Counted from the stretch's first letter, positions 1 to 64,000 are shown. The stretch: DNA of 64,000 nt from a virus (IMGVR_UViG_3300043077_000173:32001-96000), one strand, 5' to 3'. Notes: generated by a model from the letters alone, not told the origin. Translations and numbers: made by a program.

Positions 1-102
1 TCAGAAATCATTGAAGGAAAGATTCAATCAATGATGGACTACTATCATTTATATAAAAACTCTCTTATTGAAAGATTACGGGATTATAACTTATGTGAGT
101 AA
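1..102 (+). CDS. 3' end of a hypothetical protein (partial; overlaps the 3' end of greA)
   Basis: Frame 1 is open from base 1 (SEIIEGKIQSMMDYYHLYKNSLIERLRDYNLCE) to TAA at 100-102. Confidence 0.5.
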   Translation, partial: SEIIEGKIQSMMDYYHLYKNSLIERLRDYNLCE

Positions 103-538
103 TTTCCCATTCTCTGTTATTAAATTCGAAAATATCACCAGTATTTAAGCCAATCATTTGTCTAACAATTGGTGCTTCACATGATAATCTGCCTTCATTT
201 ACATCAGATTCCCATACACTAACGATTGTAAAACGTTTTAAAACGTGTGTATCACAGTCTTCTATTTCTACTGTTGAACCAAACGTTACTTTATCGTCTT
301 GACACATCGTTTTTTCAAAAACTTGACAATCTTTTAAGATATTGGTCATCTCAAGAATCTTTTTATCAATCATATCTTGAGCTTCTAATGCTTGCATATA
401 CTCTGGATCATCCTCTACAACACCAATGGGTCTAACTTCTTCTATTCTTTGTGTAACACGAGGTCTATCAACAGTCTTTAATACTGCTAATTCATCTAAT
501 AGTCTGGTGAACCCTTTATGTGTAAGCATTATTGTCAT
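65..538 (-). CDS. greA: Transcription elongation factor GreA/GreB family
   Basis: LTxxGxxxLxxELxxLKxxxRPxVxxxI coiled coil, acidic tip (DDPEY), C-terminal VTFGSTV...GRLSCEAPI; start moved to the ATG at 538, which has an AGGA RBS. Confidence 0.85.
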   Translation of the reverse strand: MTIMLTHKGFTRLLDELAVLKTVDRPRVTQRIEEVRPIGVVEDDPEYMQALEAQDMIDKKILEMTNILKDCQVFEKTMCQDDKVTFGSTVEIEDCDTHVLKRFTIVSVWESDVNEGRLSCEAPIVRQMIGLNTGDIFEFNNREWEITHISYNPVIFQ

Positions 539-616
539 TATTCTTATCCTAATAGTCAAAGGGAAAAATGCTTTTAATAACACTTTCCCCATTGTTTTTC
601 ATCGTTTATTTATTTT

Positions 617-916
617 TTACATCTTGTAAACAACTTGTAATGCAGTTTCTACCTCATCCAAATCATTTTTTGACTTTTCAATGTCTTCTTTGTTCTTAAT
701 ATATGCTTTAGCCATCTTTGCAAATAAAGCTGGTTTTACTTTAGCCTCATCGTCTACAGTATTTTCATTTAAACGATCTGCTAACCCTTTATGGTTCTCT
801 TTCATATGCTCCTGAAGATCTTTAATCTGATTCATGCATTCAACAGTGTCATCTACAATCTGTTTAATCGCATTCTTTTCATCTTCGTTGAAGTTCCTTA
901 CGTCAAATACACTCAT
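617..916 (-). CDS. Small helical protein resembling T4 DsbA-like dsDNA-binding / late transcription factor
   Basis: Size and helical pattern (IKQIVDDTVECMNQIKDLQEHMK...KPALFAKMAKAYIK) recalled from this family; GAGG RBS. Confidence 0.5.
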   Translation of the reverse strand: MSVFDVRNFNEDEKNAIKQIVDDTVECMNQIKDLQEHMKENHKGLADRLNENTVDDEAKVKPALFAKMAKAYIKNKEDIEKSKNDLDEVETALQVVYKM

Positions 917-925
917 TTCTACCTC

Positions 926-1249
926 TTAATTTTTAATAACACTATTAATCCATTCTACTAGCTTCTCATAGTTAGTACTAATATCTCTTTCAAATTGCTC
1001 GGCTTTATATTTTTTACTAACCAGAAGAACAACTGGTACATAATTATACCCGAGTTTAGTCATAATGTCAATATTTTTACAAAAATAATAATCTAAATCT
1101 TCGAAAACAAGTTTTTGCTCCATCGTTTTTAAATGCTCGTCAACGTATAAGCATGCAACACACGATTTAGGCATACCAAACTCTATGATAGAAGATTTAC
1201 CAGAAGCTTCTATCTTTTGAAGCTCTTTTAAATCATTTATTTCTTTCAT
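926..1249 (-). CDS. Thioredoxin-like protein
   Basis: IIEF-x4-CVAC (CxxC) motif, later VP motif, 107 aa. Confidence 0.65.
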   Translation of the reverse strand: MKEINDLKELQKIEASGKSSIIEFGMPKSCVACLYVDEHLKTMEQKLVFEDLDYYFCKNIDIMTKLGYNYVPVVLLVSKKYKAEQFERDISTNYEKLVEWINSVIKN

Positions 1250-1442
1250 TTTTTAGCTGTTCCTTGCTTTCATTAAGTTTTGCAAAATCAATGTTTTCAA
1301 GACTTTCTTCAGTATCGTCTCTTTTAACGATCCAACCTAAAGTCTTTTTTCCATTTCCTTTATCAATCCTTCTACGCAAAAAATAGTAGTTATCCCTTGT
1401 GTAATTCTTTAGACTCAAAATCATTTCTTCAAGATTCTTCAT
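1233..1442 (-). CDS. Hypothetical protein
   Basis: ORF with TTAAGGA RBS; overlaps the next gene. Confidence 0.6.
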   Translation of the reverse strand: MKNLEEMILSLKNYTRDNYYFLRRRIDKGNGKKTLGWIVKRDDTEESLENIDFAKLNESKEQLKNERNK

Positions 1443-1495
1443 TTAAAATCCTTAATATATCATTTACGGGGAAATATTTATTCCTCAATATCTGT

Positions 1496-1524
1496 AATAT
1501 AATAGCTGATAACCGATTTGTCAA
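1496..1524 (-). promoter_or_regulatory. Sigma70-type promoter
   Basis: TTGACA-N17-TATATT on the minus strand. Confidence 0.55.
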
Positions 1525-1568
1525 TAAAATTATGGTAAATAGTATCAGAATCATTAAGGATAAATCTT

Positions 1569-2726
1569 ATGGGAAGCACTAATTTTCATCTTTATCAAAA
1601 ACAAAGAGGTCAAAACTACAACTACATTGATCGTGTATTGAAATCATACATTATGCAAGGTGGTGGTATTTTTTATCTATACCCTATGGTTGCGGTTGTT
1701 GGTTCTGACAATGTTGAACACGCTATTGGTGAAAATGGTTTAGTAGTTTCTGATGCGGTTTTGAATGAAAACCCTAAACGCAAATACTCTAGAGAGGTTT
1801 TTGAATTATGGGGTGTTACACAGATGAAAGCACCATCTTGGCAATACGTTTTAGCTGGCTTGACAGATGCAGATTCTGATGAAAAACAACTTATCCTTCA
1901 CTATAACTCGATGATTGCTCAAATTGGTCGTAAAATCATTGCTGGTGATGTTATTGAAATCACTTGGCTAAGAGATCTTGATGTATTAGGCTCTGATAAA
2001 GCACAAAATAAATTCTATCAGGTAACAACTTCTCAAAGATATGATGAGGCTTGGGATCCTAACTACAAATATCATCTCTGGGAACTCAAAATAAAGCCTC
2101 TGACAGCATCTCCGGAATTTTCCGACTTATATAACACTGGTGAAGAAAACGACTTCTACGAGGATTACGGGTCGGCTAATGGTGGCGGTGGTTTGAGTCA
2201 AGAAAATACCACATCTAGTAATGAATTAGCTATAATGGATTCAATTCTTGATGAGGCGGAAGAGAATGGACCTTCATTCAGATTGCATGATGAACACCAC
2301 GTTTATCTCGATGAAAATGATAAGCTATATGTCGAAAATCTATTTGTCCCACAAGGAACAGATGGTATACCAAATCAGTTGAACTGTACTGATATCGTTT
2401 TCGGTGAAGAATTTCCTGAATCATTTGAAGAAGATGGATATTTCTTACGTACAGACTATAATCCTCCAAGGCTTTATAAACGTTTGGTAAATCGTTGGCA
2501 GTTGGTAGAGTTTGATAATCGTGAAAAATGGACTGGTTGTCCAGCTATTCTTCGTTCTCATATCAATAACGACTCAACATTTATCAATGAATCTGATGAA
2601 ACTGTTAAATCACAGCAAAATATCAAAGATTTAGTAAAAGCAAGAATTAAAAAAGAAAATGGTAAATCAAGAGATTGGAAAAAAATTAGTAAAATTCGCC
2701 CAGATGATGTACCAACAGGTATTTAG
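1569..2726 (+). CDS. Neck / head-closure protein (gp14-like)
   Basis: NENPKRKYS and GRKIIAGDVIEI motifs, YFLRTDYNPPRLY; TAAATA at 1536-1541 and AAGGA RBS. Confidence 0.6.
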   Translation: MGSTNFHLYQKQRGQNYNYIDRVLKSYIMQGGGIFYLYPMVAVVGSDNVEHAIGENGLVVSDAVLNENPKRKYSREVFELWGVTQMKAPSWQYVLAGLTDADSDEKQLILHYNSMIAQIGRKIIAGDVIEITWLRDLDVLGSDKAQNKFYQVTTSQRYDEAWDPNYKYHLWELKIKPLTASPEFSDLYNTGEENDFYEDYGSANGGGGLSQENTTSSNELAIMDSILDEAEENGPSFRLHDEHHVYLDENDKLYVENLFVPQGTDGIPNQLNCTDIVFGEEFPESFEEDGYFLRTDYNPPRLYKRLVNRWQLVEFDNREKWTGCPAILRSHINNDSTFINESDETVKSQQNIKDLVKARIKKENGKSRDWKKISKIRPDDVPTGI

Positions 2727-3109
2727 ATCTTTTGATTTTTCTCTTTATATTCAATAGATTGAGTATAATGTTCAACACCATACTTTTTCTTCATGGTTTT
2801 TCTGGTTTTTTCTTTAACATCCTCTAATTGAAAAGGATTATCAACACCTTTTGTCTTGTTCAAGGTTTTCTTTTGGTTTTCATAAACCATTTTTCGGTCT
2901 TTTTTAATACCATATTCGGCTAAAACGTCTTGTAACATCCGTTTATTGTAGTTCAAATAGGCAGACAATTCATTAATAGACATATTCTGATCAATATAAA
3001 GCTCTATCAAATCCTCTTTATAAGGCTTTTCTCTAGATCTTGTTGAACCGTTTGTAATATATCCTAAAGGTTGTTTAGTATAATCTCTTATCATTTGTTC
3101 CACACCCAT
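2723..3109 (-). CDS. KRDY-family DNA-binding protein lacking the nuclease domain
   Basis: RDYTKQPL...PYKEDLIELY, HTH-like segment and KYGVEHY repeats; ends before any nuclease motif. Confidence 0.7.
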   Translation of the reverse strand: MGVEQMIRDYTKQPLGYITNGSTRSREKPYKEDLIELYIDQNMSINELSAYLNYNKRMLQDVLAEYGIKKDRKMVYENQKKTLNKTKGVDNPFQLEDVKEKTRKTMKKKYGVEHYTQSIEYKEKNQKI

Positions 3110-4371
3110 ACTTTATTGCCACAATCGTATATCTTGTAATAGCCCAATTTATGCATAATATCGGCTTCTGATTTTCCAGAATAGCCTTCAAGAACAAGCT
3201 TATGTTTCTGACATTTATATCTTGATAAAACCTCATAATGCTTATTCCATACATAGTTTGGCTCACTTATTCTATCGAGTTTAAATCCAAGCATTTCATA
3301 TAAATTCCCTCGTGTATGAGCAAGATTTGAATAGCTTATAATAGACTCTGGCTTGTAAGTCTTTATAAAAGCTTTAAATAATCTACTAGCAGCACCATTT
3401 ACGGTATAACCTGCTTTAGAACAATATCGTGAAAGCTCCCATTGATACTTTTTATTAAACCTTGGCTTACAAAATGTCATCAAAGACACTAATTCATCAT
3501 TATAATAAAGGCCTAATTTAACATTACTCTTATCATTTCCTTGTAAATGATTTAGCTCAAGAAATTCACGTTTTTCTTTATTGTTAACCTCTTTAACTAC
3601 ACATTTTCTAGCACCAATCTTTATCTCATTGATTTTCAATAAATTATTTAACTGGTTAATGATTTTATCTTTTTTGGTAAGCCATTCATATTCAAAGACA
3701 TGATACAAAAATATCCCCTTTTCTTCAGCTTTTAGTGACTTCTGTTGATGATAATTCTCTTTAACCCTATTCTCGTTATGCCAATAATTTCCATTAAATT
3801 CTACGCCAATTTTAAGCTCAGGAATGTATATATCAATCTCTTGATTTTCAAGATATTCTTTAGTATTATTCTCGGTTTTATAGAATTTATTGATATACTC
3901 TCGTAATCGTTTTTCTTCCAACGATCCGCTATGATTCATCAAATTCTTTAAGTGATAATTTACGATATATCTTCTAGCTACAGCATTCGAAATATTAAGA
4001 TATTCAGCCAATTCGGTACCAGACTCGATGTTATTATCTTTAATAAACTGTTCAAGAATCTCTTTATTATCAAGTATTTCAGAAACACCTTCTCCATAAT
4101 GAATTCTCTGAAATGATTTCTCTCCATACTTGTCTTGTAAAGTATTTTGGCGGATCATAGTAACAGATTCTTTACGTTCAAGGTTGTACAAGTCAACATA
4201 CTTCTTTACATATTTTCTTGAAACCCCTAAATATTTTCCAATAGCGTCTAAAGATAAGCATTTAACACAAAAAAGATACTCTAAATCTTCTTTATCAATG
4301 CTCTCATAACACGCTTTACCAAAAATATACTGTAAAGGTTGTTTAGTATAATCTCTCTTTAAGCCTTCCAT
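3091..4371 (-). CDS. KRDY-family Hef-like homing endonuclease (PD-(D/E)xK plus C-terminal GNAT-like domain)
   Basis: EIDIYIPELKIGVEFNGNYWH nuclease motif; C-terminal NHLQG...WELSRYC...LYEMLGF...IYDCGNKVWVW. Confidence 0.75.
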   Translation of the reverse strand: MEGLKRDYTKQPLQYIFGKACYESIDKEDLEYLFCVKCLSLDAIGKYLGVSRKYVKKYVDLYNLERKESVTMIRQNTLQDKYGEKSFQRIHYGEGVSEILDNKEILEQFIKDNNIESGTELAEYLNISNAVARRYIVNYHLKNLMNHSGSLEEKRLREYINKFYKTENNTKEYLENQEIDIYIPELKIGVEFNGNYWHNENRVKENYHQQKSLKAEEKGIFLYHVFEYEWLTKKDKIINQLNNLLKINEIKIGARKCVVKEVNNKEKREFLELNHLQGNDKSNVKLGLYYNDELVSLMTFCKPRFNKKYQWELSRYCSKAGYTVNGAASRLFKAFIKTYKPESIISYSNLAHTRGNLYEMLGFKLDRISEPNYVWNKHYEVLSRYKCQKHKLVLEGYSGKSEADIMHKLGYYKIYDCGNKVWVWNK

Positions 4372-5789
4372 ACCCAAATCTTTCTACCACAGTTATATAT
4401 CTTATAATAGCCTTCTTTAATCATTTTGTCAACATCTTCGTCATCAGATCTTTTAACAACCATTCCGCTTTTAAACCATATATAATCAGGTTCTTCTAAA
4501 CCATTTAACTCAAACCCTAATTGAGTATATACTTCATCTTTTTCTTTACCAATACTTGAATAGCTTATAATAGTCTTTGGCTTGTAAGACTCTATAAAAG
4601 CTTTAAAAAGTATTTCTCCGGAAGATAGATTATAGCCATCTTTTACCCAATATTCCGCTAATTCATATTCATAAACAGCTGACTTACAAAATTTCATAAA
4701 TGCTGTCAGTTCATCATTTTTATAAGCATTTACAACTACATCGTTTCCATCAAATACTTTAACCGTCAAATCATTTTCATCTATCGTTTCCTCATCGATT
4801 TTCAATAAATGATTTAACTCATGAAGTATTTTTAAACGATTTGTGTTCCATTCATACTCAAATATGTGATAAATGAATATACCCTTTTCTTCTGCAAGCA
4901 AAGATTTTTCTTGATGATAATTTTTAGGTTTAGCATATTCATTATGATAGAAATTACCATTAAATTCTACACCTATTTTAAGTTCTGGTATATAAATGTC
5001 AATTTCTCTTGATTTTAAATATTTGCGAGTATTATTTTCAGTTTCATAATATTGGTTTATATAATCTCTTATACATTTTTCTGGTATTGATTTAGAATAA
5101 TCAAATAGATAATACCAATTATTTTTATTAATGATAAGCCACATTGTTCGATAGCGTATATTCAATTTTGTTGATAAATCTTTGATATTCAATACTTTAT
5201 TATCAATTATGTATTGTAAAAGTTTATCTTCATGCTCTAATAAATCCCTCTGTTCTTCAGAGTAATCCTTACACATATAAATCTTTGACCCATATCTTTT
5301 TAAGCATGTATCTTGATTTTTTTTGGTATTATTGTAGTTCTCATTTCCATACTTTTTAAACTTTGTGTTCTTAACTTTTTCTAAAAAATCAGTCGTCTGA
5401 GAATAATATTCCGTACCATATTTCTCCCTTAAAGTGTTCTTTGATTTTTCTTTTACACCTTCTCGTTGAAAAACATTAGTAATACCTTCATTTTTCAATA
5501 AGTTCTTTTTAAGATTTTCTTTAATCTTTTTCGTATCTTTTCTAATACCAAGTTTTTTAAATGCTTTCATTAACCCAGACTCACTTCTGTCAAATACGAT
5601 ACTTGCATCTTCTCTAAGCATATTAAGCTCTATATACAAATATTGTACATCCTCTTTATACGGAAGTTCTTTTCGTATACCACCATGATCGTTTCGTGGG
5701 ATTATTTTTAATGGGTTTATAGCATAGTTTCTTTTTAATCTTGATGTATCAACTCCATATTCATCAAATATTTCTTGTATGGTTTTCAT
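4359..5789 (-). CDS. KRDY-family Hef-like homing endonuclease
   Basis: KRNY..NPL..PYKED N-terminus, KYG repeats, EIDIYIPELKIGVEFNGNFYH, degenerate C-terminal domain; TAAATA at 5814-5819 and GGAGG RBS. Confidence 0.75.
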   Translation of the reverse strand: MKTIQEIFDEYGVDTSRLKRNYAINPLKIIPRNDHGGIRKELPYKEDVQYLYIELNMLREDASIVFDRSESGLMKAFKKLGIRKDTKKIKENLKKNLLKNEGITNVFQREGVKEKSKNTLREKYGTEYYSQTTDFLEKVKNTKFKKYGNENYNNTKKNQDTCLKRYGSKIYMCKDYSEEQRDLLEHEDKLLQYIIDNKVLNIKDLSTKLNIRYRTMWLIINKNNWYYLFDYSKSIPEKCIRDYINQYYETENNTRKYLKSREIDIYIPELKIGVEFNGNFYHNEYAKPKNYHQEKSLLAEEKGIFIYHIFEYEWNTNRLKILHELNHLLKIDEETIDENDLTVKVFDGNDVVVNAYKNDELTAFMKFCKSAVYEYELAEYWVKDGYNLSSGEILFKAFIESYKPKTIISYSSIGKEKDEVYTQLGFELNGLEEPDYIWFKSGMVVKRSDDEDVDKMIKEGYYKIYNCGRKIWVWKA

Positions 5790-5846
5790 AATACCTCCGT
5801 ATTCGTTTGGATATATTTATACCATATTTATGTTCATATTACAAAT

Positions 5847-5878
5847 AAAAAAAGAGAGTGAATTTCTTCACTCTCTTA
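5847..5878 (-). terminator. Intrinsic terminator after the major capsid gene
   Basis: AAGAGAGTGAA / TTCACTCTCTT stem followed by a U-tract on the minus strand. Confidence 0.8.
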
Positions 5879-5899
5879 TAAGTCTTTCTCTTACAGCTA

Positions 5900-7087
5900 T
5901 TAGATGAAGCGTAAGTTCTGAACTTTAATGCGAGCCAAATAATCAGCTGCGTTGCCCAAACTGCTAGCTGGGTTTGTTAGAGCTTTGAAGCCATAACGAG
6001 TAACCATACCCATAACATTTTCAAATGTATTAGGATCAATCAATGTACCAGAACACATTACTGGAATGTAAGGACAATAGTAAGCAGGAGCATCAATCTC
6101 GTTGTCACCCTTATAGCCCATTAGAATATCGTCATCAGTAGCATATGTGTTTACATAAACTTTGATAGCACCATTCAAAACACCAAGCTGTTTGTTGTTA
6201 GTTGGAGCTTCAAACTTACCTTCAGTTGTACGAACGAACTGAGAAGCACCAGCAGACTGTAAAACAGAAAGAACAGCGTGGTTTACAACAGCCCAGTTAG
6301 CTGTCGATTTGCGAATCTTACGAGCGATTTCGTTACCGCAACGGTTCATCAATGCAGCTAGAGAAGCATGTTCATCAACGACTGAAACTGCAACACCTGA
6401 TGTCTTGTTCTGATCATAAACAGCCATTGGCATACCAGCAATACTGCGTAATTTAGCAAGAATTTCTTGGTCGATATCAAGAACGATCTGCTGAGCTAAT
6501 GATGTAGAAAGTTCCTGTTCGATGTTTGCACCATACTGTGATTCAGCGTCCTGCATAGCTTCAAGTGTGAAGCGAGCTTTCAAACGACGTGTACCAGCTT
6601 TAACATCTTCTTTAATGAATTCAACGGAAATATCGTTACCGCCTGTACCTTCAAGAACAGCTGTATCAGCAGCACCTGGATTTTCCATATCTTCGTTACC
6701 TGAATACCAAGCACCAACCAAGAATGGGGACATAGCTTCCTGACCAGCAATGATACCTTTACCATTTACTGGAGAAGTTGTAGCATAACGAATACGCATT
6801 GTTGTGATTAGGCCAGCAGGACCTGTTAGAGGCTGAACACCAACTAATTCGTGAGCCATAACAGTTGGCATAACACGTTTAATTAAAGGCATCATAACCT
6901 TGTTGATAAGAGCAACGTTAGCAGCAACAGTTGAGCCACCAGTAGCATGCTCTTTTAAGAGTTCACGACGTGTATTTTCTAATACAGTCTCTGTAATTGC
7001 ACGGCGAGAAGCAGATTTGATGTCGGCACAAAGACCAGACTTCATTTTGTTCCAAGCAACGGCATTTTCTAATATAATATTAGCCAT
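5900..7087 (-). CDS. Major capsid protein (T4 gp23-like)
   Basis: VGVQPLTGPAGLI, TRRLKARFTLEAMQD, YCPYIP, GMVTRYG signatures. Confidence 0.95.
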   Translation of the reverse strand: MANIILENAVAWNKMKSGLCADIKSASRRAITETVLENTRRELLKEHATGGSTVAANVALINKVMMPLIKRVMPTVMAHELVGVQPLTGPAGLITTMRIRYATTSPVNGKGIIAGQEAMSPFLVGAWYSGNEDMENPGAADTAVLEGTGGNDISVEFIKEDVKAGTRRLKARFTLEAMQDAESQYGANIEQELSTSLAQQIVLDIDQEILAKLRSIAGMPMAVYDQNKTSGVAVSVVDEHASLAALMNRCGNEIARKIRKSTANWAVVNHAVLSVLQSAGASQFVRTTEGKFEAPTNNKQLGVLNGAIKVYVNTYATDDDILMGYKGDNEIDAPAYYCPYIPVMCSGTLIDPNTFENVMGMVTRYGFKALTNPASSLGNAADYLARIKVQNLRFI

Positions 7088-7109
7088 TAAAAATTTCTCC
7101 TATTTTAAG

Positions 7110-8375
7110 TTAAATTAATTTACTGTTCGCAATAATCTTGGAAATCTCTGCGTCAACGTCAAGACCGCCCATATCCTCTACATTCATTGCAACCTTATTT
7201 GTGTTATTTCCTGTTAAATAAACAGGTTTCTTGCTTTCTTTTAAAACGCTTTCACCTTTATTTATAACAGATTTTGTAGAATTGCTTAAAATCATAGGAA
7301 TATACTTCTTTACAGACTCGTTTAATTTTTCTGTAGGAACTTCTTTCACTAAGTTTTTAATCATATCTTGTTTGTCTTTTGCTAAATGACCAATGGATTC
7401 ATTGATAATCTTTGCTCTTACAAGCTTGTCATTTACAGCTTTTAATTGTTTGTTTTCGTTAAGAGCTTTAGTAGCCTTTTCTTCCAATACTTTATTAGAA
7501 TGAAGTAACTTATTCTGATTTGCTTTAACAGATTCTAACAAACCGTTTACAACCTTATTCTCGTTAAAGAATTTAACAGCAAATTCTTTTGCAAATGCTT
7601 CAAAAATCTTTGAACCAAAGGATTTCTTACGGTTGTCAGCAATCTCTTTACGAAATTCTGTAATCTCACGATTCATTGTTTCGTTTACAAACTTTTCCAT
7701 TTTATCAGCAGCGTTGTTGTAAAATTTCTGCTTGGCTTTTGAAAGCTTTTCAGCAGATTCTTTAACTAAACGTACACGTAAAGCATCTAGAGATTTCATC
7801 TCATCTTTATGCTCTTTAACGTTTGCTTTAACCTGTTCAGAAATGAATTTACCAAACTTTTCAATGGATTCAGCAAATTGTTTCTTGTCATCTTTAAATT
7901 CCATAACTTGCTTTTTAACAGTTTCATTAATAAACTGTGAAGCTTTTGTTACAAAATCATCTTTTTTAGCTTCATAAGATGCTTTTAATGATTCTTGTAA
8001 TTGAGCCAATTTTTTATTAAATGATTCTTTAATAACTGCTTCTTTATCAGCAAGTAATTTATCTAAAGATTTCTGAGCTTCTTGTAGTTTCAATTTTTCT
8101 TTAATCAAGTTCTTTCTGTGAAGATCAATTTTCTTCATTTCTTCTGAAATAACATTGTTTGTAAGAGTGTTCATTGATTCTACAATACGTTCTTTATCAG
8201 CTTTTGCCTGCTTTGAAAGTTCTTCGTAAACTTCTTGACGTACGTCTTGACGAATTTGTGATACTTTTTCTTTCATAAGAGCATTAAAAGCATTCTTAAC
8301 ATCAGCAGTAGCATTGTTACCTAAGCATTCTAATAACTTGGCATTCAATTCTCTATCTGTTAATTTTGTAGCCAT
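7110..8375 (-). CDS. Prohead scaffolding protein (gp22-like)
   Basis: Long coiled coil between protease and capsid genes; FGSKIFEAFAKEF motif. Confidence 0.8.
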   Translation of the reverse strand: MATKLTDRELNAKLLECLGNNATADVKNAFNALMKEKVSQIRQDVRQEVYEELSKQAKADKERIVESMNTLTNNVISEEMKKIDLHRKNLIKEKLKLQEAQKSLDKLLADKEAVIKESFNKKLAQLQESLKASYEAKKDDFVTKASQFINETVKKQVMEFKDDKKQFAESIEKFGKFISEQVKANVKEHKDEMKSLDALRVRLVKESAEKLSKAKQKFYNNAADKMEKFVNETMNREITEFRKEIADNRKKSFGSKIFEAFAKEFAVKFFNENKVVNGLLESVKANQNKLLHSNKVLEEKATKALNENKQLKAVNDKLVRAKIINESIGHLAKDKQDMIKNLVKEVPTEKLNESVKKYIPMILSNSTKSVINKGESVLKESKKPVYLTGNNTNKVAMNVEDMGGLDVDAEISKIIANSKLI

Positions 8376-8391
8376 TTTTTATTCTCCTAAA

Positions 8392-9063
8392 TTATTTGTA
8401 ACTCCAAGACCTGAACCAACTAACAATATCATCATTTAACTGTTGTTCATATCTCTTTGAATTACCATATATATAATCCGCTGCACTGTTATACAAGTGC
8501 TGTCCTTTTCCACCTTGAAACTTCTCATATACAGGTGTCGGACGAGCATCTTGGGCTGAAGGTGTTGCAACAATATCAACAGTGATGATCTTGAAGTCAG
8601 AAACTTCACCAGTGTAATCATCAACGTTACCTGAACCTCTGGAGCTTACTCCTAATGGAACTCCGTCCATGAGTAACCCTTCAACAATTTTTCCTGATGG
8701 AGTGCTTGATAATATTTTCATATCACCTACACCATTATATCCATCCATATGAATTTCCGTAATCATATGCGAAACATTATGTGCATTAATGACTAATGTA
8801 TCTGGGTGATCTAGTTCACCTAATACACCACCATAGCTTTTGATCTGTTCATTCAAATCATCTAATGCACTTTCAATCTCGTGTTTTGGGTAGATACGAC
8901 CATTAAGATTCTGTTTTTCACTTTGAACGAATATCCCTTTCAAGTGCCAATTCTTGCGTTTATTACCACGTTCATCAACGAACTCAGTCTGGTCAGGCAT
9001 TAATTTTGCCTGACCGTTACTGATATATTCTTGAAGAATCAATGGGGATTTATTATCTACCAT
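8392..9063 (-). CDS. Prohead protease (gp21-like)
   Basis: LKGIFVQ..N.NGRIYP, GELDHP, GVSSRGSG, DIVATPS. Confidence 0.95.
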   Translation of the reverse strand: MVDNKSPLILQEYISNGQAKLMPDQTEFVDERGNKRKNWHLKGIFVQSEKQNLNGRIYPKHEIESALDDLNEQIKSYGGVLGELDHPDTLVINAHNVSHMITEIHMDGYNGVGDMKILSSTPSGKIVEGLLMDGVPLGVSSRGSGNVDDYTGEVSDFKIITVDIVATPSAQDARPTPVYEKFQGGKGQHLYNSAADYIYGNSKRYEQQLNDDIVSWFRSWSYK

Positions 9064-9078
9064 TCTTCCTTCCTTCTA

Positions 9079-10125
9079 TTATTTGTCTAATAAAGATTTG
9101 CTTGTAGCAGCTTTATTAGCAGGTTTTTCTTGCTTATGCCAAGATTTAACACCCTTATTTTCATAAGAGCTCATTTTAACCTTTGATGAAGGAGCTTTAC
9201 CCTGTGAAACTGTATAATCAACTGCTAAACCAGCTTTGTTATCCATCTTCATACCAGGTAATTTACCAAAGTTCATAGAACTATTTTTCTTAACGCCTTC
9301 TTCTTCAGAGGTCATTTTTTTACGAGGATCAGCAATGTTTGTGAAAGATTCTTCAACAGCTTCTTTCTCATCACCTTCAATACCCTCTAATTCATCAATT
9401 AGAGCATTTAGATCTTCAGCAGTGTATTTGATGTCGTCAATAACTTCATCTTCACCACGTTGAACATCTTCATAGCTGCCTTCTTCGCCGTCAGCTGTAT
9501 CTGCAACAGGAGCATCAGCAGGTTCAGCACCTTCTGTTCCTTCTTCATCAGCTTCACCAATCATATCATCAGCATTTTCTGCTTCATCAGATGTGAATTC
9601 TTCATCATCAGCAACATCTTCATCTTCAGAAACTTCATCACCGTTGATAGCTGCTGAAATTTCATCGAATAGATCTGCAACTTCGTCAGAAAGTTCGCCA
9701 GCCATTTCAAATTCGCCACGAAGTTCTTCAAGAGCAACAGCACCATCTTCTTTGAGATCTTCACCTTCACCATCTTCGGCGAGTTTCAATTCATCAAGAA
9801 CGTTACGAACATCATCAAATTTGGCAGAAATTTCGTCTGTCATTTCAGCAGGGAACTTGTCAGCTAACTCGTCAACAGCGTTCTGTGCTTGTGTAAATTT
9901 TTCTTCAGAATCTGAACCGATTTCATCAGTAATTTCATTGTTGAAATCATCACCCATATCTGAAACTTCAAAATCTTCGTCAGCAGCTTCTAAAAGAGCA
10001 TAGCTACTTTTGGCGGCTAGATCCATGTGACGTTTAAGTAAGCGTTCAGCTTTCTTAACATCGTTTTCAGAAACTAGAGCATCAAAAGCTTCTGCTAACA
10101 ATTTTTTGTTTAAGTTATTAGACAT
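9079..10125 (-). CDS. Highly acidic prohead core / internal protein
   Basis: D/E-rich, first gene of the head operon, LxE motifs. Confidence 0.6.
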   Translation of the reverse strand: MSNNLNKKLLAEAFDALVSENDVKKAERLLKRHMDLAAKSSYALLEAADEDFEVSDMGDDFNNEITDEIGSDSEEKFTQAQNAVDELADKFPAEMTDEISAKFDDVRNVLDELKLAEDGEGEDLKEDGAVALEELRGEFEMAGELSDEVADLFDEISAAINGDEVSEDEDVADDEEFTSDEAENADDMIGEADEEGTEGAEPADAPVADTADGEEGSYEDVQRGEDEVIDDIKYTAEDLNALIDELEGIEGDEKEAVEESFTNIADPRKKMTSEEEGVKKNSSMNFGKLPGMKMDNKAGLAVDYTVSQGKAPSSKVKMSSYENKGVKSWHKQEKPANKAATSKSLLDK

Positions 10126-10167
10126 AAATACATCTCCTTAAATGTTTTATAAAAAATGTTCTATGTG

Positions 10168-10175
10168 TATTTATA
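10168..10175 (-). promoter_or_regulatory. T4-type late promoter TATAAATA (head operon)
   Basis: Exact TATAAATA about 45 nt upstream of the 10125 start. Confidence 0.75.
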
Positions 10176-10274
10176 CAAGGATAGCTTTATTCATTGTTTT
10201 AGAAGTTTTTACACAAAAAATACCCCAAAATATTTTCGGAGTATTTTGAATTAAAATATTGACAAAGTCTAGGT

Positions 10275-10538
10275 TTACATCATTCCACCCATCATTCCGG
10301 ATTCATCTTCAGGATTAGCTGATGGTCCATATAGAACAGGAATAAATGCACTATCTTGAGCAATTTCTTCACGTTTTTGGTTTCTAATACGTTTTAATCT
10401 ATTCAAATCACCTAATGTTAAAACCTTTTTACGTTTTTCACCATAATGTGGTAAAGATTCATCTTCTTCTCTTTCATAAGGAGATGTTTTATTAATATCT
10501 TCACTTTCATTCAAGATTTTCTTTAATTCTTCAATCAT
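10275..10538 (-). CDS. Small conserved head-region protein
   Basis: Directly after the portal gene; LTLGDLNRLKRIR...LYG; N-terminal ILNE. Confidence 0.6.
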   Translation of the reverse strand: MIEELKKILNESEDINKTSPYEREEDESLPHYGEKRKKVLTLGDLNRLKRIRNQKREEIAQDSAFIPVLYGPSANPEDESGMMGGMM

Positions 10539-10548
10539 TTTTTATCCT

Positions 10549-12342
10549 TTACATTCCTGTAGTCGGAGCAGTGCCCATTCCAGCACCACCCATACCCATA
10601 TCAGCACCACCTGTAGCACCCATTCCAGCACCACCCATGCCCATATCGGTTGAACCCATTCCCATGTCAGTAGAACCCATTCCGCCAACACCCATATCAG
10701 GATTCATTTCATTACCTAAATCATTTAGATAATCGTTTGGAATATCTTCTACGCCAACCGTTCTTAATCCAGGAACTTGATTCAAATCCTCTGTAGATAA
10801 CGGTATATCTTTATCTTTAAACCTATCTTGATTTTCAATCTTTAATAAACGCTGATTTTCATTAAATTCTTCTTCAGTAAGATTTAGATAAAACTTCAAT
10901 GCAAACTGTTTTGAAATATATGGATTAGAAACAGCTGAATTAAATGTTTCCAAACGATTTTTCTTAATTTCTTCATCAGCCATTTCTGTAATATTTGTTG
11001 GCTCAAAAAATGCTAACTCATAAGCATCTTCTTCAATCTCTAATCCACGATATCTAACGTATTTCTTAAATTCTTCATCAAATGTTGTAATCAAGATTGC
11101 CTGTAATCTTTCACAATACTTTAAGAAACGTTGCTCTTGAACAAGTGTTGTCGATAAACTTGTTGGAACGCTTCTTCCAGAATCACCATCAGTTGGACCA
11201 TATGGAACCCAAGATTGTGGTACATGTAATCCTCTAATTAAAAGGTTTTCCCAATATACCATATCATTGATTTCGCCAATATTTCCAGCAGCTGGTAATT
11301 TATCAATCTTTGGTTGAACACCATCTGCATCAACTGGTAGCCAATAGTCCTCATTCATTGGTATAGAATTATATGCTACATCAATTGTGTTAAATACTCC
11401 ATCAGAATCTTTTGAAGGCATCCTTCTTTGAGACATTTCATTCTTACATTGTTCAAGATATTGTCTACGTTTATATCTTGGTACAGAACCTACCGGAATA
11501 CTGAATACCAATTTTTCTGTAGCATTTTTTATACGATATAATAGGATACAATCTTGTAATAACATCTTTTGGATATACACTTTATAGATGTTTTCCAAAA
11601 TGGATATACCAAAAGGATATACCAAAATATCATCAACGTTTGTTGAAAGATGTACAACATATTTAGATTCAACAGGTAATGTTGTTTGATCATTTAATGA
11701 ATTATTTGCTTGCTGTGATTGTTGTACAGGATTTACATTAGTCGTTGTTCCACCAACGATATTTAAAAAGTTTCTTGTTTGAACGTCTGAATTAGCCGTT
11801 GATGCAATCTTTGCTGGAACGTTTAGTTCAACGTTTTTAATTACATAATGTGTTGGATTATGTAATTCATCAGCAATAATTCCTGTTACATCATATACAT
11901 TAACTCTATGTAATTCAAGAGTTTCAGGATCTCTAATAAAATATGTATCACCATATTTTAAAGTATCTCTTACAGTATCATATATACGTTTTTTCCACTC
12001 TTGTTTTTTTACCCATTCTTTTAACACCAATTCTAAACTATCAGTATGAGAATCTGGTAGTTCCATACCGTCTGTATATTTTATTTGAAATGGTGAATCT
12101 TTACCAGTCTGTGTGATATAATCTGTCAGCATATCCAATGACCAAGATATAACTGGATCTTGTTCCATCCCATCGTATACATTATATCTTTCCATACGGT
12201 TTTGAGGACCTTGATATACTATTGGTAAAAGATTTTTATATTTGTCATATAAACTAGGTGTACCAGAATAATTTGACTTATTACCTATACCCATCTTTGC
12301 TTTTGATAAATCAACATTTTTTAAAAACTTCTTATATGACAT
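10549..12342 (-). CDS. Portal protein (gp20-like)
   Basis: RMERYNVYDGMEQDP, YRIKNATEKLVF, NEDYWLP, LHVPQSW; Gly/Met-rich C-terminal tail. Confidence 0.9.
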   Translation of the reverse strand: MSYKKFLKNVDLSKAKMGIGNKSNYSGTPSLYDKYKNLLPIVYQGPQNRMERYNVYDGMEQDPVISWSLDMLTDYITQTGKDSPFQIKYTDGMELPDSHTDSLELVLKEWVKKQEWKKRIYDTVRDTLKYGDTYFIRDPETLELHRVNVYDVTGIIADELHNPTHYVIKNVELNVPAKIASTANSDVQTRNFLNIVGGTTTNVNPVQQSQQANNSLNDQTTLPVESKYVVHLSTNVDDILVYPFGISILENIYKVYIQKMLLQDCILLYRIKNATEKLVFSIPVGSVPRYKRRQYLEQCKNEMSQRRMPSKDSDGVFNTIDVAYNSIPMNEDYWLPVDADGVQPKIDKLPAAGNIGEINDMVYWENLLIRGLHVPQSWVPYGPTDGDSGRSVPTSLSTTLVQEQRFLKYCERLQAILITTFDEEFKKYVRYRGLEIEEDAYELAFFEPTNITEMADEEIKKNRLETFNSAVSNPYISKQFALKFYLNLTEEEFNENQRLLKIENQDRFKDKDIPLSTEDLNQVPGLRTVGVEDIPNDYLNDLGNEMNPDMGVGGMGSTDMGMGSTDMGMGGAGMGATGGADMGMGGAGMGTAPTTGM

Positions 12343-12411
12343 TGATATTGCACCTTAAAACTTTTACATATCACTATTTATAGCATATTTTTACTCAAAT
12401 AATCAATTTTA

Positions 12412-14811
12412 TTATTGATTCGTTCTAATGCCGTTTAAGCTCACACCATTATTCAATGATGGTAATAATTTAAAATAGTCAATAAGATTAGACGTTAAGC
12501 TCGTTAATTTTTGAACCCCTTGATTAATTGACGCCAAATAATCAACATCACCAGCTACAGACCAATCATAATTGTTCCCATTGTTTTTGAAAAGTTCTGT
12601 AGCAATTGAATCCCCATTGGACGATGGCGTATCATCACCAAATGTATCTGGATTAACAATTGCTTCTGGTTGAACTAATGGTTTCACCGTCGGTGTAACA
12701 GCTTTCAATCCAATTTTTGGTTCTTTAGTGGTCCATTTATCTACTAATGCATTACCGGCGTTTGCAATTGTTGCACCAAGTATTGGATGCCCAGTTGCTG
12801 CTACAACACCTCCAACGGCGGTAGCTAATCCTTTGCCTGCAGCTCTTGCAACACTTTTTACGCTTGTGTCTACAACGGCATCTGCGACAGCTGCTCCAAC
12901 ATCTTCTGCGGCAAAATATAATCCAGCAAGACCAGCACCGTACCCTCCGAGTTTCAAAATAGAACCCAACGCCCCAGGAAGAAGTCCTATTGATGTAATT
13001 ATTTTACCAATTGCATTCGTTCCAAGCCATTTAAAGGCACTAACCATCCATTTACCAATTGTTGTTAGACCAGATAACCCTTTACCAAGTCCAGTAAATC
13101 CTAGCTTCACTATATTTTTTAACCCAGATAACCCTTTACCAAGCCCAGTAAATCCTAACTTCACTACATTTTTTAACCCAGAGAACGCTTTAGAAAATAA
13201 ACCCGTTCCAGTAACGCTTTCTCCAAAGAATTTTTTTACCAGCACATCTCCAATAACCATTCCAAGTGTCGTTGCTAATATATTACCTGCTGTTGAAATT
13301 ACTGCTCCAACTACACCTCTTGTTTCAGGGGCTAATGATCTCATAGCTTCTGCTGCTTTGCCAGTCGCTTCAGCGACTTCGTCCATAGCTTTTGACGCTA
13401 AGTTTACTTCTGTTCTAATTCTATTATATCCACCAAGAGCTTCAAATATATTATTCATGGTTATGTTCTGCTTTTCGAACATATTTTGAAGGCTTGTTAA
13501 AAATTCGGTATCTTTCTTTCTATTTTCGTCCTCTTCCGGTGTTTGTTCCTCTTCTTTTGCTTTAGCTTGTCCAAGCAAATAGGCTTGTCTGTTTGCATAT
13601 GAACCATGTGAAAAATATAGTTCTGATGTTTCTGCACCTGCTGCTGCAGAAAATATACCATGATTGCTAAGATCTCTTTGTGCTTTTTTACTATCTCTTT
13701 CATAGGCTGGTGCTAATTGTTTTGCAAGAGCTGTTACTGATTCTTGTGTCAGCGTTCCGTCACGCATTTGTTCCATAATTGCACGATCTAATTTGGAGCC
13801 AAATTCACTACCAGCTTGATTCATTAATATCTTTGAATTAATGCGAGTTCCACCTGAAGCAAAATAGTCAAGATAATCATCAGATCCTCTACCAGCTGCA
13901 TATAATGCTTTATACATCTCTGGATTTGCTTCTTTCCAGACTTTAACACGTAATGCTTTGTCTTTAGCGTCTTGTTCTTCTTTAAGCTGAGAAACTGTTT
14001 TACCAGTTGCTAAACTCAAAGCTTTCATCGATTTTGCTTGTTTATCAACTTCTCTTGTTAACTCTTCTTCGCTCATCGTTAAAAGCTTTATAGGCGATAC
14101 GCTATCAACATATGTTTCAAAAGCTGCTTGAGCATCATCTTGTGACATTTGGTATTTTTGAGTAAGTCCAGCAGTAGCTTTTTCATATGCTTTAACACCA
14201 TTACCATATGTATTGTTTAGTTTAGCAATGGTTGGAGCCATTTTTTGTAAACGTTTTGCCAAATCTTCATGTGTCATACCAAGAGTGCTTGCACTTTGTA
14301 CTAAACTGTCAAAACCATCTCTTACAAGTACACCACTATGTTCAAGATCTGCATATATGTTTGCATTTTTGAGGGTGCCCTTCATTTCGTTTACGGCACC
14401 GTCCCACGCTTTTGTCGCTAAAACAATAAATTTTTTAAATTTACTATCTGAAACACTATCAAATTTACCTAATGCTTTTGATATAACATCAGCATTGTTT
14501 TTCGCTGTTTGTTGTTGCCTTCTTCTTTCTTCTTTTTCTCTGCGTGTGGCCTCTTTAGCATCACGTTTGTTATCATTTTCTATAGTCTGTTTCGCTATAT
14601 CATTAGCATTTTTGTTTTGTTTACCAAGTTCTTCTATGATTTTTGTAACTGATTTTGTATTCTTTCTGTCTAATAATGCTCCCAAGGCCTCTAATAATGG
14701 AATTAAGCCGTTAACACTACTAAATCCAACAGATATAGCACCACGCTGTTCAATGTATGGAATTAAATTTTCCATACCAGTAAGTAAATCTGATGTATCT
14801 ATATCTGCCAT
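12412..14811 (-). CDS. Probable tail tape measure protein
   Basis: Ala/Gly-rich amphipathic helices with 18-aa repeats, downstream of a frameshifted chaperone pair. Confidence 0.65.
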   Translation of the reverse strand: MADIDTSDLLTGMENLIPYIEQRGAISVGFSSVNGLIPLLEALGALLDRKNTKSVTKIIEELGKQNKNANDIAKQTIENDNKRDAKEATRREKEERRRQQQTAKNNADVISKALGKFDSVSDSKFKKFIVLATKAWDGAVNEMKGTLKNANIYADLEHSGVLVRDGFDSLVQSASTLGMTHEDLAKRLQKMAPTIAKLNNTYGNGVKAYEKATAGLTQKYQMSQDDAQAAFETYVDSVSPIKLLTMSEEELTREVDKQAKSMKALSLATGKTVSQLKEEQDAKDKALRVKVWKEANPEMYKALYAAGRGSDDYLDYFASGGTRINSKILMNQAGSEFGSKLDRAIMEQMRDGTLTQESVTALAKQLAPAYERDSKKAQRDLSNHGIFSAAAGAETSELYFSHGSYANRQAYLLGQAKAKEEEQTPEEDENRKKDTEFLTSLQNMFEKQNITMNNIFEALGGYNRIRTEVNLASKAMDEVAEATGKAAEAMRSLAPETRGVVGAVISTAGNILATTLGMVIGDVLVKKFFGESVTGTGLFSKAFSGLKNVVKLGFTGLGKGLSGLKNIVKLGFTGLGKGLSGLTTIGKWMVSAFKWLGTNAIGKIITSIGLLPGALGSILKLGGYGAGLAGLYFAAEDVGAAVADAVVDTSVKSVARAAGKGLATAVGGVVAATGHPILGATIANAGNALVDKWTTKEPKIGLKAVTPTVKPLVQPEAIVNPDTFGDDTPSSNGDSIATELFKNNGNNYDWSVAGDVDYLASINQGVQKLTSLTSNLIDYFKLLPSLNNGVSLNGIRTNQ
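13070..13182. repeat. 54-bp tandem repeat (2 copies plus a partial) in the tape measure gene
   Basis: ccagataaccctttaccaag... at 13070 and 13124, partial at 13178; encodes GLKN(V/I)VKLGFTGLGKGLS. Confidence 0.9.
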
Positions 14812-14827
14812 AAAACTTTAACCTTCT

Positions 14828-16138
14828 TTATGTTCTATTGTGTTGCTTAATTACGTCCCACATTCCTTTCACTTTTGGTGCAAGTTGTCTAAGTGTAGTA
14901 AATGTTGGCTCAATATTTAAAATTAAATCAATTATTGGATAATCACCACGACGTGAAAATGAAACTGCAGAACCTTGTGCTCCTAATATTTTAAATTCAA
15001 CATCATTAGTTACACTATAATACTCAGAAATTCTCGGATCTGTACGTACAATACCTGTTATCTTTGAATACTCTTTTTCATTCATTACATCCATCTTATA
15101 CCAGATGCTTAAAATATATGTTCTACATAATCTAGTCAATTTAACGAATTCATCTTTATTAACATCTTTTGGTATATCCTTCTCAGATGTTTTTTTATTT
15201 CGATAATATAAATAGGTGTTAATCATCTTAATAATTGGGGCTAATTTACCAGGTATTACTCTAAATTTCAATGTTTGTCTATATCTACTGATAATATTTC
15301 CTATCCTTTCATCGTCTATATTAAATGTCATAGGTGCAATTCTAAAACCATCAAGCATTAAACCTGCATATGATTTAAAAAGTTGGGTTTTATTAACTTT
15401 TTGTTTTAATTTTCCATCAATGATATCTTGATTGTGTTGCATAGTTTTATTTCGTAAAGTTTCTTCTTGGCTGTCGTTTGAACCATCAGTTTTCTGTTCA
15501 TCATTTGTTGAATCTTTTCTATCAATCGTTTGAATATCATTTTTTGGGTTTGTTAAAGCAACATTGCCATATATTCCTAATGCTCTTTGTACAGATTTTG
15601 AACATAATTCAACTAAACGTTTTGATAATTTTATAGATTTAGCTATATCAGTCATCAATTCTTTATCTTCTAAGCATTCTTTAATTGATGAATAACGTTC
15701 ACCTCTACCATCATCTGAATCGTCTAATCGATCCGTATTTTTTATCTTTTTATTATTGTTTTTAGCTTTTTGACCATCTTCAGAAGATTTTATTGGCTCA
15801 GCTGACTGAATCGTTTCTATTTTCTCAGCTGCTTGTTGTGAAGTTGGATTTATCATTCCTAATGGATCAGATAATCCAAGCTCTTTAGCAACAAATATTA
15901 ATACATCTTCATCCGATTTATTCCTTAATTGATCATAATTGCTGTCAAGTATATTCGACACACGATCCCAGTCGGGTACCGCTGTTTTTGTATATATATC
16001 TTTAAGGAGTGAAATAGTCTCAGAAGGATTCAGATACAAGTCTCTTTCAACCAATATTTCAGGATTATTAGCTTTAATAGATTCGTATAAAGCTTCTGTT
16101 ATAATAAATTCACCATTGTCTGTATATACTTTAATCAT
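14828..16138 (-). CDS. Hypothetical late (virion?) protein
   Basis: 436-aa ORF with TAAATA (16164-16169) and TTAAGG RBS. Confidence 0.65.
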   Translation of the reverse strand: MIKVYTDNGEFIITEALYESIKANNPEILVERDLYLNPSETISLLKDIYTKTAVPDWDRVSNILDSNYDQLRNKSDEDVLIFVAKELGLSDPLGMINPTSQQAAEKIETIQSAEPIKSSEDGQKAKNNNKKIKNTDRLDDSDDGRGERYSSIKECLEDKELMTDIAKSIKLSKRLVELCSKSVQRALGIYGNVALTNPKNDIQTIDRKDSTNDEQKTDGSNDSQEETLRNKTMQHNQDIIDGKLKQKVNKTQLFKSYAGLMLDGFRIAPMTFNIDDERIGNIISRYRQTLKFRVIPGKLAPIIKMINTYLYYRNKKTSEKDIPKDVNKDEFVKLTRLCRTYILSIWYKMDVMNEKEYSKITGIVRTDPRISEYYSVTNDVEFKILGAQGSAVSFSRRGDYPIIDLILNIEPTFTTLRQLAPKVKGMWDVIKQHNRT

Positions 16139-16195
16139 TATGTCACCTTAAATAATCTATGAGTATTTATGAGTAAATGGTTTATCAATTATTCA

Positions 16196-16420
16196 TCAAG
16201 CTTTCATTGATTCATTCTTTTCTTCAATAAATTTATTATAAAGCTTTTTAAAAGATTCACGAACATTATATGGCAGACTATAAACCTCTGTTAAAGAGAC
16301 TTTTCCATCAGTCTTTATGCTCAAATCTATTAAAGACTCTTCAAATGTTTTGGCTCTTTTATATAAGCTTTGAATATATTTGCTTATATCTTCATCAGAA
16401 GATTTTAAGAGCCTACTCCG
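16196..16420 (-). CDS. gp51-like segment in the -1 frame (not in the ORF track), probably expressed by frameshifting from the upstream gene
   Basis: Open frame RSRLLKSSDEDISKY...GKVSLTEVYSLPYNVRESFKKLYNKFIEEKNE with no start codon or RBS of its own; begins at slippery T TTT TTC. Confidence 0.7.
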   Translation of the reverse strand, partial: RSRLLKSSDEDISKYIQSLYKRAKTFEESLIDLSIKTDGKVSLTEVYSLPYNVRESFKKLYNKFIEEKNESMKA

Positions 16421-17337
16421 AAAAAATCTGATTGGTTAAAACCACTTATTGCAATATCAAATTCGTGTCCACAGGCTTCACAAGTACATTTTACGGTAGC
16501 TGGTAAACCAATATCATTTATTTTACGAATTGTTTTATCAATTTCAGATACATACGTTGATTGAATATTCGATATAAATTCTAATATATGTTCTTTATTA
16601 TTAATCGTTGTTTCATCAGGCATTTTAATGTAGCTTATGCTATCTGTAATGATATTATTACCAATTTCATTCATTTTTAAATAGCACGAATTCATTGAAT
16701 CAACAGCGTTCTTTCTTTCTTCGTCAGTTGTTGTATCGTCATAGTTGAAATCTTTTAGCATATTAATCAATTTCTGCTGATTAAAAATGAGATTAGAATA
16801 TCTTTCTTTTGTGATCAAATATGTTGGATGAACATATACCGTTAAACCATTGTTCAGTTCAACCTTATATTCACTATCAAGATAAGTTGTTTGATCCATA
16901 ATAGAAGAAATGCTATAAGAGGCTTCTTGCTTTCGTGGCATTAGTTTACCTTTTTTTTCTTCAGCTGCAATCTTTTCTTCATCTCTCAATTCCATCAACC
17001 TGTTCTCACACTGTGGGCACATTACCTCAAGAGTAAGTTCATCACCATATGTCGCTTTTTGAATCGCTAAAAATAAAACATTAGCATCTGGATATAGCAA
17101 TTTAGACGGATCTTTAATTCCTGGAACACACGATTTAATCATCTGAATATTCGCTTGTCCTGATAATAGTGCATCAGGATTCATTAGTAAAAGCTCATCT
17201 TTTGGAAGCATTGGGTATACTTCTACTTCACCGTTCGGGGTATATTCAATATCACCTTCTTCATACCAGTTCCCATTAGATGGTAGACGAACACTTAATT
17301 CTGCTTTTCTCGCAAATTCCATTAAAGGATTAGCCAT
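16405..17337 (-). CDS. Baseplate hub / tail assembly chaperone (gp26-like)
   Basis: LPSNG, VYPMLPKDELLLMNPDALLSG, two CxxC pairs, C-terminal DFF. Confidence 0.8.
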   Translation of the reverse strand: MANPLMEFARKAELSVRLPSNGNWYEEGDIEYTPNGEVEVYPMLPKDELLLMNPDALLSGQANIQMIKSCVPGIKDPSKLLYPDANVLFLAIQKATYGDELTLEVMCPQCENRLMELRDEEKIAAEEKKGKLMPRKQEASYSISSIMDQTTYLDSEYKVELNNGLTVYVHPTYLITKERYSNLIFNQQKLINMLKDFNYDDTTTDEERKNAVDSMNSCYLKMNEIGNNIITDSISYIKMPDETTINNKEHILEFISNIQSTYVSEIDKTIRKINDIGLPATVKCTCEACGHEFDIAISGFNQSDFFGVGS

Positions 17338-17375
17338 ATTATCTCCTTACAATTCTCTATTTTTCGAGTATTTTA

Positions 17376-20300
17376 CTATACGTTTTCAAAATATTCAATA
17401 ATTTTTTCGATAACAATTCTCGCTTCTTGTTCAATATATTCGTATTTTGTCATACCGTCTATGAAAATACTTTTATCAGCAATCATTTCTTCATCGTCTA
17501 TATATGAATACATCCTATCATTGAGTTTAATAGCACCATCTTCCAAACCAACTTCGCTAAAAATTGGAACGCCAGCTTCTGTACCCATATATTGATGTAA
17601 GCTCCATTTGCCATAATTGTCATAGTATTTAATATAAGAATCTAATACCATATCATGTGTAAGAACATACTCTTTCATCTCCGCTTCAGAGTCAAACGTA
17701 TATTCCGGCTGGATCAATTTAGTTTCATCATCTTTGTAAAGGTCTGAATACGTCCAATAATTTTGTACGTTGTATGTCTGATACTGTTTAAGCTCAAAAT
17801 TACCAAATGATGTAATCGTCCACAGCGTCCAAATATTATCATATTCTTCATCAGATTCTACTAAAACAGTTTTTCCAACCAATTCATTATCCCTTGATTG
17901 AGCCATATCTCTATGAGTAGCAAAAGCATAGTCATATTCAGGTATTTCTTCGCTGTCTAAGAAGGTCGCTTCAAATTCATTAGTACCAACGTCAATAGAA
18001 GTTGTGATATCCCTTGTAGAGAAAATATTATTACAAATATCAACAAAGTTTCTTCTAGCTAATGCCAAATCTTTGAACATGGTTTGGCGTGGTCTTATTT
18101 GTAAGCCTAATTGATTCCTCTCGTCTATTGTTGGATCTGGAACGGCTTGTCCTAATGAGTCAACACCGAGCAAGCTATCCTGCATTTTGCTCCACAAGAC
18201 GTCTGGAATTTCATCGTCATCACCTTCTCTGACCAATAGCCATTCAGTATGGTTGTTAAGATCTTGCTGTTTCTTAAAGTTTAGCTGAATAACAAAATCA
18301 CTACCAGTCGTTACTTGATCAAAATTGCATAGAATGAACGTATTCACTTTATCAACGTTGTCTGAAATATCAATTGGAGCAAACCATGTAACACCCAATG
18401 ATGTTGGATCATTGATAATTGAAGAAATCTCAAAAGCGGCTGTTGATCTAAAGTCTACATCAGGAATTTCTGTCGGATTCTTTGTCCAATAATAGTAATA
18501 GTCTTCATATGAAGCTGTACTTGAATTCCAAACCTCTTTATGAACATACTTGGTTACATCTGACGGCAACGTTGGAGATTTTACCCATTCCATGATAGCA
18601 ATTTCAGATCCAGGAAGTTGTTTACCCCAGTTATCTCGTTTGTAGTTGATATCCCCTTGATGATAATCCAAATATCTTACTTTTGATGTATCCCACCATA
18701 GATAACCAATCCTCGAATCACCCCATTTGTAATAATCATTATAATCATCTACAGGATCATATGAAGTAATATAGTTGACCTCGTCTAATACATCGTTTGG
18801 AACAACGTTTAATAAAGGATCATATGGATATATTTCGGTCAATGATTCATTTGTATCATCATTTACGATAAAACTATGAGCTAAAGTTTTTGCATCAATG
18901 ATTGCGGTCTGGACTCTATATAAATCGTATACACCATCATTGTATTGCAATATACACCAAGCATTTTTATCAACGATTGACTGTGAATCGTCGGCTAAAT
19001 GCTTTGAATCAGATATTTCAGATAAATGATTTAATAAAACGTCTTTAACAACAACGATTATATCACCATTCGATAAAACGTCTTTGTCAAAACTTTCCAA
19101 TGATTTAAAATCGTCTACTTTCAACGATATATAATCATCTTCACCAAGTTTTTTGTAAACGTTCCAGTCATATTCGTTAGATCGTACTACCCAAATCGTT
19201 TCACCAACAGCCATATAATCCTTATACTCTTCAAAAGAATCTACATCAGCAACTGTATAGTCTACATCGTTTACCTGCAAAAATCCACCTAAAGGATTCA
19301 TAACAGTTCCGCCAGTTTCAAACTTATTGAAATCCTTTCCTTCAATTTTTCTTAACCAACGATTATTAGACCAGTCTATATCAATGATTGATTCATTAGT
19401 ATTTGTTGAAACGCCTGTATTAAACGATATGATTTGAGGATTTTGAGTAACCTTATTAGCTGGAATATTCAACTCAATCATTGAGCTATTTTTTGTATAG
19501 CCAAAATCAGCTATTTTAAAAGCCCAGTTATCATACAAATCAATTTTTGAATCGTTTGAACTCATAACGTATGATGAACGGTTTAACTTACCGAATGAAC
19601 GTTTTGTTCCTTTCTCTTTTAATAACCCTTTATAGAAATCAAAGAGGTTTCTATCGGTTAATAGCAAGTTTTCCATTGTTGTGGTTTTCTGATAGCCAAT
19701 AGTCTTTTTAGCCATTTCACGAAAATCACCATATGAATGAATGTCATCCGTATCATAGATGTAGTTGAAATCATCAGCTAGCTTATCAAAGTTTGCTACA
19801 GCTCCATCTTTTTGTACCAAATATCCTGGAGCTAATAATGTTCCATCCCAACCATTTGCTCCAATAGCATTTATCTTAAAGCGTTGTGTCTTAATGCATA
19901 GTAATGGATCGTATAAAACTTCTCCATAAATGGTTTCATTATCAAATAGTATACAATGCTCATATTCAATAGTGTTTACTCTTAAAGCAGCCATAATAGA
20001 CGTTTTTGTTGAAATATCCGTATAGCCACTATGTCTATAAACCTGTAAATCATTGTTATAAATCGGTTTACCAGCTGTTCCTAATACTGTCCAAACACCA
20101 TTCAACTGTTTTCCAACAATATCAAGCATTCCAGAATGTTTTATTCTTACTTCAGAGGCAAATGGGTTCAATATAATGATAGAATCAACTGAAGGCGAAA
20201 CACTTGTCCACTTCAAAAAGTCTTCTGCTTTCATTCTAAAGTCAATAACTACACCATCATTGTTCATCGTGATGTAATCCCAACCTTCATCCTCAAGATA

Positions 20301-23300
20301 TTCTCCATAACCGCAAATTATTTCAAATAATTCTTGAACAGATGTGTAAACAGTCTTGTAGTTAACCCTTTTAGTATCATCTAACCAAACGTTATAATAG
20401 GTAACGTTTTTCCCATTGATTTCAACAGGGGTTTTCTTTTTGTTTTTATTCGGTAATTTAACGGTAAAATATGGCTCAGTAGAATTATAGCCATCAATCA
20501 CATACCCCTTTTCAACCTTTCTGATCATTATCGCAGAATATGATAAAATCTTTGAGGTCTTAGATTTGTACATATTGATAGAATAATTGTTATCAGGTAT
20601 TATACCATAATTATCTGATTTAACTACCAGTGATCCTTTTTTATAGTATCCACCACACCGATAGAATAAACGGATATCAATACTTCTGAAAGGATCTCCT
20701 AAATTCTCTGTAATGCCAAGATTTTGTCTTACCAAATAATCGGAAATCCATTGCTGTACACCTGTTTTTTGAATATACTCATCATCAATAAGCTCATTGT
20801 GAAAGTATTCTTCATCATTCGTCGATCTTTCATAAGTATCTGAGTGAATTAGCTGTTCATAATCCGTTCCTTTGAATAGATATTCTTTTCCTAATGTTTC
20901 CCAATTCTCCTCAATCCATTCCACTGGCTTCATAAGATACAGAATCGTCTGAATTGCATAGCGATATTCAGATGTGAACATCCAAGCAAGCTCCACATTA
21001 CCCATATCACCGCTTTCCCAATCTTTAGAAGCATAGAATGCAATCGGAGCTTTTTCAACAATACCAATCTGATAAGGTGTTTTCAAATTACCTTGCTCAT
21101 CAACTGGTAAGAACCTTTCAACAAGACCAGCTCTCTTAAATTCTTCATGAGTACCAACGTTTACACCGTCAGCAATGTATCCATTCTCAAGATCTCTCCA
21201 CATAGGAATGTTGTTTGACGTATATGGGGCTTTACCATAGTGAGATTCCCACCAAGATGGCTTCTGTCCAAAGCCTAACATCTCCCACGGATGTGTATGT
21301 GGTCTGTATGTGTCATAATAGTACATATAAACCGACTTATATGAACCATATAATTGTTGTCCGTCAACGTCTTCACAAGTAGAATAGTTATAGGTTAATG
21401 GATCACTTACAGAAAAGTTTGTATTAGAAGCATATGAATAACCATTATCAGCACACCATTGTTCAAAGAATGCTTTAATATGGTTTCTGTATTCTTCATA
21501 AGAGTAATCTGTTGTTCTAAACTTTCCAGGAATAATGGTGTATTTGTTAAAATCTGGAACTTCTTTAAAAGTTGCTGGAATCGAGTTATAAATCTGCCGT
21601 TCCATTTCAAGCAATGCACTATCACGATAATCCCCAAACAAAATCTGATAAGATCCATCGTGACATAGTAAAACTGTCGCCTTTCCATCTTCATCATCAA
21701 CAGTTGTTATCTTAGGCTCGTAGCAAAGATCAAGACCAAGATATGCAGGAGTAGCAGGAATATAACATTCACCAAGTGTTGAGCATACACCATTGTTATA
21801 AAATGGTGATATTCCTTCTTTACCAATATTCATTTTTGATAAAGCAGTTGTAATAACAGTGTATAAGTCCGTACTTTCCGTATATTCATTAGTCTTTGAC
21901 ATAGACTCAATAACATTTCTGAACTTGGCTTTAAACTTAACATATTCAGAAGATACATAAGAAATAGCATTTCGAACGCTTGTTTCATCTTTAGCGTTTA
22001 AAAGCATTGCTTTAAGTATTTGATGAGAATGTTGGATAATATTAGTACCTAATGAAATATCCTGTTTAGTATCAATGTAGTTGTTATTTCCAGAACTATT
22101 TCCAGTAAATCCTTTTTGATTACTTATAACAGACGTTAATTGATCAAAGCATTCATTATATTTGATTTCGGTAATATTTTTATTTAAAGGATTTGCTGTC
22201 AATGCTAATGGAAGATCATAAAAATATCCATCTGCAAGTGTTCCTTCAATCTTGTTTTTCAATAGTTTAACATATATGTAGTCTTCAATATCCAATGAAC
22301 TATCATCGTCAAAGATTTTCAACACTTTACCATCAATGACATAATCATTTCCATCATTTAACAATGATCCGTTCAAGTATACCAATGATGATTGACAATA
22401 TTCCGATTCATCAGGTTCATAAGCTAGATCAAGCTCAATATACTGCCGTTCAACATCATCAATCTCACCTTTTACATAATCAATACTGTCAAGCTTTATC
22501 TCTGTCGTAATATAGGTATCATTAATGTTTGACGATAAATGCCAATCACTTAAATAATCACCACTACCGTTTATTCTAACAAATTTATAGCCTTTAATCG
22601 TTTCGGTTTCATTATAATTCAAGTATGTATAATCAACAGTGTTTAAAAGGTTTTCAAAAATATAGTTTCCATAACCACTTACTAATAATCTTTTATCTAA
22701 GTCTTCATCAATTGTTGCTGTTTCATCATCAGTTGTTTTGTAATCAAATAATTTACTACCTTTAAACGATGATTGTGAATAATAAAGCTTGTTGTCTAAT
22801 GCAATACCGTCTTTATCAAATAATTTAAACAAGGGGGATTGGTTTACATCAGTTTTTTGCTGTCCTTCTACCCAATTTGTTCCGTCAAAATAAAAATAAG
22901 TATTTGCATAATCGCCACTTATAACGTTTACACCTTCGCCTTCAACAGCAATACCCTGTGGGGATAAACCATTTACAACAGGCTGTAACATAATCGTTTT
23001 AATAGTGTTTTTACCAGATACTTCATAAATTTTGTTATCGTTTAACTCATTAGTATCCCCTGAAATAAGAATTCTATCACCATCTTCTAATTCTCTAACA
23101 CCTTGAAATAATGAATTAAATGATTTACCGTGAATATCACTCTTTTTGCCATTGTAATAAAAGTTTACATAACCACGATCAGATGTACCATGATTATATA
23201 ACTCCATATCTTTCTTAAAGCATAAAATAGGCTTTTTAGCTTGAGTGACGTTAATACTGCTATCACCATTAGCTATAATTGAACGATGGAACCAACGGTT

Positions 23301-24014
23301 TCTTTTAGACCATTTGTTTCCATCTATACACCCACGTTCCATCACATAATAGTCTGGAATCGTATTAGTGTCAGAGGCTTCACTATCATCAATTAAAATG
23401 ATTGAAGAACCTACTCCTTCAACGATATACACAATGTTGTTATATTCTTCATTCACATCATTTAACAACATTATTCTCATACCACTTGACAAAACCGTTT
23501 CAGATTCTTCATCAACGTACGTATAAGACGATTTACCAATTATATCGTTTTTAACATCGGTTTGAGCAGAGAATTTACAAACGGTTGGACCTTCCTCCAC
23601 CCAATAATAATAGTTATAGTTGACAAACATATCAACGTTTATTAAAGGACACCATGACCAATATTTTCCACCAATAATTCTCGCTAAATCATTTGTATCA
23701 ACACCCTGTAACTTTAAATCATTTATGAAATTGCTATAGTCAACAATGGTATCAACATTATTATCTTCATCCGTTGTAATTAAAGCAGGCGTTAATTGAT
23801 AATTCTGTCTTTCATCAGTAGATTCTTCAACATAATAGTCCCCATCTTCCATCGCAACAGACTTTTTACCAATATAGCCATTAATCTCTTTCTCACTAGC
23901 TTGTTGAAAGAAATGATTCATGATATAATCAATAAATTGTCCGATTAAAGCTCTACTTGTAAATTCTTTAGGGAAAATCTCTTTTAAATCTCTTTTAACT
24001 ACATACTTTACCAT
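17376..24014 (-). CDS. Very large baseplate / structural protein (N-terminal part)
   Basis: 2212 aa; RQNYQL.P, YNYYYW, WSKRNRWFH, YYYDTYRPHTHPWEMLGF, LWWDTSKVRY motifs recalled from giant baseplate proteins of large myophages. Confidence 0.7.
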   Translation of the reverse strand: MVKYVVKRDLKEIFPKEFTSRALIGQFIDYIMNHFFQQASEKEINGYIGKKSVAMEDGDYYVEESTDERQNYQLTPALITTDEDNNVDTIVDYSNFINDLKLQGVDTNDLARIIGGKYWSWCPLINVDMFVNYNYYYWVEEGPTVCKFSAQTDVKNDIIGKSSYTYVDEESETVLSSGMRIMLLNDVNEEYNNIVYIVEGVGSSIILIDDSEASDTNTIPDYYVMERGCIDGNKWSKRNRWFHRSIIANGDSSINVTQAKKPILCFKKDMELYNHGTSDRGYVNFYYNGKKSDIHGKSFNSLFQGVRELEDGDRILISGDTNELNDNKIYEVSGKNTIKTIMLQPVVNGLSPQGIAVEGEGVNVISGDYANTYFYFDGTNWVEGQQKTDVNQSPLFKLFDKDGIALDNKLYYSQSSFKGSKLFDYKTTDDETATIDEDLDKRLLVSGYGNYIFENLLNTVDYTYLNYNETETIKGYKFVRINGSGDYLSDWHLSSNINDTYITTEIKLDSIDYVKGEIDDVERQYIELDLAYEPDESEYCQSSLVYLNGSLLNDGNDYVIDGKVLKIFDDDSSLDIEDYIYVKLLKNKIEGTLADGYFYDLPLALTANPLNKNITEIKYNECFDQLTSVISNQKGFTGNSSGNNNYIDTKQDISLGTNIIQHSHQILKAMLLNAKDETSVRNAISYVSSEYVKFKAKFRNVIESMSKTNEYTESTDLYTVITTALSKMNIGKEGISPFYNNGVCSTLGECYIPATPAYLGLDLCYEPKITTVDDEDGKATVLLCHDGSYQILFGDYRDSALLEMERQIYNSIPATFKEVPDFNKYTIIPGKFRTTDYSYEEYRNHIKAFFEQWCADNGYSYASNTNFSVSDPLTYNYSTCEDVDGQQLYGSYKSVYMYYYDTYRPHTHPWEMLGFGQKPSWWESHYGKAPYTSNNIPMWRDLENGYIADGVNVGTHEEFKRAGLVERFLPVDEQGNLKTPYQIGIVEKAPIAFYASKDWESGDMGNVELAWMFTSEYRYAIQTILYLMKPVEWIEENWETLGKEYLFKGTDYEQLIHSDTYERSTNDEEYFHNELIDDEYIQKTGVQQWISDYLVRQNLGITENLGDPFRSIDIRLFYRCGGYYKKGSLVVKSDNYGIIPDNNYSINMYKSKTSKILSYSAIMIRKVEKGYVIDGYNSTEPYFTVKLPNKNKKKTPVEINGKNVTYYNVWLDDTKRVNYKTVYTSVQELFEIICGYGEYLEDEGWDYITMNNDGVVIDFRMKAEDFLKWTSVSPSVDSIIILNPFASEVRIKHSGMLDIVGKQLNGVWTVLGTAGKPIYNNDLQVYRHSGYTDISTKTSIMAALRVNTIEYEHCILFDNETIYGEVLYDPLLCIKTQRFKINAIGANGWDGTLLAPGYLVQKDGAVANFDKLADDFNYIYDTDDIHSYGDFREMAKKTIGYQKTTTMENLLLTDRNLFDFYKGLLKEKGTKRSFGKLNRSSYVMSSNDSKIDLYDNWAFKIADFGYTKNSSMIELNIPANKVTQNPQIISFNTGVSTNTNESIIDIDWSNNRWLRKIEGKDFNKFETGGTVMNPLGGFLQVNDVDYTVADVDSFEEYKDYMAVGETIWVVRSNEYDWNVYKKLGEDDYISLKVDDFKSLESFDKDVLSNGDIIVVVKDVLLNHLSEISDSKHLADDSQSIVDKNAWCILQYNDGVYDLYRVQTAIIDAKTLAHSFIVNDDTNESLTEIYPYDPLLNVVPNDVLDEVNYITSYDPVDDYNDYYKWGDSRIGYLWWDTSKVRYLDYHQGDINYKRDNWGKQLPGSEIAIMEWVKSPTLPSDVTKYVHKEVWNSSTASYEDYYYYWTKNPTEIPDVDFRSTAAFEISSIINDPTSLGVTWFAPIDISDNVDKVNTFILCNFDQVTTGSDFVIQLNFKKQQDLNNHTEWLLVREGDDDEIPDVLWSKMQDSLLGVDSLGQAVPDPTIDERNQLGLQIRPRQTMFKDLALARRNFVDICNNIFSTRDITTSIDVGTNEFEATFLDSEEIPEYDYAFATHRDMAQSRDNELVGKTVLVESDEEYDNIWTLWTITSFGNFELKQYQTYNVQNYWTYSDLYKDDETKLIQPEYTFDSEAEMKEYVLTHDMVLDSYIKYYDNYGKWSLHQYMGTEAGVPIFSEVGLEDGAIKLNDRMYSYIDDEEMIADKSIFIDGMTKYEYIEQEARIVIEKIIEYFENV

Positions 24015-24140
24015 TGATGTTGGTTCCTTAAAACATTACTGTGAGTATTTATTAGAAGATTTTTAGAGATTTTATGTAGAAGATATCCAATAAATATTGT
24101 TAGAGTTAGATGATAATAAATAATCATATAAGTTAAAATA

Positions 24141-24755
24141 TTGGAGATAAAAATGGATTATGTAAACACTTTATCAAAGTTTGGCGTAAAGCTTGCTGAT
24201 AGAAATCAACGAGTAAAGTTTCCCAAATTAAAAACTCGTTATAAAGTATTGTTTGAAGGCTTTGCTGCACCACTTGGCGGTGATAACATCTCTATGGATA
24301 TGAAAACATACAGCGTTCCTAAAGGGGAATTCGAAGACAAGACAATTGAAATGGTAAATGGTGATATCCATTATCCTGGAAAATGGACTTGGGCTGCTTG
24401 TGATTTCACAGTCTATGATTCTTATGACAATGCCAACTACAAAGAATTATATCGTCAAATTCAGTTACAACGTGATTTATCAGAACAAGTTACTGGTACA
24501 GTTGCTCAAAACTACAAATATGTCAGTAAATTCTGTAACACCGACGGTCACCAAAATGTTATCTGCACTTGGGTAATGGAGGGTTGTTGGTTACAAAAAG
24601 CTCAACCTGAAGATGGTGCTAACGGCGATCACGAAGCTCAAGTAATCAATTGCACGCAAGTCTTTGATAATTGTTGTCTTTATGATTGTGACGGTACGCT
24701 TATTACTGGTGATGGAGCAATTTCAACTATGATGGAAAAAGTTTTGGCTTTCTAA
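24141..24755 (+). CDS. Tail tube protein (gp19-like); start probably the ATG at 24153
   Basis: PKLKTRYKVLF, YPGKWTW, WVMEGCW, FDN motifs; TAAATA at 24091. Confidence 0.8.
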   Translation: MEIKMDYVNTLSKFGVKLADRNQRVKFPKLKTRYKVLFEGFAAPLGGDNISMDMKTYSVPKGEFEDKTIEMVNGDIHYPGKWTWAACDFTVYDSYDNANYKELYRQIQLQRDLSEQVTGTVAQNYKYVSKFCNTDGHQNVICTWVMEGCWLQKAQPEDGANGDHEAQVINCTQVFDNCCLYDCDGTLITGDGAISTMMEKVLAF

Positions 24756-24774
24756 TTCGTTTATCTCAAAAATC

Positions 24775-24802
24775 AAAAAAGAGCCTCATTAGAGGCTCTT
24801 TT
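24775..24802. terminator. Bidirectional intrinsic terminator
   Basis: AAAAAAGAGCCTC-ATTA-GAGGCTCTTTT between convergent genes. Confidence 0.85.
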
Positions 24803-24803
24803 A

Positions 24804-25814
24804 TTATTGTTTATCAAACCATTCTTTAAACTCTTTTTCAGAAAAGAATTCCAAATAATTCAAATTGTTATCTTTAGCTGTTTTTCGCTTTAAAGGATCT
24901 CTAATTGACCAATTATTCGCAGCTCGTAAATATTGTGTTTTAGGTTTTCCATTTATTCCTAATTCCTTAGATTTGTTATACCAATCGCTAATTACTTGCT
25001 GATGTTCTTGATTATTTTCATTAAATGGACAATGATATTTTAACGGTCCATGATACCAATTTCCTTGATATTCAATGAATAAATCTTTAGATGGTATATA
25101 AAAATCACAATTAAATGGATAACGTACATTATCACGATATTGATGTATAGTATCTGAAAATTTTGTTAATAGCATTTTATATATCCTAAGTTCTTGCTGT
25201 GAAGAATTCATAGTTTGATGTTGACGTTTAGTAACATACTCATTATAAACTCTATGGGTATTAACATCTCTTGTTTTCATATATTGTCTCATTTCTGTAC
25301 TTTGAGAATAGTTTTCCACCCCATATTTCCTTTTACATGTTTCTTTAGATTTTTCTTTAACAGATTCTAATTGAAAACTATTATTGACTCCATACTTATT
25401 AACCATTATTTGCTCATATTCATCTTTCCACCCCATTTTCTTAGCATATCGTGTAGCTCCATATTTTTTAAGACACGTTTGGGTAGTTTTATTATTATAT
25501 TCTTTTGTTTTTGTATAAGAAGTTTCTCCATATTTTTCAAGGCACGTTTGTTTTCTGTTTTTAACAATACTACTTTTATCTTTCTTAATATTAAATAGCT
25601 TTAAATCATTTATTATAACTTTATTACTTAGATTAAATATTTTAGATAAAACAGATTGATTGAGATTTAATTCAATATATAAGTATAAAATATCCTCTTT
25701 AAATGGTTTTTCATATATTCCATTAATCTTTTTCAAAGGATTTGTTAAATAGTCTCTCTTTAATTTTGACTTATCAATGTTATAGGTGCTATAAATATCA
25801 GTAGATTCATTCAT
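24804..25814 (-). CDS. KRDY-family PD-(D/E)xK (Vsr/EDxHD-like) homing endonuclease
   Basis: KRDYLTNPL..PFKED, KYG repeats, YPFNCDFYIPSKDLFIEYQGNWYHG, RDPLKR. Confidence 0.75.
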   Translation of the reverse strand: MNESTDIYSTYNIDKSKLKRDYLTNPLKKINGIYEKPFKEDILYLYIELNLNQSVLSKIFNLSNKVIINDLKLFNIKKDKSSIVKNRKQTCLEKYGETSYTKTKEYNNKTTQTCLKKYGATRYAKKMGWKDEYEQIMVNKYGVNNSFQLESVKEKSKETCKRKYGVENYSQSTEMRQYMKTRDVNTHRVYNEYVTKRQHQTMNSSQQELRIYKMLLTKFSDTIHQYRDNVRYPFNCDFYIPSKDLFIEYQGNWYHGPLKYHCPFNENNQEHQQVISDWYNKSKELGINGKPKTQYLRAANNWSIRDPLKRKTAKDNNLNYLEFFSEKEFKEWFDKQ

Positions 25815-25903
25815 AATTCTTCCTTATGTTTGAGTTTAGAAAGGTGTGAAAATTACAGTTTTCATGCCTTTTGTTATATCATCATTTGTAAATGATTTCA
25901 ATT

Positions 25904-25933
25904 AAAAAATCCCCAATTTCTTGGGGATTTTTA
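25904..25933 (-). terminator. Intrinsic terminator
   Basis: AAAAATCCCCAA / TTGGGGATTTTT inverted repeat. Confidence 0.8.
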
Positions 25934-27841
25934 TTATTTTCCTTTTTTAGCTTCCATTATAATTCGACAAGATGTTTTATATGAACAGCCTTCTTTAATA
26001 AGTTTTTCAACATATCGTCTATCAAGGCTATCCCAAGCATCTACGTCTTTTTTAGCATACATCTTTTTAGCTGTTTCGTAAATGGATTTAATCTTAGCTT
26101 CATTAACGGTTTCTTTACAGGAAATTGTTTGTTTGCTACCCTCACTGGCTTCAGCACCAAATTCATCAGTAGAAACTTCATGATATTCAGCACCTTCTTC
26201 AATATCTTCTCCATCATTACCTTTCTCAATATAAGAAATGTAAATTTTTGTCTGTTCTGGAGCATATTGTGATCTAGCAGCCTGTACTTTAACGTTATCG
26301 CCAAACCGTTTAGCAATCATTTTCTTAATTAATTCAAAAGTATCACCAGAAACTGCTACTTTACCTTCGAATACTAAATATACTCTACCGTCTTGTTCTT
26401 TTGAATCAACAAAGTCCAATTTTGGGAAATACTTATTCATATATTCATAAATGTCATTGAAGTCATATTCCTGAATACCGTCTTTGTATACAGTATCTTC
26501 ACCACCAAACATATCTGGTTGAACTTCTACGGCTTCAGAAACCTCTTTTGGATCACGACTACGAACATAATCCATTACCTTCTTGTAAGCAGGAAGTGGA
26601 TTGTATTCACTGTTTGGTTCTCTATGAGCAAATACCTCTTCACCCTGTTCTTCATAACTGTGAAGTAATTTAGATATTTCACCGAAGCTAACACTTTGTG
26701 ATGCTCCTAAATCAAAACGCTTGTTATCAATGAATAGGATTAAATGTCCATCATTTCTACAAACTAACGCATTTTTATTATCTCTTGATACACAAATGTC
26801 GTCTGGTTCAGCTCTGTAGTACTGTTTGAATTCATCGCATAGTTCTTCCCAGCTCGATTTTTTTGCTGGTTGATATACGGCTTCAGAAACCTCTACACCA
26901 GCAGCTCTTAAAGCTTCTTCAATTTGTGCTTCAACGTCTGGACTTAATTCTTCATCAGCAGATTCTTCGGTAATCTCTTCTGCGAATTTGTCCTGCTGAT
27001 TTGAGCCTTCTGTATCCGAAGGAATAATTTCTTCTGCTTCGTTTAATTCAACACCAGCAGCCCTTAAAGCTTCTTCAATTTGAGCTTCATAGTCAACGTC
27101 TGTATCTTCATTTTCGTCATACATACCAGCATCCATCATATCATCAATCCCCATTTCATCAGCTGACATACCTGCTAGTTCAGGTTCAGCAGGTTCTTCA
27201 GCAGATGTCATCTCAACACCAGCAACAGGAGCTTCTGCTGGTAATTCTTCATCAAATGGAACTTCGTCGTCAAATGCTCCTTCACCACCCATTGCTGGAA
27301 CTGTTGTATCCATATCCATTGGTGTTCCATCTTCCATGTTCATTGGCTCTGGGATAGCTTCCATACCATTCATTGGTGTTGCCCCAGTTCCCTCAGCCTG
27401 ATTGGCTAAATCAAACATTTGAGATAATGCAGCAGCATCTTGTGTTTCTAAACCATTGATCGAAACGCTATATTGTGCTTCATTTACGTTATTCATTCCA
27501 TTCTCCGTAATTACAGGTGTTATTTCTGTCTCCGATGCAGTAATTTCTTCGTTATTGTCTGTATTCCTCAAAACAATAGCATCCTTGTTGTTAATATTTA
27601 TTACCTCATACTGTTTTTGACTAGCATCGTTTTTCAAAGTTACAAAAGACCCTTCTTTTGTTTTAACATCATTGTAACCATGCTTTTCTGTTTCAGCATT
27701 TGAATCAATGATTGACATTAATCTATAAGGGTTTACACCATACTTTTTAGCAACGATTGAAATAGCTTGAGGTTTAGATAAACCATTAGCAATATTTTGC
27801 TCAATTTCTTGTTTTATACCTTTTGATTCAGTATCCATCAA
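25934..27841 (-). CDS. Acidic modular late protein, probable internal head polyprotein
   Basis: 635 aa, D/E-rich, repeated EAQIEEALRAAGVE and EVSEAV; TAAATA at 27884-27889. Confidence 0.6.
   Translation of the reverse strand: MMDTESKGIKQEIEQNIANGLSKPQAISIVAKKYGVNPYRLMSIIDSNAETEKHGYNDVKTKEGSFVTLKNDASQKQYEVININNKDAIVLRNTDNNEEITASETEITPVITENGMNNVNEAQYSVSINGLETQDAAALSQMFDLANQAEGTGATPMNGMEAIPEPMNMEDGTPMDMDTTVPAMGGEGAFDDEVPFDEELPAEAPVAGVEMTSAEEPAEPELAGMSADEMGIDDMMDAGMYDENEDTDVDYEAQIEEALRAAGVELNEAEEIIPSDTEGSNQQDKFAEEITEESADEELSPDVEAQIEEALRAAGVEVSEAVYQPAKKSSWEELCDEFKQYYRAEPDDICVSRDNKNALVCRNDGHLILFIDNKRFDLGASQSVSFGEISKLLHSYEEQGEEVFAHREPNSEYNPLPAYKKVMDYVRSRDPKEVSEAVEVQPDMFGGEDTVYKDGIQEYDFNDIYEYMNKYFPKLDFVDSKEQDGRVYLVFEGKVAVSGDTFELIKKMIAKRFGDNVKVQAARSQYAPEQTKIYISYIEKGNDGEDIEEGAEYHEVSTDEFGAEASEGSKQTISCKETVNEAKIKSIYETAKKMYAKKDVDAWDSLDRRYVEKLIKEGCSYKTSCRIIMEAKKGK
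26528..26894. repeat. Exact 19-bp direct repeats flanking a 116-codon module
   Basis: tacggcttcagaaacctct at 26528-26546 and 26876-26894. Confidence 0.9.
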
Positions 27842-27940
27842 TGATTCCTTAGATCGTTAAATATTTCACGAAATATCTACGAATATTTATTATGTAACAC
27901 TCATAAACATAAATATTTCTATGAAATATCGGAGAAAAAA

Positions 27941-29293
27941 ATGGTTGCAAACGTTAATTATTGGTACAACTCTCAAATAAGAACGATAATATTACACGTT
28001 TTAAGAATGATGTCAAATTTCTGTGTATCATCTGGAAACGATGCTAATGGAAACCCAGAACTCACTAGAGTTCCTTGTACGTTTATGTCATCAGATAAGT
28101 CTGTATTGAGTATGATTAACAATAATTCAGATACCATTCTACAATCTGTTCCAAAAATGGTTTTAACAATCTCAGATTTAAGCCTCAACAATGATAAAAT
28201 GAGCGGTTCTCCATATATGCCTTATGAATCAGAGTTTAATGAGAAAAAATATGATGAAGAAACAGGCAATTATGTACATGATTTAGGAAACTGTTATCGT
28301 GTAGAACGTTTAAACCCATTACCTATTGGTATAACCTTTAAGCTATACATTTTTACAACATTAATTACTCATAAATTACAGCTATTTGAACAAATAAGAA
28401 TGTTGTTTTCTCCAACAGCCGAATTACAAACATCTGAAAATCCTCTAGATTGGTCAAGATTATCCGCACTGGTATTAACAAACGTCAATTATTCATCAAG
28501 AGGTACTAATATTGATAGTTCAACATTAGATTCTATGGATTTAACGTTTCAACTTGATACAAATTTAGACGCTCCAGCATTGATTTCAAAATCAACACTT
28601 ATTGAAAACATTATAACAGAAATAAATGAAGGTAATATTGTCGATGATATATCTTTTGGTGAAAATCTTGCCAGACAATATCATAGTCCTACAGAAAATA
28701 ATATAACCGTTCAAAACAACAATGAGCTTATATTATCTCCTTCAAATATTGCTAAAAACTGGTATCAATTGATTAAAGCATATCATATGAAATACAATGC
28801 TTTATTGTCAGACATTTATGTACATTGTTTAATAAACGTTGATACAAATACAAAAAAGTCAATATATGGTCCTATAAAGATTGATGAAAAAGATCCAACT
28901 AAAGCATATTGGACATATAATGAAGAATCTTTACCTAAAGAGAATTTAGACCCTGTTGACGCAATTATTGACCCACATCATTTTAAGCCTCAAAACGTTG
29001 AAGGCGAACGTTATATCTTAGATGATTCAATACCAAATAATACAAAACTATGGGGTGAATTAAGGGATAGAAACGATAATATTCTTGATAAAATAGATGC
29101 CAACAATATTATTCAATACATAAATGGTTATTGGACACTAATGACTGATCCTGTTAATGAACCAGCGGTATATTATGTAAGAGATCTATCTGACGCCAAA
29201 TATCTTTACTCATTCAATACAGATTACAATATTTGGTATGATGTTATCAATAAACGTTATAGATCTGGACAATGGAGAATATCGTCTAACTAA
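27941..29293 (+). CDS. Tail terminator / sheath stabilizer (gp15-like) with a C-terminal extension
   Basis: YWYNSQIR, RVPC, VERLNPLP, KLQLFEQI..LFSP motifs. Confidence 0.75.
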   Translation: MVANVNYWYNSQIRTIILHVLRMMSNFCVSSGNDANGNPELTRVPCTFMSSDKSVLSMINNNSDTILQSVPKMVLTISDLSLNNDKMSGSPYMPYESEFNEKKYDEETGNYVHDLGNCYRVERLNPLPIGITFKLYIFTTLITHKLQLFEQIRMLFSPTAELQTSENPLDWSRLSALVLTNVNYSSRGTNIDSSTLDSMDLTFQLDTNLDAPALISKSTLIENIITEINEGNIVDDISFGENLARQYHSPTENNITVQNNNELILSPSNIAKNWYQLIKAYHMKYNALLSDIYVHCLINVDTNTKKSIYGPIKIDEKDPTKAYWTYNEESLPKENLDPVDAIIDPHHFKPQNVEGERYILDDSIPNNTKLWGELRDRNDNILDKIDANNIIQYINGYWTLMTDPVNEPAVYYVRDLSDAKYLYSFNTDYNIWYDVINKRYRSGQWRISSN

Positions 29294-29335
29294 AGAATTA
29301 GTAATAAATACCTTTATATGATACATTAAGGAATA

Positions 29336-29890
29336 ATGAAAATGGCTATTGATCTAAAAAAGATATTGTTTACAATGAAAAAAACATATTCATTTAATAT
29401 CAAGATTGCTTGTGATGATATAAAAGATTATGATTTTAAATCCTTTGACACAATTATGGGATTAAAAGGTATGATAAAGCGTACAAATCCAGTCGCTCTA
29501 CCTCTAGCTTCTGCCCCGTTGGATTTTCCACGTTTAAAAAGCTATTATGGAACAATTTACAAATTTGAAGCAGAGTTTGAATATCCTATTTCAGAAAATC
29601 AAATCAAAACAGAATTAAGCAATTTATTATGCCTTGATAGAAGCTTTATCATTGTTAGAACCTCTGAATCTCCTTTAGAACAATATGATGACGATTATCT
29701 TAAATACAAAGATGAAGATTATGCTTCCGTTTTATTAGATGATGCTCAAAAAGATTCTGTAAATCCTAATGACTATTATGGTGACGAATATAATAAATCA
29801 ATGATTGACGCATTACTTTCTAAAGAAGGTCAAGAAAATCAACAGCATTTCAAAGAAGTTGATAAAAATACCTATAATGGGCAGAAATAA
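29336..29890 (+). CDS. Conserved hypothetical phage protein
   Basis: KTYSFNIKIA, PLDFP, YPI, YYGDEYN; late promoter at 29305. Confidence 0.6.
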   Translation: MKMAIDLKKILFTMKKTYSFNIKIACDDIKDYDFKSFDTIMGLKGMIKRTNPVALPLASAPLDFPRLKSYYGTIYKFEAEFEYPISENQIKTELSNLLCLDRSFIIVRTSESPLEQYDDDYLKYKDEDYASVLLDDAQKDSVNPNDYYGDEYNKSMIDALLSKEGQENQQHFKEVDKNTYNGQK

Positions 29891-29894
29891 TTCA

Positions 29895-29926
29895 AAAGCG
29901 GAGTCATAAAGCTCCGCTTATTTTTT
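29895..29926. terminator. Bidirectional terminator
   Basis: AAGCGGAG / CTCCGCTT stem between convergent genes. Confidence 0.7.
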
Positions 29927-30692
29927 AGATAGCTTTTCCTCTTAAAGCACCAACTCTGTAAGCATTATCATTTTCAGATGCCATTAAAATTCTTTCAGGT
30001 AAAAACTTTACCTTAATCGTGTCTTTATACATTGATCTAAATAACGCCGAGAAATAATCTACGGAAAAATATGTATTCTCTTTCCAAATATTTGTACCAC
30101 CAATATTACCAATATTGATTGATCCATTATCTACTGATTGGTTTTCATCACCAAAATAGATATAGTTATTACCATCTTTAGAGGTTATTCTAAAATATTT
30201 CTCATTAGTTAATGAAGATAATCTACAAATATCTTTAACAATATCTTCAGTCAATTCTCCAGCATTAGATTCTAATGTATGCTGTAAGCCAAACTTTCTT
30301 TGGTCAAACTTATCTTTTAAATCTTGTTGATTAACAATAAAGCTATAGTTTTGAAGAAAATATTTCATCTTCAATCTTCCAGAAGATATATTGAATACTT
30401 TAGGGCTACCGCCATCGTCAGTATCTATATCAATCTTTAAAGAAGATTCATCATCTTTATTATAAAAAGAACTTATAATGGTGTGAATTGATGACCAATT
30501 TCTTAATCCAAACATTTTTGTCGTATATTCTTCTCCCTTATCCTCTACATAAGCATATACTAAATCGTCTGAAGTCTTACACGATATACAACAATGCTCA
30601 CTAGAAGATGGATATACCACAACAGTTTCAAAATCAAACTTATTAAATAAACTATCTGCTTCTATAAGTGTCTGTCTTAACATTTTCATCAA
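29925..30692 (-). CDS. Probable sliding clamp (gp45-like)
   Basis: 255 aa, downstream of PolB, FGLRNW and YFGD motifs. Confidence 0.5.
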   Translation of the reverse strand: MMKMLRQTLIEADSLFNKFDFETVVVYPSSSEHCCISCKTSDDLVYAYVEDKGEEYTTKMFGLRNWSSIHTIISSFYNKDDESSLKIDIDTDDGGSPKVFNISSGRLKMKYFLQNYSFIVNQQDLKDKFDQRKFGLQHTLESNAGELTEDIVKDICRLSSLTNEKYFRITSKDGNNYIYFGDENQSVDNGSINIGNIGGTNIWKENTYFSVDYFSALFRSMYKDTIKVKFLPERILMASENDNAYRVGALRGKAI

Positions 30693-30711
30693 CCCTTTCT
30701 TCTATTGGTTT

Positions 30712-30740
30712 ATAATAAAGCTTTCTTTAAAGATTGTCAA
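30712..30740 (-). promoter_or_regulatory. Sigma70-type promoter
   Basis: TTGACA-N17-TATTAT. Confidence 0.55.
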
Positions 30741-30749
30741 GAAGAAAAT

Positions 30750-32582
30750 CTATACATCAAAGCTTAAAAATCCATCCATATCATCATTGGCTTGTAGAGC
30801 TTTATCTATACTTAAATCCCAACCAATTACACCAAAGATTGTATCAATCGTTTTATCAACAATGCTGTCTTTCATAGATTGTACATCAAATGGTAATTCT
30901 CTAAACCATTTAGGAAATGATGTTAAATCTACCGGATAAGCAATTTTAGTCATTCCAAACGGATTATTGGGCTTCAATTTACATACAATAACTTTATTGC
31001 CATCAAGAATTTTAGGTGTTTTATTGTCTTGGTTTAATTCAATCATTCGATTCCAATTGATTGAGGCTAAAACCTGTGATACAGAACATTTTCCAGATTC
31101 TTTATAAATTTGTTCATAATAATCTAATTTATTGCATGCTTGTGGCTTACCTTTTTTCCATTCAGGTAATTTATTCCAATCATTTATAGCAAAATCTCTA
31201 ACAATATTTAATAAATCCTCTTTTGTACCATCTGTTAAAATCTTTTCAAGCATCTTTTTAAGCATTACTTTAACTAATTTATGCGTATCACTTCTCTGTG
31301 TTTGAATACCCATAATCTTGATTTTTCCAGGTTTACCATGAGTATCTAAACGCCACCCATCTTTATCAACCATCATTAAAGCATACCGCTTTTTACCGCA
31401 AAATAAGCCTTTTGTAGCAACAACTTCACGTCCAGCTTTCATAATATCTTTAGCATCATTTTCACAATGAAACGTTTTTGCCATATAATCTGGATATGTT
31501 GTATTAATATGTTCTTCAACCATATTAGAAAACGTTACTAAATTATCTTTTGAATAATCAAAATCAGGATGTGCTTCTTTAAACTCTTTACAATCTAGCG
31601 ACATGTAACAGGAATTATGTACTAATATATTATTTGAGAATTCCCACTGCCGTCTATCGTCTTTAATACCTATATCATATACATACTCATCCTCAAAGTT
31701 TCCAACACACTCACATCGTTTGATTTTGCTTCTAACAATTTTCATTTCCGTAAGTTCATCTGTGCTAAAATTACCATTATTATCTAAAACCAATCGACTA
31801 AAATGCTCTTTAATTTCTTCTGAATGTTTAATCGTATAAACATCAAAATATTCTTTTATTGTGATTAAAATATCTGTATCAATTATTTCTGAAGGTTTAA
31901 CCTCAATCAATTTCCCATCTCTCTCAACCATACAAGAATGATCTGATGTAACTGTTATAATATTACCGTTTTCATCTTCAATCTCCCATTTTGGTTTCGA
32001 TGTTTTATGACGATATACGTAGTTAATATTATAATATTTTGGTGTATTAGTTATATCATCATAGCCTAATACCAAATCATTTGTAAACCCATATTCTTTT
32101 CCAGTTCTTTCATCAAAATAATATGATGAACATTTATTATATAAATCTTCAACCGTTTCTGATATTTCTTTTCCATCACGCATTACTTTCTGAACGGTTG
32201 AGCCAATTTTTGAATCAGTGTCACCGCCGCGTAAACAACAACCTTTAGATGTATAAATGTTACACATTGCTTCATTTGCCGCCGAACATAAATGTAGCCA
32301 CGTTAATCTACCACTCATAGTTGTTGATGTACCAAGCCTAAAATCATAAAAAATTGATGATGGCTGCAATAAATAGCCATAAAGGCTATTTAATGAAATT
32401 TTTTGAACGTATTGTCTAAGGTTGTAAAATTGTTGCCGTTCTTTCAGATAGTTAGCGTCTTTACTTTCAATAATGTCACCAGATAATACAAGATTGTTTT
32501 CTTCCATGAATTGTTTGATAGCTTTCACATCTTTGGAAGCTACTAATTCTTTCAACTTATTAAAATCATACTCATTGGCCAT
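30750..32582 (-). CDS. Family B DNA polymerase, C-terminal subunit, intein-containing
   Basis: Motif B KISLNSLYG, motif C GDTD|S interrupted by an intein, KKRY, KIMG. Confidence 0.9.
   Translation of the reverse strand: MANEYDFNKLKELVASKDVKAIKQFMEENNLVLSGDIIESKDANYLKERQQFYNLRQYVQKISLNSLYGYLLQPSSIFYDFRLGTSTTMSGRLTWLHLCSAANEAMCNIYTSKGCCLRGGDTDSKIGSTVQKVMRDGKEISETVEDLYNKCSSYYFDERTGKEYGFTNDLVLGYDDITNTPKYYNINYVYRHKTSKPKWEIEDENGNIITVTSDHSCMVERDGKLIEVKPSEIIDTDILITIKEYFDVYTIKHSEEIKEHFSRLVLDNNGNFSTDELTEMKIVRSKIKRCECVGNFEDEYVYDIGIKDDRRQWEFSNNILVHNSCYMSLDCKEFKEAHPDFDYSKDNLVTFSNMVEEHINTTYPDYMAKTFHCENDAKDIMKAGREVVATKGLFCGKKRYALMMVDKDGWRLDTHGKPGKIKIMGIQTQRSDTHKLVKVMLKKMLEKILTDGTKEDLLNIVRDFAINDWNKLPEWKKGKPQACNKLDYYEQIYKESGKCSVSQVLASINWNRMIELNQDNKTPKILDGNKVIVCKLKPNNPFGMTKIAYPVDLTSFPKWFRELPFDVQSMKDSIVDKTIDTIFGVIGWDLSIDKALQANDDMDGFLSFDV
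31614..32213 (-). mobile_element. Mini-intein (200 aa) in PolB motif C
   Basis: Starts with Ser after GDTD; TVTSDHS block B, VYDI block F, ILVHN|S end; no LAGLIDADG motif. Confidence 0.9.
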
Positions 32583-33852
32583 ATTTTTCTCTCATCTTAT
32601 CTGATACGTACAACTTTATCTCATCTTTAGTCATTATATCCTTATACCGAATAAATGTCAAGGGTAAAATATCAGACCATAATTTTCCATTATACATTTT
32701 TAAACATTTATTAATATCACCATGTGTTGATCGTATATTAATCACCGCTGTAGGATATTCTAAAAACACCCTACTGATTGATGTTCCTATTTTATCTGGT
32801 ATATGAATATTATAGTTTTCTTCCATATATTCATTAAAAATATCTATATTAAAAAAATACATATTATCTTGTAATATTACAATATTATCTTGAATTGATG
32901 TTTTAAATTGTTTCACAGGAGAAATAATTTGATATTCTAAATCTTGAGTTCCTTTTTTAATCATTTTAACTGTATTATCTCGAATATCATAACACCGCAC
33001 ATTCTCATTTATTTTATCAAACCCAACAAAATTACCTTTTTTCTGCCTATGTTTAATAAAGCCTTCTGGAAGTTCTTCATAATTATATTGTCTTCTGGTT
33101 TCTCCAGTTGTAGGATTATAAATGTATGTTAAATTCTTTATAGATTTTGATAAAGATTCTCGATGTTTTTCAGGTAATCCGTATGTATAACCATCTGGAC
33201 ATTCTTCAGCATAAACTGTGTTACCATCTTTATCATAAAATGAATGTAATCCTTTAATACCATTCTCAGACATTTTTTGTTTAGTTTCTTCTTTATGTTT
33301 ATATCCAACTCTATAATATACATATTCACCTGAAACATACTTTGGATCATCAACAGTTGTTTGAAAAATCTTCCCGTCCTTATCTTTAACCACAACTTTA
33401 TTCTTAAAAAGTTTGGATGTTCGTTCTTTTGATTCTTCTGAATGCTTTCTTCCACTATTAGTTTCAGAAATAATTTTAGCAACTGCTAATCTAAATTGTT
33501 CATAATCTTCCGCATATTTTTCAAAATATTCTTCAACAGAACTTAATTGAAAATTAGGATTATATTTTCCTCTATTCAGCATCATATTAAAAGAAAATAT
33601 CACAGAACGTTGATGTTTAAACGCTTTATATAATAAATGATGTGATCTTAAATGATCTTTTGCTAGCAGTCTAACAATATTATCTTTATTTTTAACAAGC
33701 TCTGGAAATAACGCTCGTGGGTATATATGATGTCGCTCACAATATCCTTCATAGTCTTTAGGTAAAGCATGTTCTTTAATAAATTCCAGATAATTTAACC
33801 ATTCATTTTCATCAATTTCGTATCTTTCTTTTACTTCATTTAGGCTAATCAT
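32572..33852 (-). CDS. HNH homing endonuclease with NUMOD3 repeats
   Basis: ERHHIYPR...NIVRL..KDHLRSHHLL; GRKHSEESKERTS and GYKHKEETKQKMS. Confidence 0.85.
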   Translation of the reverse strand: MISLNEVKERYEIDENEWLNYLEFIKEHALPKDYEGYCERHHIYPRALFPELVKNKDNIVRLLAKDHLRSHHLLYKAFKHQRSVIFSFNMMLNRGKYNPNFQLSSVEEYFEKYAEDYEQFRLAVAKIISETNSGRKHSEESKERTSKLFKNKVVVKDKDGKIFQTTVDDPKYVSGEYVYYRVGYKHKEETKQKMSENGIKGLHSFYDKDGNTVYAEECPDGYTYGLPEKHRESLSKSIKNLTYIYNPTTGETRRQYNYEELPEGFIKHRQKKGNFVGFDKINENVRCYDIRDNTVKMIKKGTQDLEYQIISPVKQFKTSIQDNIVILQDNMYFFNIDIFNEYMEENYNIHIPDKIGTSISRVFLEYPTAVINIRSTHGDINKCLKMYNGKLWSDILPLTFIRYKDIMTKDEIKLYVSDKMREKYGQ

Positions 33853-33888
33853 AATAAACTCCAGTTATGGATCTCTTGTTCATTATAT

Positions 33889-35589
33889 TTACTCTTTCAA
33901 AACCTCTTGTAATTGTTTCAATAATTCTTCATCATCAATCTTTAAACCATTAGCCATATCTTCATACTTTGCCATTTCTTTCTTAAAGCCTTTACGACGA
34001 GAATACCATTTAGTTAATATTTGATTAATAATACCAACTTTATCAGTTCTATATATTGTACCAGCTCCAGATAATGTTAAATTACTACCATCTTTAAAAA
34101 TAAGGTTATACAAATCTTTAGCACTAATATCAGCGGATTGACCAGTTTCAAAATCAACAGTCAGCATTACATCCGATTTTTTCATTACCTCTTGGTATTC
34201 CAAAACACCCCACATATCATCACCTGCCCAAGCAGAACCCCATTTAGGAATGCGTTTAGAAATGTTTTCCCATAAACCATTTTCCTCAATTTTTTTATAC
34301 AAATAAGGAATCGTCATTGAAAGCCTAATTTGCCCAACAATTGTTTCAGGGGACATATTCAATGATCTTAACACTGAAGGATATAGTGAGTTTAAGTCAA
34401 AGCTCATAATATTTGTACAAAAACCTACAATCGGTGTTGGAACGAAAGCTCCTGGTGGAATAATACCTTTATATTTGTCGTTTTTTGTTTCATCTCTATC
34501 TGGAACAATTTCGTTTCTCGCATGAATCTCATTTACAACCATTTGGTTCATAAAAGCAACTGTACCCATTGTCGCTTCAAGAGAACATGTCGCTTCGTGG
34601 GCTTGTTGATTATGAATATAGATGTATTTCAACTTATCTTCAAGCTTCTTAACAAGCATTGTATCTTGACGGTTATATTTAATAAAATCTTCATACCTTT
34701 GTCTATACATATCGTCTAACGATTCATCGTGTTCAACTTTGTTTTCGCCAAGTTCTAGCTCCGCAATAGAATCTAACTTATACGATTCTTTCTTACCTTG
34801 TTCGTGTTTCTTATACAATTCAAGATAATCAGAAAACCATTTACCATAAAACTCATATATTAAATCAATTGAACCAAAATCGTTTTTCTTTTGCTTTTCT
34901 TTAGGCGGAATATTCCATAGACATAACCGTTTAGATTGACCTTCGCCTAAAATGTTTTCAATTCTTCTAACAATATAAGGGAAGTCAAATCGACTGGAGT
35001 TGAACCCACAAGTTACATCAGCATCATCTAATAAAGCAATTATACCATTTAATAATTGTTTTTCATCTTCGAAAAGAAATGTTTTATCAAACTTTTCACA
35101 AATGATTTGAGCTTCATCATGTGTTAAGTTTTCAGGACGCAACATTAAAGTGTATAAAGAATCTTGCCAATCATTATAAATGGATATGGCATTAATTGGA
35201 CAACAAGCTTTATCAACCAATTCTTTAACCGTAAGGTATTCATAACCTTTTCTGTCAACTTCAATATCAATGAATGATGTATGTAATTTAGGAGCTTCTT
35301 GACCATTAAAATATTTGTACAATACTTTATTAGGCAAATTAAAGTTAAGCTCGTATGTCTTAATACCTTTAGCCTTACATTCTTCACTAATCTTTTTAGC
35401 CATAAAGGGTTGCTTATACGTTATCTTCTTTAAACGTTTACCATCATACCCTTCATAATAACCATTTTCATCAGGTACATAATATTCAAGAATTAATGGA
35501 AAATCTTCACATATACGTTTTCCGTTAATGCGTTCAGATACCTTTAAAACACAGTTTTTATTATCTTGATAGTACCCAACATAAGACAT
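33889..35589 (-). CDS. Family B DNA polymerase, N-terminal subunit (3'-5' exonuclease plus motif A)
   Basis: FIDIEV, GFNSSRFDFPY, YNRQD, SFDLNSLYPS; ends in the first fingers helix. Confidence 0.9.
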   Translation of the reverse strand: MSYVGYYQDNKNCVLKVSERINGKRICEDFPLILEYYVPDENGYYEGYDGKRLKKITYKQPFMAKKISEECKAKGIKTYELNFNLPNKVLYKYFNGQEAPKLHTSFIDIEVDRKGYEYLTVKELVDKACCPINAISIYNDWQDSLYTLMLRPENLTHDEAQIICEKFDKTFLFEDEKQLLNGIIALLDDADVTCGFNSSRFDFPYIVRRIENILGEGQSKRLCLWNIPPKEKQKKNDFGSIDLIYEFYGKWFSDYLELYKKHEQGKKESYKLDSIAELELGENKVEHDESLDDMYRQRYEDFIKYNRQDTMLVKKLEDKLKYIYIHNQQAHEATCSLEATMGTVAFMNQMVVNEIHARNEIVPDRDETKNDKYKGIIPPGAFVPTPIVGFCTNIMSFDLNSLYPSVLRSLNMSPETIVGQIRLSMTIPYLYKKIEENGLWENISKRIPKWGSAWAGDDMWGVLEYQEVMKKSDVMLTVDFETGQSADISAKDLYNLIFKDGSNLTLSGAGTIYRTDKVGIINQILTKWYSRRKGFKKEMAKYEDMANGLKIDDEELLKQLQEVLKE

Positions 35590-35810
35590 TATTTAAAACT
35601 CCCACCATCCATAAACGTTTCATCCTCAGACGCCTCAGCGTTTGATTTAACGTTTTCAATGGTTTTTGAAAAATATTCACCTAAAAGTTCTGTGATACAG
35701 AATCCTAAATCTTCTAATTCTTTAAGGGAAAACTTTACCTCACGAGCATTTTGCCGTTTAGCTTCAGACAGCTTTTCCATAAAGTTTTTAATAACAAATT
35801 CTCTATTCAT
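35589..35810 (-). CDS. Hypothetical protein
   Basis: 73 aa ending MDGGSF, coupled to the pol start (TAATG). Confidence 0.65.
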   Translation of the reverse strand: MNREFVIKNFMEKLSEAKRQNAREVKFSLKELEDLGFCITELLGEYFSKTIENVKSNAEASEDETFMDGGSFK

Positions 35811-35844
35811 TAAATAACTCCCATATTTCTATGGGAGTATATTA

Positions 35845-36066
35845 CTAAAAATCTTTTGATTTGTCAAGATACTTTTTCGTAATCATATCAGCAATCTTTG
35901 GATCAAGCTCTTTCTTTTTTCGATATTCTTGCTTATTTTTCATAATTTCTTGTAGAATTTCTCGCCTGCTTTTTCCAGCATTCTCATCTTCCCAATAGTC
36001 AAACTCACCTGATTGCGGATTTTGTTGATTGTAATAATCTTTGTATTCATCATTTGTTAATTTCAT
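35845..36066 (-). CDS. Hypothetical protein
   Basis: ORF with GGAG RBS. Confidence 0.55.
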   Translation of the reverse strand: MKLTNDEYKDYYNQQNPQSGEFDYWEDENAGKSRREILQEIMKNKQEYRKKKELDPKIADMITKKYLDKSKDF

Positions 36067-36152
36067 TATTTGCTCCAGATAGTTTTGTTTTATAAAACCT
36101 TTTGGAGAAAATATAACATTAAAGTCATATCTTCTCCTTTTGGCTAAATGAT

Positions 36153-37508
36153 TTAATAAATCGGATGGTCTTTACACCATTCACTTATAGCGTTTTTAAT
36201 ACGATTTAATGCTAAATCTTTGTCAGAAAAATCTTTATATTTAGAAGATACTGCTCTAAAAAGTTCTATTCCATCGTAATCATACGCTCCAGTTAAAATA
36301 TCAATGATACTACAAATTTGATGAGCAATCCATTTAGAATCTTGTTCATTAGCTCCTCGTGTTGTAATACATGCTGTACCAATTCTTAATCCAGAAGTTT
36401 CCATTTTTGGTCTTGGATCATCTTTGATAGCATTTTTATTAGTGATGATTCCAACACTTTCCAATGCTTCTTCTAATTGTCTACCAGAAATACCTTTATT
36501 TGTAAGATTTAATAAAATCAAATGATTATCAGATCCTTTAGTCATCATATCAACGTTTCTGTTTTTAAATACTTGTTCCATAGCTTTGATATTCTTTAAA
36601 ACCTGTTGTTGATATTCTTTAAACTCTGGTTGTAAAGCTTCTTCAAAACAAACCGCTTTAGCAGCAATAACATGTTCTAATGGACCGCCTTGAATGCCTG
36701 GAAATACTGCTTTATCAATCTTTTTAGCAATTTCTTCATCATTTGTTAAAATAATACCACCTCTTGGTCCTCGTAACGTTTTATGAGTAGTAGATGTAAC
36801 AACATCAGCATAAGGAATAGGTGATGGGTGTAAGCCTGTGGCAACTAATCCAGCAATATGAGCCATATCTACCATTAAATAGCAATGAGGATTACCCAAA
36901 GTATCACCGCCCTCATCTTTAGCAGTCGATTGATACTCATTATATTTGTCCAAAATTTCTCTAATTCTCTCGAAATCGATAATTCTTGGATAAGCACTTG
37001 CTCCAACAATCAATAATGAAGGATTATAGGTATATAAATCTTCTTCAATTTCTTCATAATTGATTATGTCGTTTTCATCTAAGCCATAAGAAACAGCATT
37101 ATACATTTTTCCAGATGATGATACTTTAGAACCATGTGTTAAATGACCACCAGAATCTAATCCCATACCCAAAATAGTATCTCCTGGTTTACATAAGGCT
37201 AAATAAACTGCTTGATTTGCTTGACTACCAGAATGAGGTTGAACATTAGCATAATTACAACCAAATAATTGTTTAGCTTTATCAATAGCCAACTGTTCGA
37301 TTTTATCAATGTATTCACAACCACCATAATACCTACGATACTTTCCATTAGCTGGAACATATCCTTCAGCATATTTTTGTGTGAGAACAGATCCTTGAGC
37401 CTTCATTACATCTTGTGAGGTATAGTTTTCAGAAGCAATTAGACAAATCTCATTTTCTTGTCTTTGTCTTTCTTGATCAATCAAATCAAAAATTTCTTGT
37501 TTACTCAT
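36153..37508 (-). CDS. glyA: Serine hydroxymethyltransferase
   Basis: [33 protein letters not shown]-lysine motif [12 protein letters not shown]; start moved to MSKQ (AGGAG RBS). Confidence 0.95.
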
Positions 37509-37896
37509 TCGTCGTCTCCTGCTTATTTGTTCTTTCAAGTATGATTTCACCAGCTTCATTGGTGTAATAGATGTTCTTAATGCCTACATATTCAATCAAT
37601 TTACGGCACATTGGACAAGGTTTTGCCATACCTAATTTACCCTCTTTATTTGCTCTATAAACAAGTATAGAAGTTCCTTTAAGCTTTGACCAATCAAGGT
37701 TTAATAAAGCAGACTGTTCAGCATGAAGGCTCTCTTCCCATTTTTTATACTTGTTTGAAATAGAAGAACTTCTAACATCATTGTGTCCAGAGCCATATAT
37801 ACGTTTTCCCTTGAAAACCACAGCCCCAATCTTGGGGCTAAATGTGGATTTCTTGGATTCCTGTATTGCTCTTTTGATTATATTACTATAAAGCAT
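37501..37896 (-). CDS. Zinc-dependent cytidine/dCMP deaminase-like protein
   Basis: HAE and PCPMC motifs. Confidence 0.8.
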
Positions 37897-38181
37897 TTAC
37901 TTACACAGTTCATTCTTTGTACAACCATTATACGGTTTACGTTCACGTGTAACAGTTGTATAGGTTTTCGGCTCATATACAGTTGTATATGTGGTATTTT
38001 CATATACAATTTCAACAGGTTTTCTTACTGTATAACTACTTCCTTGACAAGTATTACAAGCATATCTTGTTGTGGAATAAGTTCCAGTAGAAACTGTTTG
38101 TGTCAGTGTTTGTTCTACAGTATTTGTGGTAGAACATGCTGTTAAAGCCAATAAGGCAAATAGTACTAATAATTTTTTCAT
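37897..38181 (-). CDS. Putative lipoprotein
   Basis: MKKLLVLFALLALTAC signal peptide and lipobox; GGAG RBS before the ATG at 38181. Confidence 0.75.
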   Translation of the reverse strand: MKKLLVLFALLALTACSTTNTVEQTLTQTVSTGTYSTTRYACNTCQGSSYTVRKPVEIVYENTTYTTVYEPKTYTTVTRERKPYNGCTKNELCK

Positions 38182-38194
38182 ATCATCTCTCCAA

Positions 38195-38416
38195 TTACAT
38201 ATTGTGAAAATCCGGTACGCAGTCATTGATAATATCTAAGATTTCATCACGAACTTTTTCTGTAGAAATATTAGGATCATCACTATATTTGTACCAAGAT
38301 CTTGTTAAATTGTCAATCTTGTCTAGAGCAATGCTCATATTGATGGCGTTGTTGTACAATTTGTATTTGTACATATCATCTTCATTCTCTGAATCCAGTT
38401 CAAACGTGATTTTCAT
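38195..38416 (-). CDS. Hypothetical protein
   Basis: 73 aa, GAAAGGA RBS. Confidence 0.65.
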   Translation of the reverse strand: MKITFELDSENEDDMYKYKLYNNAINMSIALDKIDNLTRSWYKYSDDPNISTEKVRDEILDIINDCVPDFHNM

Positions 38417-38474
38417 AGCAAGTTTCCTTTCATAAAATATCGTTTTCTCAATTTGTAACTACTATATACACCTT

Positions 38475-39056
38475 TTATTCTCTCTTGTCAATAACTTTAT
38501 CGATTAAACCGAATGTTAATGCTTGCTCAGGTGTCATAAAATTATCTCTATCCATTGCTTTTTCAATAACCGACAATTTTTGCCCAGTGTTTTCAGCGTA
38601 AATTTTATTCAAACGCTTTCTAATGTCTAAAATCTCTTTAGCCTGAATCTCAATATCAGATGCTTTGCCAGAAGCTCCACCAGAAGGTTGATGAATCATT
38701 ATACGAGCATTTGGTAAGCAGTATCTCTTACCTTTTGTACCACCAGCTAGCAAAAATGATCCCATCGAACATGCTTGTCCAATACAAATGGTTGAAACAT
38801 CTGGTTTAATAAACTTCATTGTATCATACATTGCTAAACCAGAAGTTACAACACCACCAGGTGAGTTAATATACATAAAAATGTCTTTCGTTGGATCTTC
38901 AGCCTCTAAAAACAGTAATTGTGAACATACTACAGAAGCCATTTCATCATCAACTTCCCCAGAAACAAAGATAATACGTTCTTTCAACATTCTTGAAAAA
39001 ATATCATAAGAACGTTCTCCATAAGACGTTTGCTCAATAACGTATGGTGTCAACAT
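38475..39056 (-). CDS. clpP: ATP-dependent Clp protease proteolytic subunit
   Basis: YINSPGG, GQACSMG (Ser), MIHQP (His), DRD (Asp). Confidence 0.95.
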
Positions 39057-39074
39057 TTAGTTAAATCCTTTCAG

Positions 39075-39296
39075 TTAAATCATGTCTTTTAAAATCATTT
39101 GTAAGCGTTTATATTGGGATTCATATAGAAACATTGTTCCATCATCTTTCCAATATGCTTTAACCCACTTTTTCAGCTTTTTAATCAACTCTTTATCAGC
39201 ATTTTCAGCTAATTTTCTAACATTGATAGAATTAAGCTCATCTAAAAACTGTTGTGGATCATCATAATATTCTTTAACGTAAAGCCTTTCTTCCAT
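39075..39296 (-). CDS. Hypothetical protein
   Basis: ORF with AGGA RBS downstream of a sigma70-type promoter. Confidence 0.6.
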   Translation of the reverse strand: MEERLYVKEYYDDPQQFLDELNSINVRKLAENADKELIKKLKKWVKAYWKDDGTMFLYESQYKRLQMILKDMI

Positions 39297-39327
39297 CTTT
39301 TAATCCTATCGTTTACTATATGCTCTC

Positions 39328-39356
39328 TTTATAGCATTAATAAAACGATTTGTCAA
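39328..39356 (-). promoter_or_regulatory. Sigma70-type promoter
   Basis: TTGACA-N17-TATAAA with extended -10 TG. Confidence 0.65.
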
Positions 39357-39362
39357 GAAGAT

Positions 39363-40097
39363 TTATTCACCGATTCTTTCTTTAGCTATTTCAAAGTATT
39401 TAGGGTCAAGCTCTATACCAATAAAATTGCGATTTAAGTTTTTACAAGCAACACCTGTAGTACCGCTTCCCATAGTGAAATCTAAAACTGTATCACCCTC
39501 ATTTGTATAAGTTTTTACCAAATATTTCATTAACTCTAACGGTTTTTGAGTAGGATGTAGGTTAGATGTCAAAATATCTCGTTGAAAATGAACGATTTGT
39601 AAAGGATAACGTGTTCCATTATCTTTGTATTCAAACGGTTTACCATTTTTTGAATCAACTAATACGCCTAATTTTCCATCTTTAATCTTATTGGTTCTTA
39701 ATGGTCCTTCATATTTCACCATTTGAGGATTATATGTACACTGTTTATTATAAAAGACGTTTATTGTTTCAATAACTTTTGCTGGTCGTTTTTTAAGCTG
39801 GAAAATGTTTGTAGCTCTCTCTTTTTGCCAATAGATGTCATATTTATATTCTTTTATATTAGATATTCTTAAATAACTATTAAATGGTTCATTTCCAAAT
39901 AATAATGTTGGAGCATTTTCTTTTCTTATATCCTTTAAGCAAGCCCACATTTTATCAAAAGGAATAATCGTATCCCAAGAACATTTTGTTGTTCCGTAAG
40001 GAATATCAGTTATGATAGCATCAACCTTCACATTTTTAGAAATAAGGTCGTTCATAACTTCAATACAATCGCCATTAAATAGTTTAATATCACTCAT
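39363..40097 (-). CDS. Orphan amino (N6-A/N4-C) DNA methyltransferase, beta class
   Basis: DIPY (DPPY-type) catalytic motif precedes HPTQKP and the FTMGSGTT SAM-binding motif. Confidence 0.9.
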   Translation of the reverse strand: MSDIKLFNGDCIEVMNDLISKNVKVDAIITDIPYGTTKCSWDTIIPFDKMWACLKDIRKENAPTLLFGNEPFNSYLRISNIKEYKYDIYWQKERATNIFQLKKRPAKVIETINVFYNKQCTYNPQMVKYEGPLRTNKIKDGKLGVLVDSKNGKPFEYKDNGTRYPLQIVHFQRDILTSNLHPTQKPLELMKYLVKTYTNEGDTVLDFTMGSGTTGVACKNLNRNFIGIELDPKYFEIAKERIGE

Positions 40098-40130
40098 TTC
40101 ATAAATTCTTTATGTTAAACAGTTTTCATA

Positions 40131-40159
40131 ATTGTATAGCAGATAAACGGTTTAGTCAA
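40131..40159 (-). promoter_or_regulatory. Sigma70-type promoter
   Basis: TTGACT-N17-TACAAT. Confidence 0.6.
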
Positions 40160-40174
40160 TATTCTCTAATCATT

Positions 40175-40202
40175 TCAAAGGTGTCGAATTCGACACCTTT
40201 GA
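40175..40202. repeat. Perfect 28-bp palindrome
   Basis: TCAAAGGTGTCGAATTCGACACCTTTGA equals its own reverse complement. Confidence 0.95.
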
Positions 40203-40220
40203 GCATTTAAGTTATTGATG

Positions 40221-41315
40221 TTAATGAATATCCATATAAAAAGGCATATCATATTTTGGTTGTCTTTCTTTATTTTTATCAAAATTATAGGTTGAAAAGA
40301 CTTCCAATTTCAAGTCTAGACTAAATCGTTCTTGTAGATACATCATTATCATAATCAATGAAGCCGATATTAAGTCATCGTGTGTTGTACCGTTTGCTGA
40401 ATATGATTGAGCCGATTTAGCAGAAAAGTTTGACAATTGTACCGCATATTCTCTTGAGTAAATTTTTAACTTATTGCTTTCAATCAAGATTTTTAGTTGT
40501 GAACAAGCAGCTGGTTTTGTTGTACGAGTTGTTGTAAAGCCTATACGCTTATTATTTCTTTCAGTGATGAGTTTAGCTCTTTTTATATAGTTTACCCCAC
40601 CCTTTTCATTTAAGGCACAAATAAAGCCTTCAGCAGAACCGTTATTTTCTAATGACCAATAGATTTCAGGAAAACGATTACCAAGCTCTCTAATTTTCGC
40701 ATATAGCCAATCAGTAATAGCTTTAACCTTCTCTATCTGCATGTTCTGGTTAAGCTTGTCAGATTGCCATTCAGCCACCTGTTCCATAGAAGGAAACGCA
40801 AATAATTGAATCGCAGCAAAGTCCCCTTCAACACCCATTGAAGTATCAATAGCCAGAAAATACTTTTGCCAAGGATTTATGTCACAATAAAATCTTACAT
40901 CATTGTCTACTAAAAACTTATATGTAACATTTTGTAAATCTAATAAAAGGTTTCTAATAACAGACGTATCAATTAAAGAGTTTGATTGACCAATGAACTC
41001 ACAATTATGTACCAAAATATCATTAGCAAAAAATTTATTACCATCATCTACTTGTAAAATGTCGTAAACATCATTTACTCCAACGTTTTCAATATGTTTT
41101 ATAGCAATCATTCCATCAACGGTGTAAACATAATCGTTTACCTTATATGATTTAGCCTCAGAACATTCAAAAACGTTTTTATAAATCTTATGATCTTCTG
41201 TACAAACAATTTCTTTACCGTTTTCAAGCGTGATTTTAATCGTATTCTTTCCAACGATTTTTCTAACGCCTTCAAACGGTTTCCAGCCATCATTTGTCCA
41301 AATCTTGTATCCCAT
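40221..41315 (-). CDS. terL: Terminase large subunit, C-terminal (nuclease) half fused to a split-intein C fragment
   Basis: HN|CEFIG junction, then AIDTSMGVEGDF, LENN, GFTTTRTTKPAAC, HDDL nuclease motifs; no Walker A/B ATPase domain. Confidence 0.85.
   Translation of the reverse strand: MGYKIWTNDGWKPFEGVRKIVGKNTIKITLENGKEIVCTEDHKIYKNVFECSEAKSYKVNDYVYTVDGMIAIKHIENVGVNDVYDILQVDDGNKFFANDILVHNCEFIGQSNSLIDTSVIRNLLLDLQNVTYKFLVDNDVRFYCDINPWQKYFLAIDTSMGVEGDFAAIQLFAFPSMEQVAEWQSDKLNQNMQIEKVKAITDWLYAKIRELGNRFPEIYWSLENNGSAEGFICALNEKGGVNYIKRAKLITERNNKRIGFTTTRTTKPAACSQLKILIESNKLKIYSREYAVQLSNFSAKSAQSYSANGTTHDDLISASLIMIMMYLQERFSLDLKLEVFSTYNFDKNKERQPKYDMPFYMDIH
41004..41315 (-). mobile_element. Split intein C fragment (104 aa)
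   Basis: No block A nucleophile; has CTEDH (block B), VYDI (block F), ILVHN|C (block G). Confidence 0.85.
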
Positions 41316-41323
41316 TTTGCTCC

Positions 41324-42379
41324 CTAATCTTTTGGAAATGATTTAGCAAAGTAAGAACTAATCAAGTTCAATTCTGTTAAAAGCTTTTCAAGACCCCATT
41401 TTTTCAAGTATTTACTAACATTCATAACAACACCGGTTTTATTCTCTTTATTTTTCAACTCGTTAATACAGTTATCAATGTTTTGTTTCAAATCATCCGG
41501 AATCTCATTTAAGTCAATCAGTTTACGGTTAAACTCATAGCATTCTTTAACAATCTTCTTTTCACCTAAAGGATTTGTCCATGTACTGTTCATAAAGTTT
41601 TGCCAGTTATAGCCTTTATCCTTACGATCTTCAAAAGCATCTCTTATACCAATCTGTTTCTTTGTAGACGTTTCTCTCACTCTCGGGAAAGCAGAAATAA
41701 TGTTATCAGATACATCGCCTCTAATGCATTTCATAAACAAAGCATACTCAACCCAGTCTTTCATAGGTGTTAATGGCTCACCTTTCTCCAAAGTAAAGTC
41801 AGTTCTTGAGATAGATACTTTCCCATCTTTTACAGCAAACTTTAATGGTTGATGTTTATCGGCAGTAAAGATACAATCCTTTGTGATAATTCTTTCTTCC
41901 ATAGAATTGTAGATAATCGTATTCTCATCTAATAATTGTATATAGTCATTATCGGTTGAAAGAATGACTTTTAAATCATCTGTGTGAGTCTTTACAAACC
42001 GTGCGATTAAATCATCTGCTTCAGCGTTTTCACAAGATAAGAATGAAACATTTGTAGAATCTTTTAGAAATGGTAGAAAATCGTTTTTGAAAACATCTTT
42101 TAAACGCTCTTCCCTTAAAGCGTCAGCAGGGCTTCTCTGTTGTAGCTTTTCTATACGATTTGCTTTATAAGCGTAGTAAATGTTCTTTCTCCACGATTTA
42201 TTACCATCAGTACAGATTACTAAATGTTGTGGATTAAACTTTTCAGACGCTTTCTTAATCATGTTAATCAACATATGTATCAACATACCATTTTGCATGT
42301 CATCACTGTCTTTTGTATTAACAGTGTACATTGCTCTAAAAAACAAGTTATAAATGTCAATTAGTAAATACGATTTCAT
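41324..42379 (-). CDS. RNase H / 5'-3' flap exonuclease (T4 rnh-like)
   Basis: LLIDxxN, SWRK..Y..YKANR, EADD, STDND, GDVSDNI. Confidence 0.85.
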   Translation of the reverse strand: MKSYLLIDIYNLFFRAMYTVNTKDSDDMQNGMLIHMLINMIKKASEKFNPQHLVICTDGNKSWRKNIYYAYKANRIEKLQQRSPADALREERLKDVFKNDFLPFLKDSTNVSFLSCENAEADDLIARFVKTHTDDLKVILSTDNDYIQLLDENTIIYNSMEERIITKDCIFTADKHQPLKFAVKDGKVSISRTDFTLEKGEPLTPMKDWVEYALFMKCIRGDVSDNIISAFPRVRETSTKKQIGIRDAFEDRKDKGYNWQNFMNSTWTNPLGEKKIVKECYEFNRKLIDLNEIPDDLKQNIDNCINELKNKENKTGVVMNVSKYLKKWGLEKLLTELNLISSYFAKSFPKD

Positions 42380-42383
42380 TGCT

Positions 42384-42980
42384 CTATCTCAAAAAAACTA
42401 AACCATCTTGCCCTTCAACACCTTGTTCTTCAGTCTGTTCCAAATAATTGTCTTCAACGTTTGCTGCTAAAAATGAAGCTAACCATTGACCAGCAACTTC
42501 TTCATCAGTGTTTCCAGGAAAACCTCTATCTTTCATCTTTTTAATAAAGGTTTTATTGTAAACCACCTCAATCTGGATTCGGTCAATGTTTTCTATATTT
42601 TCATTACTTCTAATAGCAACCCAAGGCTTACCTAGAATATCGTTCTTTTCTTTACAATACTCTATGCCATCAATCTTACCATACTTTAACTTAATGTCAA
42701 GCAATTTAATTTTGTTATCTTCATCCCTTTCATTGTTAGGGTTTAACTCACATAGCTTTAATTCATACTCATAATCATCTAAATGATTGTATTTTTTCTC
42801 TATTTCTAAACGCTTTATCTGATATTGTTTTAAAGTCTTTAAGCCTTCAGTATCGTATTCAATATCTAATAAAGCCTTTTCCTTTTCTTCTCCCTTTAAC
42901 TCATATTCAATACGAGCTTTTTCCCTATCTTTTCCTTTTAAAAAGATTCCAGAAGCTGTAAATCTAAATGGTATTTTCAT
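42384..42980 (-). CDS. Conserved hypothetical phage protein
   Basis: 198 aa; KPWV...GFPGNTDEEVAGQW. Confidence 0.6.
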   Translation of the reverse strand: MKIPFRFTASGIFLKGKDREKARIEYELKGEEKEKALLDIEYDTEGLKTLKQYQIKRLEIEKKYNHLDDYEYELKLCELNPNNERDEDNKIKLLDIKLKYGKIDGIEYCKEKNDILGKPWVAIRSNENIENIDRIQIEVVYNKTFIKKMKDRGFPGNTDEEVAGQWLASFLAANVEDNYLEQTEEQGVEGQDGLVFLR

Positions 42981-43012
42981 AGTATTTCCTTAAAACATTC
43001 TTAAATGCTGTC

Positions 43013-43041
43013 ATTTTAAAGCATAATAAATGTTTTGTCAA
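43013..43041 (-). promoter_or_regulatory. Sigma70-type promoter for the 42980-rnh-terL(C) unit
   Basis: TTGACA-N17-TAAAAT. Confidence 0.65.
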
Positions 43042-43078
43042 TATACAAAAAAAGAGTGGTTTTTATTATTGTTTCACA

Positions 43079-43139
43079 TATAAATATTTCTAATACAACA
43101 AATGGGACAAGAATTACGACTTCTCACCCCATTTTAAAC
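43079..43139 (+). promoter_or_regulatory. Late promoter TATAAATA plus leader hairpin of the nuclease gene
   Basis: TATAAATA at 43079-43086; AAATGGG..AGAA..TTCT..CCCATTT followed by TAAAC. Confidence 0.6.
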
Positions 43140-43164
43140 AACTTAAACTAATTAGGAGTTCAAG

Positions 43165-44172
43165 ATGTCTAGTAATATTTATGCCACCTATAATATAGAT
43201 AAGTCAAGATTAAAGCGTGATTATGTAAGTAATCCATTAAAAGCTGGAGAACGTCCATATAAAGAAGATTTAGAATATCTCTATCTCGAACTGAATATTA
43301 GGGACAAAGATTTACAAATTATCTTTAATACTTCTTATTCATCAGTACGCAGGTATTTACAAAAGTATTCTCTTAAAAAGCCTAAAGAACTGATACAACA
43401 AAACAAATGTGCTACGAATATCGCAAAATATGGAGTACCATATATTTCTCAAAACAAAGAAATACGTGAAAAAATTGCTTTAACAAATATAGCTAAATAT
43501 GGTTCAAAATGCTCTGTAAATATAGAAAAATCTGAGCAAACAAAACTTCTCCGGTATGGTAATACAAGATACACAAACCGACAAAAAGCTAAAGCTACTA
43601 ACAAGAGAATTCATGGCGATGAAAACTATAATAACAGGAATAAAGCATATGAAACTTGTTTAGAACGTTACGGCACAATATTTTATACGCAAACAAACGA
43701 ATATAAAGAATTATATTCAAACTCTAATTTTGTTAAACAAAAACAAGAAAAAGAACACATAACCAAAAAGAAAAATGGTACTGAAGGAGTATCTATAAAA
43801 GAAGATAAATTATTTAATATTTTATTAACCAAATTCCCCGATGTCAAAAGGCAATACAGAACTGATGTATATCCTTACCCCTGTGATTTTTACATACCAT
43901 CGTTGGATTTATATATTGAATATCAAGGTGAACCAGGACATGGAACGGAACCATATATTGGAACTCCAGAGCAAGTTAAACTTGCTAATACATGGATGCA
44001 AAAATCAACCGAGATTAACTGGAAAGGACAAAAGAAAACACGCTATTTAACAATGTATAAACGTTGGACAATTACCGACCCTAAAAAACGAAAAATTGTT
44101 AAAGATAATCATCTAAAATGGATTGAATTTTTCAATGAAAAAGAATTTATGGACTGGTTTAACAAACAATAA
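43165..44172 (+). CDS. KRDY-family PD-(D/E)xK homing endonuclease
   Basis: KRDYVSNPL..PYKEDL, KYG repeats, YPYPCDFYIPSLDLYIEYQG..GHG, TDPKKR. Confidence 0.75.
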   Translation: MSSNIYATYNIDKSRLKRDYVSNPLKAGERPYKEDLEYLYLELNIRDKDLQIIFNTSYSSVRRYLQKYSLKKPKELIQQNKCATNIAKYGVPYISQNKEIREKIALTNIAKYGSKCSVNIEKSEQTKLLRYGNTRYTNRQKAKATNKRIHGDENYNNRNKAYETCLERYGTIFYTQTNEYKELYSNSNFVKQKQEKEHITKKKNGTEGVSIKEDKLFNILLTKFPDVKRQYRTDVYPYPCDFYIPSLDLYIEYQGEPGHGTEPYIGTPEQVKLANTWMQKSTEINWKGQKKTRYLTMYKRWTITDPKKRKIVKDNHLKWIEFFNEKEFMDWFNKQ

Positions 44173-44210
44173 AAAAAGCATCCCCTGAATAAGAGGATGC
44201 TTTAATTTTT
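44171..44210. terminator. Bidirectional terminator between the nuclease and sheath genes
   Basis: AAAAAAAGCATCC / GGATGCTTT stem. Confidence 0.8.
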
Positions 44211-44222
44211 CAGTTCAATCGT

Positions 44223-47200
44223 TTAGTTAGAACTTGATAAGGATCCAGTTTTAACAATGCGAATGGGCAGATAAATTTGTTCTATGGATTTTGTAGGTTC
44301 CAAAGCTATTTCTGCCCATAACTCTTTTCGCTCAATTCTCTCCGATGTATTAACCGTAGTATCGGTTACAAGAGTAAAGTCATAAATTTCTTCTCTTGAC
44401 ATATAATCGTTAAGAATAGAGCGTAAAGAAGCGTCAAAATCATTTCTTACAGATTGTGTATTCAACTGGAAGAAGAATGGTTGGCAAGCAGCTTCTAATT
44501 CACGTTTTAATCTTAATAGCATGATAATTGTATGCTCGTCTGATAACGCTGAAGTATATGAATTTTCAGTAGCTTCACCCCAAATTAATAGACCAGCGTT
44601 TCTTCTAGGCATAATTGGGTTAATACTATTCGAAACTAATACTTCACCAAGGCTATCTTTTACTGAAACAGCAGTATATTCGTTTTCATCGTTAATATAA
44701 CCAACAGAAGAAGCATTAGATACTTGACCATATTGTGTACCAGCAGCTATACGACCTCTTGGTAATGTTAGGAGGTTATACATTTTAACAACAGATGAAG
44801 GAACAGCAATTTCAGAACCATCTACGTTAGTTGTTAATGCCATAGATGGGTATTGACGTGTTTGGTAAGCACTGTAAATAATACGACCATCTTCACCATG
44901 TGAGTTAGCATTGTTCTTGTTTGTTGCCCAAGCTGTAACTTCTGATGCTTTAGGAGCCAATCTAGCTGGAGTATCTGAAACATTGTAGAACATCTCTTTC
45001 TTATCAACGTTGAGTTCTTTAATCTCATCATCTAGTTCAGGATAGCCTGCACAGTTAATGAAATAGAAATCATAATCATCTGAACGAATATCTTCATTGC
45101 TATTAATTGCTTCAGCTAATGCTTTAACAACCATTTTACGCTGAGCTTTACGACCAAATAATCCAGAACCATCTAAATCATTTCCAGAAGCAGTTGACCA
45201 ACGGGTTGTCTTAACATTCTTCGTAGAACCTGGGGTAGCAAATTCACTTGATTTACCAACTGTAAAGGTTTCACCATATGTTTTAACACCGTCTACATAC
45301 TTGTCGTTATATGATTTAATGTTGTTTGTTGAATACATTGTGTTAAACAATAGAATACCACCTGGATAAGATAATGGGTTTACACAATCTGGATCAACAT
45401 AATTTGAAATCATCAAATCATCAGATTCTTCTGAGAATGCAACGTGTTTAGAACCTGTGTAAGCTGGACCTGCATTTTCACGAGCATCAGCATATACAAC
45501 ACCTAAACCAGTTGATTGATCTGTGTTATCAACAACTTCCCACTCACCATCAAAGTAACGATAGATTGTTGGATATTCTGTATCATTAGTATCAATCCAT
45601 AAATCATATTCCTGTAGATCAGAACCTTCTTCTTTTGTTTCTGGTTCTTCTGTATTGACAATAATATCAGCACAAGGATACATATTCTTATAACCTAACC
45701 ACTGTTGACCATCGTTAACCATGATATCAAACTTGTAGTCATCATTGAACCACAATGTGCCAATTTCAGGCTCTGTAGTTGGCTCTAGGTTAGAAGATTC
45801 ATAAGAAACTTCAATCCAGTTACCGTTTGTATATTCGCCTTCAGCTAGACCACATTTTTCAAGAATATTACCTTTAACGTTTGCTAATTCAATGGTGTTA
45901 CCACTTGAGGAAACGATTCGTAATGCTTTATTGTAAACATCTGCAGAAACGTTTTCAATCTTAGCTTTGTTAATGTATGTTACCAAATCTTCTACTGTCT
46001 TTCCATAAACGGTAATTAGATATGTTTGAATTGCACCATCTACAATCGTTTTAATAGAAATTACATCACCATTTGTTAATTCTTCAGCAGCCGTTGCTTC
46101 AATAGCATTTACTCCACCAACGAATTTCATAATTTTTTCAGAAACAGTGTTTTCGTCATATTTAACGATCATAGCTGAACCCTTTTCTTCAGCTTCAAGA
46201 TATGTACCATACATTGGTAATACTGATGAAGTCCAAGATTTAGAAGTCTTGCTATATTTCTTCATTACATATGAAGCACCATAGTTTGGCTCGGTTGTTT
46301 TAACCCAGATTGATCCAGCATTCTCTCCGGAAGGAATCTTTGTATGGGAACCGAATACAACGGAAACATTATCTCCAACAACAACCTGTTTAACATCATT
46401 TAGTTCAAAGCCTAAATCTTCTAAAGCTGTACCAGATTTTTCAATCATTAGAATAGCTTCGGCAGTGTTAGCAACGGATAAAACACCATCTTCATATGTA
46501 GCTAGAACATTAACAATACCGGCTTCGTTAATAAGTTCTTTAACAGCATTAGCATTTGAACCAGCTGGAACTGTCAATTCTTTACCCATAACACTGATAA
46601 CCGATTCAGTCTTAACTGTTACACCAGATGCAACAGTCGCTTTAACGGTTGCAGGAAACTGATCTTTCCAACCACGTGAACCAATCTCATACCAAGCTTG
46701 AGCAATATTCTCATAAAACTTGATTTCGTTATTTAAACAAACTACACAAACATCACCGTTTGAACCATATGTCATAGCTGGTTTACCTGTTTCGTCAATG
46801 TAGTCATCAGATGGAGTTAAAACACCATCGATTCTATCCCATGCAATAGCTGGACGTCTATTACCATTTGCTCTGAATAAGCCAAATGATGTCGAGGCTT
46901 TATCAAGCCATAACGTGTTGGCTTTTGGCTCGCTTGTTGGTTCTTCTTTTGTAGCAACTAGCTGACCTAAGTCAATGTCTGCACGTAAACCATAAGCCAA
47001 GGCTGAGGCACCAAGACCACTATACAAAGCATACAAGCCAACTTCGTTTAGCTCATCACCCTGTTGAACCGTTCCGTCAATAGTTGTAAATTGTGGAACA
47101 CCATATGTTTCAACAACATCAGACTGTGATGTCAAAAGCATAACTTCATTAGCTGTACTTTTTGTTGTACCTGGAGCAATTTCCCCTGTGTCTTCGTCAA

Positions 47201-47312
47201 TTACCTTGTTTTCAGCAGTTGCGAACACATATAAAGGTATAACTGTAGAAGTGCCAGAACCATATGTAGATTCGTCAATAATCTCAATATGGGTTTTTGC
47301 TAATTCTGCCAT
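44223..47312 (-). CDS. Tail sheath protein (gp18-like) with large insertions
   Basis: IIDES.Y, YGVP.F..GDELNEVGL, C-terminal INPI...WG...IALEPTKSIEQIYLPIRI. Confidence 0.9.
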   Translation of the reverse strand: MAELAKTHIEIIDESTYGSGTSTVIPLYVFATAENKVIDEDTGEIAPGTTKSTANEVMLLTSQSDVVETYGVPQFTTIDGTVQQGDELNEVGLYALYSGLGASALAYGLRADIDLGQLVATKEEPTSEPKANTLWLDKASTSFGLFRANGNRRPAIAWDRIDGVLTPSDDYIDETGKPAMTYGSNGDVCVVCLNNEIKFYENIAQAWYEIGSRGWKDQFPATVKATVASGVTVKTESVISVMGKELTVPAGSNANAVKELINEAGIVNVLATYEDGVLSVANTAEAILMIEKSGTALEDLGFELNDVKQVVVGDNVSVVFGSHTKIPSGENAGSIWVKTTEPNYGASYVMKKYSKTSKSWTSSVLPMYGTYLEAEEKGSAMIVKYDENTVSEKIMKFVGGVNAIEATAAEELTNGDVISIKTIVDGAIQTYLITVYGKTVEDLVTYINKAKIENVSADVYNKALRIVSSSGNTIELANVKGNILEKCGLAEGEYTNGNWIEVSYESSNLEPTTEPEIGTLWFNDDYKFDIMVNDGQQWLGYKNMYPCADIIVNTEEPETKEEGSDLQEYDLWIDTNDTEYPTIYRYFDGEWEVVDNTDQSTGLGVVYADARENAGPAYTGSKHVAFSEESDDLMISNYVDPDCVNPLSYPGGILLFNTMYSTNNIKSYNDKYVDGVKTYGETFTVGKSSEFATPGSTKNVKTTRWSTASGNDLDGSGLFGRKAQRKMVVKALAEAINSNEDIRSDDYDFYFINCAGYPELDDEIKELNVDKKEMFYNVSDTPARLAPKASEVTAWATNKNNANSHGEDGRIIYSAYQTRQYPSMALTTNVDGSEIAVPSSVVKMYNLLTLPRGRIAAGTQYGQVSNASSVGYINDENEYTAVSVKDSLGEVLVSNSINPIMPRRNAGLLIWGEATENSYTSALSDEHTIIMLLRLKRELEAACQPFFFQLNTQSVRNDFDASLRSILNDYMSREEIYDFTLVTDTTVNTSERIERKELWAEIALEPTKSIEQIYLPIRIVKTGSLSSSN

Positions 47313-47383
47313 ATTTTTTCTCCTATTTTTAATCTATGTTCTTTTAAAGCTTTTAACAAAGTATCATCAAAAGCCTTTACTCA

Positions 47384-47391
47384 TATTTATA
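47384..47391 (-). promoter_or_regulatory. T4-type late promoter TATAAATA (sheath)
   Basis: Exact TATAAATA upstream of the sheath gene. Confidence 0.75.
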
Positions 47392-47416
47392 AGGTCCTAT
47401 CTTTTTAGGGGGTAAA

Positions 47417-49453
47417 TTACAGTTCGTTTTCAACGATAATTATCTCATTATCTAATGGTTTTTCGTTCAAAATGATATGTGTTTTATCCTCTGAAATTGT
47501 ATAATCTTTCACGGATAATTTTTCTGGAGAAGCCGAATAAATGTACGAACTGTTTGCTGAATAATCTTTATCGGCAACATAGTTTGAAATAGTGTATGTA
47601 TAAACACCTTTCTTACGATTTGTTGTAATAGTTTCAAACAATACTTTATCACCATTTACATAAAGTATTCCTTTACGGTTTTTGGAAGAATTTGGTAAAA
47701 TGATGTTATTAGAGTCTATGGTAAACGATTCACCATCTTTCTGAATATCTGTTAATAATGATATATGAGATTTTTTCCAAACCGTTAACTTGCTTTCACT
47801 CTTATAACCATTTGGTATCTCATATTCTTGATTACCGTTTAAACATACTGCTGAAATGCTTGGCAAAGTATAGTCATAAACTTTTTTAGTTTGTTCGTTA
47901 TAGGTATATACGGTTGATCCTTTTAAATGTTTTTCGGTAATATATGATCCACCACTACCTCTCCTTATAGATTTTAAAAGATTCTCAGAGGCATCATAAT
48001 CATAAAACTCAATGATTTCAGAGCCTATCAAAATCTTTCCTGGAATCTTTACGTCAGAATCATCTACATATGGTAATTTAAGCTTTTTAATATTCTTTAC
48101 TCTAATGGTTTTATCACCAATGTTTAATTCTCTAGCTAATTCGGTAATCATTGATTTTGAAATAACAATATCACTATTTTCACCTTTATGATCTACGTTA
48201 AATAATGATGATATCGTTCCGTTAGACTCTGTACAAATCTTTAAATCTTCGTTAGGATATACCGCAATAAGTTCAGATGGTCTATTCTGTTCATAAAATG
48301 GTCTTAAAAACTCGTTTCCATCAAGAGTTATGAGGTTATTACTTTGTCCGTAACAATCTTCATAAGTATAGATCTTGTCATATAGTTGTCCATAGTCTAT
48401 AACCGTTATGATAACATGATAACCTTCTTTTAGTTCATCCTTTAATAATAATCCTTCAGAAGTCCTTTCGTAGTTGTATGTCGGTATTCTTGTACCATTT
48501 GGATACTCAATATGAACAATAGTTTTTCGAGTACCATATTTGCTATCCGGAATCGTAAAGACTGTGTTATTAACATCTACAAATTGTCTGATATCGCTTT
48601 CATCAGTCGATTCTTTAAATGATGTAACCGCATAAACAAGACCACTCCGAACACCATCATATTCGTTAATGATGTAGATCTTATCATCTTTTTTAACCTT
48701 TGTAAATACTGATAAAATTTTTGTGTTATCATTATACGAAAATTCTTCTTCTACACCGTTTCTGTAAACCGTTAAATTACCAATTTTATCAAATTTCTTT
48801 AATGAAAATGTTGATACACCAGCAATTATGTAACTCTTTTCATAAGGGAATGTTAATAAAGATGATTTTTCCGTAGAATCTGTTATGTAGTAATCAGCCG
48901 AAACTGTTGGAGCATCATATAGTTGGTTATCATATAAAAATGTATCATACCCAAAATTGTCTATATCAAATTCTCCACCTTCAACGGTAATCCCTTTAAA
49001 ATGACAGTTTAAAACGTCTTCAAGGTATGCTTTCATTTCATCATCTGTCAAAACGTTATGCTTTATGTACCACAAACGATTTGCTGCAGTTGTATCCATA
49101 TATTCAATGTCCGACATCGAACCTTGCTCATCAACCTCTTTACAAACGGAGTCAAATCGCATACCAACTTCAATATTGCATTCATCTTGTGCTTCAATGT
49201 TACAAACATCTGTTTTATTGGAGTATTTTTCAATAAACTGTTCAAATTGTACATGATATGGCTTAACACTATTAATGTAATCAATAATGTCATCTGATAA
49301 AGACTCTTTTTCATACTTTTGATCCGTTACAGTCGAGTTAATACCTGTAAAGTTTACAAGACTTGTTTTTAAAGCCCAATCTACATTCTTTTGCTCAGAA
49401 AATATGTAATGTAAAAGACCAAAAAATATTTTATTTCTATCAAGTGCGGACAT
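47417..49453 (-). CDS. Baseplate / structural protein; probable C-terminal partner of the 2212-aa protein
   Basis: FF...YIFSEQ..VDWALKTS...YINSVKPYH; later RPSEL and IRRG motifs. Confidence 0.6.
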   Translation of the reverse strand: MSALDRNKIFFGLLHYIFSEQKNVDWALKTSLVNFTGINSTVTDQKYEKESLSDDIIDYINSVKPYHVQFEQFIEKYSNKTDVCNIEAQDECNIEVGMRFDSVCKEVDEQGSMSDIEYMDTTAANRLWYIKHNVLTDDEMKAYLEDVLNCHFKGITVEGGEFDIDNFGYDTFLYDNQLYDAPTVSADYYITDSTEKSSLLTFPYEKSYIIAGVSTFSLKKFDKIGNLTVYRNGVEEEFSYNDNTKILSVFTKVKKDDKIYIINEYDGVRSGLVYAVTSFKESTDESDIRQFVDVNNTVFTIPDSKYGTRKTIVHIEYPNGTRIPTYNYERTSEGLLLKDELKEGYHVIITVIDYGQLYDKIYTYEDCYGQSNNLITLDGNEFLRPFYEQNRPSELIAVYPNEDLKICTESNGTISSLFNVDHKGENSDIVISKSMITELARELNIGDKTIRVKNIKKLKLPYVDDSDVKIPGKILIGSEIIEFYDYDASENLLKSIRRGSGGSYITEKHLKGSTVYTYNEQTKKVYDYTLPSISAVCLNGNQEYEIPNGYKSESKLTVWKKSHISLLTDIQKDGESFTIDSNNIILPNSSKNRKGILYVNGDKVLFETITTNRKKGVYTYTISNYVADKDYSANSSYIYSASPEKLSVKDYTISEDKTHIILNEKPLDNEIIIVENEL

Positions 49454-49605
49454 TATTTTTCCTTAACCATTCAATCAGTATTTATTACTTTTCAAACCGT
49501 TTGTTTATGAGCAAAAATTCGAATTTTAGATAATACGAATAAATAAAAGTACAAACAAGAAAAATAATGTTTATTTAATACAATATGTTATAATAAGGGG
49601 TTTCT

Positions 49606-50133
49606 ATGTCCTACACAGGATTCTTAACATCACCAGATTACACAAGACGTTCACAGAACGAAACTATTGACGGTGAGTGGGTTTTTTCAAATGTTACTAC
49701 TTTTGAAAAGGTCGTTAGGGGAACTGCTTTAGCTACATATTATGGCGACATTGCTGAATATTACGAACATGATAATGAAGAAATGCTACCAGTTGGCACT
49801 TTAGTCAAATTCGGTGGCAAATATGAAATAACAAAAACACAAAAAGATGATAAAAGCTTCTTCGGAATCATATCGTCTAATCCAGGTGTTGTTCTCAATG
49901 AGCAAGAATCAGATAGATTTTCACCCATTGCTCTTTGTGGCCGAGTTCCTTGTCGTGTTAATGGGTTTGTCAAAAAATTTGATAAACTTACAATCTCTAA
50001 AGTTCCAGGAGTCGCTAGAAAGAAAACATTTTTAGACACTCTTTTAAGAAGACCAACTATAGGTATTGCTTTAGAAGATAAGTTTAACAAGTTTGAAAGA
50101 CTTATCCCAATTTTTGTTAGAGCGAATATCTAG
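49606..50133 (+). CDS. Stand-alone tail-fiber C-terminal chaperone / autoproteolysis-like domain (Peptidase G2-like)
   Basis: YGDIAEYY, GIISSNP, IALCGRVPCRV, IGIALED. Confidence 0.65.
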   Translation: MSYTGFLTSPDYTRRSQNETIDGEWVFSNVTTFEKVVRGTALATYYGDIAEYYEHDNEEMLPVGTLVKFGGKYEITKTQKDDKSFFGIISSNPGVVLNEQESDRFSPIALCGRVPCRVNGFVKKFDKLTISKVPGVARKKTFLDTLLRRPTIGIALEDKFNKFERLIPIFVRANI

Positions 50134-50178
50134 TCATTTGGCTTCATAAATATTCCTCGATAATGGTAGGAGTATTGT

Positions 50179-50994
50179 ATGCGTCAATTAACTATTTTTC
50201 CAAGCTTATACTGTCCCTTTAATTGTGCTTATTGCATCTTTAAAGATAAACTCTATAGTAAAGAATTACTTTCTTTAGATTCTTTGAAAGAGTTCCTTGT
50301 AAAAGATCATGAAAAATTTGACAAATTTGTTATTGATGGTGGTGATCCATTATCATTGAATGAATCGTATTTCAAATCTTTAGTAAGTATCTTGAAAGAG
50401 TTTAATAAAACGATTACTCTTAGATCGTATCCATATACTCTATTAAATACTCAAGAAGATATCCATTACGATTTCTCATATGATTTTCTCGCAAAAGCTA
50501 TGCCAAATGATGCTTGGGGAAACCTTTACAGCTTCAAGAAACCATTTGACCTTACAATCACTTTATCACCAGCTTTATTCTCATATCATCCAAACGGAAT
50601 TTTAAGAAAATTATCTATGTTGGAAAACCTTAAAAGAGTAGAGTTTGTCCCATACTTTAAAAACAAAAATTCTCAATACGATATCAATAGAAACGATTCA
50701 CTTAAAGAATTTTCAAAACTTTTATTAGGCTCTCAATTAAACGTTCCATTCACAATCGTTAACAAAGAAATTATGAACAAAAAGATTTTAAAATCCTTTG
50801 CAGATCCTATCGATATATGCTTATTTCCAGATGGAAAGCTTTACAAAAAGGATTTTGTAGAGGATTTTCTAACTTTTAAAATGATTGATAACATAGACGA
50901 TGTACAGCCAAACGTTTTACCTGAATCATGTGATATGTATGATAGAAACATTCAGGTATGGTATAGCCAAAACATTTTAACTAAAGATTTTTAG
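50179..50994 (+). CDS. Radical SAM superfamily protein
   Basis: CPFNCAYC (CxxxCxxC) and GGDP. Confidence 0.75.
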   Translation: MRQLTIFPSLYCPFNCAYCIFKDKLYSKELLSLDSLKEFLVKDHEKFDKFVIDGGDPLSLNESYFKSLVSILKEFNKTITLRSYPYTLLNTQEDIHYDFSYDFLAKAMPNDAWGNLYSFKKPFDLTITLSPALFSYHPNGILRKLSMLENLKRVEFVPYFKNKNSQYDINRNDSLKEFSKLLLGSQLNVPFTIVNKEIMNKKILKSFADPIDICLFPDGKLYKKDFVEDFLTFKMIDNIDDVQPNVLPESCDMYDRNIQVWYSQNILTKDF

Positions 50995-52377
50995 TAAACC
51001 AGAAGCACTGGACGTACTCCCACCAGTGGTTATCTGACCAACAATTGATGAAGGATCATCCGTCAGCTTTAACAAATATTGCCCTTTATTATCTGATTTC
51101 TTATAGTTTGAAACAGCAGATGTAGCAGACTGAACCAATGAAATCTCTTGTGAAAACCCTAACTTTCTCAATGTATCCAATGACTGTGATTTTAATACGC
51201 TCCACCTTTCATTTGAAGGAGCATCTAGAATACCTTTGATAAATGATACCGCCGTATCAATCCCCATCGCTGCACCAGATTTATACCGAACGTTTAAGAA
51301 ATTAGCCATTTCTTCTGTAATATTAGCATTTATCATTGACTTGAGATATGCTTTATCGCCAGTCCACGTAACATTGTATGGATTAACGTCTAATAAATCA
51401 TTTGTTATACCTTCGTATTGAAAGGTTACCATTATTTCATTCGGGTTAAATGATCCAACTCTGTTTGTTCCAAATTTTATATCCTGAATTACTGGATTTT
51501 CAATGGTATAAACCATCATTTTATCCATATAGTATTCACAAATCGATATCTTATCAATCATTCTGAAGTTTGAATCAGTATCAAAACCCCAATCACTCTT
51601 ATCATAATCAAAATCATCCGTAACTATTTGTTTACGATAGTTTCGATAATCTTTGCATAAAAAGTTGTTACTAATAAGCTTCAAATATGTGAAAAAGAAT
51701 TGCTCTACAGGGTTGTCTTTAACATCATAAAACGTTACGGTTATAGGATTATATGTTATTTTATCATATACCAAACGTTTTCTATTGTATTCATTATATT
51801 CACTAATTTTAAACGAAACACCTGGCTTATCAATCGATTTAACAAACTTTGATAACTCGAACGATAACTGGTTTAGCAAATACTTTTCTGGCAAATAATC
51901 ACCATACGATTTACTATCCTCCGTCGTTTTTATGCCAGAACTTGAACTACTAGAAGATGATGATGAGGAAAACAAATCTGACACACTCGATAGTCCAACA
52001 CTACTTATTAATGATTTAGCCGCTGATTTAATAGAGCTACTAAGTGTTGATAAAATGTTGTTCGTTGATGTTTCTGATGAACTAGAACTCTCGCTCGATG
52101 TACCATTTACCAAATATTGTACTAATGCTTTCTTTTTTGCAAGCATATTATGCGTTCCGGGATTTAACGAAAAGTAAACAAAGAACATTGTCTCTGTTTT
52201 TGGTAAATTCATTATGGTAGATTGTGTCTGAAAACGCTTTTGACCAGTTGTTGTTATATACTCTGGAATAAAATCAGTACCATAAGTTGTTGCAGCATAA
52301 TTTGAGCCTTCCCCACTTAACAATTTACCAAGAGAAGAATTTTGTAATGATGATGTAAAAGAACTAAATATGCTCAT
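50977..52377 (-). CDS. Tail tube-like / baseplate-tube junction protein (gp48/gp54-like)
   Basis: VKSIDKP...NEYNRKR...KITYNPITVTFYD...VTFQYE; Ser-rich inserts. Confidence 0.6.
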   Translation of the reverse strand: MSIFSSFTSSLQNSSLGKLLSGEGSNYAATTYGTDFIPEYITTTGQKRFQTQSTIMNLPKTETMFFVYFSLNPGTHNMLAKKKALVQYLVNGTSSESSSSSETSTNNILSTLSSSIKSAAKSLISSVGLSSVSDLFSSSSSSSSSSSGIKTTEDSKSYGDYLPEKYLLNQLSFELSKFVKSIDKPGVSFKISEYNEYNRKRLVYDKITYNPITVTFYDVKDNPVEQFFFTYLKLISNNFLCKDYRNYRKQIVTDDFDYDKSDWGFDTDSNFRMIDKISICEYYMDKMMVYTIENPVIQDIKFGTNRVGSFNPNEIMVTFQYEGITNDLLDVNPYNVTWTGDKAYLKSMINANITEEMANFLNVRYKSGAAMGIDTAVSFIKGILDAPSNERWSVLKSQSLDTLRKLGFSQEISLVQSATSAVSNYKKSDNKGQYLLKLTDDPSSIVGQITTGGSTSSASGLLKIFS

Positions 52378-52402
52378 TCGTTAAAACCTTGATTTCCATC
52401 GC

Positions 52403-52414
52403 TAAATATATTTA
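52403..52414. promoter_or_regulatory. Palindromic pair of late promoters serving divergent genes
   Basis: TAAATATATTTA reads TAAATA on both strands, between 52377(-) and 52449(+). Confidence 0.55.
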
Positions 52415-52448
52415 CTAGAATATAAGCGTATATTTTTTAAGGCATACA

Positions 52449-52928
52449 ATGAACAAAAAATTAAATGAAGAATTTAATGTGTTAAGTAATGAGGAAATTT
52501 CTCAATGTACCGATTTACAAAATGCTCTTGAGTTAATCAATAAGGAGAATATTATCACCGAAATTGAACCAATAGAACTCAAGAAATTCTCTGTTGCCAA
52601 AAAAGAAGAAGCAAAAGAGTTAGCAAGTCTTCCTTTTGAAGAACGTTCTGAAAAAGAACTCGATGAAATCTCCGATCAGGCTAATTCCGCTTTTTTAGAT
52701 CTTATGGATATTGCTGTTAACTCAACTGGTAAAGGATGTGCCGATATTGCTTCTGCCGCAAACAGCTTCCTCAACATTAAGCTAAGCACAAAGGTTGCAA
52801 AAATTGACGCAAAAATGAAAAGACTCAATTATGAGCTTGCAAAGCAGAAATTTGAGTCTCTTAATAAGCCAACGTCATCAGACGATGAAGATGATGATGA
52901 CGGTATTGTCATCATCGATGAGCATTAA
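52449..52928 (+). CDS. Possible terminase small subunit
   Basis: Helical 159 aa (ELDEISDQA..AFLDLMDIAVN...AKIDAKMK); family recalled, not verified. Confidence 0.4.
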   Translation: MNKKLNEEFNVLSNEEISQCTDLQNALELINKENIITEIEPIELKKFSVAKKEEAKELASLPFEERSEKELDEISDQANSAFLDLMDIAVNSTGKGCADIASAANSFLNIKLSTKVAKIDAKMKRLNYELAKQKFESLNKPTSSDDEDDDDGIVIIDEH

Positions 52929-54007
52929 TCTTCCGTTTCTTCATTATCCGAATCATTCATATCTTCTGGTTCGTCAATATCTTCCATTTCCATCTCGTTA
53001 CCGTCTTCATCGTAGAAAACGTTCTTAAATGTTGCATTCGTCTGCTCACCAAACGTCGGATTATAACCAATTGACTGCATAATTACTGATTTGATACGGC
53101 TTAAATTCTTTTCTCCATTAAGAATAGCAGTAAATTTGTTTGAAACACACTGTGTCATATACGCAAATGCATTTAATCCTTCTGATTCTTCGAATTTTAA
53201 AGCAACGTCGTATAATTGAACCAACGCAGAACCCTTCATATCATCAATATATGTGTAGCCAGACCAGTTTCCAGACTTTGCATACTGCTCAACAAGCATC
53301 ATGATCATATAAACCAAACCATCTGTTAACCGTCCTTGTGAAACATCATAATGTCCAGACTCAATAGTTTCTCCAGACCAATGACTTCTCAATACTTCTG
53401 TTAAGTATTTCTTAATATTTTCATAAAAGTCTGACGTCAAAGACTTAATTTTTTCAAAGTTTTCTTTAATCTCTTTATCAATCTCATCTTTACGGAGTTT
53501 AAATGGTTCTTGCTTCTTTTTATTAAGCTTATTTAACCGAATATTACGATTAACATCTTTCTTTTCTTCTTTAAGATCAAAAATGTGATTATTCAAGACT
53601 TCAATCTCATCCATATTATGGCCAGATTCTGTGCAAACCTTTTCAAAATCTTCTTTTTTCAAAAGATAATGCTTAAAAGGTTTCATTTTCAAATCTTGAA
53701 GGTTTAATTTCCCATTCTTAAAGGTACAATAATCTAAAACGTGTTCATCAGTCATTACTCGAATAATGATATAATCACGATCAGGTTGTTTTTCAAAAAA
53801 GGTTTTTAAAACATTTGGGGTAATTAACTTATAATCTTTACAAATAATATCGTAATTACCATATTCTGGAGTTTGATAGCAACAATACGTCAACTTTGAT
53901 GCATGTATTTCCGCTAGCAGATTGGAATTTTTTAAAAAATAGCGTTTTTCATTATTTTTCATGAATAAATCCTTAACAATTTTCATTATTGTTAATGACT
54001 GTATCAC
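52925..54007 (-). CDS. Late-transcription sigma factor (gp55-like); start may be the later ATG (MKNNEKRY)
   Basis: YFLKNSNLLAEI, NWSGYTYIDDM, NAFAYMTQ motifs. Confidence 0.75.
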   Translation of the reverse strand: MIQSLTIMKIVKDLFMKNNEKRYFLKNSNLLAEIHASKLTYCCYQTPEYGNYDIICKDYKLITPNVLKTFFEKQPDRDYIIIRVMTDEHVLDYCTFKNGKLNLQDLKMKPFKHYLLKKEDFEKVCTESGHNMDEIEVLNNHIFDLKEEKKDVNRNIRLNKLNKKKQEPFKLRKDEIDKEIKENFEKIKSLTSDFYENIKKYLTEVLRSHWSGETIESGHYDVSQGRLTDGLVYMIMMLVEQYAKSGNWSGYTYIDDMKGSALVQLYDVALKFEESEGLNAFAYMTQCVSNKFTAILNGEKNLSRIKSVIMQSIGYNPTFGEQTNATFKNVFYDEDGNEMEMEDIDEPEDMNDSDNEETED

Positions 54008-54027
54008 AATTTTTTAGAAAAAACAAA

Positions 54028-54294
54028 TTAAAATAGCATTGACCAAACAATATTAGATGTTTGCTTATATGGACCTTTAATATCTTTCCATACAGTTCCA
54101 TCACAAACTTGTAAGCACTTTCTTTCTTTATTGAAACGCATTGCACCAGCATATTTAGAAAGATCTACACCGTTTTCTTCTTCCAAATATTCACCGTTTC
54201 CTAATAAAATGGCACCTTTATTGCCGATTTTAACAATCGCATCATCTGATGTTATAATTTGTCCGTTTTTGTTATCGATATTAATTGAAGCCAT
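54028..54294 (-). CDS. Small tail / baseplate-associated protein
   Basis: GAMRFN....LQVCDGTVW fiber-type motif. Confidence 0.55.
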   Translation of the reverse strand: MASINIDNKNGQIITSDDAIVKIGNKGAILLGNGEYLEEENGVDLSKYAGAMRFNKERKCLQVCDGTVWKDIKGPYKQTSNIVWSMLF

Positions 54295-54297
54295 AGT

Positions 54298-55110
54298 CTA
54301 CACCTTTAATATCTCACCATCAACTTCCCACTGAATCGATGTATTCTTATCGGAAATAGTTGCGTTTACCGTTATAACAAGTTGGTTATCCTTTACTTCA
54401 ACATTGACCGTCCAATCTTTTGCATCATCTGTTTGCCCAATTAGTTCATAAGTTGGTGAGCCAACCATTATTGCATAATCACCGGTTGCTGATACATAGT
54501 TATTGACAAGCAATTTGTAAATCCACGCCGAGCAAGCTGGAACTTTTTTTGTATAATATACCGATTTTGTCGATATTTTTTCAGAAGCCACAATTTTCAG
54601 CGTGATTAAGCCAACTTTTTCACTATCTAAGTCAATCGTATAGCTTCCTTCACCCATACTTTTTGACGTTTCAATAACGCTTGAAACTTTTTGTTTGTGC
54701 ATATAGTTATCAGGACCAATTAAGACCCAATCCCCAAAAGGATCAATAGAATCATCAAAAATGAATAGTTGTTTATCGTCCTGATCATAGAACATGTCAC
54801 CTCTTTGAGGAGATTTTGGCTTCTCAAAATTCAATGAAGCCATTTTTGTCCAAGTTTTTTGGGTAGCATCTGTACAAACGTATAACGAATTATCCGTTTT
54901 GTTAAAGAATATCATACCACTTAATGGATTTTCTGGAGTTGTTGTTCCAGCAAAGTTTTCAACAAGATGAACAAAGTTGTTTGATTGTGTTTCACCATAG
55001 TTTGGAGAAAGTTTACCAATCAAACCAATATTTGATATTGTGTCAAAATCAATGATATTCTCACCAATTTCCTTGATAATTGTTCCGTCTGTCTTTGTAA
55101 TATTGTACAT
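54298..55110 (-). CDS. Baseplate / tail fiber-associated protein
   Basis: LIGK...NYGE...NFVHLVENFA..T.P.NPLSG motif. Confidence 0.65.
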   Translation of the reverse strand: MYNITKTDGTIIKEIGENIIDFDTISNIGLIGKLSPNYGETQSNNFVHLVENFAGTTTPENPLSGMIFFNKTDNSLYVCTDATQKTWTKMASLNFEKPKSPQRGDMFYDQDDKQLFIFDDSIDPFGDWVLIGPDNYMHKQKVSSVIETSKSMGEGSYTIDLDSEKVGLITLKIVASEKISTKSVYYTKKVPACSAWIYKLLVNNYVSATGDYAIMVGSPTYELIGQTDDAKDWTVNVEVKDNQLVITVNATISDKNTSIQWEVDGEILKV

Positions 55111-55145
55111 TCTTTAACGCCTTATTCTTTCACAATTATTTATGA

Positions 55146-58100
55146 CTATTGTCCAATCTTGATATTTGATGAAGTAATATTCGAAATAATCTGTACATCA
55201 TCAATTGTAGCAGATGATAGTAAGATTTCGTCCGCATCACAGTTGATTTCAAATAAATTACCAAACTTATTTGTCGAATATGAAGGAACAATCACTACTG
55301 AACTAATGTTTGAACCAAGTTGTTCGTCAATATACGCCGATAATTTGGTATAATAGAACGTTTGTCCTGGTTCTAGATCTTCAAAATAGTCATCAATACA
55401 GTTAACGCTCAATGTTGTCGTATCACTCTTGATAACTCTAAAGCTTGCCCTCAATTCTGCGTCAGCTTGATTACCAAACAATACTCTGTAATGTATTGGG
55501 TTCCATACCATACTATCAGAAATCATATCATAGTCTTCAAGGTCTGCAAACATCGATCTTAACTCTGTAGCTGTTGGAACTTTTGGAAATTCTCCGCTCT
55601 TACCATTGTTGAGCCAGTTATAAACGTTTGAATAATAATCTGTTGTCAAAACATACATATCAATAATGTTTGTTGGACAAGGATCTATTAAATGCTTATT
55701 TGACGCATAGTGTTGCCAAATGAATGAAATGTTTCCGATACCAGTCTTTGTTGTCCATAAATCTCTTTCATATCTTGTCAACGTTTTTGTTCTATAGTTC
55801 CACGATAATAATTCTTCACCAACAGTTGTAACCTCATAATCGGCTAAATAATCTTCGTCAACGGTTGGATCAATCTCACTTTTCCAAGTAAAATCAACAA
55901 TTTTTCCATCATCAACAATATCATAATCGTATGTATAGCCTTTAGCCCAAGTATGTGGATTATTTTTTGTAGCTACAAGCGTTTCACCATTAGATAATTT
56001 AACTGTCTTTGTTATTGTAACATCATGAGGTAGTTTAGTTCCAGCTGTATATATTGTTCCAGAAATATTACAATGATATAATCCAGAAACTGTTGTATTT
56101 CCCCATAAAGATTCTATCTCAACAACGTTTGAATTATATGAATCATCAATAAAGTACAAATTTTGTGATTTAATTGCTGTCATATCTTGAAACTCAAACG
56201 GATTATCAATAGATTCGTCTTTATCGGAGTTGTATCCATAAACGTATACTTTACGGTTGTCTTCAAAACCGTCTACATAACGTATTGTTTCACATGGTTT
56301 CCAGTAATAATCTCTACTATAACCGTTTATTGATAATACTTTAATGTAATCCTTTGTCGAAAACTCATTTTCAGAAATCTTTGTATCAGTATTAAAGAAA
56401 AACGTTGCTGTATTTGCTGAACCAAAGATGTATTTCAAACTTTTTACATAAAATGAATACATGTTTGGTGAATTATACTCTGCTTTAAAGATCCATGTAT
56501 CATTGCTTAAATCTTCTGCACCAATAATTTCCCAAGATGTTGTAGAATCATTGTATGTCAAACCAAATGATGTTCTTGAATCAATTAGTTCTTGAATACT
56601 ACTGCTAACCGTTGTTGTCAATGATGTTTTGAAAGGATTGAAGTATTCGGTCATAGTCCAAACGTGTTCACTATCATCCTCGCTCAGTACTTCATTTATA
56701 TTAACGGTATAATCAGAGTATGTTAATTCATCGAACTCATAACTGATAATTGATGCCCAGCGTTCTTCTTTTGTCTTACTGTTTATAAAATGAAGCATAT
56801 TACCAGTTTTAATAAACGATTTCATCGCAGAATATTCTGTGTCATAACCATCCGCATCAACGAATATACCAGCACTATTGTTAGATCCTTGTGTATATTT
56901 TTCTCTCCATTTCACAGTCGTGTTCATTTTAACCGATTGATAGTTATCAAAATAATAATTTTTCAAACCATTTGAGTTAATCATCGGTAAAATGTAGTCA
57001 TTAACAACTGTTCGAGAATTTGTTGTCGTATCTACTGTTATATCATTTGATTCAATGATATTGTCTTTGTATAGATAGCCATCTTCCGCAAGAATATTTA
57101 AATCCTGATATGTACCAGTTCCTTCATTAAACTGAATATACCTAGAGTTTCCAGAATAGTTTCTAACAACGGCTTTACATTTTTTTATCAATGTACCATA
57201 TGATTTTGGGAAATTGTTGTAATCTTCACCAGTTACCATACGGTTTTGTGTTGAATAAACTCTTGGAGCATTTTCACGAATTGTTTCGACTTGTTCTTGA
57301 ACAACGGATTGTCTAATATGAGAAATATCTTGTACACTAAAGTTAAGCGTTAAGTAATAAATGTTCTCATCAGTCGTATTGTTTGAATAATATGGAATCT
57401 TTACAGAAACATTTTTAATGTCAGCAGGTTTAATGTAAAGGTTTGAGTTACCATGTGATACACGATACCATACCCTGAATACACCATAAGGAATTGTTCC
57501 AAAATTTCCATCAGAGAATCTTAAAATAATCGTATCATTATCTCTTGTTTCAACCTTAAAGACATCTCGTACATCATTATCAGTGTTATTGTAATCAAGA
57601 TATTCTGTGTTGGCAATCTTTGTCCAGTTACTCTTTACAAGACCCGTAGAAGAGTTTAACTCCTGAAACCATACATCATATTCATTGATATTTGATGTAT
57701 CGATTTCATAACTATTGTTCTCAATCTTGTTGCTAAAGTTTATAACTTGATAATTTAATGTACCCTGTTTCCAATATACGAAGAAACCAGTATTTTTTGA
57801 ACTATTTCCAGATCCATCATTTCTGTAAAGAATATGAAATGCTTGTTCAGGAGTTGGAGTACGTTCATCCAAAACGTTTAAGGTCGTATCAATATCAGCA
57901 TTTACTACTTCAAAGTTTTGCGAACTACCATTTACGGCAGCCGAGAAAGAATATGCACATTTTGTACTTGATACATTGTTTATTTGATAAAGTTGTGTCG
58001 AAACAGTGTCAACAACAGCTTTTTTTAATGGTTTACCATAGGGATTCGTTGAGGTAAATGCCGAATTAAGGATTAATAAGAAATGCTCTAACCAATCTTC

Positions 58101-58532
58101 ATCCGTTGAATCGTTCCATGTAACGGTTGTATCCTTTAAAGATTTTCCAAGCATATCAACAACTGGTTGGGTTGTAGAAATTGATGTAAGCTTTGCTATA
58201 CCATTTGCACAAATATTTCTTTTAGGCGAATAAGAAAGCATTTTAGTAAAGTTTAATAATGATTGCTTTCTCTCTGTTGTTGAAGGGAACACATCATGAG
58301 CATTTAAGTCAACTCTATAATGAATGCTTTCACCAAGATATGCTAAACCATTAGCAAAAATTCCGGCTTCACTACTTTACGCCCAGTCATTATAGTTTTC
58401 AGGGTTATTAACAGTTACATAGTATCTAATAACCTCTTTTAACGAATCAAAATCACCAGCAACAAAGTTTACAACGTTCTTATACTTGTCATAAATGTCT
58501 GTCCAAGACTCGGAATAGTTTGTAATGCTCAT
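55146..58532 (-). CDS. Baseplate wedge protein (gp6-like) interrupted by one in-frame TAA at 58377-58379
   Basis: ORF-track pieces 58377..58610 and 55146..58292 are in the same frame; continuous gp6-like text DFDSLK...NDWA*SSE...DLNAH...LSYSPKR; FSDGNFG, TQNRMVTGEDY. Confidence 0.8.
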
Positions 58533-58634
58533 ACTTATTTTCCTTAACCAATATATAGAATATTTATTACTCACAAAAGAGTTACTAAACCCATTTATCA
58601 TAAATACCATTATAATAGTTTAAGGTATTTTAAA

Positions 58635-61613
58635 ATGGCAAAAAACACTACTCAAATTAGTTTGATCAAACATCGTAGAGGGAAATTATCTGAATTACCA
58701 ACACAATTAAATGAAGGTGAATTTGGTCTAGCTCTAGATACCAACCAATTGTTTATCGGTAACCCTGAAAATGATGAACTCTCACAAAGAATTGAGGAAA
58801 ATATCTTCCCTTATGGTAACATAGAGGTTTTAACAGAGTTCACAGACAACCTCAACAAAATCAAATACACATACAAGTCAAACACAGATGTTACCGCCAG
58901 ACTACCTATTGTTATATATGGTAGTAATGCTAACCCAATTTTGCCAGCAAACAGTTCAATCATCTTAAACTCCGATGAAATTTATTTTAAGAACAACTCT
59001 AGCTTACAAACTATTGTTGAAACAATTAATGAAGAATCTACCGAAGTTAAAGCGTTTATTTATGACAATGCTTTTGTAGGCTTGATCTCAAATAGTACCG
59101 AAATTTTTATTGAAGATGGTACAGTTGGTACTACAAGTAACGTTTCATTATTAGGCTTTGGGGAAGATAGCTTTTATTCTCAAACTTCCGAAACATTACC
59201 TCAAAGAACTTTACAATCAACCTTAGATGATTATTGTTCAATCAAATCATTCGGCGTAAAAGGTAATGGAACTACAGATGATTCCGAAGCAATCTTTAAT
59301 GCAATCATTTCTATAAACAAAGCTGGAGAAGAACCACAATTTTATAGAACCATTTACATTCCAGCTGGTATATATAATATTTCTACAAAGCCCGTCCCAT
59401 TACCAACCGGTACACATTTAAAAGGTGATGGTATAGGAAGAACCGTTATTAAAAACAAAGATTTATCCGAATGTTTAGTAATGGTTATGGATGATAATTA
59501 CAACGTTGCTAATGCTACATCCTTTGGAAAAGATTCTAAAATCATTTCTAATATAATCGTTGAAGATCTAACGTTTGACGGCTCGGAAAATGATTCACAA
59601 ATCTTGTCATTAGGATCTGTTGAAAACGTTTTATTCAAAAATGTCGAGTTCATAGGTACTGATTTAACAACCCTTATCAATATTTCAAATAGCACATATA
59701 ACAACAGTTCTCTACATATCGTTTTTGAAAACTGTGTATTCGATAACTGCTATCACGCTTTAACATCATCAACAAACGTTGAACACCTTGTTATTTCACA
59801 CTGTTTATTCAAAGATTGTAACCACGAAGCTATCATTTTCAACAAATCAACAAATAAAATCATCAATTCAATCATTGACGGAAACGATTTTGTAAATTGT
59901 GGTACAGGAAGCTATTTAATCATATCATTGTCTGAAAACTGTGAATATGTATCTGTTATCAATAACAAATTTGAAGATAATGTCGCTAATAAAATATCTC
60001 CGATAGAAGCTTATTCATCAACATCTGACAAAACATTTACTGACATTCTTGATGCCACAACAGATACCAAAAAGCTTTTACAGTTCAAGTTTACCCAACC
60101 CGTTTGGGAATATATTGACTATTTAATGAATCCAAATGGTCAGTATATATTAAAATCAGAATATGGTACAACCATTATAAATGGTGAAGAAAAAGCATCA
60201 GATTTAACAAACGGTTTAATCCTAACACAAGGTGATGCAACAAATGGAAATACCGTTTCTCTAAAATCTTCTTTAGATTATGGTGATATATCAATTAGTG
60301 GTAATGCATATGGATCTGTTCATTTAGGATCGGCCAATGAAACATCTCTTGAAGAATATAACGAATATTATAACTATCACGAAGATGATATCATTATTTC
60401 ATATGATTCTGTAAATCCTGGTATATATCGTTGTATCAGTCCTTGTACTGGTATTGGTATCACAAATGAGGACTATTGGGAATATGTAGGTTCATTTGAT
60501 CCTTCCATAATTCTTCATCATCAATTAGATGTCAATGAAAACGTTATCACAAACACAGGTACTTCCGGAGATATTGAATTTAAGATCGATGGTTCTGGTA
60601 TTATGAAGGTTACAACCGAGTCTGATGGTGATACAGATGGAGCAACAGTTTATGCAAATAATATCGCTTCAACAACAAATGCTATTGCAACGGTAGCATA
60701 TGTTAATAAAGCAGCTTCATCGACAATTATAAATGAGTTCAATTACAACACTTTGATTGCAGATCCAGTCAACAAGTTCGATCTAATCACTTTTGACCCA
60801 AATATCTATGGAGATGTCGTTAATATTGATAAAATCTCTATCAATGTTCGTGTTCCTTTCTATCCTATTCAAGATCGTATTGCAGATGCTCAAACTTGGC
60901 AGCCATACAGCAAATACTATAAAGGCGATATCGTTTACTCTGCTGATGAAGGCATTTATATGATATGCTTAGACGATCATATTTCTGGGGAAACAACTGA
61001 TAATGGCGATAATGCTGACAACTATTGGGACGAGGTTAAAGTATCAGGTACTTGTTTAGATGGTTCTACAACCAATTTCAACGATGTCAAATACATCTCA
61101 ATCATTGCCACAAATGATACAGAAAACCCTGCTCGTCTATTGTTTAATAAAAACGAAATTGATATTACAAAGCGTGATATTCACTCAACTTATTATCCAG
61201 ATTGGACTGCTAATAAAGCTTACAAAGTTGACGATAAAGTATCTTATCAAAATCGTTATTGGAAATGCTTGAAAGCTCATACATCATCTGAAGCTACTGA
61301 TTTGCATGATTCCAGCTTATGGACAATCATTTCAGAAGAAGGTTTTAACTACATCTATGATTTTGATAGAGAAATTACACCAATTGATTTCAAAACAGAA
61401 GTTGAACTTGACGGAGAATCTTTAGAAACAACAAAGGTTTATAACTACTCTGGGTATAGACTTTATATGGAAATGTTTGATGAAAACATGAATCTAGTTC
61501 CTATAGCTAAACACGTCGAAGGTCAAGAAGATGATGACATTAGCTATTTTATGCAACTTTGCCCGACAGGTTATATGACAATTAGCATTCACTATATACG
61601 AGGTGAAAAATAA
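58635..61613 (+). CDS. Tail spike / fiber with beta-helix and CBM5/12-like repeats
   Basis: IKHRRG..LP.QL.EGEFG N-terminus; FGVKGNGTTDDSEAI...YIPAGIY pectate-lyase-like start; WTANKAYKVDDKVSY..RYWKCLKAHTS. Confidence 0.75.
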   Translation: MAKNTTQISLIKHRRGKLSELPTQLNEGEFGLALDTNQLFIGNPENDELSQRIEENIFPYGNIEVLTEFTDNLNKIKYTYKSNTDVTARLPIVIYGSNANPILPANSSIILNSDEIYFKNNSSLQTIVETINEESTEVKAFIYDNAFVGLISNSTEIFIEDGTVGTTSNVSLLGFGEDSFYSQTSETLPQRTLQSTLDDYCSIKSFGVKGNGTTDDSEAIFNAIISINKAGEEPQFYRTIYIPAGIYNISTKPVPLPTGTHLKGDGIGRTVIKNKDLSECLVMVMDDNYNVANATSFGKDSKIISNIIVEDLTFDGSENDSQILSLGSVENVLFKNVEFIGTDLTTLINISNSTYNNSSLHIVFENCVFDNCYHALTSSTNVEHLVISHCLFKDCNHEAIIFNKSTNKIINSIIDGNDFVNCGTGSYLIISLSENCEYVSVINNKFEDNVANKISPIEAYSSTSDKTFTDILDATTDTKKLLQFKFTQPVWEYIDYLMNPNGQYILKSEYGTTIINGEEKASDLTNGLILTQGDATNGNTVSLKSSLDYGDISISGNAYGSVHLGSANETSLEEYNEYYNYHEDDIIISYDSVNPGIYRCISPCTGIGITNEDYWEYVGSFDPSIILHHQLDVNENVITNTGTSGDIEFKIDGSGIMKVTTESDGDTDGATVYANNIASTTNAIATVAYVNKAASSTIINEFNYNTLIADPVNKFDLITFDPNIYGDVVNIDKISINVRVPFYPIQDRIADAQTWQPYSKYYKGDIVYSADEGIYMICLDDHISGETTDNGDNADNYWDEVKVSGTCLDGSTTNFNDVKYISIIATNDTENPARLLFNKNEIDITKRDIHSTYYPDWTANKAYKVDDKVSYQNRYWKCLKAHTSSEATDLHDSSLWTIISEEGFNYIYDFDREITPIDFKTEVELDGESLETTKVYNYSGYRLYMEMFDENMNLVPIAKHVEGQEDDDISYFMQLCPTGYMTISIHYIRGEK

Positions 61614-61614
61614 T

Positions 61615-61635
61615 AAAAGGGCTTTAAGCCCTTTT
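61615..61635. terminator. Bidirectional terminator overlapping the nuclease stop codon
   Basis: AAAAGGGCTT-T-AAGCCCTTTT. Confidence 0.7.
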
Positions 61636-62934
61636 ATTTAACCATTCATTAAATTCATCAAGAGAAAAGAATTCCACCCATATATATTGTGGATGTTCTT
61701 TAGCCCATTTTCGTTTATTAGGATCTTTTATAGTCCACGACATAATAGCTCTCTCGAAATATCCACTATTTTTATTCTTCATAATTTCAACTATTTTTCT
61801 ATGTGTTTCATTTAAATCATCATATGGACAATGTGCTGAATAAACTATCCCATTTTCAGTAATGTATGTTGGACCATGTACCCACGAGCCTTGATATTCA
61901 ATAATCGTATTAGTCTCTGGTATATAAATATCAGCAATTCCCGGATAACTATCTTCTCTCCACTGGCTAATAGCTGACGGATAAATTATCTTCACTTTTT
62001 CCAATAATTCATTTTCTTCTACCGATAGATGGTTTTCACGGTTCTTGATTTTATTGGATAGCGTTTTTACAGCTTTTTCTTGATATTCTTCACGATGCTC
62101 GTCAAACTGTTGACTAGATACAAACCACTCACTTCCGTATTTCTCTAAATTTGTTTGTTTTGTTTTTTGCTTATATTCATCTGTCATTGGAAAATATTCA
62201 GCACCATATTTTTCAATCATCGTTTTCTTTGATTGCTCTCTAAAATCATCTTTATTAAATATACAAGCTACACCATATCTTTCTTGATTAGTTGTTTCTA
62301 TCTTCTCTCTAATCTCTTTCGCTGTAGCAAAATGATTTACACCGTATATTTTTTGGCTTGTTTCTTTAATTTGCTCTTTGTATTTGTCGCATTTTGAATA
62401 ATGATCTACGCCATATCTATCTTCCAGTGTTTTCTTGGATTTTTCTTTAATCATTTCATTTTGAAATACGTTATCAACACCATATTTCTCTCTTACAGTC
62501 TTTCTTTGTTTTTCTTGAACTTCTTTATTTTGAAAGGATGACTTGTAACCATATCGCTTTATATTTGTTTCAGAAACTTTCTTTTTTACTTCTTCTAAAG
62601 AAGATGTATAAGGTACACCATATAGCTTAATATTTGTTTTTTGAGTATTTAATAAAGCTAACTTTTTATCTTTTTTAATGTTATATTTTTCTAAACAGTG
62701 AACAATAACGGCATCACTAACCTTAAATAACTTACATAATTCAGCCCTTCTAAGATTTATTTCAAGGTATAAATGCCTAAAATCTTCTTCATAAGGTAAT
62801 TCAAATTTCAATTGATTACGAATCGGTTCACGAATACATTTTTGTAAAGGATCTATAATATAATCACGTTTATATTTAAAATCATCAGTAATACCAAATT
62901 TATCACGCAAATATGTATAAATATTGTCAGACAT
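61624..62934 (-). CDS. KRDY-family PD-(D/E)xK homing endonuclease
   Basis: KRDYIIDPL..PYEEDF, about 8 YG(V) repeats, ADIYIPETNTIIEYQGSWVHG, KDPNKR. Confidence 0.75.
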   Translation of the reverse strand: MSDNIYTYLRDKFGITDDFKYKRDYIIDPLQKCIREPIRNQLKFELPYEEDFRHLYLEINLRRAELCKLFKVSDAVIVHCLEKYNIKKDKKLALLNTQKTNIKLYGVPYTSSLEEVKKKVSETNIKRYGYKSSFQNKEVQEKQRKTVREKYGVDNVFQNEMIKEKSKKTLEDRYGVDHYSKCDKYKEQIKETSQKIYGVNHFATAKEIREKIETTNQERYGVACIFNKDDFREQSKKTMIEKYGAEYFPMTDEYKQKTKQTNLEKYGSEWFVSSQQFDEHREEYQEKAVKTLSNKIKNRENHLSVEENELLEKVKIIYPSAISQWREDSYPGIADIYIPETNTIIEYQGSWVHGPTYITENGIVYSAHCPYDDLNETHRKIVEIMKNKNSGYFERAIMSWTIKDPNKRKWAKEHPQYIWVEFFSLDEFNEWLNKRA

Positions 62935-62980
62935 ATAAACCCTTTATTTTTAGGATTATTTATACAACAGGATTTTTAAA

Positions 62981-63283
62981 ATGAAGTTATCACTCTTTTT
63001 AAATGAACAATTAGTTCAATCGTCTTGGATCGAAGATATATCATTTAAGGGCCGTCACAATATGTTGTTTCCGGGTGAATCTTTCATAACCTTTAAAGTA
63101 AAAGGTAATCCTAAAACCTATATCTGTAGAGGTGTTACAAGAAAAGATTTCTTAGATTGGATTAACAGTCCTTCTAAAGGAAGATATTGGCATCAAATCT
63201 TTAAGCACATCATTAATAGGGATTGGTATTTAACAAATCCTTTCAGAATCGTTAACTACGGTAAGATTAAGCCCAACAAATAA
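62981..63283 (+). CDS. KTSC-domain protein with an N-terminal LNE propeptide-like leader
   Basis: VQSSWIEDI...Y...GV....F......SKGRY pattern. Confidence 0.65.
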   Translation: MKLSLFLNEQLVQSSWIEDISFKGRHNMLFPGESFITFKVKGNPKTYICRGVTRKDFLDWINSPSKGRYWHQIFKHIINRDWYLTNPFRIVNYGKIKPNK

Positions 63284-63291
63284 ATGATCAA

Positions 63292-63484
63292 TAAATACTT
63301 CCAGTAAAAACGAAACGACAAGACTAAGAGGATTATCTTGCCGTTTCTAAACATCAAAAAACATAAAGACCAGGAGTTTAAAGGTCTGAAAATAAGGAAT
63401 TTTAAGATGTCTGATTTTATTTATTCAACTACTGTTCAAAATAGCTTAAAAATAAAAAAGCACCATGGAAGTGAAAGGAATTAA
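63292..63484 (+). pseudogene. Vestigial nuclease cassette: late promoter, leader hairpin, RBS and 25-codon remnant
   Basis: TAAATA at 63292, hairpin+TAAAC at 63312-63352, AAGGA, ATG at 63407 MSDFIYST... Confidence 0.45.
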
Positions 63485-63548
63485 GCTTCCATGATGTTAC
63501 AAGATATATATATTACGGATAATGATGAAAGTCAAATAAAAAATATTC

Positions 63549-63577
63549 TTGACAACAATATTATTATGCATTATAGT
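63549..63577 (+). promoter_or_regulatory. Sigma70-type promoter
   Basis: TTGACA-N17-TATAGT. Confidence 0.65.
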
Positions 63578-63601
63578 AAGACACGTTTGTTGGAAGATTT
63601 A

Positions 63602-64000
63602 ATGTTAAACTATATTGCTGATACATATTTTAATGAAATAAAGGATTACAATAAAGATATTGTATCTTTTAAGCAATCTTTTTTCCAAAACGTTGATATA
63701 AACGATTTAAAGAATTTACTCCATATTTTATCTTACAATATTCAATTCAATTCAACAAACTATCGTTGGGGTAAACGTTTTTTCAGTAAAGATCAGAGAA
63801 GATTAACTTGGATGTCAGATACCAACAAACAAATCCAAGCCAAATTCTGGTCTCATGAAAATCATCAAATGGAAAACTATTGGAAAAACATCAAATTCAC
63901 AGATGATATGATTAGTGATCACTTTCTATCTTGCTATAAATGCAATAGAAAGGTTAGTTTTTATTACAAGCTTTCAGAAACGGCAAAAGCTGAATTAAAG
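63602..64000 (+). CDS. Hypothetical protein (partial, runs off the window)
   Basis: ATG at 63602 and an open frame to the window end (MLNYIADTYF...). Confidence 0.7.
   Translation, partial: MLNYIADTYFNEIKDYNKDIVSFKQSFFQNVDINDLKNLLHILSYNIQFNSTNYRWGKRFFSKDQRRLTWMSDTNKQIQAKFWSHENHQMENYWKNIKFTDDMISDHFLSCYKCNRKVSFYYKLSETAKAELK

What the first reader, a model, noticed from the sequence alone, without database searches (positions are those of the whole stretch)
2723..62934. Six-member KRDY family (five with a nuclease domain) parked at the 3' ends of major virion genes
Seen: 2723, 3091, 4359, 24804, 43165 and 61624 share an N-terminal module (K)R(D/N)YxxxPL; five continue P(Y/F)xEDxxxLY (3091 has DKEDLEYLF). 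An HTH-like stretch and a variable number of K/RYG repeats follow. Two C-terminal types occur: D.YIP...EYQG..HG...DP.KR (24804, 43165, 61624) and DIYIPELKIGVEFNG..H plus a GNAT-like domain (3091, 4359). The loci abut the capsid and neck, tube, sheath and tail-spike genes. Three copies end W(F/L)xK right at the neighbour's bidirectional terminator, and in 61624 the last codons form one arm of the hairpin. Established: free-standing phage homing endonucleases insert beside the conserved genes they cut. Inference: a lineage-specific expansion in which a constant N-module and variable repeat array could retarget the nuclease; a role in phage-phage competition is possible.
Basis: partly seen in the sequence, partly recalled or inferred. 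Interest (0 to 1): 0.7.

Follow-up and report, generated by a model that had tools for sequence, protein, structure and literature searches.

The report
Vsr-type homing endonuclease genes in phage
These six genes are copies of a widespread, already described kind of selfish phage DNA-cutting gene (homing endonucleases with a Vsr-like nuclease), so the finding is real but mostly ordinary.

Summary
All six ORFs exist as described and share an N-terminal KRDY..PL + helix-turn-helix module. A variable number of KYG repeats (Pfam DUF7487) follows, then one of two C-terminal types.

Both C-terminal types are Vsr-like (EDxHD) nucleases, the fold of the homing endonuclease I-Bth0305I. ORFs 3091 and 4359 are Hef-like homing endonucleases with a Mu-Mom-like GNAT tail, a fusion already in print. 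ORFs 24804, 43165 and 61624 are a GNAT-less subtype whose nuclease half no Pfam model covers. ORF 2723 is a nuclease-less remnant.

The 110-kb record holds three more family members outside the window.

The family is not lineage-specific. It has thousands of metagenomic relatives, while four related 203-287-kb phage records carry none.

Mobility is supported. Relatives show filled, empty and scar alleles directly 3' of the capsid gene. One pair has 92.7% identical capsid DNA and differs by a 1.5-kb insert carrying the gene. Three relatives have an empty site beside the sheath gene.

Cleavage, targets and the role of the repeats are untested.

This scan has already reported Hef+Mom endonucleases in at least 21 other genomes.

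Verdict: new members of a known kind, modest interest.

The parts
4359..5789 (-). P0003, 476 aa. Intact Hef-like homing endonuclease: KRDY+HTH, 3-4 KYG repeats, second HTH, Vsr-like nuclease, Mom-like GNAT domain. First gene after the capsid-gene terminator.
3091..4377 (-). P0002, 428 aa. Intact Hef-like homing endonuclease: KRDY+HTH, 1 KYG repeat, HTH_11, Vsr-like nuclease (residues 150-250), GNAT/Mom-like domain (257-428). Overlaps P0003 by 19 nt.
2723..3109 (-). P0001, 128 aa. Nuclease-less remnant (KRDY+HTH + 1-2 KYG repeats). Overlaps P0002 by 19 nt. Its stop codon overlaps that of the convergent virion gene 1569-2726.
24804..25814 (-). P0004, 336 aa. Type-1: KRDY+HTH, 4 KYG repeats, GNAT-less Vsr-like nuclease (residues about 203-336). 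Convergent with the tail tube gene.
43165..44172 (+). P0005, 335 aa. Type-1, 5 KYG repeats. Convergent with the sheath gene. Absent at this site in three relatives with the same flanking genes.
61624..62934 (-). P0006, 436 aa. Type-1, 8 KYG repeats. Convergent with the 992-aa spike-like gene.
24777..24802 (.). Bidirectional terminator hairpin shared by the tube gene and P0004.
44175..44203 (.). Terminator hairpin between the P0005 stop and the sheath stop.
61612..61638 (.). Terminator hairpin. The loop is the P0006 stop codon and the 3' arm is its last three codons.
5852..5877 (-). Capsid-gene terminator, directly upstream of P0003. The insertion point shared with relatives lies just after it.
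5900..7087 (-). Major capsid gene. Its 3' flank is the insertion hot spot.

Best explanation
These are free-standing homing endonuclease genes of the Vsr-like (EDxHD) nuclease superfamily. They are built from exchangeable parts:
- an N-terminal helix-turn-helix domain with a KRDY..PL extension
- a DUF7487 arm of 0-8 helical KYG repeats of about 23-24 residues
- a C-terminal nuclease

Two nuclease heads occur. One is the Hef type, followed by a Mom-like GNAT domain (3091, 4359). The other is a GNAT-less type with an insert in the Vsr core (24804, 43165, 61624).

Inferred mechanism. The HTH and repeat arm hold the protein on a long site in or beside the neighbouring conserved gene of a co-infecting relative that lacks the insert. 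The nuclease cuts. Recombinational repair from the carrier genome then copies the gene and flanking DNA into the break.

The genes sit in terminator-to-promoter gaps, where they do not disturb the late operons.

Copies decay. ORF 2723 has lost its nuclease. The copy at genome 103049 has lost three active-site residues.

Shown here: architecture, folds, conserved active-site residues, patchy distribution, and filled, empty and scar alleles.
Inferred: cleavage, target sites and homing itself.
For: Fold.
- Model pLDDT is 90.2 and 91.9.

Sequence.
- The Hef-like profile hits 3r3p at E 0.0068, with the E, D, N, H and acidic columns aligned.
- Those columns are kept in 34 of 35 aligned sequences (E155: 30 of 35).
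- The type-1 and type-2 profiles align at E 1.9e-36 from the N-module through ..D.YIP..IE(Y/F)(Q/N)G...H.
- In 42 type-1 sequences E208, D237, E248, H255, D306 and K309 are invariant.

Literature. Taylor 2011 (PMC3239194, passages read) places Hef-type phage endonucleases in the EDxHD family. They show that I-Bth0305I cleaves its target.

Mobility.
- L022 (empty) and L010 (filled) share 92.7% identical capsid-gene DNA over 1251 bp. They differ by a 1531-bp insert that holds the 496-aa HEG.
- Of 28 relatives with readable sequence after the capsid gene, 6 have a KRDY-family gene first. Nine have the next conserved gene directly. L026 keeps only a scar resembling the HEG 3' end.
- The sheath-to-42384 gene string is intact without the gene in L018, G001 and G005.
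- Four related records of 203-287 kb have 0 matches to the Hef-like query P0002 or the type-1 query P0006; a search with the N-module profile A2 gave 0 in five records (these four plus G002) but included no positive control. The own 110-kb record has 4 and 13 places.

No group I intron model matched.
Against: - No cleavage, target site or homing event is shown for any copy.
- The closest relatives of this phage found are only 74-83% identical in tube and capsid proteins. The best filled/empty pair is between two relatives, not the window itself.
- Gene order around the tube gene differs in relatives, so that site is not a clean empty allele.
- No relatives were found for the spike site.
- The fold of the repeat arm was not tested on its own.
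Confidence: 0.85

Rival explanations
1. Single-chain cut-and-protect system. In the two Hef-type copies the Mom-like GNAT domain acylates adenines of the phage's own DNA. The fused nuclease attacks unmodified host or superinfecting-phage DNA. On this reading the genes act as a restriction-like weapon, not as selfish homing elements.
For: - Iyer et al. 2021 (PMC7824862, passages read) propose exactly this for Mom-REase fusions of jumbo phages.
Against: - It applies to 2 of the 6 window copies. Type-1 copies and a 308-aa Hef-type copy in L019 lack the GNAT domain.
- Filled/empty polymorphism at one intergenic site is what mobile genes show.
- Mom catalytic residues were not checked here.
- Hef-family members are reported as homing endonucleases (review passage).
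Confidence: 0.12
2. Lineage-specific in-situ expansion. One ancestral gene duplicated within this phage and was retargeted to new virion genes by changes in the repeat array.
For: - There are nine copies in 110 kb against none in four large relatives.
- Tandem copies have identical 19-nt overlaps and a shared 24-nt stretch.
- An AU test does not reject one clade for the five type-1 copies (p 0.46).
Against: - P0002 and P0001 have much closer relatives in other phages than in this genome.
- Type-1 copies are scattered in the tree.
- The same modules are combined with zinc-finger or HTH arrays elsewhere.
- The family is very widespread.
Confidence: 0.15
3. Domesticated DNA-binding or nuclease proteins that serve the phage. 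Possible roles are exclusion of competing phages or satellites, or gene regulation. Nuclease-less forms such as ORF 2723 would act as site-binding regulators or protectors.
For: - ORF 2723 and a 227-aa counterpart in L019 (63% identical) both keep an open N-module + repeat frame without a nuclease.
- Many short N-module-only proteins occur in the profile search.
- Barth 2023 describes HEG domains engaged in phage-satellite conflict (outline and abstract).
Against: - Short database proteins may be contig fragments.
- Truncation is also the expected decay path of a homing endonuclease gene.
- No conservation test of the remnants was made.
Confidence: 0.1

Closest known systems
I-Bth0305I and the EDxHD (Vsr-like) homing endonuclease family (Taylor et al. 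2011, PMC3239194; PDB 3R3P)
   Different: I-Bth0305I is encoded in a group I intron and has NUMOD motifs. These genes are free-standing. They carry a KRDY-HTH module and DUF7487 repeats. Type-1 has an insert of about 45 residues between the His and the last Asp.
Hef of phage U5 and 'Hef-like' free-standing endonucleases (Campylobacter phage NCTC12673 Hef59, CP30A; LIMEstone1 F-LimIII and F-LimVIII)
   Same: P0002 is 39-46% identical over 63-80% of its length to annotated Hef-like proteins. LIMEstone1 Hef-like genes also sit beside baseplate-wedge and tail-tube genes (PMC3296691, Table 1 passage).
   Different: The N-terminal KRDY-HTH/DUF7487 arm is not part of the matches to Campylobacter proteins. 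Type-1 copies lack the GNAT domain and are not Hef-like in the strict sense. The Sandegren 2005 paper itself could not be read.
Mom-REase fusions of jumbo phages (Iyer et al. 2021, PMC7824862)
   Same: Nuclease followed by a Mom-family GNAT domain in several copies per jumbo-phage genome.
   Different: That paper reads them as restriction-modification-like. The presence/absence data here fit mobile homing genes.
T5orf172 homing endonucleases with repeated zinc-finger DNA-binding domains; 'nuclease genes at boundaries of exchange' (Barth et al. 2023, PMC10448857)
   Same: Repeated, shuffled DNA-binding modules, location beside essential genes, and sharp identity changes at the gene.
   Different: Different nuclease (GIY-YIG-like T5orf172 against Vsr-like) and different repeats (Zn fingers against helical KYG repeats).
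E. coli Vsr mismatch endonuclease (PDB 1CW0/1VSR); DUF559/MTES_1575
   Same: Fold and active-site layout. There are weak Pfam MTES_1575 hits in P0002 and P0003.
   Different: Vsr is a repair nickase with a zinc site and no DNA-binding arm. The Pfam hits are below the gathering score.

Membership tests
EDxHD / Vsr-like homing endonucleases | Vsr-like nuclease fold | tested here: met
EDxHD / Vsr-like homing endonucleases | Conserved E, D, x, H, D active-site residues | tested here: met
   Type-2: aligned to 3r3p at E 0.0068. E155, D182, N195, H200 and E229/E231 are kept in 30-35 of 35 sequences. Type-1: E208, D237, (Q250), H255 align to these by hhalign and E208, D237 and H255 are invariant in 42 sequences (Q250 was not among the conserved columns listed). 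The final D306 is assigned by inference only. The copy at genome 103049 fails (R, S, K at three positions).
EDxHD / Vsr-like homing endonucleases | Site-specific double-strand cleavage | not testable with these tools
   Needs protein and substrate.
Hef-like homing endonucleases | Sequence homology to annotated Hef/Hef-like proteins | tested here: met
   P0002: tblastn against 414 phage records, e.g. NCTC12673 Hef59 at 39.6% over 79%. phrog_3339 E 9e-98. P0003: phrog_3339 E 1.5e-42. Type-1 copies match only through the arm and the first half of the nuclease.
Hef-like homing endonucleases | C-terminal GNAT (Mom-like) domain after the nuclease | tested here: met
   Met for P0002 and by alignment for P0003. 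Not met for P0004, P0005 and P0006, whose chain ends with the nuclease. They are therefore not filed as Hef-like.
Free-standing homing endonuclease gene (functional class) | Presence/absence polymorphism at the same site in related genomes | tested here: met
   Capsid 3' site: L010 filled against L022 empty with 92.7% identical flank. 6 filled and 9 directly empty of 28 loci. Scar in L026. Sheath site: empty in L018, G001 and G005. Tube site ambiguous. Spike site untested.
Free-standing homing endonuclease gene (functional class) | Not within an intron or intein | tested here: met
   Separate ORFs in intergenic gaps. No Rfam family at gathering score in the window.
Mom family (DNA N6-adenine acyltransferase) | Mom catalytic residues and acyl-CoA site | not tested
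   Only fold likeness was seen. The A4 profile did not reach Mom by sequence at E <= 1.
Pfam DUF7487 (PF24308) | Score at or above the gathering cut-off of 27 bits | tested here: met
   Five of 6: P0001 27.2, P0003 41.1, P0004 56.4, P0005 33.4, P0006 119.8 bits. P0002 has no hit.
HNH endonucleases (the label of phrog_559) | HNH motif / Pfam HNH models | tested here: not met
   No HNH family among the Pfam hits at E <= 0.1 for any of the six. The nuclease fold is Vsr-like.

The most novel reading that the evidence does not exclude
The KRDY-HTH module and the 23-24-residue DUF7487 repeats together form a recombination-shuffled, modular DNA-reading arm. This arm is shared by at least two nuclease heads, one of them a widespread Vsr-like head with no Pfam model of its own.

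Nuclease-less derivatives persist as proteins that bind the target site and protect it or regulate it. These are ORF 2723 and its 63%-identical 227-aa counterpart in L019.
Probability: 0.1. Interest if true: 0.6.

Novelty: new member of a known kind. Interest (0 to 1): 0.3.

Why it matters
It shows how heavily one uncultured jumbo phage is colonised by Vsr-type homing endonuclease genes: nine copies in 110 kb, against none in four large relatives.

It gives a clean natural filled, empty and scar series at the capsid-gene 3' end.

It also flags two very common phage protein modules that current libraries leave unnamed: the KRDY-HTH module and the GNAT-less Vsr-like nuclease head.

For annotation, these genes should be called Vsr-like (EDxHD) homing endonucleases, not 'HNH'.

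The open biological questions are what the Mom-like domain and the KYG repeats do. Neither is answered here.

Tried and rejected
- NCBIfam: no family for 7 proteins.
- Single-protein searches of PDB sequences: nothing relevant for P0002 or P0006. The type-1 profile A3 found only a 34-residue match to 3k93 at E 0.37.
- Megablast of two window stretches against phage records: no relative. One gave only a 60-base match to Lak phages.
- The search for related loci with the 992-aa spike-like protein and with the 635-aa protein: no relatives.
- Tree of the last 150 residues of 52 type-1 proteins: window copies are scattered, but 26 of 49 inner branches are weak. The AU test does not reject one clade (p 0.46), so the tree decides nothing.
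- Sigma-70-like promoter scans around all sites: counts not above shuffles, so 'own promoter' is not claimed.
- Rfam: no match in the window.
- Full-text search for 'DUF7487': 0 papers. No paper held Mom + Hef + 'homing endonuclease' together.
- Sandegren 2005 (PMC1275590) is not held. It is known here only through citations. The supplement of Taylor 2011, which lists family members, was not opened.
- DNA alignment of the sheath-side empty site of L018 with the window is too diverged to place the insertion to the base.
- Idea that 24804-44172 is one insert flanked by the inverted pair P0004/P0005: not supported as a single event. The sheath-42384-41324 string is conserved without the gene in relatives.
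- The Pfam scan of 85 of the 150 listed N-module hits was cut at about protein 76. It was used only qualitatively.
Full report
WHAT IS THERE

The window is bases 32001-96000 of a 110,258-bp uncultured virus record. CheckV rates it 29% complete, so it is a jumbo phage. PHROG matches show a myovirus late region. They include capsid, portal, protease, tube, two sheath-like genes, a baseplate wedge, a 2212-aa virion protein, a late sigma factor and a split DNA polymerase.

Their alignment has an invariant R.Y...PL ... E....ED...L pattern. The pattern [KR]?R[DN]Y...PL occurs in 7 of 216 ORFs of 60 aa or more in the record, always within the first 22 residues. P0004 finds the other copies at E 9e-60 to 2e-9.

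Three further members lie outside the window:
- genome 29686-30717 has the full type-1 architecture.
- genome 101932-103092 has an array of HTH units in place of KRDY, plus a type-1 nuclease.
- genome 103049-103915 has a type-2 nuclease and GNAT domain only.

THE PARTS

A profile of the module finds 2301 cluster representatives at E <= 1e-3 and 494 at E <= 1e-10. The whole module occurs one to three times at N-termini of DUF7487 proteins. Its HTH half alone occurs in arrays of up to 12. Some of those arrays end in HNH or DUF559/MTES_1575 nucleases (85 of the 150 listed hits scanned, output cut).

Scaffold residues are conserved, while the third helix differs between copies.

(ii) KYG repeats. 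These are Pfam DUF7487, above the gathering score in 5 of 6 proteins. By eye the count runs from 0 to 8 per protein. Each repeat is one helix plus a loop in the model. No paper in the library mentions DUF7487.

(iii) Nucleases. The Hef-type domain of P0002 (residues 152-250) matches:

Its family profile reaches 3R3P by sequence at E 0.0068, with the catalytic columns aligned.

Profile-profile comparison joins the two families at E 1.9e-36, from the N-module through the D.YIP..IE.(Q/N)G...H stretch. E208, D237, E248, H255, D306 and K309 are invariant in 42 type-1 sequences.

Taylor et al. 2011 named this family EDxHD and already included Hef-type phage enzymes in it (passages read).

HOW COMMON

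The type-1 query finds 2678 proteins and the type-2 query 3808, mostly unnamed and many on contigs above 100 kb.

In the phage collection, type-1 occurs only in 15 Prevotella Lak megaphage records. Type-2 occurs in 414 records of many hosts, annotated as 'Hef-like homing endonuclease'.

Homologues combine the same nuclease with two KRDY modules or with Cys-rich N-termini. The Atlas lists it with DUF723 zinc fingers or alone; this is a lead only.

MOBILITY

Capsid site. I examined 35 loci with a capsid relative: 7 viral and 28 metagenomic. Seven were too short to show a gene downstream, leaving 28. The first gene after the capsid terminator was:
- a KRDY-family endonuclease gene in 6: L010, L015, L019, L020, L024, L043. 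L010 and L024 are the same contig. L019 holds three family members and L020 two.
- a conserved 510-610-aa gene in 9: L021, L022, L026, L036, L037, L041, L044, L045, L047. One homologue of it, in L010, has a weak amidoligase hit.
- a 372-401-aa ORF followed by a 190-aa ORF in 8. These were shown to be an AAA ATPase for L011 and L013, and an HNH for L011 only.
- unmatched short ORFs in 3.
- other genes in 2.

L022 and L010 are 92.7% identical over 1251 bp of capsid gene and terminator. L010 then has a 1531-bp insert holding the 496-aa gene. After the insert, identity drops to 69%.

L026 has no gene at the site, but its spacer holds a stretch resembling the last codons of the Hef-type genes. I read this as a deletion scar, judged by eye.

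Sheath site. L018, G001 and G005 keep the string sheath, 42384 homologue, 41324 homologue without the endonuclease gene that the window has between the first two. G005 has a 143-aa ORF there.

Whole records. Four relatives of 203-287 kb have no match to the Hef-like query P0002 or the type-1 query P0006. A search with the N-module profile A2 over five relatives (these four plus G002) also found nothing, but that call included no record known to match. The window's record, searched with P0002 and P0006 in the same calls, gives 4 and 13 places.

Tube site. Relatives lack the gene, but the downstream gene also differs.

Decay within this record:
- ORF 2723 has no nuclease. It has a 227-aa nuclease-less counterpart in L019 at 63% identity.
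- The copy at genome 103049 has R, S and K where 34 of 35 relatives have E, N and H.

Tandem copies. The two junctions share a 19-nt overlap and a 24-nt identical stretch. Yet P0002 is closer to foreign proteins (62-67%) than to P0003 (42-48%).

PLACEMENT

Three copies are convergent with a virion gene and end at its terminator. In 61624 the stop codon is the hairpin loop.

P0004 lies between two terminator hairpins, at 25905-25932 and 24777-24802. P0003 follows the capsid terminator at 5852-5877.

Hef-like genes beside tail-tube and baseplate genes are on record for phage LIMEstone1 (Table 1 passage). Barth et al. 2023 report nuclease genes beside essential genes and at boundaries of exchange (abstract and section 23 read).

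VERDICT

The homing-endonuclease reading is supported by architecture, fold, active-site conservation and filled, empty and scar alleles. Cleavage and homing remain inferred.

'Lineage-specific expansion' is not supported as stated. Retargeting by the repeat array is untested, and the concept is already published for other families.

The Hef-type copies are already known. The GNAT-less head and the KRDY-HTH module are unannotated but ordinary variants.

I rate the finding as new members of a known kind, with modest interest.

Noticed in passing
window 30750-35589 (-): The family-B DNA polymerase is in two ORFs: 33889-35589 matches phrog_262 positions 10-494, and 30750-32582 matches positions 497-850. 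A 426-aa HNH/homing-endonuclease ORF (32572-33852) lies between them and overlaps the second by 11 nt. No group I intron model matched.
   Followed up: partly
window 24141-49453, against L004, L005, L007 and G001/G005: In HEG-free relatives the tube gene is followed directly by the homologue of 47417-49453, and the sheath lies about 30 kb away. In the window a 22.5-kb segment (24804-47312) sits between them. It starts exactly with endonuclease gene P0004 and ends with P0005 + sheath. A rearrangement boundary therefore coincides with a nuclease gene.
   Followed up: partly
L022:3723-7600 against L010:7001-12400: DNA identity falls from 92.7% (capsid gene) to 69% (next gene) exactly at the endonuclease insertion point. 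This suggests a recombination boundary there.
   Followed up: partly
L026:3745-3986: The 243-nt spacer after the capsid gene holds a stretch resembling the last codons of Hef-type genes (..NCGNKV..). It is probably a deletion scar of a lost endonuclease gene.
   Followed up: partly
L011:8289-10056, L013:8300-10049 and similar loci: In another group of relatives the capsid 3' site holds an AAA ATPase (about 400 aa) plus a 190-aa HNH endonuclease instead. Pfam was run on the ATPase of L011 and L013 and on the HNH of L011 only; the rest is inferred from ORF sizes. The site appears always to carry some nuclease or variable cassette.
   Followed up: partly
L002:5932-7915 (genome 101932-103915): A type-1 endonuclease gene with a repeated HTH N-terminus overlaps by 44 nt a 288-aa Hef-type nuclease+GNAT ORF. 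That ORF lacks any DNA-binding arm and three active-site residues. It may be one endonuclease gene inserted into another.
   Followed up: partly
window 3091-3109 and 4359-4377: Both junctions of the tandem endonuclease genes are 19-nt overlaps of the same form. A 24-nt stretch coding RDYTKQPL is identical between ORFs 3091 and 2723, which suggests recombination or gene conversion between copies.
   Followed up: partly
window 27941-29293 and 44223-47312; 24141-24755 and 50977-52377: There are two sheath-like genes (450 and 1029 aa) and two genes with tube-protein matches in one late region.
   Followed up: no
L019:5029-5955: A 308-aa KRDY + repeat + Hef-type nuclease protein ends right after the nuclease, without the GNAT domain. 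The Mom-like domain is therefore dispensable for at least some Hef-type genes.
   Followed up: no
window 36153-37559, 39363-40097; L001:10719-11543: Several DNA methyltransferase-like genes are present (phrog_9968 at E 7e-170; phrog_67; phrog_799). One of them is next to an endonuclease gene.
   Followed up: no
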